NCBI RefSeq assembly: GCF_028641065.1 | Contig: NC_073416.1 | Location: 372,001 to 436,000, forward strand | Direction of reading: 5' to 3' | From: Leucoraja erinacea | Lineage: Eukaryota | Length of the DNA stretch: 64,000 bases | Shown: positions 1 through 64,000 of the stretch, one piece after another | How the letters are laid out: each line of letters begins with the position of its first letter | Numbering within the stretch: position 1 is the stretch's first letter | Made by a program: the position numbers and the translations under genes | Notes under the pieces: model-generated | The model's input: the letters and a program-made list of their open reading frames with translations, nothing else | Told to the model about the DNA's origin: nothing | Databases searched by the model: none

Positions 1-288
1 GCGCCAAGTGAGGGTACCGCAAAAACAAACCAAAACTCAAGCGAGCTGGACTTCAATTCAGCGTGCGCTCGCAAGTTCAGCAAATGGCGAGACGCGAACT
101 CCGCGCTATCATCAGCACGCAGCCATTTTGTGACGGGAGCCATTTTGTAACGCCGGGCAAAAGACGCAATGTGCTGCAAAGTGAATCCCACACCCCCATA
201 CCCCCACCCCCGTGTTATTTACAGGTGTAAAAAGAATCGTGATCTGAATTGAGTTTGCTGGTCTAAAGCGTCGACTCCCCTCTTGCAG

Positions 289-523
289 GTACGATTTGAA
301 GACCTTGCCCCTGGACTTTGTGGAGTGTTTGAACCGTTTCCTGCCTCTGGAGAATGAGGTGAAGCTGCTGAAGCAATATGAGAAGGAGAGAAAGCCACTG
401 GACGATCTGTCCAACGAGGATCGCTTCATGATGCACTTCAGCAAAATCGAGCGCCTCTCCCAACGCATGACCATAATGACTTTCGTTGGCAACTTCGCCG
501 AAAACATCCAGATGTTGAATCCG
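289..523 (+). CDS. FMNL3: Formin-like 3 internal coding exon (FH2 domain)
   Basis: ttgcag| acceptor and CCG|gtaagt donor. Translates [78 protein letters not shown], matching the FMNL FH2 segment as recalled. Confidence 0.93.
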
Positions 524-946
524 GTAAGTCTCCTTTATCTCCCCCCACATCAGGTTATTTCGGGCACGGAAAAGAATCGTTTTCTGAACTGAGTTTGCTG
601 GTCTAAAGCGTCAAACAAGGGGACATGCAGGAGAATTAAGGGACTGAAGTTTGGGGGTAACATGAGGGGGAACTTCTTTACTCAGAGAGTAGTGGCTGTG
701 TGGAATGAGCTTCCAGTGAGGTGGAGAGGCAGGTTCTGGACGATCATTTCCAACGAGGATTGGATTCATGGATGCACTTCAGCAAAATGGAAGGTTCTCC
801 CTGAGCGCAGGACCATAATGACTAGGGGAGATTACTTCGCCGAAAACATCCAGATGTTGAATCCGGTAAGTCTCCTTTATCTCCCTCCACATCAGGAGCA
901 GTCGGGCACGGAATGTCCAGCTTCTAAAAGCAAGGGAAAGTAGTTA

Positions 947-1232
947 GGGCGGCACGGTGGCGCAGCGCTAGAGTTGCTGCCTCACAGCGCCAGAGACCCG
1001 GGTTCCATCCTGACTACGTAGGGGTGCTGTCTGTACGGAGTTTGCATGTTCTCCCCGTGACCCAGTTGGGTGTTTGCCGGTTTCCTCTCACCCTCCAAAG
1101 ACGTGCAGGTTTGTAGGTTAATTGACAGTATAATTGTCAATTGTCCCTAGTGTGTAGGATAGTGCTAATGTTTATGTGCTAAGGGTATGTTTCCACGTTG
1201 TGTCTCTAAGCTCAACTAAACTAAACCAAACT
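947..1232 (+). mobile_element. tRNA-derived V-SINE/HE1-like SINE
   Basis: Head GGTGGCGCAGC (A box) and GGTTC.ATCC (B box), conserved core ggagtttgcatgttctccccgtg, (CTAAA)n tail. Confidence 0.85.
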
Positions 1233-1944
1233 AGTGGAGTCATGACAGCAATTCACTAACATAAACAGAGCCATCTATTGTTGCCTGTTGCATGGACCAA
1301 GGAGATCGCAGTTTCCTGCCTGCTGTAATGCCTTATGTGATTTGGCCAAAGATGCGTTAGGCTGTGGCCTTTGTTGACTAATGCTCAAATGTTGAAGACC
1401 TGCTGGTTCGGCAACGGACTCGAGACAGTATGGACACTCCCGTGATGAGTACTCAGCGGGTAGGCAGCATCCATGGAGAACATGGAGAGCAGACGTTTGG
1501 CAGAGTGCTGGAGTAACTCGCGGGTCAGGCGCATCTGTGGAGTTTCCGGATTGCCGGTTTTCTCTCGTGCTCCAAACTCACGTGCAGGTTTGTCTGTTAG
1601 AACGGTATAGGTGACGTTTCACAGAGTGTGTAGTAACTCAGCGGGCGGGGCAGCATCTACTGGTGGGCTAAGGAAATATTTCCACGTTTCGGGCCGAAAC
1701 CCGTAAGGTATGTTTCGGCCCGCTCAACTTGCCTAAACCAAACTATTTGGAGTCATGACAGCATTTCACTAACATAAATGCAGAGCCATCTAGTGGGTTG
1801 CCTGCATTGTGGAGAACATGGAGATCGCAGTTTCACTGCTGCTGTAATGCCTTATGTGATATGCGTTAGATGCGTTAGGCTGTGGCCTTTGTTGAATAAT
1901 GTTGAAGAATGTTGCACAAATGTGACTCGACTACAGAAATGGAC

Positions 1945-2116
1945 ACAGAGTGCTGGAGTAACTCAGCGGGTCAGGCAGCATCTGTGGAGAACATGGATAG
2001 GTGACGTTTCACAGAGTGCTGGAGTAACTCAGCGGGTCAGGCAGCATCTGTGGAGAACATGGATAGGTGACATTTCACAGAGTGCTGGAGTAACTCAGCG
2101 GATCAGGCAGCATCTG
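1945..2116. repeat. 66-bp tandem repeat of a pseudo-LTR fragment (about 2.6 copies)
   Basis: acagagtgctggagtaactcagcgggtcaggcagcatctgtggagaacatggataggtgacgtttc starting at 1945, 2011 and 2077. Confidence 0.85.
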
Positions 2117-2124
2117 CATAAATT

Positions 2125-2985
2125 ACCTACCCTTTATTCTAAGACTGTGGCCCCTGGTTCTGGACTCGCCCAACATTGGGAACATTTTTCCTGCATCTAG
2201 CTTGTCCAGTCCTTTTATAATTTTATAATTTTCTATATGTTTCTATAAGATCCCCCTCATCCTTCTAAACTCCAGTGAATACAAGCCTAGTCTTTTCAAT
2301 CTTTCCTCATATGACAGTCCCGCCATCCCAGGGATCAACCTCGTGAACCTACGCTGCACTGCCTCAATCACAAGGATGTCCTTCCTCAAATTAGGAGACC
2401 AAAACTGTACACAATACTCCAGATGTGGTCTCACCAGAGCCCTATACAAGTGCAGAAGAACCTCTTTACTCCTATACTGAAATCCTCTTGTTATGAAGGC
2501 CAACATTCCATTAGCTTTCTTCACTGCCTGCTGTACCTGCACGCCAACTTTCAGTGACTGATGTACAAGGACGCCTAGGTCTCGCTGTACCTCCCCCTTA
2601 CCTAACCGAACCCCATTGAGATAATAATCTGCCCCCTTGTTTTTGCCGCCAAAGTGGATAACCTCACATTTATCTATATTACACTGCATCTGCCACGCAT
2701 CTGCCCACTCACTCAACCTGTCCAGGTCACCCTGCAACCTCCTAACATCCTCTTCACAGTTCACGCTGCCACCCAGCTTTGTGTCTTCCGCAAACTTGCT
2801 AGTGTTGCTCCTAATTCCCTCTTCCAGATATATGGTAAACTGTTGCGGCCCCAACACCGAGCCTTGCGACACTCCACTCGCCACTGCCTGCCATTCTGAA
2901 AAGGACCCGTTCACTCCTACTCTTTGCTTCCGGTCTGCCAACCAATTTTCTATCCATGTCAACACCCTACCCCCAATACCATGTG
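2125..2985 (-). mobile_element. CR1 LINE reverse-transcriptase fragment
   Basis: ORF 2243-3046(-) reads GVSQGSVLGP...SKFAEDTKLGG...[19 protein letters not shown], the CR1 RT and C-terminal region. Confidence 0.92.
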
Positions 2986-3043
2986 ATCTCATGTTGTTCG
3001 GGGAGATGGCTGTAAGATTTATTTGTTCTACTTTTTCTTTTAG

Positions 3044-3112
3044 CAATTGAATGCAATAATAGCAGCCTCGATGTCTATCAAGACCTCACAGAAGTTGAAG
3101 GCTATGTTGGAG
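3044..3112 (+). CDS. FMNL3: FMNL3 exon (FH2)
   Basis: ttttctttTAG| acceptor and GAG|gtgagt donor, 69 nt, phase 0/0. Encodes QLNAIIAASMSIKTSQKLKAMLE, directly continuing the previous exon. Confidence 0.93.
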
Positions 3113-4262
3113 GTGAGTGGTTTCATTCTAGGCCCACACCGGGTAGGACTGCCTGAGGTATCTAGGCTGCAATGCCAGAGTAAGTAGGCCCATGCTAATT
3201 CACAGGCACTGGCCTGCAGAGACCTCGTAGCTCAGCTGGTAAAGGGCAACCATGATGTGCTGTATACTCATGGTCAGGGTTGCCAGGCGGCTGCAGAGAA
3301 AGAAAGGCACCTGCATTTCTATAGCGCCTTGTCATGTGCTGCCGATAACTGCCGTAGTAAAGGAGTAGCCATGGCAACCATACCTTGGTTGAGCACGCTC
3401 CCACAGACTTAACGCATTTGGAGAAGTTATTCCCTTATCCTAAACATTATTCCCTTATCTTAAACGTTATTCCCTTATCATGTATCTATACACTGTGAAT
3501 GACTAGATTGTAATCATGTGTTGTCTTTCCGCTGACTGGTTAGCACGCAACAAAAGCTTTGCACTGTGCCTGTATGTGTACGTGACAATAAACTAAACTA
3601 AAACTGAACTGAAACGGAGATGATGAAGTATTACCAGCGCTGGAGGTGACCACTCGTGCCGTCCCTGCTGTCCCTCTGCCCTTTTGGGGACAGTGCCCGC
3701 CATTCCTTTGCCTCCACCCTGGGAGGTTAAAAGACAGGGGTTGACTAGGGCCTTAGCTGAAAGATGGCACCTCCCACAGTACAGCACTGTAGTGTTCCTT
3801 GGCACTGCACCAGGGAAAGCTCCAACAGTGCCCCGGCCCAAGCTGGCAGCCAGCACCACACTGACCCACTGATAGTGCCCTCTGCCTCCACTGCCCCACA
3901 TAGGCATGGCTGTGCCCAGTCTGACCGTCACCTCAGATGGCAGCCATATCCAGGGAAGGAATGAAGGGGGACCCAGCATGGGGGGTGGGGGGGAGGAGGC
4001 GAGAGAACCAAAGGAGACCCGTCGGATACCGTGGATACTTTGTGACTGTCGGCGCCCTTTATGTGGCAGCTATTTGCATACCATGTGAATTCACTGTGAC
4101 TCGTCACTTGTGGCAATAAAGCATCTTCCATTGAAATTCAGATGACAGCGCAGTGTGACTCACTCGCTCCGTCAATGCTGCTGTCCTATGCCCTTTCCCG
4201 TCCGGGACAGTGAGGTCTGCCACTGTGTTGCCTCCAATAATGGGCCCTTCCCCCTCTCCCAG

Positions 4263-4344
4263 GGATTATCCTGGCGCCTTAGGTGACTATGGCACCTAGC
4301 AAACGTGGAGCTGTGTAGGCTTCAAACTGCAGAGCTTGCACCAG
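4263..4344 (+). CDS. FMNL3: FMNL3 exon (GNYMN motif region), frameshifted in this sequence
   Basis: ctctcccAG| acceptor and CAG|gtatgt donor. Pieces read IILA..LG..SKRGAV..GFKLQSL, but indels break the frame (82 nt versus the expected 81). Confidence 0.75.
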
Positions 4345-4585
4345 GTATGTAACTATTCCACTCACCTTCTCTGCTGCATTTTTGTTACTGATGATGTGTT
4401 TAAAAGCTGCTGCAATCTGCAGTGTGTGGGACCTCTTCATCAATGCAGTGAACAATTCTGGAGAGTAGTTTGCTAATCCGATGGGCTGTCAAAGCAGCCT
4501 GTAGGAAGGAACTGCAGGCCCTGGTTTAAGTCAAAGGTAGACGCAAAATGCTGGAGTAACTCAGCGGGACGGGCAGCATCTCTGG

Positions 4586-5030
4586 AAACATAGACATAGA
4601 AACATAGAAATTAGGTCCAGGAGCAGGCCATTCGGCCCTTCGTGCCTGCACCGCCATTCAATATGATCATGGCTGATCATCCAACTCAGTATCCCGTACC
4701 TGCCTTCTCTCCATACCCTCTGATCCCCTTGGCCATAAGGGCCACATCTAACTCCCTCTTAAACATAGCCAATGAACTGGCCTCAACTACCCTCTGTGGC
4801 AGAGAGTTCCAGAGATTCACCACTCTCTGTGTGAAAAAAGTTCTTCTCATCTCGGTTTTAAAACGGATTTCCCCCTTATCCTTAAGCTGTGACCCCCTTG
4901 TCTGGGACTTCCCTGAACAGCAGGAACAATCTTCCTGCATCTAGCCTTCCAACCCCTTAAGATTTTGTAAGTTGGTATGTATCCCTATTCAATCTTCTAA
5001 ATTCTAGAGAGTATAAACCAAGTCTATGAT
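4586..5030 (-). mobile_element. CR1 LINE 3' end
   Basis: (ACATAGAA)n tail and FFTQRVVNLWNSLP on the minus strand. Confidence 0.88.
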
Positions 5031-5224
5031 GTGTTCATAAGACTGCTGCAATCAGCAATGTGTGGTGAACCTCTCTCTGCAACCCTCTACGGGAACGGGT
5101 GACGAGAGGGTTTGCCCTTCATGGGCGTCAAAGCATGCCTTTCTCTAGAAGATGCTGCCTGTCCCGCTGAGTTTAAGCAAAGGTCCAAACCAAAGTTCTT
5201 GTGATTCTAAAGACTGACACAAAC

Positions 5225-5632
5225 GGGCAGCATCTCTGGAGAAAGGAATGGGTGACGTTTCGGGGCGAGACCTTTCCTCAGACTGAGAGTCGGGGGGGGG
5301 GGGGGGGGGTGGTGTGGAACTAGAGGTATGTAAAGGCACAGGACAAATCAGAGCCGGCACTGATGACCAAAAAAGGTGGAGCCCACAATGGTCCGTTGTG
5401 GAAGAGGTGATAATGAAGGGATACGAACAGTGGAACTAGTAGGACCACTAGGGTGTGGGAGGGATGGAGAGAGGGGGAATTCAAGGGCTACTTGAAGTTA
5501 GAGAAGTCAATGTTCACACCGCTGGGGTGTAAGCTGTCCAAGTGAAATATGAGGCGCTGTTTCTCCAACTTGCGTGTGGCCTCACTCTGACAGTGGAGGA
5601 GGCCCAGGACAGAAAGGTCAGTGTGGGAATGA
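5225..5632 (-). mobile_element. Penelope-like element 3' fragment
   Basis: Reverse strand reads HSHTDLSVLGLLHCQSEATRKLEKQRLIFHL...GVNIDFSN (GIY-YIG C-terminus), followed by the same pseudo-LTR family. Confidence 0.8.
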
Positions 5633-6270
5633 CATGTTGGCCTTCATAACGAGAGGAGTTGAGTTATAGGAGCAAAGAGGCCCTTCTGCAGTTGTACAGG
5701 GCCCTGGTGAGACCACACCTGGAGTATTGTGTACAGTTTTGGTCCCCTAATTTGAGGAAGGACATTCTTGCTATTGAGGGAGCCCAGCATAGGTTCACCA
5801 GGTTAATTCCCAGGATGGTGGGACTGTTGTATGAGGAAAGATTGGAACGACTGGGCTTGTATTCACTGGAATTTAGAAGGATGAGAGGATATCTTATAAA
5901 AACATATACAATTATATAAGGACTGGACAGGCTAGATGCAGGGAAAATGTTCCCAATGTTGGGGGAGTCCAGAACCAGGGGCCACACACTGTTTAAGAAT
6001 AAGGGGAGGCCATTTAAAACTGAGGTGAGAAACAAATTTTTCACCCAGAGAGTTGTGAATTTGTGGAATTCTCTGCCACAGAGGGCAGTGGAGGCCAATT
6101 CACAAAAGAGAGTTAGATGGAGCTCTTGGGACTAGCGGAATCAAGGGATATGGGGAGAAGGCAGGAACGGGGTACTGATTGTGGATGATCAGTCATGATC
6201 ACATTGAATGGCGGTGCAGGCTCAAAGGGCCGAATGGCCTCCTCTTACACCTATTTTCTATGTTTCTATG
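5632..6270 (+). mobile_element. CR1 LINE 3' end
   Basis: [19 protein letters not shown]...RVVNLWNSLP with a ttctatgt tail. Confidence 0.9.
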
Positions 6271-6437
6271 TCCCTATGGCAAACGCAGAGGTATGGGGCA
6301 ATGGGAAGCCTTTCTGCTTAGGGTCCAGGGAGCAAGCCATTGGAGTTAGCGGACGAGCTCCTTCAGCGAAAGCTCCTGCTGAGGGTTTGGCCTAGTGCAA
6401 GTAGAGAACCTGGCACCGGCTATACCCAGGCCTAGTT

Positions 6438-6744
6438 CTAGTTTAGTTTAGAGATACAGCACGGAAACAGGCCCTTCGGCCCACCGAGTCCGTTCCAACC
6501 AGCGATCACACTAAACTATCCTACACACACTGGGGACAATTTACAATTTATACCGACACCAATGAACCTACAAACCCGCACGTCTTTGGAATGTGGGAGA
6601 GAACCGGAGCGCCCGGAGAAAACCCACGCAGGTCACGGGGAGAACGTGCAAACTCCGTACAGACAGCACCCGTGGTCAGGATGGAACTCGGGTCTCTGGC
6701 GCTGTGAGGCGGCAAATTCTACCGCTGAGCCACCGTGCCGCCCC
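6438..6744 (-). mobile_element. tRNA-derived SINE
   Basis: Reverse-complement copy of the same family. Confidence 0.85.
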
Positions 6745-7439
6745 TGGTAATGTGGGGCTTTTCTGAGGTGTTTCCAGGGACCAGTCTGTGTAGAAGTCTG
6801 TGGCAGAGAGGACAGAGAGCGAGGGAGAGGGAGAGAGAAGGATGGTGAGAGGGAGAGAGAGAGAGAGAAGGAGAGGAGAGAGGAAGGAGAGAGGAGGGAG
6901 AGGGAGAGAGAGAGAGGGAGAGGGAGAGAGAGAAGGAGAGGAGAGAGATGGAGAGAGGGGCCATTTGTGCAGCTGGACTGGGTCACACATCCAGCAACTG
7001 CAGACATGAAGGCAGACTTGTCATTGCGTGGTTTCCCCTCCCCCTTCAGGACAAACACACAACGTGGTCTAAATATAGCAGCTCAGTTAATCAAAATCAC
7101 ATTCCATTCATTTGTGTTTGGATCATTCCCGACTGAAACAGGATGTGCTCCCCAACTGTTTATTTCATGCGCTGGAGTGTTCAGAGACCCTCTGAGCCTC
7201 TGCCAATCTCCCAGCGTGTGGTGGAAACTGTACCAGAGGGGGCAATGCTGGCAGTGGCTCTGTCCGTGAGCGAGTGGGCATAGCGCAGGCATCAGCTGGC
7301 ACGGCTCTCGTTTTCAGAAGCAAACTGCTTGCCTGACCTTTTCTTCTAACTTCAGCCCCAACTCCTTTCCATTCACCGCTCCAGGTCACGGGGCCGACCG
7401 CAAACACCTTCAAAACGTGACCATTGATTCCAATTCAAT

Positions 7440-8110
7440 GAGTCAGCGATATTTTCTTCCCTTCCCTCCCGCACCACCCCCTCCCCGGGCACTTTCCGTT
7501 GCAACCGCAAGAAATGCAACACTTGTCCCTTCACCTCCCCCCTCGACTCCATTCAAGGACCCAAGCAGTCGTTCCAGGTGCGACAAAGGTTCACCTGCAT
7601 CTCCTCCAACCTCATCTACTGCATCCACTGCTCTAGGTGTCAGCTGATCTACATCGGGGAGACTAAGCGGAGGTTGGGCGATCGTTTCGCCGAACACCTC
7701 CGCAATAACCAACCTGATCTCCCGGTGGCTCAGCACTTCAACTCCCCCTCCCATTCCCAATCCAACCTCTCTGTCCCGGGTCTCCTCCATTGTCAGAGTG
7801 AGCAACAGTGGAAATTTGGAGGAACAGCACCTCATATTCCGCCTGGGTTGCTTGCGTCCTGATGGCATGAACGTTGAATTCTCCCAATTTTGCTGTCTCC
7901 TCCCCTTCCTTAACCCTCAAGCTGTCTCCTCCCACCCTCCTATCCGCCCGGCCCTCGGGCTCCTCCTCCTCCCCTTTTCCTTCCTTCTTCCCCCCTCCAC
8001 CCCCCATCAGTCTGAAGAAGGGTTTCGGCCCGAAACGTCGCCTATTTCCTTCGCTCCATAGATGCTGCTGCACCCGCTGAGTTTCTCCAGCATTTTTGTG
8101 TACCTTTTAT
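7440..8110 (+). mobile_element. Penelope-like element 3' part (GIY-YIG endonuclease plus pseudo-LTR)
   Basis: RFTCISSNLIYCIHCSRCQLIYIGETKRRLGDRFAEHLR...VAQHFN...EEQHLIFRLG...GMN is a PLE GIY-YIG domain (frameshifted). It is followed by a pyrimidine tract and a hammerhead-like motif at 8012-8039. Confidence 0.88.
8012..8039 (+). ncRNA. Minimal hammerhead-ribozyme-like motif downstream of the PLE ORF
   Basis: CTGAAGA-A-GGG-tttcgg-CCC-GAAA-CGTC, located in the pseudo-LTR after the GIY-YIG coding remnant. Confidence 0.5.
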
Positions 8111-9742
8111 ATTTTCTTGTTATATGTTCCGAGGCGCTGTAAAATGCTTTGCTCTGCTGACAACCGTGTAAAAGCCTATAGCACACCTCGCCCTGACAGT
8201 AGGCATGATGGGGCGGACAATGTTACAGAAGTTCACCGCACTGTCCTATCTACCGCCTGTCAACGCACGTCCCCATCGTTCTCGACAGCGCCCCTCTGCC
8301 CGTACATCTTTGGCTTGATTATGCAAGTAGAGCTGGGGGAATGTGGAGGGTCACATCTTCCACAGAGTGGGGAGTGAAAAGGTGAGATCCTTCCCCCCCT
8401 CATCACCCCACCACCTCCGACGAACGTTTATAACAAAAATAACCCAGATGCTGGAAATCTGAAACAAAGACGGAAAATGCTGGAAGGTTTGGTAGCATCC
8501 GTGGACAGAGAGACAAAATGACCAGGTTCCAGGTGTGGAGCCATTCATTGAAAGCTCCAAGACCTCAGTTCAATAGTTTTTCCTTGTCGGTGAGTGGGAA
8601 AGCGGGATATGTCACAAAGCCCGGAATATGAAGTTAGCTTTAGGTTGAGCTGCGCTCTGTCTAGGACAGCCTAGGGTCGGGCAGTCGGATGGTTTTTCAA
8701 GCTTGCTGGTGGAGTATGGCAAGTTGTATAGGTAAAGAAGATAGGCAAAAAGTGCTGGAGTAACTCAGCGGGACAGGCAGTATCTCTGGAGAGAAGGAAT
8801 AGGTGGCATTTCGGGTCAAGACCCTTCTTCACACAAGGAACTTTCTGATGATAGACACAAAATGTTGGAGTAACTCAGCGGGACAGGCAGCATCTCTGGA
8901 GAAAAGGAATGGGTGGCGTTTCGGATCGAGATATGTCGACCCGACACGTCACCCATTCCTTCTCTCCAGAGACGCTGCCTGTCCCGCTGAGTTACTCCAG
9001 CTTTCTGTGTCTATCTTCAGTGCAAACCAGCATCTGCAGTTCCTTGGTAGACAAAAATGCTGGAGAAACTCAGCGGGTGCAGCAGCGTCTATGGAGCGAA
9101 GGAAATAGGCAGCGTTTCGGGCCGAAACCCTTCTTCAGGGTGCCGTCTGTACGTTCTGCAGTTCCTTCCTACACACATGTTTGCTTTCTATTTCTTCCAC
9201 ACTTTCAGCAGGCACAACTTTATTTTGGTTCCACCAAGAAACTTTGTTTCTGTGTAAGATAGTTTGCAAAAGTGCCTTTCCCCCCCCCTCCAAGATGAGA
9301 ACAGCGAACTACTTGAAACAAATCTGGGTTTGCCAGCTGGCAGTGTGTCATCTTTGGTTGGCAATCGCTAGAATCCAAGAACAGTTTCTTTCAGAGGAGT
9401 TTAACTGGGTGCAGAGCCACAAGCCTACTGTTGGTCTTCAGCCCACAGACTTGGAACAGTCAAAGGACAAGTTCGCACTGCTCTTTATGACTTGGGAATG
9501 TGTCTACATGCAGCTCAGACACGGACCCTCCAGCTCAATGTGTCCACACTAACCACTATGGACCCCTCTGCACTAATCCCATTCACCAGAACTTTGCTCG
9601 TAGCTTCTCTGCTTTGGCAATTCAGGTGCTGGTCCAGATACCACTTGCATGTTGTGAGAGTCACAACCTCCACCACCCACTCAGCCAGCATGCTCATCTC
9701 GGTCCTAAAAAATTTCCCCTTTATCCTTAAACTGTGACCCCA

Positions 9743-10303
9743 GACTGAGACTGAGGAGACTGAAGAAGGTCCACCTGTCTCCTCAGATCCTGGTGAACTT
9801 CTACCGCTGCACCATCGAGAGCATCCTTACCAACTGCATCACAGTATGGTATGGCAACTGCTCTGTCTCCGACCGGAAGGCATTGCGGAGGGTGGTGAAA
9901 ATTGCCCAACGCATCACCGGTTCCTCGCTCCCCTCCATTGAGTCTGTCCAAAGCAAGCGCTGTCTGCGGAGGGCGCTCAGCATCGCCAAGGACTGCTCTC
10001 ACCCCAACCATGGACTGTTTACCCTCCTACCATCCGGGAGGCGCTACAGGTCTCTCCGTTGCCGAACCAGCAGGTCGAGGAACAGCTTCTTTCCGGCGGC
10101 TGTCACTCTACTCAACAACGTCAGTGACTCGGTGACTGCCAATCACCACCCCACCCCCCGCCCCCGGACACTTATTATTATTTATTCAAACCGTTTGCTA
10201 TGTCGCTCTTCCAGGGAGATGCTAAATGCATTTCGTTGTCTCTGTACTGTACACTGACAATGACAATTAAAATTGAATCTGAATCTGAATCTGAATCTGA
10301 ATC
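9743..10303 (+). mobile_element. Rex1/Babar-type LINE 3' end
   Basis: FYRCTIESILTNCITVWYG...HPNHGLFTLLPSGRRYRSL...NSFFP and a (GAATCT)n tail. The same tail is at 34395-34650, 42225-42400 and 45146-45198. Confidence 0.85.
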
Positions 10304-10583
10304 TTGTTCTGGATATCCTCCCTTATTCCTTTATCCTGTGGACGGCTCGATTGTAATCATGTATTGTCTTTCCGCTGACTGGTTAGCACGCAACAGAAGC
10401 TTTTCACTGTACCTCGGTACACGTGACAATAAACTGAACTGAGCTGAACAAGCTGAAGAGCTGCTGCTTCTCAATTTGACACCCCATAAGGAATCTAGTT
10501 TGCGAAAGACAACTGGTGAAGAGAAATAGAAAGCAACGTGATTTTTCTGTTGATTCTGAAATGTGTTTTGTTTGTGCGTGCAG

Positions 10584-10713
10584 CTCTCAGACACCAAATC
10601 GACGGATCGGAAGCTGACCCTGCTGCACTACATTGCGATCGTCGTGAAGAGGAAGTACTGCAACATCGCCACCTTCTGGAACGAGCTGCATTACATCGAG
10701 AAAGCCGCAGCAG
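10584..10713 (+). CDS. FMNL3: FMNL3 exon (FH2)
   Basis: gtgCAG| acceptor and G|gtcggt donor. Encodes [43 protein letters not shown], containing the FH2 TLLH motif. Confidence 0.93.
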
Positions 10714-10759
10714 GTCGGTGCCAACTTTCTGCTCCAGCTGCCTGCTGTCAACAAGAGAT

Positions 10760-11243
10760 TAGAAACATAGAAACATAGAAATTAGGTGCAGGAGTAGGCC
10801 ATTCGGCCCTTCGAGCCTGCACCGCCATTCAATATGATCATGGCTGATCATCCAACTCAGTATCCCGTACCTGCCTTCTCTCCATACCCTCTGATCCCCT
10901 TGGCCACAAGGGCCACATCTAACTCCCTCTTAAATATAGCCAATGAACTGTGGCCTCAACTACCCTCTGTGGCAGAGAGTTCCAGAGATTCACCACTCTC
11001 TGTGTGGAAAAAGTTCTCCTCATCTCGGTTTTAAAGGATTTCCCCCTTATCCTTAAGCTGTGACCCCTTGTCCTGGACTTCCCCAACATCGGGAACAATC
11101 TTCCTGCATCTAGCCTGTCCAACCCCTTAAGAATTTTGTGAGTTTCTATAAGATCCCCTCTCAATCTCCTAAACTCTAGAGAGTATAAACCAAGTCTATC
11201 CAGTCTTTCTTCATAAGACAGTCCTGACATCCCAGGAATCAGA
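10760..11243 (-). mobile_element. CR1 LINE 3' end
   Basis: ORF 10919-11230(-) GLSYEERLDRLGLYSLE and an (ACATAGAA)n tail, about 45 bp from an FMNL3 donor. Confidence 0.9.
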
Positions 11244-11264
11244 TTGGCAGAGTTTAACTTCTGT

Positions 11265-11579
11265 AGTTTAGTTTAGTTTAGTTTAGAGATACAGAGTGGC
11301 CCTTTGGCCCACCGAGTCCACACCGACCAGTGATCACCGCACACTGACACTAATGCACACTACACACTAAGGGCAATTTACACTTACACCAAGCCGATTA
11401 ACGTACAAACCTGTACATCTTTAGAGTGCGGGAGGAAACCGATGATTTTGGAGAAAACCCACGTAGGTCACGGGGAGAACGTGCAAACTCCGTACAGACA
11501 GCACCCGTAGCCGGGATCGAAAACCAGGGTCTGCATTCGCTGTAATGCAGCGACGTTACCGCTGCACCACCGTACCGCC
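11265..11579 (-). mobile_element. tRNA-derived SINE
   Basis: (TTTAG)n tail and core on the minus strand. Confidence 0.85.
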
Positions 11580-11827
11580 ATTCTGTAGGTCCCTTCGTTA
11601 TATTGCCTTTCAGCAAGGCAGGTAAACAGGATAGACATCCTTTACTGATGAGGATCAACATTGAACTAATAGCAGCAACAGATGCAGCAATTTATCACAA
11701 GTCAGTCTACATTGTACACATCAATAAACACTGCTGCCATAACAAGGGAACAAACAGAAAATAATCACCCACATCTTATTCTGTCAATTAACCATTTATG
11801 TACAATATACAATTATGGATAAAATTA

Positions 11828-12220
11828 CAGCCCCTCCACTGATATTCCGGCCCCCATGGTTCCGGAGTCTTTCCGGATTATCCGTGTTGCCGGACCAACA
11901 GAGGTCACGGCCTCCGAGAGGAGCCCAACAGCACCGGAATGTTCCACCTAGGCTGCCGAGGGGCCGAGGTACCGGCCCGCAAAGCCGGCCTCGGATGTTG
12001 GCCGCGGGAACGGACCTGCCGGAGTTCCAGAGCCCCAGCCGCGTGGGGGGGGAGGGGCAGATTGGACCCTTTGATCGGCCTCTGAAGTCCCGATGAGGTG
12101 GAGATTGGCCGTCCCATCCGGGGGGGACTTCCGGGGGAATTTCAAGTGCGCTCTCGGAATTTTGTCCGGATTAAAGGAGGTGCTGGACCAGCAGATTCCG
12201 GAAAATCCCTGGTGGACCTG
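11828..12220. mobile_element. Tigger-like MITE with imperfect TIRs
   Basis: TA-CAGCCCCTCCACTGATATTCCGG ... CCGGAAAATCCCTGGTGGACCTG-TA, GC-rich interior. Confidence 0.65.
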
Positions 12221-12518
12221 TACTTATAAAGCACATCTCTTCACACTCAGGAACTAAACATTATTAAGTCTACTCATGTTCTAATCTTTGCATCTTCAAC
12301 CTACAGATAAACTATACATAACTACTTTGCTCTATATATCCTGTCTACAGATAAACCCAATGGATAACTTCTCCAATGCCTTGATATACAGTATAACATC
12401 CACATCTTGCACTGTAGAAAGCCATGACCGCAGTGTAACACACCCGTTTCACAACATTCCCAAAACTTCACATAGACCAATATCCCATTAACTATGCCAA
12501 TAATTGCAATGACAAATC

Positions 12519-12810
12519 AGTGGTGCAGCTGGTCGAACCACTGCCTCTCAAGTCCAGTGACCAAGGTTGAATCCTGATCTCTGTGTGGAGTTTGCACGTT
12601 CTCCCCGTGACATGCGTGGGTTTTCTCCGGGTACTCCGGTTTCCTCCCCCATTCCAAAGACGTACAGGCTTGTAGGCTAATTGGCTTCGGTAAAGAATGT
12701 AAATTGTCCCTAGTGTGTGGGATAGTGTTAGTGTACAGGGATCGCTGGTCGGTGTGGACTGGGTGGGCCGAAGGGCCTGTTTCCGTGCTGTATCTCTAAA
12801 CTAAACTAAA
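12519..12810 (+). mobile_element. tRNA-derived SINE
   Basis: Same core and (CTAAA)n tail. Confidence 0.82.
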
Positions 12811-13556
12811 CCAAGCAGCCAGTGCCTGCTCTCATTACTGCTCCATCATGGGGCCCTGTTCTTCTGTCCTCCCAAACCCATTGTCAGTTGGCTGTTCATA
12901 GGCTTCTCTCCATGTTGCTGTGCAGTGAGGCTAGTAAACAGGATGTCGCATCTAGCCAAACTTCCTCTATTCATGGTGGACAATCACAAAACAACAACAT
13001 ATCAAAAACAAGACCGAATGTATGAGATGAGATGTTTGCCGGAGGAGGTAGTTGAGGCTGGAACTAGCCCAACGTTTAAGAAACAATTAGACAGGTTCAA
13101 GGATAGGACGGGTTTGGAGGGAAATCAGCCAAATGCGGGCAGGTGGGACTAGTGTAGATGGGACATGTTGGCCGGTGTGGGCAAGTAGGGCCGAAGGGCC
13201 TGTTTCCATGCTGTATCACTCTGTGACTATGTAGGAGCTGATGGAGTGGCACGTGACCAACTCCAGACGGTCTCACCTTGAATCCAGACAATTCTGAAAG
13301 GAAGAAATAGTCTCATAATCATAGAATCATACAGCATGGAAACAGGCCCTTCAGCCCAACTCGTCCATACCATCCAAGATGCCCCATCTAAGCTAGTCCC
13401 ATTTGCCTGCTTTTGGTCCATATTCCTCCAAACTTTTCCCATTCATGTACCTGCCCAGATGTTTTCTAAATGTTGTATAGTCAATGGGTGGGGAATGCAT
13501 CCAGTATCTCATTCAATCTCTTTGACACAACCTGTACAACAGTGAGGGAGAGATTG

Positions 13557-13870
13557 TGTGGTGGCACGGTGGCGCAGCGGTAGAGTCGCTGCCTCACGGC
13601 GCCAGAGACCCAGGTTCGATCCCGACTACGGGCGCTGTCTGTACAGAGTGTGTACGTTCTCCCCGTGACCTGCGTGGGTTTTCTGCGAGATCTTCGGTTT
13701 CCTCCCACACTCCAAAGACGTGCGGGTTTGTAGGTTAATTGGCTTGGTGTAAATGTAAATTGTCCCTAGTGTGTGTGTAGGATAGTGTTAGTGTGCGGGG
13801 ATCGCTGGTCGGTGCGGACTCGGTGGGCTGAAGGGCCTGTTTCCGTGCTGTATCTCTAAACTAAACTAAG
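13557..13870 (+). mobile_element. tRNA-derived SINE (near consensus)
   Basis: Intact A and B boxes (TGGCGCAGCGG, GGTTCGATCCC), core and tail. Confidence 0.88.
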
Positions 13871-14034
13871 CTAAAATGTCCATTATCTCATTCAATTGCT
13901 TGACAAAAGTGTACGAGGGAGGGAGAGACTGTGTTCCTCAAAGGATTCTCCGATCTTGTGTGTGTGGGGGGGCTTTCTGAGCAAGGAGATGGCCATTGTG
14001 ATGGGCTTCCTGACCGTTTCATTTTTTCCCACAG

Positions 14035-14198
14035 TTTCGTTGGAAAATGTCCTGTTGGACGTGAAGGAGATGGGCCACAACATGGAACTGGTGAAACGGG
14101 AGAGCAATAAGCACGAGCATAACCTGGTGCTGAAGGATTTCCTGTCACTAAATGAAGGGAAGTTGGAAAAACTGCAACGAGACTCCAAAACTGCGCAG
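14035..14198 (+). CDS. FMNL3: FMNL3 exon (FH2) with GC splice donor
   Basis: ttttcccaCAG| acceptor. Encodes (V)[54 protein letters not shown] and ends at CAG|gcaagt. Confidence 0.9.
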
Positions 14199-14279
14199 GC
14201 AAGTGGAATGTGGCGCTGAGCGCCTTTCCCATCTTTAACTTTGGTCTCGGCATTCCAGTTCTCAGCCTAAGTAGGCAGT

Positions 14280-14930
14280 GAAGAAAGCCAATGGCATGTT
14301 GGCCTTCATCGCCAAAGCATTTGTGTTTAGGAGGCCCTTCTGCCATTGTACAGGTTCCTGGTGAGACCACACCAGGAGTATTGTGTGCAGTTTTGGTCTC
14401 TTAATTTGCGGAAGGACATTCTTGCTATTGAGGGAGCCCAGCGTAGGTTCACCAGGTTAGTTCCCGGGATGGCGGGACTGACGTATGATGAAATAATGGA
14501 TCGACTGGGCTGATATTCACTGGAATTTAGAAGGATGAGAGGTTATCTTATAGAATTATATAAAATTCTTAGAGGATTGGACAGGGTGGATGCAGGAAAA
14601 ATGTTACTGATGTTGGGGGAGTCCAGAACCAGGGGCCACAGTTTAAGAATAAGGAGTAGGCCATTTAGGAATGAGATGAGGAAAAACCTTTTTACCCAGA
14701 GAGTTGTGAATCTGTGGAATTCTCTTCCACAGAAGGCAGTGGAGGCCAATTCACTGGATGTTTTCAAGAGAGAGTTAGATTTAGCTCTTGGGGCTAACGG
14801 AATCAAGGAATATGGGGAGAAAGCAGGAACGGGAGTACTGATTGTGGATGATCAGCCATGATCATATTGAATGGCGGTGATGGCTCGAAGGGCCGAATGG
14901 CCTACTCCGCCACCTATTTTCTATGTTTCT
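14280..14930 (+). mobile_element. CR1 LINE 3' end
   Basis: KKANGMLAFI...RVVNLWNSLPQKAVEA plus tail. Confidence 0.88.
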
Positions 14931-15752
14931 AAGCTGTTCAGCGCAGGTTCAGTCTAAGCCCCAAACATATAAACAGTCAGGATGTGCCATGCCTTATTTC
15001 TTCAGTGCAATGGTTGCTATTTATACATTGAAAGAGGTTATGGTTTATGGTCAAAGGAGTAGCATTAGGCCATTCAGAACCAGAGTTTGACTTCTGAACT
15101 TCTCACCCCATGTGTTCAGCAGACCATCAGGCCCAGGGGATTTATCATCCTTCAGTCCCATCAGCCTACCCAATACTATTTCTCACCTAATGAAAATTTC
15201 TTCCAGTTCCTCTACCCCCTTAGATCCTCTGTCCTCCAGTACATCTGGGAGGTTGTTAGTGTCTTCCTTAGTGAAGACAGATCCGAAATACCTGTTCAAC
15301 TCTACTGCCATTTCCTTGTTACCCATAATAATTTCACCCGTGTCTGCATTCAAGGGACCCACATTTGACTTTGAAGAGATAGCAGACGTTGTTGGGCCAA
15401 CTAGAGATCATTTAATGATGGGGCCATGCATGGAGGTTGCAATGACCACAGACTATTGTTGGTGTGGGAGGGATCCGGTCAGTGAATTACATAAAGGGGC
15501 AGACCGGAGTTCAGCTCCCTCCCCCCCTCAGACTGTTGGACTGCTGAGACAAGACAGCTTTAAGAAGTAGACCATGACAATGCTAGGAAGGCATGTTTCT
15601 GCTCCATGGCTGAAGGTCCCAAAATGGCAATAAATGTGTTAGGGAGCAGATCGACCATGTCCTTATTGAATACAGAACAGTCTCAAGGGGCCGAATGGCC
15701 TCCTCCTGTTCCTCTGTTTCCAATGCTAGGTTCCAGACAGCAATTGGATCAT

Positions 15753-15982
15753 GGTTACACAAAAAAGCTGGAGAAACTCAGCGGGTGCAGCAGCATCTAT
15801 GGAGCGAAGGAAATGGGCAACGTTTCGGGCCGAAACCCTGAAGGAAGTAGGCAACGTTTCGGGCCGAAACCCTTCTTCAGACATATCTGCATATCTGCAG
15901 TTCCCTCTTAAACTGCACCCGCTGAGTTTCTCCAGCTTTTTTGTGTAACCTTCGATTCTCCAGCATCTGCAGTTCCCTCTTA
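15753..15982. mobile_element. Short Penelope-derived palindromic insertion with 14-bp TSD
   Basis: AGCAATTGGATCAT at 15739-15752 and 15983-15996 flanks inverted pseudo-LTR halves. Confidence 0.8.
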
Positions 15983-16799
15983 AGCAATTGGATCATATTT
16001 GACACTTAGATTTGACACACCAGACAGCACTTAGTCTAATTCCCAATGTCTCAAACAAAAATGGAACTATTTTTCATGACGTTCTGATGATTTTCTCCGG
16101 AGATTTTGCTCGTGGTCAAGTCCTGGAAATGAATCTGCGATTTCTGGGGACTCCACGGCGTTCTTGGAAAGCTGACAACACAAGTGCTCGGAGCTGCAAA
16201 CAGATTTCCAAAGGGGGTTTGCTGTGATTTTCTTCCAAGTGGCCACGGCACAAAGTGAACAATAGTTTGGCGGAATCACGCCCTGGGACAGGATATGTCA
16301 AACAAATTGCAAAGTGGGCGTTCCACGCTGTCCCTGTCCTGGTTTTGCAGAGAATCCCAGCCAGGTTCTCCGCTGAAGGGCGGGGAGGGACTGGGATGAA
16401 ATGGAATGTGTGGGAAAATGTTTGACTACCGACAACTCCCGGCCAAGTTTTTGAATCAACATTACTGGTGAGAAAATGATGGCAAGACTGCAACAAAATC
16501 TTTAAAACAGCAGAGAAGAGGTGGGGGGGGGGGGGTCATTGCTTCTTGACGTTTAGCACTAACGCCTAGTTGCTTGACCCGTGACCTTTCAGCGCGGAAA
16601 CAGGCCCTTCGGCCCACCGAGTCCGCACCTTCCCCACGTGCACTAAAACCATCCTACACACACTAGGAACAATCTTTACATTTATGCAAAGCCGATTAAC
16701 CTACAAACCCGCACGTCTTTGGAGTGTGGGAGGAAACCGGAGCACCCGGAGAAAACCCACGCAGGTCACGGGGAGAACGTGCAAACTCCGTACAGACAA

Positions 16800-17175
16800 G
16801 ATGCTGTGGAAAGCATCTAGTCCGGAAATATTACCATCTGGTTTGGGAATTGCTCTGCCAAGGACAAGAAGGCTCTGTAGAGAGTAGTGCGTTCAGCCGA
16901 ACGCACTATGGGAACTTCACTTGCCCCCTGCAGGAACTATACATTTGCAACTCCAGAGCCAATAATATCATGGGGGACCCTTTCCCCCCCCAGCAACGGA
17001 CTGTTCCAGCCGCTACGGTCAGGCAAACGCCTCCGTTGCCATGCTGTGTGAACGGAGAGGTTGAGAAGGAGTTTCTTCCCAGAGGCCATTCGGACTGTAA
17101 ACTCCTATCTCACCAGGGACTAACTCCACTGAACCTTTTTCCTTCCGCCCACAATATTTAATATGTAAAAAACTG
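16800..17175 (+). mobile_element. Rex1/Babar-type LINE fragment (decayed)
   Basis: RCCGKH / ITIWFGNCSAKDKK...RVVRSAER...RSFFPEAIR remnants. Confidence 0.7.
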
Positions 17176-18463
17176 TTGTGATCTCAAGGTGTAGGACACA
17201 GCAAGTTGTTTGTTTGATTCTGTTTTGCAGAAAAGTCCTTTCGCCACTGTGTTCATTTTGCACATCTCGTTGTTGTTGTGAATCCTACTTGTTGACTTGA
17301 CTGAGACTGATATGCTCCATATAACAATTGCATGTGAAACAGGCCATCTCGTGACTTCTGCCGAACACATAATCTTAGCCATATACCTGCGCTCAGACCA
17401 TAACCCTCCATTCTAGATCCCACCCTAAAAACTAGACAATTATATTAACATTAAAAAACACCTGCCTCCACCACCTTTGGCATGAGTAAAGAAGTTCCCC
17501 CTCATGTTACCCTAAACTTCAGTCCCTTAATTTTCAAGTCATGTTGTTTGGCACTTCCCGAGTCGCAGTGGAAAAAAGCTTTCCACGTCAACTCTGCACT
17601 CTGAGCTGTAAAGGGAATTGAATTCCCCCCTAAGAGGTGACAAAGAATAAAGGGGAAGGCTATGGACAAGAATGCTTGAAACATTATAAGGAAATAGGCC
17701 AACCGTTTCAGGGCCGACTTTCTTCTCTGTAACTTAGTTGCTGAACCTCTATCAAGGTCCAGGCAACGTTTCAGGTGCCCATATGAAAGCCCTACTTCGC
17801 AACAGATCTAACAGATCATAAAAAGGAATGCTCCAGGCAACATTCAGTTAGCTCCAAGGATCTCGAAACCCTTCTAGCTCACTAGGCCCGCAGAGCCGGA
17901 AATTCGCCAGGCACATATGATGACTCAGGAAATTCAGTGATCCTAGTCATTGGCGACCCCCCCAGATACATTTCGCTCAAGGACCAATAACCCTCCCAGT
18001 TAGCCAATGATTCTGGCCTCCGGTCTACCCTCTGCGGGCCCAGGTCCCGAGAGGCAGCATAACTCTTCCAAAGTTCTGCTGTATGTCCTTACTGTTTGTT
18101 TGACGCAAGGAAAAACGAACCTATTTCCTCCAGGACCACAAGGCACTGGAAAGTTGCCTATTTCCTTCCCAGCTCATACTCACATCTTCCCAGTCTGGCA
18201 CCACTCTCTGAGGCAGATTGCTCTCGAAGTTCACCCCTCACTGTTTATATCCCTAGAGACTGTTGTTCGACTTCAAGGCAGTATGCCCCCCAAGTTTAAT
18301 GCAGTTTTGCGTCCTCAAGTCATGTCTTTTTCTGACAACGTGCCTCTTGTCTTGAAATCTTCCTGCGATGTGACTCTACAGTGAGAAACGGAGGCTGATG
18401 TGCTCCGCGAAGGAATTGTTTACCGTGACTTCAAACGGTCTGTCCGACCCTATCCCTTCTCAG

Positions 18464-18547
18464 GAAGACACTAGGCTTTTAAAATGCCCTCTATCACTGT
18501 GTTTATCCCCTGTCTTTTTTTAAGTTTTAAGTCGGCGCTTTCCTAAG
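18464..18547 (+). CDS. FMNL3: Probable garbled FMNL3 exon (expected EAY...PPSVFFPVFVRF...YK)
   Basis: cccttctCAG|GAA acceptor plus residual cct..tca..gtgttt..cctgtcttt..aag resembling PPSVFFPVF..K. Lies in a chimeric low-quality region and is the only candidate seen between the flanking exons. Confidence 0.4.
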
Positions 18548-19311
18548 TGGAATGAAAGCCCTAATTCTGTGCAGCATCATCATTCTAGGGAATGGAAGCG
18601 GAAGCAGGGCTGCTCAAGTGAGAGGAGCAAGGTGTCCACGTCAAGAATCTGAAACCTCAGGGTTTATTGCTGAAAAGTCTGCTACCACACGAACACGCCC
18701 AAGGAAAAACGTTTCAGGCCCTCTGAAAGGTACTTTTCAGGCCGCAAACCTCTGTATTCAAATAGGCAACAGAAAGTTTTACACTAGAATAAAACAACAT
18801 TCCACCACCATAAATGGCTTCATATCAAAAGGAATTGATGGCGAACAAAAATGCTAGAAACTCAGCGGGGTAGCACAATTAGGAGTTCAGGAGAAAGGCG
18901 TTTCGGAAACCCTCGTGCCCCAATGCATATTTCCTTCAGGATTTCGAGTCAAATCGTCCCGAAACGTTGCCTAGTTTCCTTCAGTGATTTCGGGTCTGAA
19001 GAAGGGTTTCGGCCCTGAAACGTGCCCCAACGTCTGAAGAAGGGTTTTACCTATACTCACATAGATGCTGCTGCACCCGCTGAGTTTCTCCAGCATTTTT
19101 TTATTTTCCAGCATCTGCCACAGTTCCTCTTAACCCTGAAGCGGCTCACCAGTTAGTAGCCCCCTAAACTTCTTTCCCTCCCCCCTCCGTACAGCACCCG
19201 TAGTATGGGACTGACTGGCCTGTGAGGCAACACTCTACCCGCTGCGCCACCGCTCCTCCACCACCGCTCTGCCGCGCGCGCCGTTGGTCCAGAGCTCCGT
19301 TCGGCCTCCAG

Positions 19312-19390
19312 AAGCAAAACGAGCTGGCGGAAAAAAAAAACAAAAAACAGGAGCACCAGAGCTCTCTCAGGAAGCCAACAAACTCAGCAG
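19312..19390 (+). CDS. FMNL3: Probable garbled FMNL3 exon (ENE.RKKQE...QEA.KL)
   Basis: cctcCAG| acceptor and AG|gtgagg donor. Fragments NEL, KKQE and ELSQEANKL fall in shifting frames. Confidence 0.55.
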
Positions 19391-19499
19391 GTGAGGTAAA
19401 GCACATAACGGATGCACTTCTTCTTCAGGATCTCTGTTTTCTTTAAAGGATAAAACAAGCCAGAACCCACCACCCTTACAATACAAACTAAGCTCGAGT

Positions 19500-20150
19500 C
19501 CCTAGCCACACGGGCCACATCCAACATCCCTTTGAGCCATGAACGGCCTCAACTACACTCTGTGGCAGCGAGTTCCAGCGATTCACCACTCTCTGTGTGA
19601 AAAAAGTTCTTCTCATCTCGGTTTTAAAGGATTTCCCCCTTATCCTTAAGCTGTGACCCATTGTCCTGGACTTCCCCAACATCGGGAACAATCTTCCTGC
19701 ATCTAGCCTGTCCAAACCCGTAAGAATTTTGTAAGTTTCTATAAGATCCCCTCTCAATCTCCTAAATTCTAGATAGTATAAACCAGTCTATCCAGTCTTT
19801 CTTTAAGACAGTCCTGACATCCCAGGAATCAGTGGTGCAACCTTTTCTGCACTCTCCTCTATGGCAAAAATTTCCATCATTTGGAGACCAAAACTGTGCG
19901 CACTCTATACCAAGTCAGGTGTGTGTCTCACCGGAGCTGCAACTTTGGTTCTCACCAAGACCCTCCTACCAAATCTGCAGTAGACCTCTCTGCTCTATAC
20001 TCAAATCCTTTTTTGCAATGAAAGCCAACATACCATTTGCTTTCTTTACTGCCTGCTGCACCTGCATGCCTACCTTCAATGACTGGTGTACCATGACACC
20101 CAGGTCTCGCTGCATCTCCCCCTTTCCCAATCGGCCACCATTTAGATAAT
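19500..20150 (-). mobile_element. CR1 LINE fragment (partly garbled)
   Basis: ORF 19488-19757(-) RGDLIETYKIL...RVVNRWNSLP. Confidence 0.82.
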
Positions 20151-21675
20151 ACTATTTGTAATGTATTGTAACATAATTGTATAAACTATAAACTATTATA
20201 CAATTATGATACAATCCTTATTGAGGATACATTCAACACCCTGCGGAGCCCAGCGGTCACGAGAATCCCCCAGGGTACAGCCAGGATGTTGGCAGGCCCT
20301 GGGGGCAGTAGGGAAATACAGGCCATTGGCTTCAGGCACAGGAGAGACCATGTCTCTCCACGGGACTCAACAAAACTAAACTAAACTAGTTATTGTGCAG
20401 CTGTCAAATTGCACTCAGAAATCTCCCACAAGCACCAACATGGTAACACTTTTAACAGGCTGTCTTTAAGAGCAAATTAAATGGTGAATCAAGGTGCCTG
20501 ATAATTTCACTGAACTGAATTGAGGTTGTTCATTGCCTTATTGACCTGTTCCAGTTGGGTATTCATTTCAAAATGAAGGAGGTCTTCTGATGCCCACCCA
20601 CTTGAATGACCTGTAAACGGCAACTTGAAAAATTTTGTAAATTACCGCTGCAAGTCACCTTTGGAGTCTTATTTTATGCACCATCTTGCAAGTTCAAGTT
20701 TTTGATGAACTTTCCCGCGCTGAATATTGAACAGTAACGTCTATTTTTCTTACGCCAAGTTGTTTTTCAGTAGACTTACGCCTGTGGTGAAGCTGGGTAA
20801 TATTTATTTGCCTTGGACACAAACTTGTAATCTCTTCAAAGCTTTAAAATGATTCCATGTTTTAAATTCCAGGCCTGTAAAATCTTCACATTCTGCATTT
20901 CACTCCTTCCAATTGGCTTCCAACTCCACTATCAGCTTGTTTTTGTGTTGTCTGTTAGTTTAGTTTAGGTCAGCTGAGTTTATTGTCGTGTGAGCCGAGG
21001 TACAGTGAAAAGCTTCTGTTGCGTGCTAACCTGCCAGCAGAAAGTCAGTACATGATAACAATCGAGCCGTCCACAGTGTACAGATACATGATAAAGGGAA
21101 TAACGTTTAGTCCAAGATAAAATCCAGTAAAGTCTAATCAAAGATAGTCTGAAGGTCTCCAATTAGGTAGAGTTTAGTTTTGTTAGTTTGGAGTTACTCA
21201 GTGGAAACAGGCCCTTCGGCCCACCGAGTCTGTGCAGACCAGCGATCACCAACGACTAGTTCTGTAGCCTGCAAACCTGTACGTCTTTGGAGTGTGATAG
21301 TAAACCAGAGCACCTGGAGAAAACCCACGTGGTCATAGTATCAGAGTCATAGAGTGATACAGCGTGGAAACAGGCCCTTCAGCCCAACTTGCCCAACCGG
21401 TCAACACCTTCACCTTAAACCATATGTCTCTGGTCCTCAATACCCCTACTCTGGGCAAGAGACTCTGTGCATCCACCCGATCTATTCCTCTCATGTCACG
21501 GGGGAAAACGCACAAACTCCGTACAGACAGCGCCCGTAGTCAGGATGGAACCCGGGTCTCTGGCGCTGTGAGGCAGCAACTCTACCGCTGCGCCACCGTG
21601 TGCCGTCTTACGGACTTTCCGCGGGCAGCGTGCGCGGCCCGTGCTGTGCAGTAACGGTGGCAATGTTTCCTGCAG

Positions 21676-21799
21676 TCTCCCTGCCCCAGGAACAAGCGGC
21701 AGCACCAGGAGCTCATTGCAGAGCTGCGGAAGCGGCAGGTGAAAGAACACCCGGCCGTGTATGAAGGCAAAGACGGGACCATTGAAGACATCATCACAG
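21676..21799 (+). CDS. FMNL3: FMNL3 exon (WH2/DAD region)
   Basis: tcctgCAG| acceptor and G|gtaatg donor. Encodes [41 protein letters not shown], with the [11 protein letters not shown] core. Confidence 0.93.
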
Positions 21800-23081
21800 G
21801 TAATGCTTGACTATATCCCAGCACACAGTGGAGACACTGGAGAGACACAGTGTTTCAAGGCTTATGGTTTGCCACAGTCTGTCGGAAGGAACTGCAGATG
21901 CTGGTTTAAACCGAAGATACCCTTGTAGACACAAAAAGCTCAGAGGGACAGGCAGCATCTCTGGAGACAGGGAATGGGTGACATTTCGGGTCAGACTCGT
22001 TTTCACACTGAACTCAAACTTTCAGTCTTGATCCAGAATATTACCCATTCCTTCTCTCCAGAGATGCTGCCTGTCCCACTGAGTTACTCCAGCACTTTGT
22101 GATTTTCCACAGTGATGGGCTTGTGTACATTTGATTCGCTTCCAGTGAGGTTTTATTTGGCAAGCATCCCTGCACTGGATGTCAGCACCACCGACCTTCA
22201 TTTTCTTGCTGTAAACTTGACTTGGTTGCAACAATTGCATGCCAAGACTAACAGCATTGTTTGAGTGCAGGCGGCTTCCCTTGTTCCGCTAGAACTAATC
22301 GCCTTGTAACTGTTTGATTGTGTGGCCAAGCATTTCTTGCTGTGGTGTTTGCAATCCATTTTTTGTTGGGAGCTCAGTCATAGAGTGATACAGTGTGGAA
22401 ACAGACCCTTCAGCCCAACTTGCCCATGCCGACCAACATGTCCCAGCTACACTAGACCCACCTGCCCGCGCTTGTCATATCCTATCCGTTCCTGTCTTCA
22501 ACATAGCGATAGTCCCTGCCTCAACGATCTCCTCGGCTGTCATTAAATGAGGGGGGCTATGAAAGGCACCCCCAGCCCCCTTTTACAACGTGTAGGAAGG
22601 AACTGCAGATGCTGGTTTAAATCGAACCTTGATGGACATAAGCTTCATGGAGCGACTGGCCATTTAATATCCCTATGCTTATGTATCCTCCCATCAATAG
22701 CCGACCAACACGAAGCAGTATGAATCTGGAAGTAGGATTAGAGGAGAGTCCGAGCTGTATGGTGCTAGATTCAGCTCTGCGGTGGTGCAGCCTAGTGTCT
22801 CTGCGCAAGACGCTGCATTTTCTGTGCGTTTGTCCCAGTCTCGCATGTTGGCTAATGATCCAGCACCGAGCCAGCAAGAGGAGGTCTTTCAAAGGTTGCA
22901 CTTTCCAACGTGTGTTTTGTTTTTTAATGCATTGTGAGGATATTAAGGCTCTTGCTATTGCTATGATTTGATGTGGTTTCTCTTTCTTGCCCCTTCCCCC
23001 GACCCTTTTGCTTCCTTCCCTCTCCCCCCTCCTCTCGCCCTTCCTCCCTTCCCCCTCTCTCACACGATCCTCCTCCTGCAG

Positions 23082-23173
23082 TGCTGAAGAGTGTGCCCTT
23101 CACAGCCCGGACTGCCAAACGAGGCTCTCGGTTCTTCTGTGAAACGACGTTATGTGATGAGTCCAACTGTTAA
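23082..23173 (+). CDS. FMNL3: FMNL3 C-terminal exon A (stop TAA 23171-23173)
   Basis: Long pyrimidine tract and CAG| acceptor. Encodes (V)[29 protein letters not shown], close to the FMNL3 C-terminus as recalled, which supports FMNL3 over FMNL1/2. Confidence 0.92.
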
Positions 23174-23657
23174 TGTTTCTGCCGTTTACAGACTCCAATT
23201 GCAACAGGTTTATACCATTTTTGTTCTCTCCATTGCGGCGTTGGTGTTGTTTCTAATGCTCATTGCTGGTCCATTTGAGAATCTTCCTGTTTCAGCCCCT
23301 GCTCCCCCTCCAATCCCATCACCTTGCTTCATTGCTCGCTGCCTGTTGCTGTTTGACCAACACAATGAAGGCACTGGTCCCAAAGCCATTTACTCGTCCC
23401 GTCAATGGAGTGCTCGCCCCCCCCCCCGACCATGGGAGAGCTAAGGGAAGAGAACTTTATTTCGCCTTCCGTCACAGTGAGGAATGTGGAGGAGTCACTG
23501 TGGTGGATGTTTATGTTAACATGTGTTTTGTGTGTCCTGTTGCTTTTTGCTTGCGTGACTGACTTGGCAAATGAAATTCCTCGTATGTTGCAAAACATAC
23601 TGGGCTAATAAAGTACGTTTGTGATTGATTGATTGTGATTTGCCTCGTGCCCTGTAG

Positions 23658-23722
23658 GTCTTGGAAACCGACCGTACTGGCGCGCAGACGCGGTGATGCG
23701 GCACGCATGGAAACACCTCTGA
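23658..23722 (+). CDS. FMNL3: FMNL3 alternative C-terminal exon B
   Basis: ccctgTAG| acceptor, phase 1 like the 21799 donor. Encodes (G)LGNRPYWRADAVMRHAWKHL*, resembling the DLRNQPY.RAD tails of FMNL1-beta and FMNL2. Confidence 0.8.
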
Positions 23723-24594
23723 AGAAAGGACTTGGGTGGGATTGGGTGAGATTGGAGGGGTGGGGGGGGGTGGGGGGGAGGGGGGCGGGGGGGGGAGGGG
23801 GAGGGGAGGAATTGAAGTTACAAACAAAACCAGTGTTCCAGTCATAAGAATGTTCCTTTGACGAGCATCTGGGGATGGACATTCCACTTGCTCTGATGCC
23901 ACTCTGGAACAAGGAAATTCCTGAGCGCGTATCTTCTTATCCACGACGCACGGCGCGGTGGAGAAAACCGCGGAGGGGGCGGGGCAAGGACATCGCGCTC
24001 CGTCTCGACACGGCCCGGGGGAGTCAACTTGGAACCAATCCACGGAACCTGCCCGCTGTCTCAACAAGTGAAAGTGCCCCTGCAACACATTGAACATGCC
24101 ACCTCTCTAATCATTGCAGGAGGTCGGGTGGGAAGAGAGCATCTTTCAATAGGATAGAGGAAACTCAAAGAGAAGTTTTGTCCATCCAGTCAGAGTTGGA
24201 ACGCCTTGAACATTGAATGCCTTTCCACGTCAGTGTTATGAAGTATTTTTTTACTGTGCCTGTAGTCTTGATTAATTTAAGACTTTTATTCTGATGTTAC
24301 TGTAGAATTGGCCTTCTGTGCTAACTCCAAAGTAACCTATGCCACCTGTTATTGCTGGAGTAAAATGCCAGCAGCTTTCTGTGGCAGAGGCATTGGCAGA
24401 AATTTGCCTGTGTTGCTTATACTAAGTGCATGATGTTTCAAAGACTGTGTCTTAACACTGAGGCATTTTAGAAATGGTGTTGAATGCACAAACATGGCTA
24501 TATCTTAGCACAAGCAACGCAAGGCAAGAATGTCCTCCTTGTCTTTTCCTCGCATGGATTTTAAATCCCCGTGGAGTTTCAGAGCATCTAGCTA

Positions 24595-25400
24595 CAGGTG
24601 CACAACCTTTTATCCGAAAGCCTTGGGACCAGACACTTGTCGGATTTCGGACATTTTCGGATTTCAGAATGGAAGATTTTTAGCGTAGATTAGGTAGGTA
24701 GCGCGGGCGGCTTGAAAAGTCTGGAGCGACTGCCTCCTCCCGGGTGACCGGGAGACTCATTGCATAAATGTTAGTCAGTTAGTTTGGAGGGATTTTATGT
24801 GGTGGTGGTGGAGTCGGGGTGAAGGGGATTCTTAGTCCCCTACCTGGTCGGCGAAACATCGCGGAGCTATATCGGTTGGAGCTCCAACCCCGGCAAACCC
24901 CTGGCTGCGCGGCTCCAAACGCGACGCTCCGCGAGGCCACAGAGCTTGCCGCACGGCTCCGGTAAGGCATTCTTTTCAGCGCTGCGAAGCCGGCGGACTC
25001 CCGACATTTGCGGAAATCCCCGTGGAGTTTCAGAGCATTTCTAGCTATACTGCGAAGCGCATCGCCGTTTTCGAGCCGGCTTACACAGGATAAGGCCCCT
25101 CAGTGTTTGACCCGGTAAGGCATTGACCGCTCCCCGCCTCTCCGACAGGTTTAAAGTTTAACCCCATATAAAAGCCCTCTAAACAGCTAACATTTAAGCA
25201 ATGATTTACAGATGTTTAAGCGTCTCCCGGCTCCAGGGAGAGGCAGCCGCTACAGTGTACAGACCTGGGTTGACCGCGGGTCGTTTTGGGTCAAGTTTGG
25301 CGCCAAACGGAGCTTTAGTGCGCAGACGACATCTGGAAAAAATGGCCGGTTTTCGGAGCTTTTCGGTTTCTGGAACACCGGATAAAAGGTTGTGCACCTG
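24595..25400. mobile_element. Non-autonomous Tc1/mariner (pogo/Tigger-like) MITE
   Basis: Perfect 22-bp TIRs CAGGTGCACAACCTTTTATCCG and CGGATAAAAGGTTGTGCACCTG, flanked by TA at 24593-24594 and 25401-25402. Confidence 0.9.
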
Positions 25401-27169
25401 TATAAGCCCTCAGTGTTTGGGTTCACTTGGGAACCACATATAGAACAGCAATGAAGGCTCCAGATACGCTTGCATCTTATGGGAAGGGAAGATTTTGAAC
25501 AAAGGAACAATAATGTTCGCGGAAAAGTAATCACGGAAAAGTAATGCCCACACGGCCTATCCAGACATGAATGTAAAGGCGTGTTTTCCTTGGGAAAGGA
25601 AACACCTTTTTGTATTAACTGTGGAGATGCGTCATTTATCTGCGGGATGAGACTCCGCAGATTTGATCCTGTCCTTCCTTGGTTATCCATTTGCTCACCA
25701 CGCCTGCAATTTTGAAAGGTTTATCTTTTGCCAAGGGGCGATTGCATTGGGCGCACGTTTTTTGGACCCTGTTACTCGTGTTCAATGGGGCATCCGCAAG
25801 CCAATCACCCACGGCACATTCCAGACCCGCAGCCTCCAGTCCTGATTTAAAGTCACTGCGGTAAATGTATCTGAATTGCAATCTGAATTGGCCCCGTTGA
25901 GATCTGGGGATTATTTTGACGCTAATTCCATGTTTTATTTTGCTCTTCCTTCGTGAGCTAGTGTTGGAAGGCATGAAATTGGATAGAATCCTTGAAATTG
26001 GAGACCCCATCCATCGTCTGTGTTCCCTGTAATATTCCTTTGCAATGTTATGACTGTCGGTTAAGAAAGATTTCTGATCCAGCGTTATGGGAACACATGC
26101 ACTTCAAAGCCAAAGCCCTGTAATGCCTTACACACCTCGTCCCAGGGCAAGTTCAATCATTTCCGCGGAGTTCACGTCACTGAAGCATCTCCTGCTCTGG
26201 GCCAGGCAGGACTCTTTGTAGTTTCTGCCATAACCAGGACACATCGACAGGTCAGGGTGGCAGGGAGGGAAAGGGGCAATCCTCTTAGGTGAGGTTGCAG
26301 GGACTGGCTGGCATGAAGTAGTGAGTGAGTACAACAGAGGAGAATCAATTGTGCGATGGCTCTTGTGTTCTCGCATGCACAAAATGCCTTTCCTTACAAA
26401 CAGTCCAATGGAGTATTGGCATATCCCGATCCTCAATTAGCAAGTGTACTAGAACGTGGACTTTCAAAATGGCACCTCTTGCATGCAGGCTCAGTATGTA
26501 GCAAGTGTACAGAAATAGTCCACTAAGTTCACATGCAAGAGGCCAGCGCCATGTTCAAAGTCCACGCTCTGGTTCTTATGAGTGGGGCCTGTTCCAGGCG
26601 AGCCCCAGGCTGTTGCAGGGCCTCCAGCCGTCTCCTTCCTTGGACTCCCTGTCCCTCTCCTCACCCGTCCACCTTTGTTCCCGGGGGGGGGGGGGGGGGG
26701 GGGGGGGGGATGTCTGTATGGGCTCCTGAAAGCAGGAACACATCCATATCCGCACTTGGCCTCCCTCTTTCCTAGTTTATCTCATGTGTGTACATAGATC
26801 AGCCATGATTGAATGGCAGAGTACACTTGATGGGCCGAATGGCCTAATTCTGCTCCTATCACTTATGGGGCTCGAAGACCTTTTCACTCCTTGTTTCCGG
26901 CCTGTTCTTGAGCCCGTTATGCTGCTATAACACAGAGTTTGCCTTAGGCCCGAGTTGGCCAAAACCTTGTTCTCTCTCTTTAACTGACTTTGCAGCAGGT
27001 GTAGCTGGCTTTCTCCAGTGTGGTAACAAGTCCCGTCAAAATGCAACATGATGACCGTTGCAATCAGTTTGTCAGTGTCCCTAAATGTCCCAATGCCTCC
27101 AGAGTGTAGATTCTAGAGTGGGCCCGGCACTGCTTCACTGACTGAAGTGCTCGAAACCTGGTGTAAAAA

Positions 27170-27645
27170 CAAAGAAACATAGACAATAGGTGCAGGAGTT
27201 GGCCATTCGGCCCCGAGTTAGTGTGATCATGGCTGATCAACCACAATCAGTACCCCGTTCCTGCTTTCCCCCCATATCCCTTGATTCCGTTAGCCCTAAG
27301 AGCTAAATCTAACTCTCTCTTGAAAACATCCAATGAATTGGTCTCCACTGCCTTCTGTGGCAGAGAATTCCACAAATTCACAACTCTCTGGGTGAAGATG
27401 TTTTTCCTCATCTCAGTCCTAAATGGCCCTTATTCTTAAACTGTGGACGCTGGTTCTGGACTCCCCCAACATCGGGAACATTTTTCCAGCATCAAGCCTG
27501 TCCACTGCCTTAAGAATTTTATATGTTTCTATAAGATCCCCTAAATTCCAGTGAATACAAGCCCAGTCGACCCATTCTTTCATCATATGTCAGTCCTGCC
27601 ATCCCTGGAATTAACCTGGTGAACCTACGCTGCACTCCCTCAATA
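27170..27645 (-). mobile_element. CR1 LINE 3' end
   Basis: aaacatagacaataggtgcagg tail and CR1 C-terminal coding sequence on the minus strand. Confidence 0.85.
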
Positions 27646-29164
27646 ACTGTGAAAGCAGTTTTATTTATTGGAATGCATTTTTTCTTAAATTATGTTCGTA
27701 AACATTGCTGTCCAAAGACTACACAATTATTTAAAGCAGGATCTTTTGCTATGGTTTCAAAGTAATTCATTGGTCTTTCATTTCCCAATGCGCTACTAAC
27801 CCGTAGAGCAAAATTAGTTTGATCGCCGGTAGGAAATGTCAATATATATTATTTCTTCTGCAACCCCCAAGAATGACTCGATCTGCCAGTGATGTCCTGG
27901 ATTGCATCACTAGTTCGGTTCAGTGGGAGGGAACCAAGAGGAGGGAATGACACAAAATGCTGGAGTAACTCAGCGGGACAGGCAGCGAGAAGGTGAGAAG
28001 GAATGGGTGACAGCAGGATGGTACAGTAATGTCGCCCTTGTGCAAGGAATAGATGAGTAAGTGGGATAACACCGTGTGAAAGGGTGATCGATGGTTCGAG
28101 TCTGAAGAGGGGTCTCAACCTGAAACGTCACCCATTCCTTCTCTCCAGAGACGCTGCCTGTCCCTGCTGAGTTACTCCAGCACTTTGTGTTTCTCTTCGG
28201 TTTAACAGCATCTGCAGTTCCTTCCCACACATGAGGATGGAATGGATTTGCAATAAAATTAAAACCTCCAGTGGTAGTTAAGGAAAAGGTAAGCTATGGA
28301 CTTGGGGAAAATAGTCTTCAAAATAATCTATACCTTGTACAAATCCATAACGCTGCCTCTGTATTTTTCTTGCCTTTTTTCCATGTATTCCGTATGAAGT
28401 ATTTAGTTTATATTTTAACCATTCCAATTCATTCCAAATTCTACAATCTTGTAGCTGACTGTATCTTTTCATTCATGTGTGTAAAAAAAAGTTCAATTAT
28501 CTCCAATTTTCAATGTTATTTTAATAATCTGTTTTAAAACAAATCTATGCCAAAGTTGAGACTTTCCGTCTCTTCAGCAATTCTGTATATATTATTCTTA
28601 ATAATTATTATAAATCCACCTCTCTGGTCTAAGTGTTGTGATTTATCTGTTAAATTAGTTTTGTTTAATTTAGAGAAACAGGCCCTTCAGCCCACTGAGT
28701 CTATACCGACCAGCGATCCCCGCACACTAACACGATCCCACACACACATCAAGCCAATTAACCTACAAACCTGTACGTCCGTCTTTGGAGTGTGGGAGGA
28801 AACCGAAGATCTTGGACAAAACCCACGCGGGTCACGGGGAGAACGTGCAAACTCCGTACAGACAGCGCCCGTAGTCGGGATCTACTGCTGCATCACCGTG
28901 CTGCCCATAAATGTTCTATTGAATGTTGATCACCAGTGTTTCTAGTGGCCATTGGTTTTGGGATGGTGGGGGCGGAATTGTGGAGAGGCATGAAGAACAA
29001 AGCAACTGGAATCCAGAGGAAGAATTCATGTCCGAGTGTGCAGCATGAAAGCAAAGAAGCTGCTGCTTCCAACGGCATCACTCTCAGAATCACGCAAACC
29101 TCTTCACCACGACAAGGTAAACAATACGATGAGGAGTGGGAGAGTATGTGTGAGAGTGTCTGAA

Positions 29165-30300
29165 AGATAGAAACATAGACAATAGGTGCAGGAGTAGAGG
29201 CCATTCGGCCCTTCAAGCCTGCACCATTCGCCATTAAATACGATCATGGCTGATCATCCAACTCAGTATCCCATCCCTGCCTTCTCTCCATACCCCCTGA
29301 TCCCTTTAGCCACAAGGGCCACATCTAACTCCCTCTTAAATATAGCCATTGAACTGTGTGGCCTCAACTACCTTCTGTGGCAGAGAATTCCACAGATTCA
29401 CCACTCTCTGTCTAAAAAATGTTTTTCTCATCTCGGTCCTAAAAGATTTCCCCCTTATCCTTAAACTGTGACCCCTTGTTCTGGACTTCCCCAACATCGG
29501 GAACAATCTTCCTGCATCTAGCCTGTCCAACCCCTTAAGAATTTTGTAAGTTTCTATAAGATCCCCCCTCAATCTTCTGAATTCTAGCGAGTACAAGCCG
29601 AGTCTATCCAGTCTTTCTTCATATGAAAGTCCTGACATCCCAGGAATCAGTCTGGTGAACCTTCTCTGTACTCCCTCTATGGCAAGAATGTATTTCCTCA
29701 GATTAGGAGACCAAAACTGTACGCAATACTCCAGGTGTGTTCTCACCAAGACCCTGTACAACTGCAGTAGAACCTCCCTGCTCCTAGACTCAAATCCTCT
29801 ATGGCAAGAATGTCTTTCCTCAGATTAGGAGACCAAAACTGTACGCAATACTCCAGGTGTGGTCTCACCAAGACCCTGTACAACTGCAGTAGAACCTCCC
29901 TGCTCCTAGACTCAAATCCTCTACGGCAAGAATGTATTTCCTCAGATTAGGAGACCAAAACTGTACGCAATACTCCAGGTGTGGTCTCACCAAGACCCCG
30001 TACAACTGCAGTAGAACCTCCCTGCTCCTAGACTCAAATCCTCTATGGCAAGAATGTCTTTCCTCAGATTAGGAGACCAAAACTGTACGCAATACTCCAG
30101 GTGTGGTCTCACCAAGACCCTGTACAACTGCAGTAGAACCTCCCTGCTCCTAGACTCAAATCCTCTACGGCAAGAATGTCTTTCCTCAGATTAGGAGACC
30201 AAAACTGTATGCAATACTCCAGGTGTGGTCTCACCAAGACCCCGTACAACTGCAGTAGAACCTCCCTGCTCCTAGACTCAAATCCTTTTGTTATGAAATA
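29165..30300 (-). mobile_element. CR1 LINE 3' end with an internal 122-bp x5 tandem amplification
   Basis: ORF 29336-29761(-). ggcaagaatg recurs at 29681, 29803, 29925, 30047 and 30169. Confidence 0.92.
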
Positions 30301-30515
30301 TGCACCAGTGTGTGTGGGGGAGGGTGTGTGCAAATGAGAGTGCAAATGCGTGTGCAAGCGACAGAGGTTGCATGTTATCAATTGTATCGGAGAGTGAACA
30401 AGCGAGTATGTGTGATAGTGTCTGAGTGACTGCATGTATGAATGAGTGTGTGTGTGGCAGTGTGCATGGGAGAGTGAGTGAGTGTGACAATGAAAGATGT
30501 ATGTGCCCAAGGTAG

Positions 30516-30686
30516 GCACAAAAAGCTGGAGTAACTCAGCGGGACGGGCAGCATCTCTGGAGAGGAGGAATGGGCGACGTTTCAGGCCGAGAAAGTCTGA
30601 AGAAGGGTCTCGACCTGAAACGTCAGCCATTCCCTCTCTCCAGAGATGCTGCCCGTCCCGCTGAGTTACTCCAGCTTTTTGTGTCC
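30516..30686. mobile_element. Palindromic Penelope-derived element (similar copies at about 8745-9175, 27945-28230, 43757-43920, 52165-52390)
   Basis: Arms gctggagtaactcagcgggacgggcagcatctctggaga and its reverse complement, with a CTGAAGA...GAAACGTC motif at 30597-30624. Confidence 0.75.
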
Positions 30687-32384
30687 AGCATGGCGAGCAT
30701 TCTCCATTTTGAGCAGCGTTCATTCTTGCCAAGAATGCCTCCAATGAAAGAAGACTGGGTACCTAGGTGATGTGGCTGAGGGCTCCCAAAGACCCTCTCA
30801 CCATTACCCAACCTGAGACACTTTCAGCAGAAGTCAAAGGACTGTTGTCAAACTTCAACCATTTTGTGTTGAAATGACTTGAGCAAAGCCTTACAGTAGG
30901 TGGCAGTATTTCCCATGAGTTAACCTCTGGATTTGGCTCCAAGGCTGAGTTTGTTTATCAGGCTTCTGTTGCACTTAGGCCCTTCCGATCAGCAGTTGCC
31001 AACCTTTTTGAATTGTTCAGTCGGCAAAATCACCACCATCTCCATCATGATGTCACTGGCTGTTTCTTTTCAGGAGTTGGGACTTTCTAGGCAATGACTG
31101 AGGACTGTTCACTGTCCTACAGTTAGATTTAATTCATTCTTTTTATGCCATGAAATTCCTGTCTGGACCCAAAACGTTGATTTACACCTTTGTCCTCACG
31201 CATGCAATATCTTTTATCTTCAACCCCAGTTTTATGGGTTTAGAGGTGGCTGACAAAGCCAATGTGGGACCCACAGATGAGGGACGAGGTGGATGGGTAA
31301 TTGGTGAGATGGTGGCCTCTTTCTGCCACATAGACAGACAGGGCTTTAGTGTGCTCATGCCCTTGAGATTCTCAATACCATCTTCAATGCTCCTTCTTCA
31401 ATGATGACCAGAGATTCCCAGGAGTCAACAGGGATGTTGCATTTTGTAAAGGACATCCAGCACATCCTTGAATCTTTTTCTCAGTCCTCTATCCATCTCT
31501 ATCCATGGAAGGTCTCGGAAGCGAGCTCACATTCTACCAGTCCCCACAAATGTACTGGCCCTTATTTTTGGTAGAACATTTCACAAGAATGCCTCTTCCG
31601 AAGCTGATCAATTTCAGTGTTAACAGGATGTCTTCCACCAGGGCTGGGTAATTGTTTAATGACAGATTTTGACATATACATGTATCACCGCTGTGTCCCA
31701 CCATTGTAATAATTTCCTTCAATCTAATTTGCCATCCTCGGTTCAATGCCTCCCCTCTCCTTCCTCCTAATGAAAACATTTCCCATTGCCAGTGAGTGAG
31801 TTCTCAGCTGGCCAGCTCTGACAATGCTCAGACACCAACAAGGTCAGATTTGAACAGAGCACGCTGGCAATGGGGACCTAAGCAGAATCCTGATGTTCAC
31901 AGCGCTCAGTGCGAACAATTGCAAATACTTCTATTATATAAGTCCACACTCGTTCTCAGCTGTTTGGAATTGATTCAGTAGAACACAACAAAGGCCTCTG
32001 CAAACACAGTGTGACATTCATTCCAGGCTTACCCACAGCCCTCAGCATGCAGAGTGTGTACCATGACTCCATCTGCCTATTATCCATTCCGTACTCTTAA
32101 AAAATAACAACTCTGGCTGCCCTGACCGTGTTATTTCAAGATAGTCTCAGGAGAAGGGATCGGATAAAGATGAGAATGGATTTCTTCTCTCGGAGGCTCA
32201 GGAAGCTTCAGAATTTTCTCCTCCAGGGAGCTGTGGAGGCACAGCCGTTGAGTGTATCCAGGACTGGGTGGTTGGATTTTTGAGCACATCGACCACCGAA
32301 CAGAAAAGTATTGCGAGGTGCAGGGACAACCTTGGTTTTATTGATGAGCAAGCTCAAGGGCTGAACGGTGTCCTTAATATAGAG

Positions 32385-32710
32385 GTTTTAGTTTAGAGAT
32401 ACAGCACAGAAACAGGCCCTTCAGCCCACCGAGTCCGTGCCGACCAGCGATCGCCCTGCACACTAGTTGTATGTTATCCCACTTTCTCATCCACTCCCTA
32501 CACACTAGGGGGGCAATTAACAGAGGGGGCGATTAACCTACACACCCGCACGTCTTTGGAGTGTGGGTGGAAACCGGAGCACCCGGAGGAAGCCCACGTG
32601 GTCACAGGGAGAACGTGCAAACTCCACACAGGCAGCAACCGAAGTCAGGATCGACCGTGGGTCTCTGACACTGAGGCAGCAGCTCTACCCGCTGCACCAC
32701 TTTGCCGCGC
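32385..32710 (-). mobile_element. tRNA-derived SINE (further minus copies at about 21170-21605, 28655-28905, 48420-48726)
   Basis: Same family on the minus strand. Confidence 0.82.
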
Positions 32711-32764
32711 TTGATTATAACCATATAACCATATTATGTTTTTATATGGTAACAGCCTGAGTTC

Positions 32765-33164
32765 TGTGTGTGTTTAATAGGGCGGAAAATTGATGTTATG
32801 TATCTGTAATATTTTATCAGTAAGCCTATTCAAATATGGAAAGTGAATATGTAAATCCTTATTTGAATATACCACTTCCATTTATACCTTGTCTTGGGGT
32901 TAGGAGAGGGTTGGGCATGTGTTGTACTGAGAGGGATTATCCATTTGTGAGTTGGTGCTCTCTACAGACGAGAGAAAAATATTATATCTGAGTAGCAACA
33001 GTGTTATTGGTTTAGATAATTGACACGTCGTCAAAAGAGAAAGCAAGATTTGTGTTTTAATCATCGCTTCCAAAAATTGCTTTGTTTGAATGGTTCAGGA
33101 ATTGTATATATTTATCAATTGAATAAAGTCTATTTTGAAATTAAAAAAAAAAAAAAAAAAAAAA
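32765..33164 (+). mobile_element. Polyadenylated retroposon 3' end (L1/Tx1-like)
   Basis: AATAAA at 33122, then an A22 tract. aaaaattgcttt occurs at about 33072 and again after the poly(A). Confidence 0.5.
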
Positions 33165-33499
33165 TTGCTTTATCTAAGTCCTGTCTCATAGAAACATAGA
33201 AACATAGAAATTAGGTTCAGGAGTAGAGGCCATTCGGCCCTTCGAGCCTGCACCATTCGCCATTCAATATGATCATGGCTGATCATCCAACTTAGTATCC
33301 CGTACCTGCCTTCTCTCCATACCCTCTGATCCCCAGACACTGACAAACTGAGTTCCAGAGATTCACCACTCTCTGTGTGAAAAAAGTTCTTCTCATCTCG
33401 GTTTTAAAGGATTTCCCCCTTATCCTTAAGCTGTGGCCCCTTGTGTCTTTTCTTCCTTTTCTTCGATCAGAAAACACAGCAAGCATCGACAGTTACCAA

Positions 33500-33812
33500 A
33501 CATTTTAGCTTTCATTCCCATACTGTTCTGCCCTGGGCCTCCTCCACTGTCAGAGTGAGGCCACACACAAATAGGAGCTACAGCACCTCATATTTTGTTT
33601 GACCAGCTTACAACACAGCGGGGACAGGCAGCATCTCTGGAAGGAAGGAAAGGCTGACGTTTTGGGTCGAGACACTTCTTCAATCTGACGAAGGGTCTCG
33701 ACCCGAAAAGTCACCCATTCCTTCTCTCCAGAGATGCTGCCCGTCCCGCTGAGTTCCCCCAGCGTTTTGTGTCTCTCTTTGGTTTAAACCAGCATCTGCA
33801 GTTCCTTCTGAC
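33500..33812 (+). mobile_element. Penelope-like GIY-YIG remnant plus palindromic pseudo-LTR
   Basis: GLLHCQSEA..K.ELQHLIF..L remnant followed by an inverted pseudo-LTR pair with a CTGACGA core at 33685. Confidence 0.7.
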
Positions 33813-34255
33813 ACAGCTTGGATGGACTGTCTGGATTGAGAGAGGTGCTTGGACACTAAGTGGTGGCAGATGAGGGTCTGGGCTGCAGAGCCGTTGGATC
33901 AGCGCCAGGATTGGGGAGTGGTGGATGGTGGAGAGGGTGGTGCTATTCATGAATGGAAAGGGACTAACAGACGTGTCTCACAAGTGTCCCAGTCAAATTC
34001 TCCGTTGCCTCAGTAGCAAGCAACATCTTATGTCCCCAGGTCAAGAGGACCCTGCACCTCCTGCCATGTCCCTAAGGGTTGAATGACCATCCCCAAAATC
34101 CTGTTGGTGTAACTTGCAACAGTGTTCAGTTAACGGAGTCAAACAAAATAAATTAAAATATTTAACTCTGGGAGAAAAATATTATTTTAATTGCTGATCA
34201 AACACAAGACATCACATTGTCTTCTGACATTTACACAATATATATACATATGTAG

Positions 34256-37200
34256 AGGGAGTATTGTAATGTTAAACACAATCAGACACAAGCAGAGGTT
34301 GAACTCAAAGCAAGGTTGGTTTCAATGGAATGACACTCAGACAGGTGAGCCAAAGTTTAAAACAAAAGCTCTAATTATGTTCACACTAATGATGAGACAT
34401 TTCGTTGTCTCTGTACTGTACACTGACAATGACAATTAAATTGAATCTGAATGAGATAACGAGTTACAATGTGTTTGAATGTTAAAATGAAAATGATGAA
34501 CACATCAAAGTATAGTCGTAGAGTCTTACAGTGTGGATACAGATTCAGATTCAGATTCAGATTCAATTTTAATTGTCATTGTCAGTGTACAGTACAGAGA
34601 CAACGAAATGCATTTAGCATCTCCCTTGAAGAGCGACATAGCAAACGACATAGCATACAGGCCCTTCTGCCCAACTTGCCCACAGTGACCAACACCCCAT
34701 CTACACTAGTCCCACCTGCCTGCGCTTTGCCCAAATCCCTCTAAACCTGTCCTATCCGTTTGCCTGTCTAAATGTTTCTTAAATGTTGCAATATCACCTA
34801 CCTCAACCACCTCCTCCGGCAGCTCGTTCCATACACCCACCACCTTTTGTGTGAAAAATTTACCGCTCAGGTGAATGGTGAGTCTCTGGAATTCTCTGCC
34901 ACAGAAGGCAGTTGAGGCCACAGTTCATTGGCTATATTTAAGAGGGAGTTAGATGTGGCTAAAGGGATCAGGGGGTATGGAGAGAAGGCAGGTACAGGAT
35001 ACTGGGTTGGATGATCAGCCATGATCATATTGAATGGCGGTGCAGGCTCGAAGGGCCAAATGGCCTCTACTCCTGCACCTATTGTCTATGTTTCTATGTT
35101 TCTATGTATCTATGTAACAGGCAGCATTTCTGGAGAAAAGGAATGGGTGACATTTCGGGTTGAGAACCTTCTTCAGACTGATAGTCGGGAGAGAGGGAGA
35201 TACAAAGCTAAGGAAGTGTAATTTCACCCCTCTAAACCTTTTTTCCCCATGACATCCCCAGTCATTATTGGGAAAGTTAAAATTCCCTACTACGACAACC
35301 TACTGCCTGCAATCTTCCGGCACATTTGCTCTTCTGGTTAGGGGCCTGTAGTACACCCTCAACAAGGTGATCATTCCCTTTTTAATCCTCAGCTCCATTC
35401 ATATAGCCTCACTAGACAAACCGTCTGTAATGTTCCCTCTGACCACAGCTATGACATCCTCCCCAACCATTAACACAACACCCCCTCCCCTTTTACCCTC
35501 ACCTCTGTCACTCCTGAAACACCTGTAACCTTGGAACATTGAGCTGCCAGTCCTGGCCCTCTCTTAAGCAGGTTTCCATAATGGTAACAACATCCCAGTC
35601 GCACGTACCTATCTATACCCTAAGCTCACCTGCCTTTCCCCGTCAGGCCCTTTACATTAAAATACGTTCAATTTATGAATCAATGAAACAATTTTACTGC
35701 AAATTTCACTTCATAAACTGATTGAAGTTGTGTATTTTTTTCTTTCATCTATTGTGCATTATTTTATATTTCAGTGTCTGCTTTTTTGCATTACAGCCTA
35801 ATTCCCAAAGAGCTTGAAGCTTTTCTTAAGGATCTGAAAGATAATGTGTACAAGTTGAGTTCAAATATGCTGGCCTTATTAGGTTAGAATTGTACGTGCT
35901 GGATCTGAACATACAAGATAGCAATGAATAAGACAGATATAAGGGGTGCAATCCAGGAAGTGGTGTTCTCATATATTTGGTTACATTAAAATTTCAAAAG
36001 CATGAGATTTCAAAGGTAGCACAATTTTAAATCAAATATACATTAGCAATTCTTTTTATACTCCCTGGGTGTAGAGATGTTACCTGTTTGCACTTTAAAC
36101 AAGTCAAACTAGTTTGGGTACACTCAGTTCATGATTCCTTCAACACCCTATAATTATTGACATTACTTTTAATTCACATGACTAAGTGAAATGCCACCCC
36201 TTGAGCTCGCCTCAACACAATATTTGGAATGCATTCAAAGGTATACATAGTCACATCCAGCCATTTTACCACTGCGAATTGCCCATAAACTTCATTGATG
36301 AGTGTGTGTAAAACTAAGCCACCATTCTGAGCCACAATGCTTCTAAACATGGCTTGAAGGGCCGAATGGCCTCCTCCTGCACCTATTTTCTAAACAGCAA
36401 CGTTCTGGATGGTGGTCTTTGGCAAATTTTAGTCAAAACACCAGGATAATTAATTCCCTTTTAGACAATAGACAAATGACAATAGGTGCAGGAGTAGAGG
36501 CCATTCGGCCCTTCCAGCCAGCACCGCCATTCAATATGATCATGGCTGATCATCCAACTCAGTATCCTGTACCTGCCTTCTCTCCATACCACCTGATCCC
36601 TTTAGCCACAAGGGCCACATTTAACTCCCTCTTAAATATAGCCAATGAACTGTGGCCTCAACTACCATCACCATTCCTTCTCTCCAGAGATGCTGCCTGT
36701 CCCGCTGAGTTACTCCAGCATTTTGTGTCCAGCATATGGCTAGAAGGTTTACTGTTGAATGCACTGTGACTGTGACTCGGTCACTGCCACTGAGTGACTG
36801 CATAGCTCATGGAACTCCACATCACAGCTGGGGATGGAGGTGTTATATCACCTAGATTGCAGCAATGGCTCACCTCTAGAAGTGGGAATTGAGAAACAGT
36901 TAGCCGATCTGATGATCAGAAGAGAAGATGACAAATATATCCATGATATTTGACACAACTTAGTTGGACATTGTCCTCAGCAGAGCAGCATTACAGATAC
37001 ATCATGAAAATGGGGTACAATTGAGACATCTTTGATGATGAAGTCCTGTTGCTTGAGGATTGCACTGTTCAATTCCTTTCACAATGCCTCAGCAAATGAA
37101 GCAATGTATGCCGGCTTGCAACAATAGCAGCATGACAAATCAGAAAATGAGAAATTTACTTGCATTTGTATAACACTGACAAAGGTAGGCCTATGCAATT

Positions 37201-37432
37201 AAATTTCTAGATCAGCTGTTTTATTTAGCCATTGCTTGTAGATGGTTTGAGGAGGCTATATTATAATGGGCAAACAGAGAAAGGAATTGCAAATAACCCC
37301 ATTGTCTCCTTCCTTAATATCACACCACACATTAACTTTCGCAAACAGAACATATGCAAAGTTACTTTCAATTATACTGCAAGCTATTATACTGTGCAGA
37401 CATTGCATATTGTACACTCGGAATCTCAATAA
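34256..37432 (+). pseudogene. Putative decayed multi-exon gene of unknown identity
   Basis: AG/GT-bounded segments 34256-34344, 35797-35882, 36880-37184 and 37242 onward. The first three join in phase as REYCNVKHNQTQAEVELKARLVSME*HSDS|LIPKELEAFLKDLKDNVYKLSSNMLALL|EVGIEKQLADLMIRREDDKYIHDI*, with several internal stops. Confidence 0.35.
35270..35668 (-). mobile_element. CR1 APE-endonuclease fragment (decayed)
   Basis: Minus strand reads YFNVKGL...ELRV.IGTCDWDVVTIMETCLREGQDWQLNVP, resembling the CR1 ORF2 N-terminus. Confidence 0.7.
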
Positions 37433-38381
37433 AAGGTCCCATAACCCCGGGAACCATTAAAACAGAATGATGCTAAACCTGGAACAAAACGGAGAAAATA
37501 ATCGACATTTAGCCATAATTGGGCTGGGAAATAGCCAACATTTCGGCACCTGGTTTTTATTTGATAAATCCCCTTGCAGTAAAATGAATGTATCAGGTAG
37601 AAGATGTCTTGAAGCAGGGTCTTGAGCCAAAACGTCAACAATTCCTTTGCCCCAACAGATGGTTTATAACGAGGGAGATATTAGATTGTGTAAAACAGAG
37701 TGTAGGTGTGGATAGGCAAAAAATGCTGGAGAAACTCAGCAGGTGCAGCAGCATCTATGGAGCGAAGGAAATAGGCAACGTTTTTTGGTCCTCCAAAATA
37801 TTCCAAATGGATTTTAAACTGTGGAGGTGGTGACGGGGTGGCTTAAGCCAGAAAGGGTTATTGGGAAGAAAGATCAACATGGACTCGGTGGGCTTCCATG
37901 CTGTACCTCTAAACTAAACTCAAATGAAAGTGGAGAAGACAAAATAGTAGTGGTGGTGGAATGATGAGAAAGAAAGATTGGGGGAGGGGGGGGGGGGGGG
38001 GGGGAGAAATGTAGAACCACATGGAGGGATGGTGGGAAGATGGGAATGAGGTGTGGGCGTGAGAAAGAAAAGTGGGGGCAATTTTCCCAGAGTATGGAGT
38101 TTATTCATAAAATATACAAACAAAAACGATGCAAAATTCTTGCTATATTCTTGATGTTCACACATTCAATCGTGCTGGGGTTTGACCCAGTATTGTTCCC
38201 ACCTCTCTTTCTCTTCACACAGCAAAATTGCAGACGCCTTTTCAAGTCGGGACCCTTTATTAGACTGATAGGTAGGAGGGGAATCAGAGGTAGTTGTGGG
38301 GCAAAGTCTGGCAAGTGATAGGTGGAAGGTAGACAAAAATGCTGGAGAAACTCAGCGGGTGCAGCAGCATCTATGTGGAGC

Positions 38382-38620
38382 GAAGGAAAGAGGCGACGTT
38401 TCGGGCCGAAACCCTGAAGGAAATAGGCAACGTTTCGGGCTGAAACCCTGAAGGAAATAGGCAACGTTTCGGGCCGAAACCCGGAAGGAAATAGGCAACG
38501 TTTCGGGCCGAAACCCTGAAGGAAATAGGCAACGTTTCGGGCCGAAACCCGGAAGGAAATAGGCAACGTTTCAGGCCGAAACCCGGAAGGGTTTCGGCCC
38601 GAAACGTTACCTATTTCCTT
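38382..38620. repeat. 34-bp tandem array (about 6 units) inside a pseudo-LTR
   Basis: Unit gaaggaaataggcaacgtttcgggccgaaaccc(t/g), followed by an inverted copy. Confidence 0.9.
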
Positions 38621-39399
38621 CGCTCAGCGGGTGCAGCAGCTCTCCGGGAGAGGAGAGGGCAATGCCCATGTGGATGATATATAATAGCAACCGATGTTGG
38701 TGAAACCTGTTTCCCAATAGGCTGCTTCAGTACTTCCCACAATGCCTTCAGCCTTCCCATTCCCTTTACATAGAAACATAGACAATAGGTGCAGGAGTAG
38801 AGGCCATTCGGCCCTTCGAGCCTGCACCATTCGCCATTCAATATGAGCATGGCTGATCATCCAACTCAGTATCCCATCCCTGCCTTCTCTCCATACCCCC
38901 TGATCCCTTTAGCCACAAGGGCCACATCTAACTCCCTGTTATGATTGTGTTTATAATTTGTTTGGTTGTTTTGTTGTTTGTCTTTTGCACAAAGTCCGCG
39001 AGCATTGCCACTTTCATTTCACTGCACATCTCGTATGTGTATGTGACAAATAAACTTGACTTGACTTGACTTGACTTAAATATAGCCAATGAACTGTGTG
39101 TGGCCTCAACTACCTTCTGTGGCAGAGAGTTCCACAGATTCACCACTCTCTTTGCTCCCCATTACCTAAATGACTGCTTCCCGAGTTAAATGACCTCACC
39201 CCTTACACTTCATAGCATTGGAGGAGCATGAAAAGTGTGATCTGTAAGTGTCGGCACCATCTGAGAAGTCAGCTGACAGAGCAGCTGCTATCCTTGGATT
39301 TGCCCAAGGCGTGGAAGCAAAGTACGAATTTCATTGTCCAATGGGACACATGACAATAAACTCTCTTGGATCTTGAATGAACCAAAACGTATTATAAAG

Positions 39400-40170
39400 C
39401 ATTAATAGACCGGGTAGATGCCACAGAGTCCCTTGCCCCGAGTAGGGGAATCAAGAACCAGAGGGCGTTGGTTTAAGATGAAGGGGGAAAGATTTTATAG
39501 GAATCTGAGGGGTAACTTTTTCATTCAAAAGGTGATGGGTGTATGGAACGAGCTGCCAGAGGAGGTAGTTGAGGCTGGGATTAACGCAATGTTTAAGAAA
39601 CAGTTAGACATGTACATGGATATATGCTGGACATATACAGGAAGAGATGTATCAACAGAGCCATCTCCATCATCAAAGACCCTTACCACCCATCGCATGA
39701 CATTTTCTCCATCCTCCCATCTTGGAAGAGGTACAGGAGCATTAGCTGCAAAACCAGCAGGATGCTCCTCAGCTTCTTCCCACAGGCTATAAGACTGTTA
39801 AATGGACTTTGCCCCCTGCCAAGTATCGCGCACAAACCCCCACACTGCAGCAGAGCCACTGTTGTGCCGCTGCCGGTCGGAACGCCTGTTGAATGTTTAG
39901 TAGAGTGTTAAATTTGTTCATGATACATGTATTTTTATTTCTATTTATTTTTTCATGCACACTGAATGGACACTGGTTGGGCAACGTTTTTTTGTTTCCT
40001 CTGGGTATGTGAATACTCAGGAAATGACAATAAAGATATACAATACAATACAATAGGACAGGTTTGGAGGGATATGGACCAAAGGTGGGACTAGTGTAGA
40101 TGGGACATGTTGGCCGGTGTGTGGGCAAGTTGGGCCGAAGGGCCTGTTTCCACGCTGTATCACTCTGAGA
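39400..40170 (+). mobile_element. CR1 3' end interrupted by a Rex1/Babar fragment (about 39620-40055)
   Basis: NFFIQKVMGVWNELPEEVVEAG, then IIKDPYHPSHDIFSILPS.KRYRSI..KTSR..SFFPQAIRLLN with a (CAATA)n tail, then the CR1 tail resumes. Confidence 0.8.
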
Positions 40171-40999
40171 CACTGATAGGACGTCAGCTATTTGTTTGTT
40201 TTCTCCAAATTAGATATCTGTGAAAAAACACTGCTGGATTCAAATATGTGGTGTTTGACACAGTTGAGGGTGGGACATGCAAAATAAATTTGAGGAACAA
40301 CTAACTCACCAACAGCAGCATGGAATGTGTCCCTGAGTTCAAAGCTGCACATCAAATGATTTCTAAGTATCTGAATGATTAGTCATGGTGCATTGTTAAT
40401 AGATGCACTCGGTTAATTTTATTTGTTTTAACGTTTTGAATTTGACCATTCACCGTGAGCATTCACCTGAAATGACGTGCAGCCAACCCACTGGAAAGTA
40501 GTGTACAATGTGTGTAATGTCACCTGTCAGCCCCTACCTCGCAGGCTTTGTATCGCAAAGACACCAAGGCACTTGCTCGCACCCCAACACGAGCAGCAAG
40601 GTATGTGGCCACACCTGTTCATCTTGCACACCAACATCATGTATTAGAAGCAGGGCAAACAGGAATTGTAAGGCTCACAAAGGCATGTGTGGTATGTCAG
40701 AATCCCATCCTGGGCAAGTCAAGTACGCAGGTCAAAATGTCACAATTGGTTAGCAAATCGCTAGGTTTTACAGGGGACAGCTCTGCAGGTATGCAGCATG
40801 CACGACTCCACTGTTTAAGCCCACGTGTTCAGGAAGTGCTGCATTCTTGTGAGGGTGTATTCAAAGGCTGCAGAAATGCGGCTAGCCACATGATTGCTCC
40901 TCCAAGAGAGCATCAACATCAGCGCACATCTGTCAGTGTAGCTGTGGTCCAAAGAGAGCATTGCACACACTGCTAGTCAGTTATAGGCCACTTATTCTT

Positions 41000-42222
41000 G
41001 ATAGAAACATAGAAACATAGAAACATAGAAATTAGGTGCAGGAGTAGAGGTCATACGGCCCTTCGAGCCTGCACCGCCATTCAATATGATCATGGCTGAT
41101 CATCCAACTCAGTATCCCATCCCTGCCTTCTCTCCATACCCTCTGATCCCTTTAGCCACAAGGGCCACATCTAACTCCCTCTTAAATATAGCCAATGAAC
41201 TGGCCTCAACTGCCCTCTGTGGTAGAGAGTTCCAGAGATTCACCACTCTCTGTGTGAAAAAAGTTCTTCTCATCTCGGTTTTAAAGGATTTCCCCTTTAT
41301 CCTTAAGATAGTAAACCTTATGCAAAGGATTCATGCCTAATCTGGTCTGAAGTTGTCTCTCGACCCGAAACGTCACCCATTCCTTGCCCGTCCTACTGCT
41401 TGTCCCACTGAGTTACTCCAACTTTTTGTGCCTCCACTCAGGCTTCAAAGTGAATCACAATTCAGTAGTGTGAGTATGTTGTGTTCTGTTTCTGACATCC
41501 ATTCCTGTAGAAGCAATGGAATGAAGTTTAGACAAGGGACGCAACACAATGACTCAACTATGGAATGCAGGTGACACCGCCAATCAGAATTTTGAGGCAT
41601 CATTTTCATCGCTGTTTGTGTTTCTCACACAATAACATGCATTTTTATTTGCACCTTCACTGTAATAAAAACATCCCAGGAAGCTCTTCCCAGGAATATC
41701 ACCAAGACAACGGGCTGACAAATAGCCATGTGATTCCTGGGATGTCAGGACTTTCATATGAAGAAAGACTGGATAGACTCGGCTTGTACTCGCTAGAGTT
41801 TAGAAGATTGAGGGGGGATCTTATAGAAACTTACAAAATCCTTAAGGGGTTGGACAGGCTAGATGCAGGAAGATTGTTCCCGATGTTGGGGAAGTCCAGA
41901 ACAAGGGGCCACACACACAGTTTAAGGATAAGGGGGAAATCTTTTAGGACCGAGATGAGAAATACATTTTTTTTCACACACAGAGAGTGGTGAATCTCTG
42001 GAATTCTCTGCCACAGATGGTAGTTGACGGCCAGTTCATTGGCTATATTTAAGAGGGAGTTAGATGTGGCCCTTGTGGCTAAAGGGATCAGGGGGTGTGG
42101 AGAGAAGGCAGGGATGGGATACTGAGTTGGATGACCAGCCATGATCGTATTGAATGCGAATGGTGCAGGCTCGAAGGGCCGAATGGCCTCTACTCCTGCA
42201 CCTATTGTCTATGTCTCTATGT
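41000..42222. mobile_element. Two oppositely oriented CR1 3' ends (41000-41310 minus, 41730-42222 plus)
   Basis: Near-identical CR1 C-terminal and 3' UTR sequences in inverted orientation. Confidence 0.85.
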
Positions 42223-43154
42223 CTCAACAACATATCTCGGTGACTGCCAATCACCACCCCCCCCCCCAGACACTTATTATTTTTTATTCAAATCGTTTGC
42301 TATGTCGCTCTTCAAGGGAGATGCTAAATGCATTTCGTTGTCTCTGTACTGTACACTGACAATGACATTTAAAATTGAATCTGAATCTGAATCTGAATCT
42401 ATGATGATCTATGAGAGCATCGGACCAAACGCATCCTGGACAATACATGGCCCATCTAGTCAACCTGAGGAGAACCCAATCTTTTCCACTCCTCACTGTA
42501 ATTTCATGTTTCATGTATCTTGTGGTTTATGACTGTTGACCGATCAATTTCCCTCCTGATCGATCAATAAAGTTTTGTCATATCGCATCATAAGCTTGGC
42601 CACCGAGGGCAATTGTAAGAACGCTTCCAAGAAAAGAAACGGAGACAGTGGAGGTTCGGGATGGGAATTCCTCCTGTGTAGTCCAACATCAACCGTTCCT
42701 TGTTTCTCCAAAGTCGGACAATAGTTTGGCACTATTCTCTCCCAATTGCCTCGGCCAACATTTCTCGCTCACTCAACATAAAGAAATAATGGATCATATG
42801 TTTAATTATGGGTTGAGCAATGTTGACAGGGAGGAACAGTTTCTGCACTGAATCATTTTATAATCATTCCTGGTGCAACATTTAGCAGCATCCACCCAAG
42901 GTGTTCCATTTAAAACACAAGAACCGCGTTTGGATTCATGGTGAATCCTCCATTGATACATAATGGCAGTGGTTGAAGATGACGAGAACACAGTTGATTC
43001 AATACAAAACAGGAGGCCACCACCTCGAATCTCAAACACAAACCAGGACATTCGGCACGATTAATTCATGCCAGGGTCATGTTCCACAGCAGTCTTCACC
43101 AAACACTCTTTGCGTTCCACACTGCCCTCTGAGGAGAGCCACCTCTCCCCAAAT

Positions 43155-43583
43155 AGAAACATAGAAACATAGAAATTAGGTGCAGGAGTAGGCCATTCGG
43201 CCCTTCGAGCCTGCACCATTCGCCATTCAATATGATCATGGCTGATCATCCAACTCAGTATCCCGTACCTGCCTTCTCTCCATACCCCCTGATCCCCTTA
43301 GCCACAAGGGCCACATCTAACTCCCTCTTAAATATAGCCAATGAACTGTGGCCTCAACTACCCTCTGCGGCAGAGAGTTCCAGAGATTCACCACTCTCTG
43401 CGTGAAAAAAGTTCTTCTCATCTCAGTTTTAAAGGATTTCCCCCTTATCCTTAAGCTGTGACCCCTTGTCCTGGACTTCCACAACATCGGGAACAATCTT
43501 CCTGCGTCTAGCCTGTCCAACCCCTTAAGAATTTTGTACGTTTCTATAAGATCCCCTCTCAATCTTCTAAATTCTAGAGAATT
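43155..43583 (-). mobile_element. 5'-truncated CR1 flanked by a 73-bp direct repeat
   Basis: Identical 73-mers at 43082-43154 and 43584-43656, with the CR1 tail and C-terminus between them. Confidence 0.9.
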
Positions 43584-44185
43584 TTCCACAGCAGTCTTCA
43601 CCAAACACTCTTTGCGTTCCACACTGCCCTCTGAGGAGAGCCACCTCTCCCCAAATGGCCAAAAAAACCAAACAGAAAACGCTGGAAAAACTCAGCAGGC
43701 CGAGCAGAAACTGTGGAGAGATGAACAGTTAAGGGAAGAAGGGTTTCGGCCCGAATGCTGGAGAAACTCAGCGGGTGCAGCAGCATCTATGTGGAGCGAG
43801 GGAAATAGGCAACGCTTTGGGACGAAACCCTGAAGGAAATAGGCAACGTTTCGGGCCAAAACCCGGAAGGGTTTCGGCCCGAAACGTTACCTATTTCCTT
43901 CGCTCCATAGATGCTGCTGCAATTTTTTTCCCCAAAACTTCCAGCAGGCCAGAACCAGAATTTCGGGTAATTTTCGTCAAAGCTGATAGCTCTCCAATTT
44001 TGTTTTTCTCTGGATTATTTTTATTCTGGGAAAAAAACCCCACCTTGGCTGGAGGCCCCCTAGATTTTGAGGCCCTAGGCTTCAGCCCATGAAGCCTATA
44101 GGTAAATCCGGCCCTGCCAAGGCCCCCCTAGATCTCGAGGCCCTAAACTTAAGCTTGTGAAGCTTATACGTAAATCCGACCCTGA

Positions 44186-44300
44186 TGACACCTCTGTATT
44201 CAACTTCCCTCCCCTCATTGATGCAGCCCACAATTGCAGAGTCATCCAAAAAACCCTGCAGGTGGCAGGAGTCCGAGCTGTATCTGAAGTCCGTACATTT
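44186..44300 (-). mobile_element. Rex1-type RT core fragment
   Basis: Minus strand reads TDFRYSSDSCHLQGFLDDSAIVGCINEG..EYRGVI, the RT xxDD region. Another fragment is at 44825-44965. Confidence 0.65.
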
Positions 44301-44773
44301 TCACCTGAGCACAATCGCAAAGGTAGAAATAAAATGAAACAGCTTCAAGTCAATCCGTTTTAAAACTGTCTGGGCTGTTGGTGAGCGGTTGGGGAAATGT
44401 CTCAATTCCATTGCGTAATACTATGTCATAATCATCTGCCATCATCTGACTGAACCTGAGGAACATCACGGGAGCTTGTAAGCTTTTTAATATGTTCTGA
44501 CTGAAGTTAAGACATGTGCCAGCCCCCAATTAGATATATTTCTTATGTAGACTCACAATTTACTGATGCATAACACCACAACTGCCTGCAGCTGCATGAC
44601 TACATCCCCCTTTGCTCTTGCCAAAACTTTCGAGTTTTTGCCCCAATTTGGTGCCCTATATCCAGAACCCAATCCAGACTTGCCGAAAGAATCCAGGAAA
44701 TTGGCGTAAACTCAATTATAGAATCAGACGCAAAGTGCTGGAGTAAGTTAGCGGGTGAAGCAAGCATCTCAGT

Positions 44774-44801
44774 CTGATGAAGGGTGTCGACCCGAAACGT
44801 C
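44774..44801 (+). ncRNA. Minimal hammerhead-ribozyme-like motif (Penelope pseudo-LTR)
   Basis: CTGATGA-A-GGGT-gtcg-ACCC-GAAA-CGTC gives the core, stem II, GAAA and a GUC triplet. Stem III can form only as a palindromic ACGT dimer and stem I is weak. Confidence 0.55.
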
Positions 44802-45305
44802 ACCTATTTCCTTCGCTCCATAGATGCTGCCTGTCCCGCTGAGTTGGGGAGGTCAGCTCTCCTCATCCGTCGAAGGAAGTGGAGGCGTTGCTGTGCCTTC
44901 TTGACTAGGGAGACGGTGTTGGTGGGCCATGTCTGATCATCTGTGACGTGCACTCCCAAGAACTTCAGCGACAATGTTACAAAGCAGAATCACTTCGAAA
45001 CAAACTTCTAGTTAAATAGTCGGTGCATCAACATGAGCCTCAACACGGCAGTAGGTCTCATCCTTGTAGGCAAGGTTTCCCACCTGATTTCACTCAGCTT
45101 GTATCACTAATACAAGAGTACAGCGAACATAAATATGGCATGGCTCAGATTCAGATTCAATTTTAATTGTCATTGTCAGTGTACAGTACAGAGACAACAG
45201 TACGAAACAGAGTCTACATAAGAAATATATCTCATTGGGGGCTGGCACATGTCTTAACTTCAGTCAGAACATATTAAAAAGCTTACAATGGCATCACCAA
45301 AGATA

Positions 45306-45713
45306 AGGTAGATACAAAATGCTGGAGAAACTCAGCGGGTGCAGCAGCATCTATGGAGCGAGGGAAATAGGCAACGCTTTGGGACGAAACCCTGAAGGAA
45401 ATAGGCAACGTTTAAGAGGGAACTGCAGATGCTGGAAAATCGAAGGTAGACAAAAATGCTGGAGAAACTCAGCGGGTGCAGCAGCATCTATGTGGAGCGA
45501 AGGAAATAGGCAACGTTTCGGGATGAAACCCTTCTTCAGACCCGAAATCCTGAAGGAAATAGGCAACGTTTCGGGCCGAAACCCTTCTGGGTTTCGGCCC
45601 GAAACGTTACCTATTTCCTTCGCTCCATAGATGCTGCTGCACCCGCTGAGTTTCTCCAGCATTTTTTGTCTACCTTCGATTTTCCAGCATCTGCAGTTCC
45701 TTCTTGAACACCG
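45306..45713. mobile_element. Penelope-derived composite insertion with 9-bp TSD
   Basis: CCAAAGATA at 45297-45305 and 45714-45722. Interior contains tandem and inverted pseudo-LTR copies. Confidence 0.7.
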
Positions 45714-47275
45714 CCAAAGATATATTGGGTTACAATCCCATTCTCCTGCCTTCTCCCCATAACCCTCGACACCCTATTCTAATCAAGAATTTGTCCATCT
45801 CTGCCTTAGAAATATCCGCCGACTCGGCCTCCACAAGCCCTCTGTAGCAATGAGTTCCGCAGATTCACCACCCTCTGACTAAAGAAGTTCCTCCTCACCT
45901 CCTTTCTAAAAGAGCGCCCTTTAATCCTGAGGCTGTGTCCTGGACTCTCCCACCAGTAGGAAACATCCTCTCCACATCCACTCTATCTATGCCTTTCATT
46001 ATTCGGTGACGTTTCAATGAGGTCCCCTGCCTCTCATCTTTCTAAACTCCAGCGAGTACAGGCCCAGTGCCGCCAAACGCTCATCGTATGTTAACCCACT
46101 CATTCCTGTGATCGTTCTTGTAAACCTCCCCTGGACCCTCTAAAGAGCCAGCGCATCCTTCCTCCTCTCTCTTGTTTCCCTTTCCCCCCGACTCTAGTCT
46201 GAGGAAGGGTCTCGGCCCGAAACGTCATCCATTCATTCCTTCTCTCCAGAGATGCTGCCTGTCCCGCTGAGTTACTCCAGCGTCTTGTGTCTACCTCCAT
46301 TGCTCAATACTGCATTCGGCGCACAGACTGTTTCCGGAGCAGTGTTGGAACCCGCGGCCATCTGAGTAACTCCATTCTGAACCATTCTGGGCCGGCCGTC
46401 TGTGAGTGACTTTGACTGTTAGGGTTAATTGGTGGCGGGGAAGACCAGACGGATCCAGTGTAACAGCTGTCAGAACCCTTCAACTTTCTCAGAACTAGGA
46501 ACTGGAAAATGACCCAATTCATTTGCATATTTTATTGTACCTGAAAGAAACAATGATGGGAATGATAGTGTCACAGTTCTATTGCAATGAGCTTCTGTAG
46601 GGAAGTCAGCCTTCTCACGCAACACTATAACCCACAGGCTACTGGTGGTGTTCTGCCGATCCCAATACGCAGGTTCGATCCTGTCTGTGCGCACGTTCTC
46701 CCTGTGGCCACGTGAGTTTCCTCCAGGTGCCTCGGTTTGCTCCCACATCCCACAGGCGTTTGGGTTGCGAGGTTGATAGGGCTTCTGTAAATTGCAACCA
46801 CTGTGCTGGTGAACGGTGGGATGTGGGGGGGTGGAGAGAGAATAGGTTGCAGGGAACTAGTTGGGGGAACCGGACAGATGGGATTGATCAGAGAGCTGAC
46901 ATAGACAGTGCATCTTCTTATGTGTTGAGAATTGTGATGGACTTGAGAATCATGAGGGTGGCATGATGTTTAGTCACAAGCCAAGTGCACATTTCACCAG
47001 ACCCCTGGGGTCATTTATCAGTCCCATGGATAATCTGTTTGGATGAGCTTTTGTCTTGAAATATGCTGGAGTTTTCCTTCTGTGGAAGGAGGGAGTAGAA
47101 AGCTTTGGTGCATAAAGTGAGTTTGTGATCGTTTTCAGATTCGACTGGCAAGACTGCTGGGTCGGAGTTCATTCGAGATTGGGTTTGGAAGTACAAGACT
47201 GTTTGTGCATTCGAGCTTGGGTTTGGAAGTACAAATACTGTATGTGTGCTGTAGAAATAGGTTATTCAGGGTGTG

Positions 47276-47539
47276 NNNNNNNNNNNNNNNNNNNNNNNNN
47301 NNNNNNNNNNNNNNNNNNNNNNNNNNNNNNNNNNNNNNNNNNNNNNNNNNNNNNNNNNNNNNNNNNNNNNNNNNNNNNNNNNNNNNNNNNNNNNNNNNNN
47401 NNNNNNNNNNNNNNNNNNNNNNNNNNNNNNNNNNNNNNNNNNNNNNNNNNNNNNNNNNNNNNNNNNNNNNNNNNNNNNNNNNNNNNNNNNNNNNNNNNNN
47501 NNNNNNNNNNNNNNNNNNNNNNNNNNNNNNNNNNNNNNN
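47276..47539. other. Assembly gap (264 N)
   Basis: Run of N. Confidence 1.
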
Positions 47540-47974
47540 TGGTGCGTAAGTGTGAGCTGACATGAGTACAACTAGAGAGACATACAGCGTTGTAGGTTAA
47601 TTGGTTGGGTGTACGTGTAAATTGTCAATGAGAGAGAACTTGGGCCAGTTCTTTATTTTGCCAATCTCCTGTTGGGAGGAAGTGGGCCTGCTATCAACGT
47701 GCAAACCATATCATCAAAGTACAGCTGCTGGTTTTGACACCGAGCCCAATGTAGGGGAGTTTAAATTGGCTTCTCATGTGGGTCCAGCCAGCACCAACCA
47801 GGCTTGGTAACTAAGGTCAGTTATCTACAACATTGTTGTCATCTTGGTGCTGCTGGAGGAAGCAGGAGCTCTCCCGAATCTCTCAGTCAATTCTTGGCCT
47901 TCCTCTTGCTCCAGGTCTTTCCCCTCTTCCTCCCAAAGGTTCACCGCAAACAGGTTCTCTCTTCCTACAGTTTA

Positions 47975-48420
47975 ACCATATAACCATATAACAATTACAG
48001 CACGGAAACAGGCCATCTCGACCCTACAAGTCCGTGCCGAACAAATTTTGTTCCCCTTAGTCACACCTGCCTGCACTCATACCATAACCCTCCATTCCCT
48101 TCTCATCCATATGCCTATCCAATTTATTTTTAAATGATACCAATGAACCTGCCTCCACCACTTCCACTGGGAGCTCATTCCACACCGCTACCACTCTCTG
48201 AGTAAAGAAGTTCCCCCTCATGTTACCCCTAAACTTCTGTCCCTTAATTCTGAAGTCATGTCCTCTTGTTTGAATCTTCCCTATTCTCAAAGGGAAAAGC
48301 TTGTCCACATCAACTCTGTCTATCCCTCTCATCATTTTAAAGACCTCTATCAGGTCCCCCCTTAACCTTCTGCGCTCCAGAGAATAAAGACCTAACTTAT
48401 TCAACCTATCTCTGTAACTT
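47975..48420 (-). mobile_element. CR1 subfamily with a (CCATATAA)n tail
   Basis: ORF 48057-48404(-) LGLYSLERRRLRGDLIEVFKMMRG. Near-identical to 50833-51420. Confidence 0.9.
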
Positions 48421-49349
48421 AGTTTAGTCTAGTTTAGCACGGAGACAGGCCATTCGGCCCACCGAGCCCGCGCCGACCAGCGATCCCCGCACACTAACAC
48501 TATCCTACACACACACTAGGGACAATTTACACTCATACCAAGCCAATGAACCTACAAACCAGCACGTCTTTGGAGTGTGGGAGGAAACCGGAGCACCAGT
48601 AGAAAACCCACGTGGTCACGGGGAGAAAGTACAGACTCCATACAGACAAGCACCAGTAGTCGGGATAGATCCTGGGTATCTAGCGCTGCAAGGCAGTAAC
48701 TCTACCGCCGAGCCACCATGTTGCCCGTATAATGGCGACTGAGCTGGCTGCTCCCCTCCTGTTCTGCTTGGAGAATCCAATGGCAAGCATACAGATGAAT
48801 GCAAGGAATTACAATCTGCTAACCATGCTACGAGATACCCTTGACTGGTAATCATTTGCATATTAGCCGAAATTAGTCGACATCTCAAGAATCATCCACA
48901 ATTCTGCGACCACTGCAGTACTGAGTCAGACGATGTTGGTTTGGGCCACACAAGACAGCTTGCCAGTACTTCCAGTTTACCCAGATGATACTTTTAACTA
49001 CATGTGGGTAACCTCACAAGGGGAACGATGGTTTTGCAATTGCAGACTCGTCATTTAACTCACTTACAACCGTTTTACTCTGCATTAAAATCAGCCCGTG
49101 GCATAATTTCAACTTTCCCTGGTGTCCAGGCCCATCCATTCATTCATTGATCAATGCGCCCAAGAACAGATTAAATGCTCTGATAACAGCTAAAATATAA
49201 AGTGATATCTGAACTGCAATGAGTCCAATTGCCTTCATTTCTCCCAATCTCCCAATCCCACTGTTGCCCTTTGGCAAAGGATCTGCGACTCTGAAACGTT
49301 CCGAATGACCATGTTTGAAGAAGGGTCTTGATCCAAAGCATTCCCTCCC

Positions 49350-49950
49350 CAGTTGATGTTTTCAAGAGAGAGTTAGATTTAGCTCTTAGGGGCTAACAGA
49401 ATCAAGGGATATGGGGGAGAAGGCAGGAACGGGGTACTGATTGGGGATGATCAGCCATAGGAGATTGAGAGGGGATCTTATAGAAACTTACAAAATTCTT
49501 AAGAGGTTGGACAGGCTAGATGCAGGAAGATTGTTCCCGATGTTAGGGAAGTCCAGGACAAGGGGTCACAGCTTAAGGATAAGGGGGAAATCCTTTAAAA
49601 CCGAGATGAGAAGAACTTTTTTCACACACAGAGTGGTGAATCTCTGGAACTCTCTGCCACAGAGGGTAGTTGAGGCCACAGTTCATTGGCTATATTTAAG
49701 AGGGAGTTAGATGTGGCCCTTGTGGCTAAGGGGATCAGGGGGTATGGAGAGAAGGCAGGTACGGGATACTGAGTTGGATGATCAGCCATGATCATATTGA
49801 ATGGCGAATGGTGCAGGCTCGAAGGGCCGAATGGCCTCTACTCCTGCACCTAATTTCTATGTTTCTATGTTTCTGTGATCACATTGAATGGCGGTGCTGG
49901 CCCGAAGGGCCGAATGACCCACTCCTGCACCTACTGTTATGTTTCTATGT
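49350..49950 (+). mobile_element. Nested CR1 3' ends
   Basis: One CR1 tail is split at gatcagccat|gatcacattgaa by a second CR1 fragment (ORF 49441-49710). Confidence 0.8.
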
Positions 49951-50259
49951 TGCTTGACCCACTGAGTTCCTCCAGCATGTTGTGTTTTGGCCGTATATTT
50001 CTGCTTCTGCTGTTTCCAATCAATTTTGTGAGTAACATTTTCTCCTTTGACTGACTCAAGCTCAAGTGGAACTAACATTTGCAATGACGTGCAAGGTACA
50101 AGACGTTTATACGATTTAAATTTGACATAAAGCACCCAAAACTGGTGCAGTATTTCAAGTTTACGCATGATATTAGCAGGAGTCACCATGAGATCTAATG
50201 CGGTCATTGGAAATTGTGCAACATGATGCTATCACTCGGCACATTGTTAACGGATTCAC

Positions 50260-50830
50260 TGAAGTGTACAAGATGACTGGCCCAGTACTTAACAAGACAA
50301 ACTTCCTCTGCTTCCCACTCCCTCCACCGATAAAGCTTTGCGCCAATGCCCTGGAACTGGTGAACCAATTCCCATATTTTGGGTCGCACCTCACGGCAAT
50401 GACACTCATTGACGATGAAATTCACCACCGCCTTCAACTCACCCGCACAGCCTGTGGTCGACTGAGGAACAGCTTGTTGGATCTCAAAAGCCCTGAGACA
50501 AGCTCATGGTCTACCTGGCTGAAGCAATCACTGCCCCTCTATATGTTTTTGTGACCTACAGCAGGTAAACTCAAGGTTGAGGAGAAATACAGGCATGTGG
50601 CTTGCTCAATGGCCGAGTATAACCAGGGCCTCATTGGGGATATTGACCTCGGAGAGAACACTAATGTCAGTGTACTTAGCCTTGGAGGACTCTACAAGGC
50701 CAATATCTCCAATGAGGCCCTGGTTATACTCAGCCATTGAGCAAGCCACATTGCTTACACACCTGATACCAGACTCCCAAAACAGACACCCTACTCTGAG
50801 CTCGGTCAAGGGGGGAGATTGGTGAGGCAA
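50260..50830 (+). mobile_element. RTE-type LINE remnant
   Basis: LELVNQFPYFGSHL...IDDEIHHRLQ...ACGRLR matches the RTE post-RT motif as recalled. Confidence 0.6.
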
Positions 50831-50832
50831 GG

Positions 50833-51420
50833 CATTTCCAAGGCATTGGTGAGGCCAATTCTGGAGTATGGTGTACAATTTTGGTCGCCAAATTATAGGA
50901 AGGATGTCAACAAAATAGAGAGAGTACAGAGGAGATTTACTAGAATGTTGCCTGGGTTTCAGCAACTAAGTTACAGAGATAGGTTGAATAAGTTAGGGCT
51001 TTATTCTCTGGAGCGCAGAAGGTTAAGGGGGGACCTGATAGAGGTTTTTAAAATGATGAGAGGGATAGACAGAGTTGATGTGGACAAGCTTTTCCCTTTG
51101 AGAATAGGGAAGATTCAAACAAGAGGACATGACTTCAGAATTAAGGGACAGATGTTTAGGGGTAATATGAGGGGGAACTTCTTTACGCAGAGAGTGGTAG
51201 CGGTGTGGAATGAGCTCCCAGTGGAAGTGGTGGAGGCAGGTTCATTGGTATCATTTAAAAATAAATTGGATAGGCATATGGATGAGAAGGGAATGGAGGG
51301 TTATGGTACGAGTGCAGGCAGGTGGGACTAAGGGGAAAAAAAATTTGTTCGGCATGGACTTGTAGGGCCGAGATGGCCTGTTTCCGTGCTGTAATTGTTA
51401 TATGGTTATATGGTTATATG
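50833..51420 (+). mobile_element. CR1 3' end with a (TTATATGG)n tail
   Basis: ORF 50819-51331 ALVRPILEYGVQFWSP...FFTQRVVAVWNELP, intact to the stop codon. Confidence 0.92.
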
Positions 51421-51524
51421 GAGATTACCAGATGGACAGAGGAAAAGATTCTAAGGTGTGCTTAAAGTCTCCTTAAAAACAGACTGTCCTAAGAACTCAG
51501 CAGGTCAGGTTGCACCCTCGGTGG

Positions 51525-51832
51525 GACCGTGGTGCAGCGGGTAGAGCTGCTGCCTCTGCACCAGAGGCCCGGGTGCGATCCTGACCTCGGGCGCTGTCTG
51601 TGCGGAGTTTTCCCGCTCTCCCTGTGCCCTGTGTGGATTTCCTCCTGTGTGGGATCCTTTGCCACATTCCAAAGGTGTGCGGGTTTGTAGGTTCATCGGC
51701 CCCTCTGTAAACTGCCCCCGAGTGTGTAGGGGGGGGATGAGAAAGTGGGATAGCATGGACCTAGTGTGTGAACGGGTGATGGATGGTCCGTGGGCCGAAG
51801 GGCCTGTTTCCATGCTGTATTCCTAAACTAAA
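51525..51832 (+). mobile_element. tRNA-derived SINE (further plus copies at about 52580-52868, 59800-60095, 60603-61040)
   Basis: Same head, core and tail. Confidence 0.82.
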
Positions 51833-53321
51833 ACGAAATGTGTGAAGGTAAGGAGGGGGGAAGGTCGATGTTTCAAGTCAGTGCTGCTTTGTCCTGCTGA
51901 GTCCTTTCAGCAGCTTATTTTTGCTCAATCCCTGGGGATTGTCTAAGAAAAGGAAGTTGATTCACAAGGTAACGACATGCCAACTCTCATCATGGAGTCA
52001 CAGCCAAGTCAAGTCCCACGGCAACTCACTGAACAAAAAGGAACTGAGATGAAAACAGTTGACACATCCCTCAAAAAGCTGACGGCTCATTTCAGATTTG
52101 CCAGATACTAGAGATACTGCAATCTTGAGCACAAAACAAACTGATGGAGGAACTTGAAGACAGGCTCAAAGTGCTGGAGTAACTCAGAGGGACAGGCAGC
52201 GTTTCTGGAGAGAAGGAATAGGTGACGTTTCAGGTCGAGACCCGTTTTCAACGAAGTCTGAAGAAGGGTCTCGACCCGAAACGTCACCCATTCCCTTCTC
52301 TCCAGAGACGCTGCCTGTCCCGCTGAGTTACTCCAGCACTTCGAGCCTATCTTCAATTTAAACCAGCATCTGCAGTTCCTTCCTGCACATGATGGAGGAA
52401 CTCAATGAGGCAGGCAGGGAAATGGGCAGATGATGTTTCAAGTCGGGACCCTTCCTCAGACTGATGTAGCAAGAGGGGAGATTGACTGGTGGACCGAGGT
52501 GAGGGGAAGGGGTGGGGCAAGTGAATTGGGAATGCAGGTAAGCAGGGTGGTGATAGTAACCAATGCTGGAGGGTGATCAGTGGCGCAGCTGATAGAACTG
52601 CCTCCGCCTCACAGCGCCAGAGAAACTCGGGTTCCATCCTGTCCTCGGGTGCTGTCTGTGTGGAGTTTGCACGTTCTCCCTGTGACTGGTGCTCCAGTTT
52701 CCTCCCACATCCCAGGTCTGTGGGTTAACTGGCCTTCTGTAAACCTGCCCCTCATGTGTAAGGGGGGTGGGGGGGTGCAAAAATGGGTACCTAGTGTGAA
52801 TGGGTGATGGTCAACATGGACTCGGTGGGCCGAAGGGCCTGCTTCCATGCTGTACCTCTAAACTAAACTCAAATGAAGGTAGAGAAGACAAAATAGTAGT
52901 GGTGGTGGAATGATGAGAAAGAAAGATTGGGGAGGGGGGGGGAGAGAAATGTAGAACCAGTTGGAGGGATGGTGGGAAGATGGGAATGAGGTGGGGGCGT
53001 GAGAAAGAGAAGTGCGGGCAATTTTCCCAGAGTAGGGAGTTTATTCATAAAATATACAAACAAAAACGATGCAAAATTCTTGCTATATTCTTGGTGTTCA
53101 CACATTCAATCGTGCTGGGGTTTGACCCAGTATTGTTTGCACCTCTCTTTCTCTTCACACAGCAAAATTGCAGGCGCCTTTTCAAGTCGGGACCTTTTAT
53201 TAGACTGATAGGTAGGAGGGGAATCAGAGGTAGTTGTGGGGCAAAGTCTGGCAAGTGATAGGTGGAAGGTAAACAAAAATGCTGGAGAAACTCAGCGGGT
53301 GCAGCAGCATCTATGTGGAGC

Positions 53322-53800
53322 GAAGGAAATAGGCCGAAACCCAGAAGGAAATAGGCAACGTTTCGGGCCGAAACCCGGAAGGAAATAGGCAACGTTTCGG
53401 GCCGAAACCCGGAAGGAAATAGGCAACGTTTCGGGCCGAAACCCTGAAGGAAATAGGCAACGTTTCGGCCCAAAACCCTGAAGGAAATAGGCAACGTTTC
53501 GGGCCAAACCCTGAAGGAAATAGGCAACGTTTCGGGCCGAAACCCTGAAGGAAATAGGCAATGTTTCGGGACGAAACCCAAAAGGAAATAGGCAACGTTT
53601 CGGGCCGAAACCCTGAAGGAAATAGGCAACGTTTCGGGCCGAAACCCGGAAGGAAATAGGCAACGTTTCGGGCCGAAACCCGGAAGGAAATAGGCAACGT
53701 TTCGGGCCGAAACCCTGAAGGAAATAGGCAACGTTTCGGGCCAAAACCCTGAAGGAAATAGGCAAGGGTTTCGGCCCAAAACGTTACCTATTTCCTTCGC
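53322..53800. repeat. 34-bp tandem array (about 12 full units) inside a pseudo-LTR
   Basis: Same unit as at 38382. It produces the periodic FRVSARNVAYFLQGFGPKRCLFPSG ORFs. Confidence 0.92.
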
Positions 53801-54237
53801 TCCACATAGATGCTGCTGCACCCGCTGAGTTTCTCCAGCATTTTTGTCTACCTTCGATTTTCCAGCATCTGCAGTTCCTTCTTAAACACGAGTGAATAGT
53901 GGATACAGGGGAGTGGGAGAAGGTTGTGGCAGATGGGGAAAGATAATGACAAAGGCTAGAGGTGAAAAGGAGACAAAAAAAATTGTCAGGTAGAGACGGA
54001 GGGGAAAGTCGTGAAGTTTGAAGCTGGAGGGAGTGATGTGTGGGGGAGGGGTGGAGGAGAACGGGGTGATACGAGAGAAACGGGGCCTCAGACATGGTCG
54101 TATGGTGGGGGAAAGGAGGAGGGTGACGGGCGCGGTGGGAGAAATGTGTGTGTGCGCGGGTGGGAAGAAGCATTGTGTGCAAAAAGGAACTGCAGATGCT
54201 GGAAAATCGAAGGTACACAAAAAAAACATTGGAAGCA

Positions 54238-55020
54238 CTGTTCCCGATGTTGGGGAAGTCCAGGACAAGGGGTCGCAGCTTAAGGATAAGGGGGAAATCC
54301 TTTAAAACCGAGATGAGAAGAACATTTTTCACACAGAGAGTGGTGAATCTGTGGAACTCTCTGCCACAGAGGGTAGTTGAGGCCACACAGTTCATAGGCT
54401 ATATTTAAGAGGGAGTTAGATGTGGCCCTTGTGGCTAGGGGGATAGAAACATAGAATCATAGAAATTAGGTGCAGGAGTAGAGGCCATTCGGCCCTTCGA
54501 GCCTGCACCGCCATTCAATATGATCATGGCTGATCATCCAACTCAGTATCCCGTACCTGCCTTCTCTCCATACCCCCTGATCCCCTTAGCCACAAGGATG
54601 GAGGGTTGGGTGTGTATGCATGCTTTGTTCGTGATATTTATTTAGTTGTTTATCTTTATTATTTTACCGTGTATGTATCGTTAGCTTTTAGAAATGTTTG
54701 AATGCTGCACTGACTGGCTGACATTTTAAATTTTGTTGTACATGGTCCATGTTACAATGACAATAAAGAAACTATTCTATTCTACTATTCTCTGTGTGTA
54801 AAAAGTTCTTCTCATCTCGGTTTTAAAGGATTTCCCCCTCATCCTTAAGCTGTGACCCCTTGTCCTGGACTTCCCCAACATCGGGATCAGGGGGTATGGA
54901 GAGAAGGCAGGTACAGGATACTGAGTTGGATGATCAGCCATGATCATATTGAATGGCGAATGGTGCAGGCTCGAAGGGCCGAATGGCCTCTACTCCTGCA
55001 CCTATTGTCTATGTTTCTAT
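54238..55020. mobile_element. Cluster of rearranged and inverted CR1 3' fragments
   Basis: Alternating plus and minus pieces of the same CR1 tail, with an intervening AT-rich LINE tail. Confidence 0.75.
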
Positions 55021-55543
55021 GTAAGCATTACTTGAAGTTGAAATTGGAGAATTGAGTGTGTTGGGCTGTAGGTTAACAAAGGGTGTGCTTGTTTAAAACA
55101 CGACGTGCTGGTAACTCACAGCAGCTTTGAAACCCTCAGCATCGGGGTCTGTTGAACTTGGATGGAATATGGATGAGGTGGACAATGGGGAGGGAGAGAG
55201 AAGCGAATCATTCACCCAGTCAATCGCCGACAAGCGTTTGAAGTCAGCTGTTACAATTTTGTTTTTGGGAAGGAAATAAAACAAGCAGCGAATTAAACCA
55301 TCGTTCTCAAAAAAAAATAAAGTGAGCTTTTATTGCAAAGAGACGAAGCAATTTGTGTGTGTGGGGGGAGGGGGAGGGGGGGGCTTGTGAGTTTCCACAT
55401 GTTTGTGTGAGTATCCCTTCTGAAGTAAGTCAGCCAGGAGGATGTCTGTGGTGTGTTTCTGCAGGGGCTGGGATGTTGACTTTGTGTGTGTGTGTGTATG
55501 TGTGGAAGCCTCCTTCCCCTTTAAGTAGAAATCGCAGTGGCCT

Positions 55544-55657
55544 TGACGTCAGATCAGCGGACTGGGGAGAAAGAGGTGTTTGCGAGTTCTCTGCCAGACA
55601 GACAGTCAGACAGTCTTTCTTTCTGGAGCAAAGTCCTTGTGATTGTTAAGCTTTGAG
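55544..55657 (+). promoter_or_regulatory. Candidate CD63 promoter CRE and non-coding first exon
   Basis: Full CRE TGACGTCA at 55544-55551, then unique sequence ending GAG|gtaggg at 55657, about 460 bp upstream of the coding-exon acceptor. Confidence 0.4.
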
Positions 55658-56152
55658 GTAGGGATACAGACTTTCTCTCGGCAGCCCCCCCCCCCCAAAA
55701 AAGCAACAATATAGATAATTGTTGTAGATAGATATCTGCACGGTTATAGATAGATATCTGCACCCGCTGAGTTTCTCCAGCATTTTTGTGTACCTTCAAA
55801 AGCTTCCAGCATCTGCACAGTTCCTTCTTGAACAAGATCGATGTTGGAAATCTACTGCGAATTGTATTCGACTTGAATCATTTTGCCTTTTGCATTTTGC
55901 TTGTGTGCGTTGTGTTTTGGGCTCTGCCCGGTGGGGGAACGAGACGCCAAATCCCTGCCAGATTGTAGGGAATTGTGTCGAGAGGGGGGGATATGTTTTT
56001 CAGCCACGTCTTTAAGCTGTGTGTGGTGTTGGCATTTTCTAGACATTTTCCCCTCCCCAGACCTTTCAACTACCCAAGCTTGTGTTTCTAATGCGTGAAT
56101 GTTTTTTTGTTTCTCACCAGATTATCGTCCCGAGTGAAACAAACAAACCAAA

Positions 56153-56218
56153 ATGACTCTGGAAGGAGGAATGAAATGCGTCAAGTACTTAATGTTCGTT
56201 TTTAACTTCTTGTTTTGG
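56153..56218 (+). CDS. CD63: Tetraspanin CD63 first coding exon (exon starts at 56121)
   Basis: ttctcacCAG| acceptor, ATG at 56153, MTLEGGMKCVKYLMFVFNFLFW, TGG|gtgagt donor. EGGMKCVK N-terminus and a 66-nt coding part are typical of CD63. No later exons found in the window. Confidence 0.85.
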
Positions 56219-56267
56219 GTGAGTTTATATTTAAAAAATTCCCCTGTGCTAATTCCCCTTTTAACAG

Positions 56268-56505
56268 AGGGAACTGTGCAGATGCTGGAAAATCGAAGGT
56301 ACACAAAAAAAGCTGGAGGAACTCAGCGGGTGCAGCAGCATCTATGGAGTGAAGGAAATAGGCAACGTTTCAGGCTGAAACCTGAAGGAAATAGACAACG
56401 TTTCGGGCCGAAACCCGAAGGGTTTCGTCCCGAAACGTTGCCTATTTCCTTCGCTCCATAGATGCTGCTGCACCCGCTGAGTTCCTCCAGCTTTTTTTGT
56501 GTACG
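56268..56505. mobile_element. Penelope-derived palindromic insertion with 15-bp TSD in the CD63 intron
   Basis: TTCCCCTTTTAACAG at 56253-56267 and 56506-56520. Confidence 0.82.
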
Positions 56506-57181
56506 TTCCCCTTTTAACAGTGTCTCGTTTTGGTGATGAAACACAACTTACTTTGGCAAAACTTTTTTTAAGAATGTTTTGAAATAACATCTAGCAGTGT
56601 GTTCAGAATGGGGCCGGGTTAAATGTAGCCCTTTAAAATTTTCTAGGCTTTTTGTAACGCAGATTTGCTTTTCTACACTTGGCATTCGCCGACATTAAAT
56701 CGCTTTTTCCTTCTCGCCTTTCTGTTTTATTTAAAAAAAAAACCCAAAAAAACAACTCCAAAGCAAATGCTCTTTATTTTTGCCAAGGAAAGTAAAAGTG
56801 GACAATTTGATGGGGAATTCAGAAATAGCTGATTGAGTTCTGCATTCTACATTTGGCTGGGTGTACAGCGCTTGTACATTGCTTTTCGTGAAAGGGGGGG
56901 AGAATTGTTTTGAGGGGGGAGGGTTATGTGAGAAGAAGGATTTTCTTTTACAAACGGCAGGGTGTTGAGGACTTATTCAAAAATCGTACAATGATCATTT
57001 ATCCTGTGTCTCGTCTGACCAGGCATGTCCCTTCCACTTGTAACTGCGACAACCTACTGTTTCCTAATGGGCAAACTCGAGGCGAGGATGGGGTGGGGGT
57101 GGGATGGAATGGGGCTGATTGGAGGGGGTTGAGGGGTCGGGGTTAACTCCTGAACGTGTGACAAGGAATCGCCTCTGCCTG

Positions 57182-57219
<38 letters not shown>

Positions 57220-60200
57220 CTAAATAGGGTGGGCGGGTCACAGATTTCTATCATTTAATGTGCTACGTTTATACACACACACACTATTGGTTTTAATGCT
57301 GCTCTCTGAGCCTTGTCTCTGTGCAATAATGTCTGAATCCTTAACGAAATATTCAGTTCCCCTAAAGTGGGAGTGGAGTGAGTGGTGTGGGGTGGTGGGT
57401 TTAGTGACTGTGACTTCAACATTTCATCAGCTGTAGTGGATGTAGCGGTTTTAGCAGTGTGCTGTTTGTTCCAGGATTGTCATCCAGGGACTGTGATTCC
57501 CCTTTTCTTGAGTGATTCAGAACCATGTGGCTGAGATCGTCATGAACTATAAGTTACACATGAGGCATGATGCTTGTAACGAGTTGGTTTGTGTTGTAAT
57601 CATTGCAGTCGAACCAACTAATCGTAGACCTCTACAGCATGATTGCCTTGCCCTTTGGCCCAATTCGTCCACGCTGACCAGCTTTTACAAGCGAGCTAAT
57701 TCCATTTGCCTGAGTTTGGCCCATATCCTTTCTGATCCACGTACCTGTCCAAATGTCATTGAAGCATCACCACTGTAGCTGGCTATACAGCGCCCTGTGG
57801 CAGCTCAGTCCATACAACACCCTCTGTGTGAAGAAATTGCCTTGCGTCTCATATTGTTCTTCTCACCTTAACCAATGCCCTCTATTCTGGACTTCTCTAT
57901 GCTTGTAAAATCATTCATCTTATCTCTGCCGTGATTACGTATACCCTTCAGCTCCCAGCCTCTCCTTCATAACTCAAGCCCTCGAGTCCTGGTGACTCTG
58001 TTCTGCGCCCTTCCAACCTAATGATATCCTTACTATAGTGGGGTGATTCGAACTGCATGCAATAAATATAGACGCCTGGTATGCCTTCTACAGCCAGTCA
58101 AACACACATGTCCCTATTGTCTCTCTGATTTCTTTGAAGTGTTGCCACCTGTTTTGGAAGGGTACCCTTGCTAAAAATACTCGCTATCTTTCCGCTTACC
58201 CTTTTCTGTCCTAATGTTCGTTATGTTCTATGGATTGCTCACCCCTGAGCAATCCCGATGGCTCCTGTTCAGGATGCAGACCTGGTGATGTGTATAATGC
58301 GTGTGTTTGCTTAAGGTAGTTCAACACTCTGCTGGGCTGATCCAGGTTTGCACTTTCTGCAAAAAGCATTGCATGGAGGTAGAACCTCGTGCACAGTTCA
58401 ACTGGTGTGAAACCACTTCTTCACACCTACAGTTTCAAGAGGCAGGCAATCTGCCAACAGCCTGGTATAAGCATGAAGTGCAGACGGGGGTGATTAGTGT
58501 TTTTTAATGTAAACTGATGTTGAGGCACTATTGGCGTAGTGGAGATATATGTGTGTGTGTGGGGGGGGGATAGAAATACAAGGCTACAGTTTCCTGTAGC
58601 TTTATTTTGGGTAATGCAACTAACTTTGGTGATTTCTATCTTTTTTTCTCGCTGGATGGGAAAGGGTTGTGTGAAAGACTAATGCGTCTGAGCATTATTC
58701 CTTCCCAAGAACATTGGCACACGGCTATAACCTTGGGCCAGAAGGTTATAAGCAGTTGTACACCACCTAGATTTCCATTTTCCCTGTGGAAACCACAGTC
58801 ATTTGAGGTCTGGCCCTCCCTCCCCCCCCCCCCCCCCCCCCCCCCCTCCTTTTTCCATAAGGCAGAGAAGTGGAGTTGGTAGGGTGAAAGCATCGGGCAA
58901 CTGGGTTGGCCACGCTTTCTTGTCAAGATCTTCCTGCGCATTATGAAATAATTGAAGAGCAGCCAGTTTCATAGTTGCTCTACTCCCTCTGTTTCCCCCA
59001 GGCGACAATCCTTAAATTGGCAACTTCTGGTTATTTTGCAACCTCCTGTTAATTCCACCCCGCCCAATAAATGAGACTTTATTCCTCTTTTTCTCTCTTC
59101 CCCCCCCGCGCAAAAAACTAATTGCAAGCCTCAAAGAAAATGTTGCCTGGGTGACCCGAAGCAGTGCCCAAGAGATTAGTCTCCATGGAGGCCTGGTAAT
59201 CTTGGAACATTGCAAAAACGTGTTATTGAGTTTGTTTAACTACTGACCTGTCTCCATTACGTAATGGGACACTAGTTTAGTTAAACTCCGCTCACCTGTG
59301 GCAAACAACGTTTTGCCCTCCCGAGTTGGCAGGACATCTCAGTTTTCAAATCTCTTAACACTATAACTAATTATGCTTTGCGTTAAATACTCAAAGTCAC
59401 TCTAACTGGTGGTGTAGCAGCAGTAATAAAACTTACCGACCGGCCGGCTTGCAGCTGTGTTTGCATACACTGGGAGGGGTTTGGCCATGCGGATGCATCA
59501 ATAAACTTGCTGGTTGGCCATCTGCTGTTGACCGAAGTTGTATTGCCCTTTCTGGCCCATTTTTGCTGTGTGTGTATATAGCAGGCAGTTAAGCCGCCCA
59601 GTCCAATGGCCAGCTTGACTACGTTGCTAATGTTGTTCAGGAATTGAAGTTGAAGTAATTAAATCTAATCGAATGCATCTAGTCTGGTGACTGAAACGTG
59701 TCTTGCCCAATTGGGCATCTGAGCCAGAACCAAGTAACGTGGTTGACTTGTCACTGCTCTCTTTAATGCAAGTTCCCATGTTCAGGGGCAATTGGGGGTG
59801 GGGTGGCTGACACAGCTGGTAGAGTTGCTGCCTCACAGTGCCAGGGTTCGATCCTGACCTCTGGTGCGAAATGTGTGGAGTTTGCATGTTCTCCCCGAGG
59901 CCACATGGGTTTCCTCCCACGTTCCAAAGACGCGCAGGTTTGTAGGTTAATTGGCCCCCTGTAAATTGCCCCCTAGTGTGTAGAGAGTGGATGAGAAAAT
60001 GGGATCACTTAGAACTAGTGTGACCGGATGATCGATGGCCAGTGTGGACATGGTGGGCCGAAGGGCCTGTTTCCCTGCTGTATCTCTAAACTAAAAGTGG
60101 CCTGTGTGTAAATAGCCTGATTAAATCTCATTTATCATACTTCTGTGGAAACTCGTTTACTACGAGGGTGTCGACAACACTTTCGGAGTGCGTGAGCTGT

Positions 60201-60235
60201 TGTCTGGAGGACATGGAAGGTGTTCCGTTAAAATT

Positions 60236-60266
<31 letters not shown>

Positions 60267-60721
60267 CTTTCATGTTAGAATTTGTTTTAGTTGGAACAGA
60301 ACACAGCTTTATCAGCGCAGTTTACTATTACTGGAGATGTGTAAGCAACCTGCCAGGCAGGAACTAGAGGCCTAACAACATCTTGTTGCAAGGCTGACAA
60401 GTAGTCTTCGTGTTGGCTCGGGGAGTTTCCGTTTGAACTTCACAGGGCAGAGGGGGAGGGGGTAAAACCCAAATAATCATTAACTTTGTCTTTCCGGAGT
60501 TAGATTGCAATCATTGCACTCAGTTTGTGATTATAACACTCCTCACAGCAAAAAATATAATTTATAGCCTTGTAATGTTCTAGCCCAAGTGTTTACATGA
60601 AGGCAGGGTGGCACAGTGGTAGAGTTGCTGTATTACATGTACCTTCTCCCCGTCACCATGTGGGTTTTCTCCGAGATCTTCAGTTTCCTTCCACACTCCA
60701 AAGACGTGCAGGTTTGTAGGT

Positions 60722-60897
60722 CTTTGGAGTCCCTTTCTTGTCCCCACCCACCCCCACCCCCGATCAGTCTGAAGAAGGGTTTCGGCCCGAAACGTTGCCT
60801 ATTTCCTTCGCTCCATAGATGCTGCTGCACCCGCTGAGTTTCTCCAGCTTTTTTGTGTACCTTCGATTCTCCAGCATCTGCAGTTCCCTCTTAAACA
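60722..60897 (+). mobile_element. Penelope pseudo-LTR inserted in a SINE, 13-bp TSD
   Basis: CAGGTTTGTAGGT at 60709-60721 and 60898-60910. Hammerhead-like core at 60769-60796. Confidence 0.8.
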
Positions 60898-61544
60898 CAG
60901 GTTTGTAGGTTAATTGGCTTGGTAAATGTAAAAATTGTCGTGTGTGAGTGTGTGTGTGGTGTTAGTGTAGGGGATCGCTGGCCGGCACGGACCCGGTGGG
61001 CCGAAGGGCCTGTTTCCGTGCTGTATCTCTAAACTAAACTCAATGATGTTATTGGGGCATGATCCAATTAAGATGCTTGAGGGACTGAATGGCTATGTCT
61101 TCACTATTACACTCCGAGATGATTATCTGCCTGGGCAGAAGGAGACTGTTCTGAACAAATTCTTAGCCTTCCCAGTTATTTTCCACCTCCACAACTGAAG
61201 CCCAGACAGTGTGTCATCAGGTGCTTGCCCCACATGTGGGTGGAGAATTACACTTAACTGCTAGCCTCGCACCTCTTTAGTCGGATGCAACTTGTATAGA
61301 CTGTTCTGCTGCCTCGCCCACACTGAATGTTGCACCATGTGGTGGGACCCGATTCCTGGTATGGGATGGTCATGCTTAGCAACGAGCTGCCGATGCTGGT
61401 TTACACCAAGGATACACACACAATGCTGGGAGTAACAGCGGGACGGGCAGCATCTCTGGAGAAAAGGAATGTGTGATGTTTCTGGCTGGGACCCTTCTTC
61501 AGACTGACGTTTCAGGTCGAGACCCTTCAGCCTGAAGAAGGGAG

Positions 61545-62133
61545 TCATAGTCATGCAGGGTAGAAACAGGCCCAACTTGCCCACACCGGCCAACAATGTC
61601 CCAGCTACACTAGTCTCATTTGCCTGCTCTTAGTCCATATCCCTCCAAACCTGTCCTATCCGTGTACCTGTCTAACTGTTTCTTAGATGATGGGATAGTC
61701 CCAGCCTCAACTACCTCCTCTGGCAGCTTGTTCCATACACCCACCACCCTTTGTTTGAAAAAGTTAACACTCGGATTCCTATTAAATCTTTTCCCCCTTC
61801 ACCTTAAACCTATGTCCTCTGGTCCTCGATTCCCCTACTCTGGGCAAGAGACTCTGTGTGTCTACCCGATCTATTCCTCTCATGATTTTGTACACCTCTA
61901 TAAGATCACCCCTCATCCTCCTGCGCTCCATGGAATAGAGACCCAGCCTGCTCAACCTCTCCCTGTAGCTCACACCCTCTAGTCCTGGCAACATCCTCGT
62001 AAATCTTCTCCGAACCCTTTCAAGCTTGACAATATATTTCCTATAACACGGTGCCCAGAAGTGAACACAATATTCTAAATGCCGTCTCACCAACGTCTTG
62101 TACAACTGCAACATGACCTCCCAACATCTGTAC
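61545..62133 (-). mobile_element. CR1 LINE 3' end
   Basis: ORF 61782-62195(-) LYKTLVRRHLEYCVHFWAP. Confidence 0.88.
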
Positions 62134-63730
62134 TGGGCGCTGCTGTAGTTAACACGTGTGTTAGTACTGAATGATGGCGCAGGTTGAACGGTCAATGATT
62201 GTTGGGGAAGGAGCTGGACTGTGTGCCCTCGTTCCGTTTACCCCTGGGAAAAATTTGCGCTGTGAGATTGATGGAAGGTGTTGAATGAGGGGATGGGAAA
62301 GCTGCCAGTTTCTCCTCCCACGAATGATTTGGGGATGATTTGCCTGCTTATTCACGAGCTGCAAGTCATGGGTGTGGCAAAGCCGCTGGAAGGTGTGGTG
62401 GCCTGGCTTGGAGGGAGGCTGTGTGTGTTTGTGTGAGTGCAATCTTCTCCCCGATCCCAGTCTGTGCTTTTGCAAACCTCTAGGCCGGGTGCAATGCCCC
62501 ATCCACTCTCTCCGTGGCAGGCTGTGAGCTTGCTGGCTTTGTGGCATTGCAAGCAACCGTACCTCATTGGGAAAGGGCCATAACAACATCAGCAAAAGTA
62601 GATATGGAGTTCTTGTGTGTTGTGCAAGAAAGCAGATGTGATATCTGTTGTAAATCTTGTGACGGTATTACAGTAAGCTCTCAAACTGCCAGTTACTTCC
62701 TTTCTGGGATTGGCTTTGAACAGGACTGAAACGGAGTTTTTGTGTATTTTTGAAAGCTGTTTGTGCACATTCCAGCCTTTCTCCAGATGAAACTATTTGA
62801 CGCAAGTAACTGGCTTGGTGACTTGCCCACGCAGTCGGGAAACGTCCAATGAGTCAAAGCCTGGGGGCGGTTTTCCTGAGGCTTTGCTCACTGCCTTGTG
62901 ACTGTTGCAGAACATTTTATTGGCCTGCAGTCTGCTCACCCGTGAAACCGAGAATACCTACCAGTCTTTGAGTGCGAGTTAAGTCGGTGTGTAAAATTCC
63001 TATGCCACTTCAAAGTCTGTGGTATTACAAATTCCTCAGCCATCCATCAAGTAATCTGTCATTAACGCACTCTGTGGGAGATTTGAGCTCTGCTTGTTGA
63101 TTTCTCCTGCACTAATGATTGCATCGAGTAGCTTGCTGGCCACAACGCACAAACTTGGTGAAAGATGCGCTAATAGGTTTATTTTGCCTTTGCTCCAAAG
63201 TGAGTCATGCCGTCAATTTGTTGGGACTGTTTCCATTTCAGGATGTCAATAGCACAAGGAGGTGTACACAATCATATCTGGAGACTCCCCCCCCCCCCCC
63301 CCCCCCCCAAGTGACATGGTCTAACTGCTATGACCAATATCTGCTGTTTCCCCATGTACATATCCTGTTATGCAATGGGTTGAAGCCAATGTTGTACCTT
63401 GGTTGTTGGCTATACAGGTCTTTACCCTAGTCTCTGCGAAGCTATCATTCTCGCTGCTTATTGGGCAGGTTCTTTGTGCTCGTCAGGAGGCTGGGACCTC
63501 CCCAGAGACCAATTGACAATTTGTTTTAAATGGAGCTTGGCTTTACTTGTGGCTCGCTGGTGGTGGTCCTGCCTCGGCAGAAAGAGAGTTGAACCCACAC
63601 TCCAGATTGTCCTCCAGATTGGCCCATAGGTTCTATGTGTTCAGTGACGTGCCCTCAACTTGCAATCTGCTAGGGTTAGAGGAGATCGTCCAGCCCAGAA
63701 ACAGGCACCTTGGCCCAACTCATCCATGTT

Positions 63731-64000
63731 GACCAACATGCCCCATCTACACTAGTCCCACCCCGACCAACATGCCCCGTCTACACTAGTCCCACCCCGA
63801 CCAACATGCCCCATCTACACTAGTCCCACCCTGACCAACATGCCCCATCTACACTAGTCCCACCCCGACCAACATGCCCCATCTACACTAGTCCCACCCC
63901 GACCAACATGCCCCATCTACACTAGTCCCACCCCGACCAACATGCCCCATCTACACTAGTCCCACCCCGACCAACATGCCCCGTCTACACTAGTCCCACC
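63731..64000. repeat. 34-bp minisatellite derived from a CR1 3' UTR (about 8 units, runs off the window)
   Basis: Unit gaccaacatgccccatctacactagtcccacccc. The same motif occurs as a single copy in CR1 tails at about 34690 and 61590. Confidence 0.92.

Follow-up and report, generated by a model that had tools for sequence, protein, structure and literature searches.

The 64,000-nt stretch of the Leucoraja erinacea genome analysed here (the window; contig NC_073416.1, positions 372,001 to 436,000) holds many copies of a short repeat, belonging to at least two subfamilies (A and B), in which a hammerhead motif of the CTGA-N-GA type recurs. In subfamily A, a 3' ORF remnant with a C-x4-C-x2-C linker and a GIY-YIG endonuclease (7459..7896, +; frameshift near 7815) is followed by pyrimidine-rich untranslated or pseudo-LTR sequence ending in a putative splice acceptor, YAG/T (7897..8011, +), and then by a minimal hammerhead (8012-8039, GUC) extending to a short 3' end (8012..8107, +). 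A 10-bp repeat at 7449 and 8109 is possibly the target duplication of this copy at 7459. The subfamily B copy at 5225..5660 (-) comprises an endonuclease C-terminus (about 5491-5658), an untranslated region and a core at 5281, and a third endonuclease remnant (33515-33612) precedes an inverted B pair with its core at 33685 and a long 3' end (33515..33815, +). The hammerhead regions of both subfamilies thus run on directly from GIY-YIG coding remnants situated 5' of the core, which bears out the link to a GIY-YIG element proposed by the first-pass annotation. The remnant which that annotation placed immediately before 8012 is real, but it does not adjoin the core, ending at ~7896 with ~115 untranslated bases in between.

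The GIY-YIG identity of the subfamily A remnant is backed by 26 homologues, while its Pfam match (PF01541, E 2.4e-4) scores 21.8, slightly below the curated cut-off of 22.6. The best protein matches of the A and B remnants are skate proteins (74% and 71%, respectively). Residues C15, C20, C58, C61, H80 and H93 are invariant in all nine endonuclease sequences compared, and the third linker cysteine is also present in the subfamily A remnant. The remnants therefore carry a zinc-finger linker of the Neptune/Nematis type (CX2-5CxxC, CCHH), a CX2-5CxxC linker being common to both of these clades, of which Neptune, together with Poseidon, has been reported from vertebrates. No RT sequence and no full-length element were found within the window; longer relatives matched by the endonuclease remnant carry an RT upstream. 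The source is likely an endonuclease-bearing Penelope-like element of the Neptune clade, the clade being read from the linker motif and these relatives rather than from a tree.

The hammerhead motif was present at all seven positions cited in the first-pass annotation, stated variants included, and its predicted cut after 44801 was correctly placed. A degenerate 24-nt core pattern, with up to two mismatches tolerated, gave 17 matches in the window and none in 100 dinucleotide shuffles. A profile search returned 77 family matches covering 5,553 of the 64,000 bases (8.7%), in line with the abundance claimed earlier, and none in the reversed window or in four shuffles, ruling out a chance motif. 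Seven sites (8012+, 15880-, 44774+, 45539-, 46199+, 52258+ and 60769+) passed a strict minimal-hammerhead descriptor (CUGANGA, extra nucleotide, G10.1-C11.1 stem II, GAAA, palindromic 15.2-16.2, UH) that found nothing in 50 shuffles; the cited positions 30597 and 33685 did not pass. The triplet is GUC at four of these sites and GUU, a weaker hammerhead triplet than GUC, at the other three. An Rfam scan (E<=1) gave 25 matches, none of them a hammerhead and none reaching the gathering score; the microRNA-like matches that were viewed sit on inverted pairs, and microRNA precursors were rejected. A metagenome scan yielded 37 loci, all taken as chance: 15 had weak profile matches (<=16 bits) limited to the searched 19-mer, and 22 had none. 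We conclude that the repeats derive from the ends of a Penelope-like retrotransposon, that they are highly abundant, truncated and in many cases inverted, and that they carry a minimal hammerhead motif already known from such elements.

Inverted B pairs, here given without strand, lie at 8845..9046 (short and long ends, CUGANGA absent from both), 21880..22101 (long and short ends), 27946..28231 (core 28102), 30506..30686 (both ends short, core 30597) and 52155..52385 (13-bp target duplication; core 52258, GUC). Inverted A insertions, likewise unstranded, lie at 15753..15986 (14-bp target duplication; core 15880 on the minus strand, GUU), 18833..19133 (degenerate pair, core 18996), 43754..43921 (pair with a 34-bp unit, no CUGANGA), 45305..45712 (compound insertion within a 9-bp target duplication; core 45539 on the minus strand, GUU) and 56264..56508 (pair within a 15-bp target duplication, long and short ends, no CUGANGA). 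Two further inverted A insertions contain a 34-bp minisatellite: that at 53263..53890 (array 53332-53782, 13.3 copies; unit +8..+41 counted from C3 of the core, no CUGANGA) and its local duplicate at 38323..38652 (array 38382-38590, 6.1 copies). The inverted, unstranded pair at 44725..44845 (core 44774, GUC) mixes A and B letters. Solo copies are represented by a B copy with native upstream sequence and a short end (46150..46298, +; core 46199, GUC) and by an A copy within a 13-bp target duplication (60722..60898, +; core 60769, GUU; long end with tail). On the minus strand are B copies at 35117..35215 (native upstream, core 35176, interrupted at about +64) and 61379..61545 (core 61502, long end), an older copy of a third type (52389..52560, core 52459) and a 66-bp tandem (1944..2116, 2.6 copies) of the +22..+88 part, which has no hammerhead core.

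Ends were scored in 50 arms, with positions counted from C3. The 3' ends fall into two classes, at about +95 and +130, separated by a stretch of ~35 nt (the tail): 19 arms end at +88..+102, 17 at +120 or beyond, none between, and 14 are shorter. Upstream, 38 of the 50 arms begin before +15, with 16 clustered just upstream of the core at -7..+2, a boundary sharper than expected from random truncation, and only two begin at +28..+32, near the cut site. The 5' end cluster coincides with the conserved, putative splice-acceptor site. Of 13 inverted pairs, ten could be classified, and in nine of these a short end is joined to a long end (p=0.011). Direct repeats of at least 9 bp flank 6/28 loci, as against 0.3% of random pairs, and four of these six loci contain inverted pairs. 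Inverted 5'-truncated copies, an optional 30-40 bp tail and target duplications, together with the endonuclease in the remnants, are what is expected of endonuclease-bearing Penelope-like elements. The 5' end cluster and the pairing of short with long ends fit priming at two tail sites on uncleaved RNA.

The motif itself is a minimal type I hammerhead with an extra nucleotide after A9, palindromic 15.2/16.2 and no stem III, so its earlier identification as the minimal hammerhead of a Penelope pseudo-LTR holds. Helix II has 4 bp and helix I 2 bp, the latter as previously noted. Of 22 anchored cores, 17 have A at N7, three have G, one has C and one has T, so that N7 differs in 5/22 compared with 9/132 for the other six positions of the 5' box (one-sided p=0.03). 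The argument drawn from a free N7 position is weak, as C3 also differs in 5/22. Mismatch rates in the core and downstream were 6/134 vs 25/929 in subfamily A and 12/163 vs 77/1075 in subfamily B, i.e. the core is no more conserved than the downstream flank and decay looks neutral. Majority sequences of A and B differ at 0/11 core sites and 10/60 downstream sites (p=0.16); together with the variability of N7, this core identity hints at selection on the source ribozymes. In stem II, tested in 20 of the 22 cores after excluding two with indels, none of the four pairs is altered on both sides and 102/500 shuffles score as high, the only exchange between subfamilies being a U-A/U-G swap. The core conservation beyond flanks and stem II covariation anticipated by the first-pass annotation were hence both absent within the window. 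Hammerhead-compatible folds were 6-9 kcal/mol above the best fold in all five copies modelled, and the hammerhead form of dimers 20-23 kcal/mol above it in 3/3 cases, in energy models that take no account of tertiary contacts and protein help. Folding z-scores of four copies were unremarkable (-0.22 to 1.17). The dispersed copies are likely inactive as inserted.

Raw RNA runs labelled as the same species, among them X23 and X24, contain the family in ~0.13% of poly(A) reads (~17,200 of 12.9 million in X23 and X24 combined), split equally between mate orientations. In X23, depth climbs from 68 to 4493 across 7988-8026 and stays level over the predicted cut (5019/4839/5063); no step at the cut and, among the rows listed, no ends at 8039/8040 were seen in these oligo-dT and single-cell libraries, which are ill-suited to detecting 5'-OH ends. 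Loose 5' ends at 8010 agree at only 0.33, so that no shared leader is seen there. No splice joint ends at 8010 among 15 of 124 joints listed, a comparison that a donor outside the compared stretch would escape, and the 40 of 180 read variants listed leave both core boxes and N7 untouched.

Taken together, we consider it highly probable that the copies represent pseudo-LTR ends, 5'-truncated and inverted, of an endonuclease-bearing Penelope-like element (likely Neptune clade) with at least two subfamilies, and that its own RT likely made them from an uncleaved RNA template. This reading is based on the continuity with GIY-YIG sequence, the two classes of 3' ends, the head-to-head pairs within target duplications and the neutral-looking decay. 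In the mechanism we propose, the RT-endonuclease would nick target DNA and prime internally at either tail site 3' of the hammerhead, and cDNA synthesis would pass through the uncut ribozyme, mostly halting at or slightly upstream of helix I. Priming of both target strands, one per tail site, would give an inverted pair with the tail at one end. For subfamily A, the position of the +8 junctions and of the 34-bp minisatellite is likely set by a fold-back of +6..+11 with +36..+41. Any role of the hammerhead would probably be confined to source elements, where it would act as a dimer or aided by protein.

A bolder version, which we put forward tentatively and regard as doubtful, is that the short copies are run-off cDNAs from two tail sites near the transcript 5' end, with a fixed stop at helix I that falls on a 3' splice site conserved between Drosophila Penelope and skate elements, and that twin priming creates each hairpin insertion in one step. 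If true, this route left hundreds of thousands of hammerhead motifs across the genome, which would then serve as a natural record of how Penelope elements insert. Our literature search returned no description of the skate family, nor of twin priming in Penelope.

Given the unusually sharp 5' boundary, found at -5..-2 in both DNA and RNA, there may be a short non-autonomous master for the copies. The corresponding alternative, a dedicated SINE- or MITE-like element of about 100-135 nt (including a ready-made hairpin) derived from the pseudo-LTR and mobilised in trans as a family of its own, seems unlikely to us. It would account for the ~10- to 100-fold excess of the hammerhead part (13-30 million) over the endonuclease part (0.25-1.45 million) in summed contig depth, which is not copy number, as well as for A-type junctions recurring at +8/+9 and the rearranged upstream common to loci 18996 and 45539. 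However, inverted junctions vary between loci, the tail can be on either arm, six copies reach upstream to differing lengths (two of them into the ORF), and no common leader is seen at 8010, where 5' ends agree poorly.

The first-pass reading takes the copies as monomeric units of an active non-LTR retrozyme that undergoes dimer self-cleavage, circularisation and retrotransposition by a Penelope-like element. This is very improbable: the seven descriptor-intact palindromic motifs, the poly(A) signal, a few single contigs connecting +88/+89 back to -3 and a preprint's report of tandem retrozymes in its one sampled chondrichthyan are outweighed by the lack of core-bearing tandem units in the window, of stem II double changes and of excess core conservation, by copy and RNA ends that do not match the cut site, by the equal mate orientations and by the cost of the dimer hammerhead fold. 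By definition, a non-LTR retrozyme is a tandem repeat whose consecutive units carry a hammerhead, and it has no coding sequence of its own, whereas in the window a complete hammerhead in at least two consecutive tandem units is not found, the closest intact motifs on the same strand are 1,425 bases apart, and both subfamilies extend into endonuclease-coding sequence, even if non-coding copies predominate. The evidence thus does not support a retrozyme-like non-autonomous family in its own right, and the 34-bp arrays, lacking CUGANGA, were rejected as retrozymes. The case shows that the number of such motifs should not be taken as a number of active ribozymes or retrozymes. The positions of 5' ends, tails and inversion junctions in so many young copies could test Penelope-like priming and inverted-repeat formation, as well as the stage, before insertion or after it, at which the hammerhead acts.

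Likeness to non-LTR retrozymes (PMC7229834; bioRxiv 10.64898/2026.07.22.740005) extends to the non-coding nature of copies, the type I hammerhead and the kinship with Penelope pseudo-LTRs; retrozymes form tandem arrays in which each unit has a hammerhead, and they have circular RNA, whereas the window contains solo or inverted copies and coreless arrays. In the Poseidon element PAc of Anolis, which belongs to a different clade, the tail is delimited by two RT start sites 3' of the hammerhead, cutting and extension take place on both target strands, the main template is uncleaved RNA and no RNA-seq ends map to the cut (Frangieh et al. 2024, PMC11167929). Its two start sites, its use of both target strands and its uncleaved template resemble what we propose here, though PAc was assayed in vitro, where its ribozyme cleaves with protein help, and the window copies are known from sequence and RNA reads. 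Neptune elements have a C-terminal GIY-YIG domain and a CX2-5CxxC linker (Craig et al. 2021, PMC8557442; Arkhipova et al. 2013, PMC3846280) and share 5' truncation, an inverted 5'-truncated copy, a 30-40 bp tail at one end and target duplications with the skate copies; unlike them, most window insertions consist of the last 95-130 bases only. The min-HHRs of metazoan Penelope-like pseudo-LTRs have the extra nucleotide 9/10.1, G10.1-C11.1, palindromic 15.2-16.2 and no helix III (Cervera and De la Pena 2014, PMC4209133; one supplement file contains no elasmobranch term), and likewise occur mostly as single motifs on truncated elements, with opposite-strand pairs close together. Compared with them, helix II is shorter in the window (4 bp vs 7-8 bp in schistosome families), helix I matches the 2 bp of D. 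virilis rather than the typical 4-5 bp, and density is far higher (7 intact motifs in 64 kb vs 4,000-9,000 per genome in coelacanth and Xenopus). Truncation, inverted pairs, tails and target duplications have already been published for Penelope-like elements, and the skate repeats represent a very dense cartilaginous-fish case of this known pseudo-LTR arrangement.

Translation of 7459-7896 (+) yields, with one frameshift, a GIY-YIG domain preceded by a C-x4-C-x2-C linker; the domain matches PF01541 at E 2.4e-4 and 21.8 bits (cut-off 22.6). This remnant has 26 homologues, headed by skate proteins (74% and 71%) with ray and shark proteins next, so that the window likely comes from a skate or relative; the longer ones carry a reverse transcriptase (RT) upstream, and the cysteines and histidines of the linker/endonuclease region are invariant across nine aligned sequences. 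No RT sequence occurs within the 64-kb window. Linkers of this type are assigned to Neptune and Nematis in the available text of Craig et al. (PMC8557442), and the accessible portion of a 2026 preprint (bioRxiv 10.64898/2026.07.22.740005) reports, for vertebrates, the clades Neptune and Poseidon only. Subfamily B of the repeats runs on from an endonuclease C-terminus at ~5491-5658 (-), and a third endonuclease remnant lies at 33515-33612. The first-pass annotation was correct in calling the family Penelope-derived and GIY-YIG-linked; the family is continuous with the GIY-YIG ORF. We regard the repeats as a very abundant pseudo-LTR minimal hammerhead of a probable Neptune element.

The hammerhead motif was found at all seven coordinates originally listed for it. 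A 24-nt degenerate pattern gave 17 matches in the window vs 0 in 100 shuffles, and a profile derived from 13 copies from the window gave 77 vs 0 in five controls; the family occupies 8.7% of the window. Subfamily A (stem II loop UUCG) diverges by ~3% and subfamily B (CUCG) by ~7% from their own majority sequences, and older types are present beside them. A strict hammerhead descriptor was satisfied at seven window sites (GUC in four, GUU in three); it rejected two of the cores named earlier, 30597 and 33685, though the motif itself is seen at both. An Rfam scan of the window returned zero hammerhead matches. A set of DNA contigs and, under the same species label, three raw RNA runs were aligned to 7780-8140 at 85% likeness. 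Summed depth of the 92,938 aligned contigs, which is not copy number, was 13-30 million over 8014-8104, 0.25-1.45 million across the endonuclease region and 14 in unique flanking sequence, and shows a genome-wide family dominated by the short end.

Counting from C3 of the core as +1, with the predicted cut following +28, we tabulated the ends of 50 arms, i.e. single oriented copies (five values set by eye; not counting minisatellite units, seven weak or redundant matches or the duplicate locus 38323). In 19 arms the 3' end lies at +88..+102 (short) and in 17 it reaches at least +120 (long); none falls between these classes and 14 are shorter. The 5' ends lie at -16 or farther upstream in six arms, at -7..+2 and +5..+14 in 16 each, at +20..+27 in three, at +28..+32 in two and past +40 in seven. 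At 13 loci two arms stand head-to-head with 3' ends outward, and 9 of the 10 classifiable inverted pairs combine a short with a long end (p=0.011 against 0.5). Flanking direct repeats, 9-15 bp in length, occur at 6 of 28 loci (vs 0.3% of random pairs) and are absent from the other 22; in four of the six they enclose an inverted pair, so that each of these pairs counts as a single insertion. In long copies, the ~35-nt tail separating the two end classes is predicted to pair with +49..+58 in a long stem that encloses the short-end site (60817-60826 with 60875-60885).

The copies themselves display ORF continuity, distinct end classes, paired tails, duplicated target sites and decay. The mechanism that we propose is modelled on the in vitro behaviour of an Anolis element, in which both strands were cut and extended with starts at two adjacent internal sites, ribozyme cleavage was dispensable and RNA-seq ends were absent at the cut (PMC11167929). 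Priming would be internal, at two tail sites; cDNA copying would pass through the uncut hammerhead and halt close to helix I; and priming on two strands would generate the inverted pairs. For head-to-head repeats Arkhipova et al. (PMC3846280), in the text available, instead invoke an antisense template and self-priming, a route that may also apply here.

A pyrimidine tract and YAG stand right before the T at -1 in 6/6 tabulated copies keeping native upstream sequence (cores 5281-, 8012+, 35176-, 46199+, 52459- and 60769+), as well as in degenerate copies near 53203- and 38265-. The upstream regions of A and B fail to align with each other, yet YAG is found in all subfamilies. Because helix I is also where the Penelope intron of D. 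virilis terminates (Cervera and De la Pena 2014, PMC4209133, available text), this may be a conserved candidate 3' splice site; RNA reads at the YAG are compatible both with an acceptor and with its absence. In each of the oligo-dT runs, X23 and X24, ~17,200 of 12.9 million reads aligned, with mate orientations evenly represented, and the library may be unstranded. X23 depth climbs from 68 at 7988-8000 to 4,493 at 8014-8026, in part because B-type upstream sequence does not align, and loose 5' ends peak, among those listed, at -5, -3 and -2. The group at 8009 (-3), identical in consensus between the two oligo-dT runs, ranks among the top entries of each but not among the top DNA entries; one locus with high expression or a spliced exon could account for it. 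Depth is flat across the predicted cut (5,019, 4,839, 5,063) and no pile-up of RNA ends was listed, a weak negative in libraries ill-suited to such ends. At position 17, U accounts for 54% of the X23 reads and for 73% of contig depth; GUU is cleaved less well than GUC. The joints listed include, in DNA and RNA alike, the 34-bp back-joint and joints between opposite strands.

Excess core conservation and stem II covariation, both proposed as marks of a functional ribozyme, did not emerge. In 39 of 46 aligned arms (seven dropped because they are of another type, chimeric or duplicated, or were misaligned), mismatches at 11 core positions vs +29..+88 were 6/134 vs 25/929 in A and 12/163 vs 77/1075 in B, where stem II is kept worse than the core (17/121). 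Two-sided changes of stem II pairs numbered zero in the 20 of 22 anchored cores that were compared, and the covariation score was matched by 102/500 shuffles. N7, the free position of CUGANGA, does vary more than the other six 5'-box positions (5/22 vs 9/132, one-sided p=0.03), although C3 likewise differs in 5/22, which weakens the N7 argument. Between the majority sequences of A and B, 0/11 core and 10/60 downstream positions differ (p=0.16), and the stem changes separating them are U-G/U-A swaps that preserve pairing; together with the N7 excess, these comparisons would favour selection on source ribozymes. The best predicted fold lacks the hammerhead in 5/5 copies, the hammerhead form costing 6-9 kcal/mol and explicit dimers exceeding the best two-molecule fold by 20-23 kcal/mol, in models that omit tertiary contacts and protein. 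In predicted subfamily A folds +6..+11 pairs with +36..+41, matching the span of a 34-bp tandem unit.

That unit covers +8..+41 of the family, with 13.3, 6.1 and about 2 copies in its arrays; a second unit, of 66 bp, covers +22..+88. The 34-bp minisatellites (38382-38590, 53332-53782, 15806-15873, 43801-43870 and 56350-56421) formed recurrently in the middle of subfamily A hairpins, are bounded by a short self-complementary pair and may serve as length-variable markers. A local duplication of ~700 bp (37892-38590 and 52841-53517, 93% identity) takes in a hairpin insertion and an older third-type copy. The closest intact motifs on the same strand are 1,425 bases apart. The retrozyme reading was not borne out, as no tandem unit in the window bears a hammerhead and CUGANGA is missing from both family units.

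The window holds other repeats. A ~300-bp dispersed repeat (6440-6740, 11267-11580, 13560-13875, 48415-48717 and others) may be akin to the elasmobranch HE1 SINE, and one of 400-600 bp with an 8-bp microsatellite at its end (4585-5027, 10760-11248, 29157-29649, 41725-42229, 43155-43580, 49458-49874 and others) resembles CR1-type LINE 3' ends. There are also a 122-bp tandem at 29674-30286, a 34-bp array unrelated to the hammerhead family (63731-64000, 7.9 copies, 97% matches, continuing past the window end), an inverted duplication (47973-48424 with 50964-51416, 453 bp, 97.6% identity) and an assembly gap of 264 N at 47276-47539.

A literature search found no published account of the skate family. 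The available text of Cervera and De la Pena 2014 (PMC4209133) describes the same motif, including the extra nucleotide and palindrome, single motifs of truncated elements and opposite-strand pairs, and reports low activity for Penelope-like minimal hammerheads, dimers included. Truncation at the 5' end, inverted copies, tails at one end only and target duplications likewise appear in the portions available of Craig et al. (PMC8557442) and Arkhipova et al. (PMC3846280), and a whale shark preprint, in its accessible part, notes Penelope-like element expansion. Non-LTR retrozymes, as described in the accessible text of PMC7229834 and bioRxiv 10.64898/2026.07.22.740005, form tandem arrays with a hammerhead in each unit, unlike the skate arrays, which lack CUGANGA; the chondrichthyan retrozyme family of the latter source might be related. 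Two features deserve genome-wide attention, the sharp 5' boundary and the pairing of short with long ends, and the skate repeats are best filed as a new family with an already known arrangement, the pseudo-LTR minimal hammerhead, rather than as a retrozyme.
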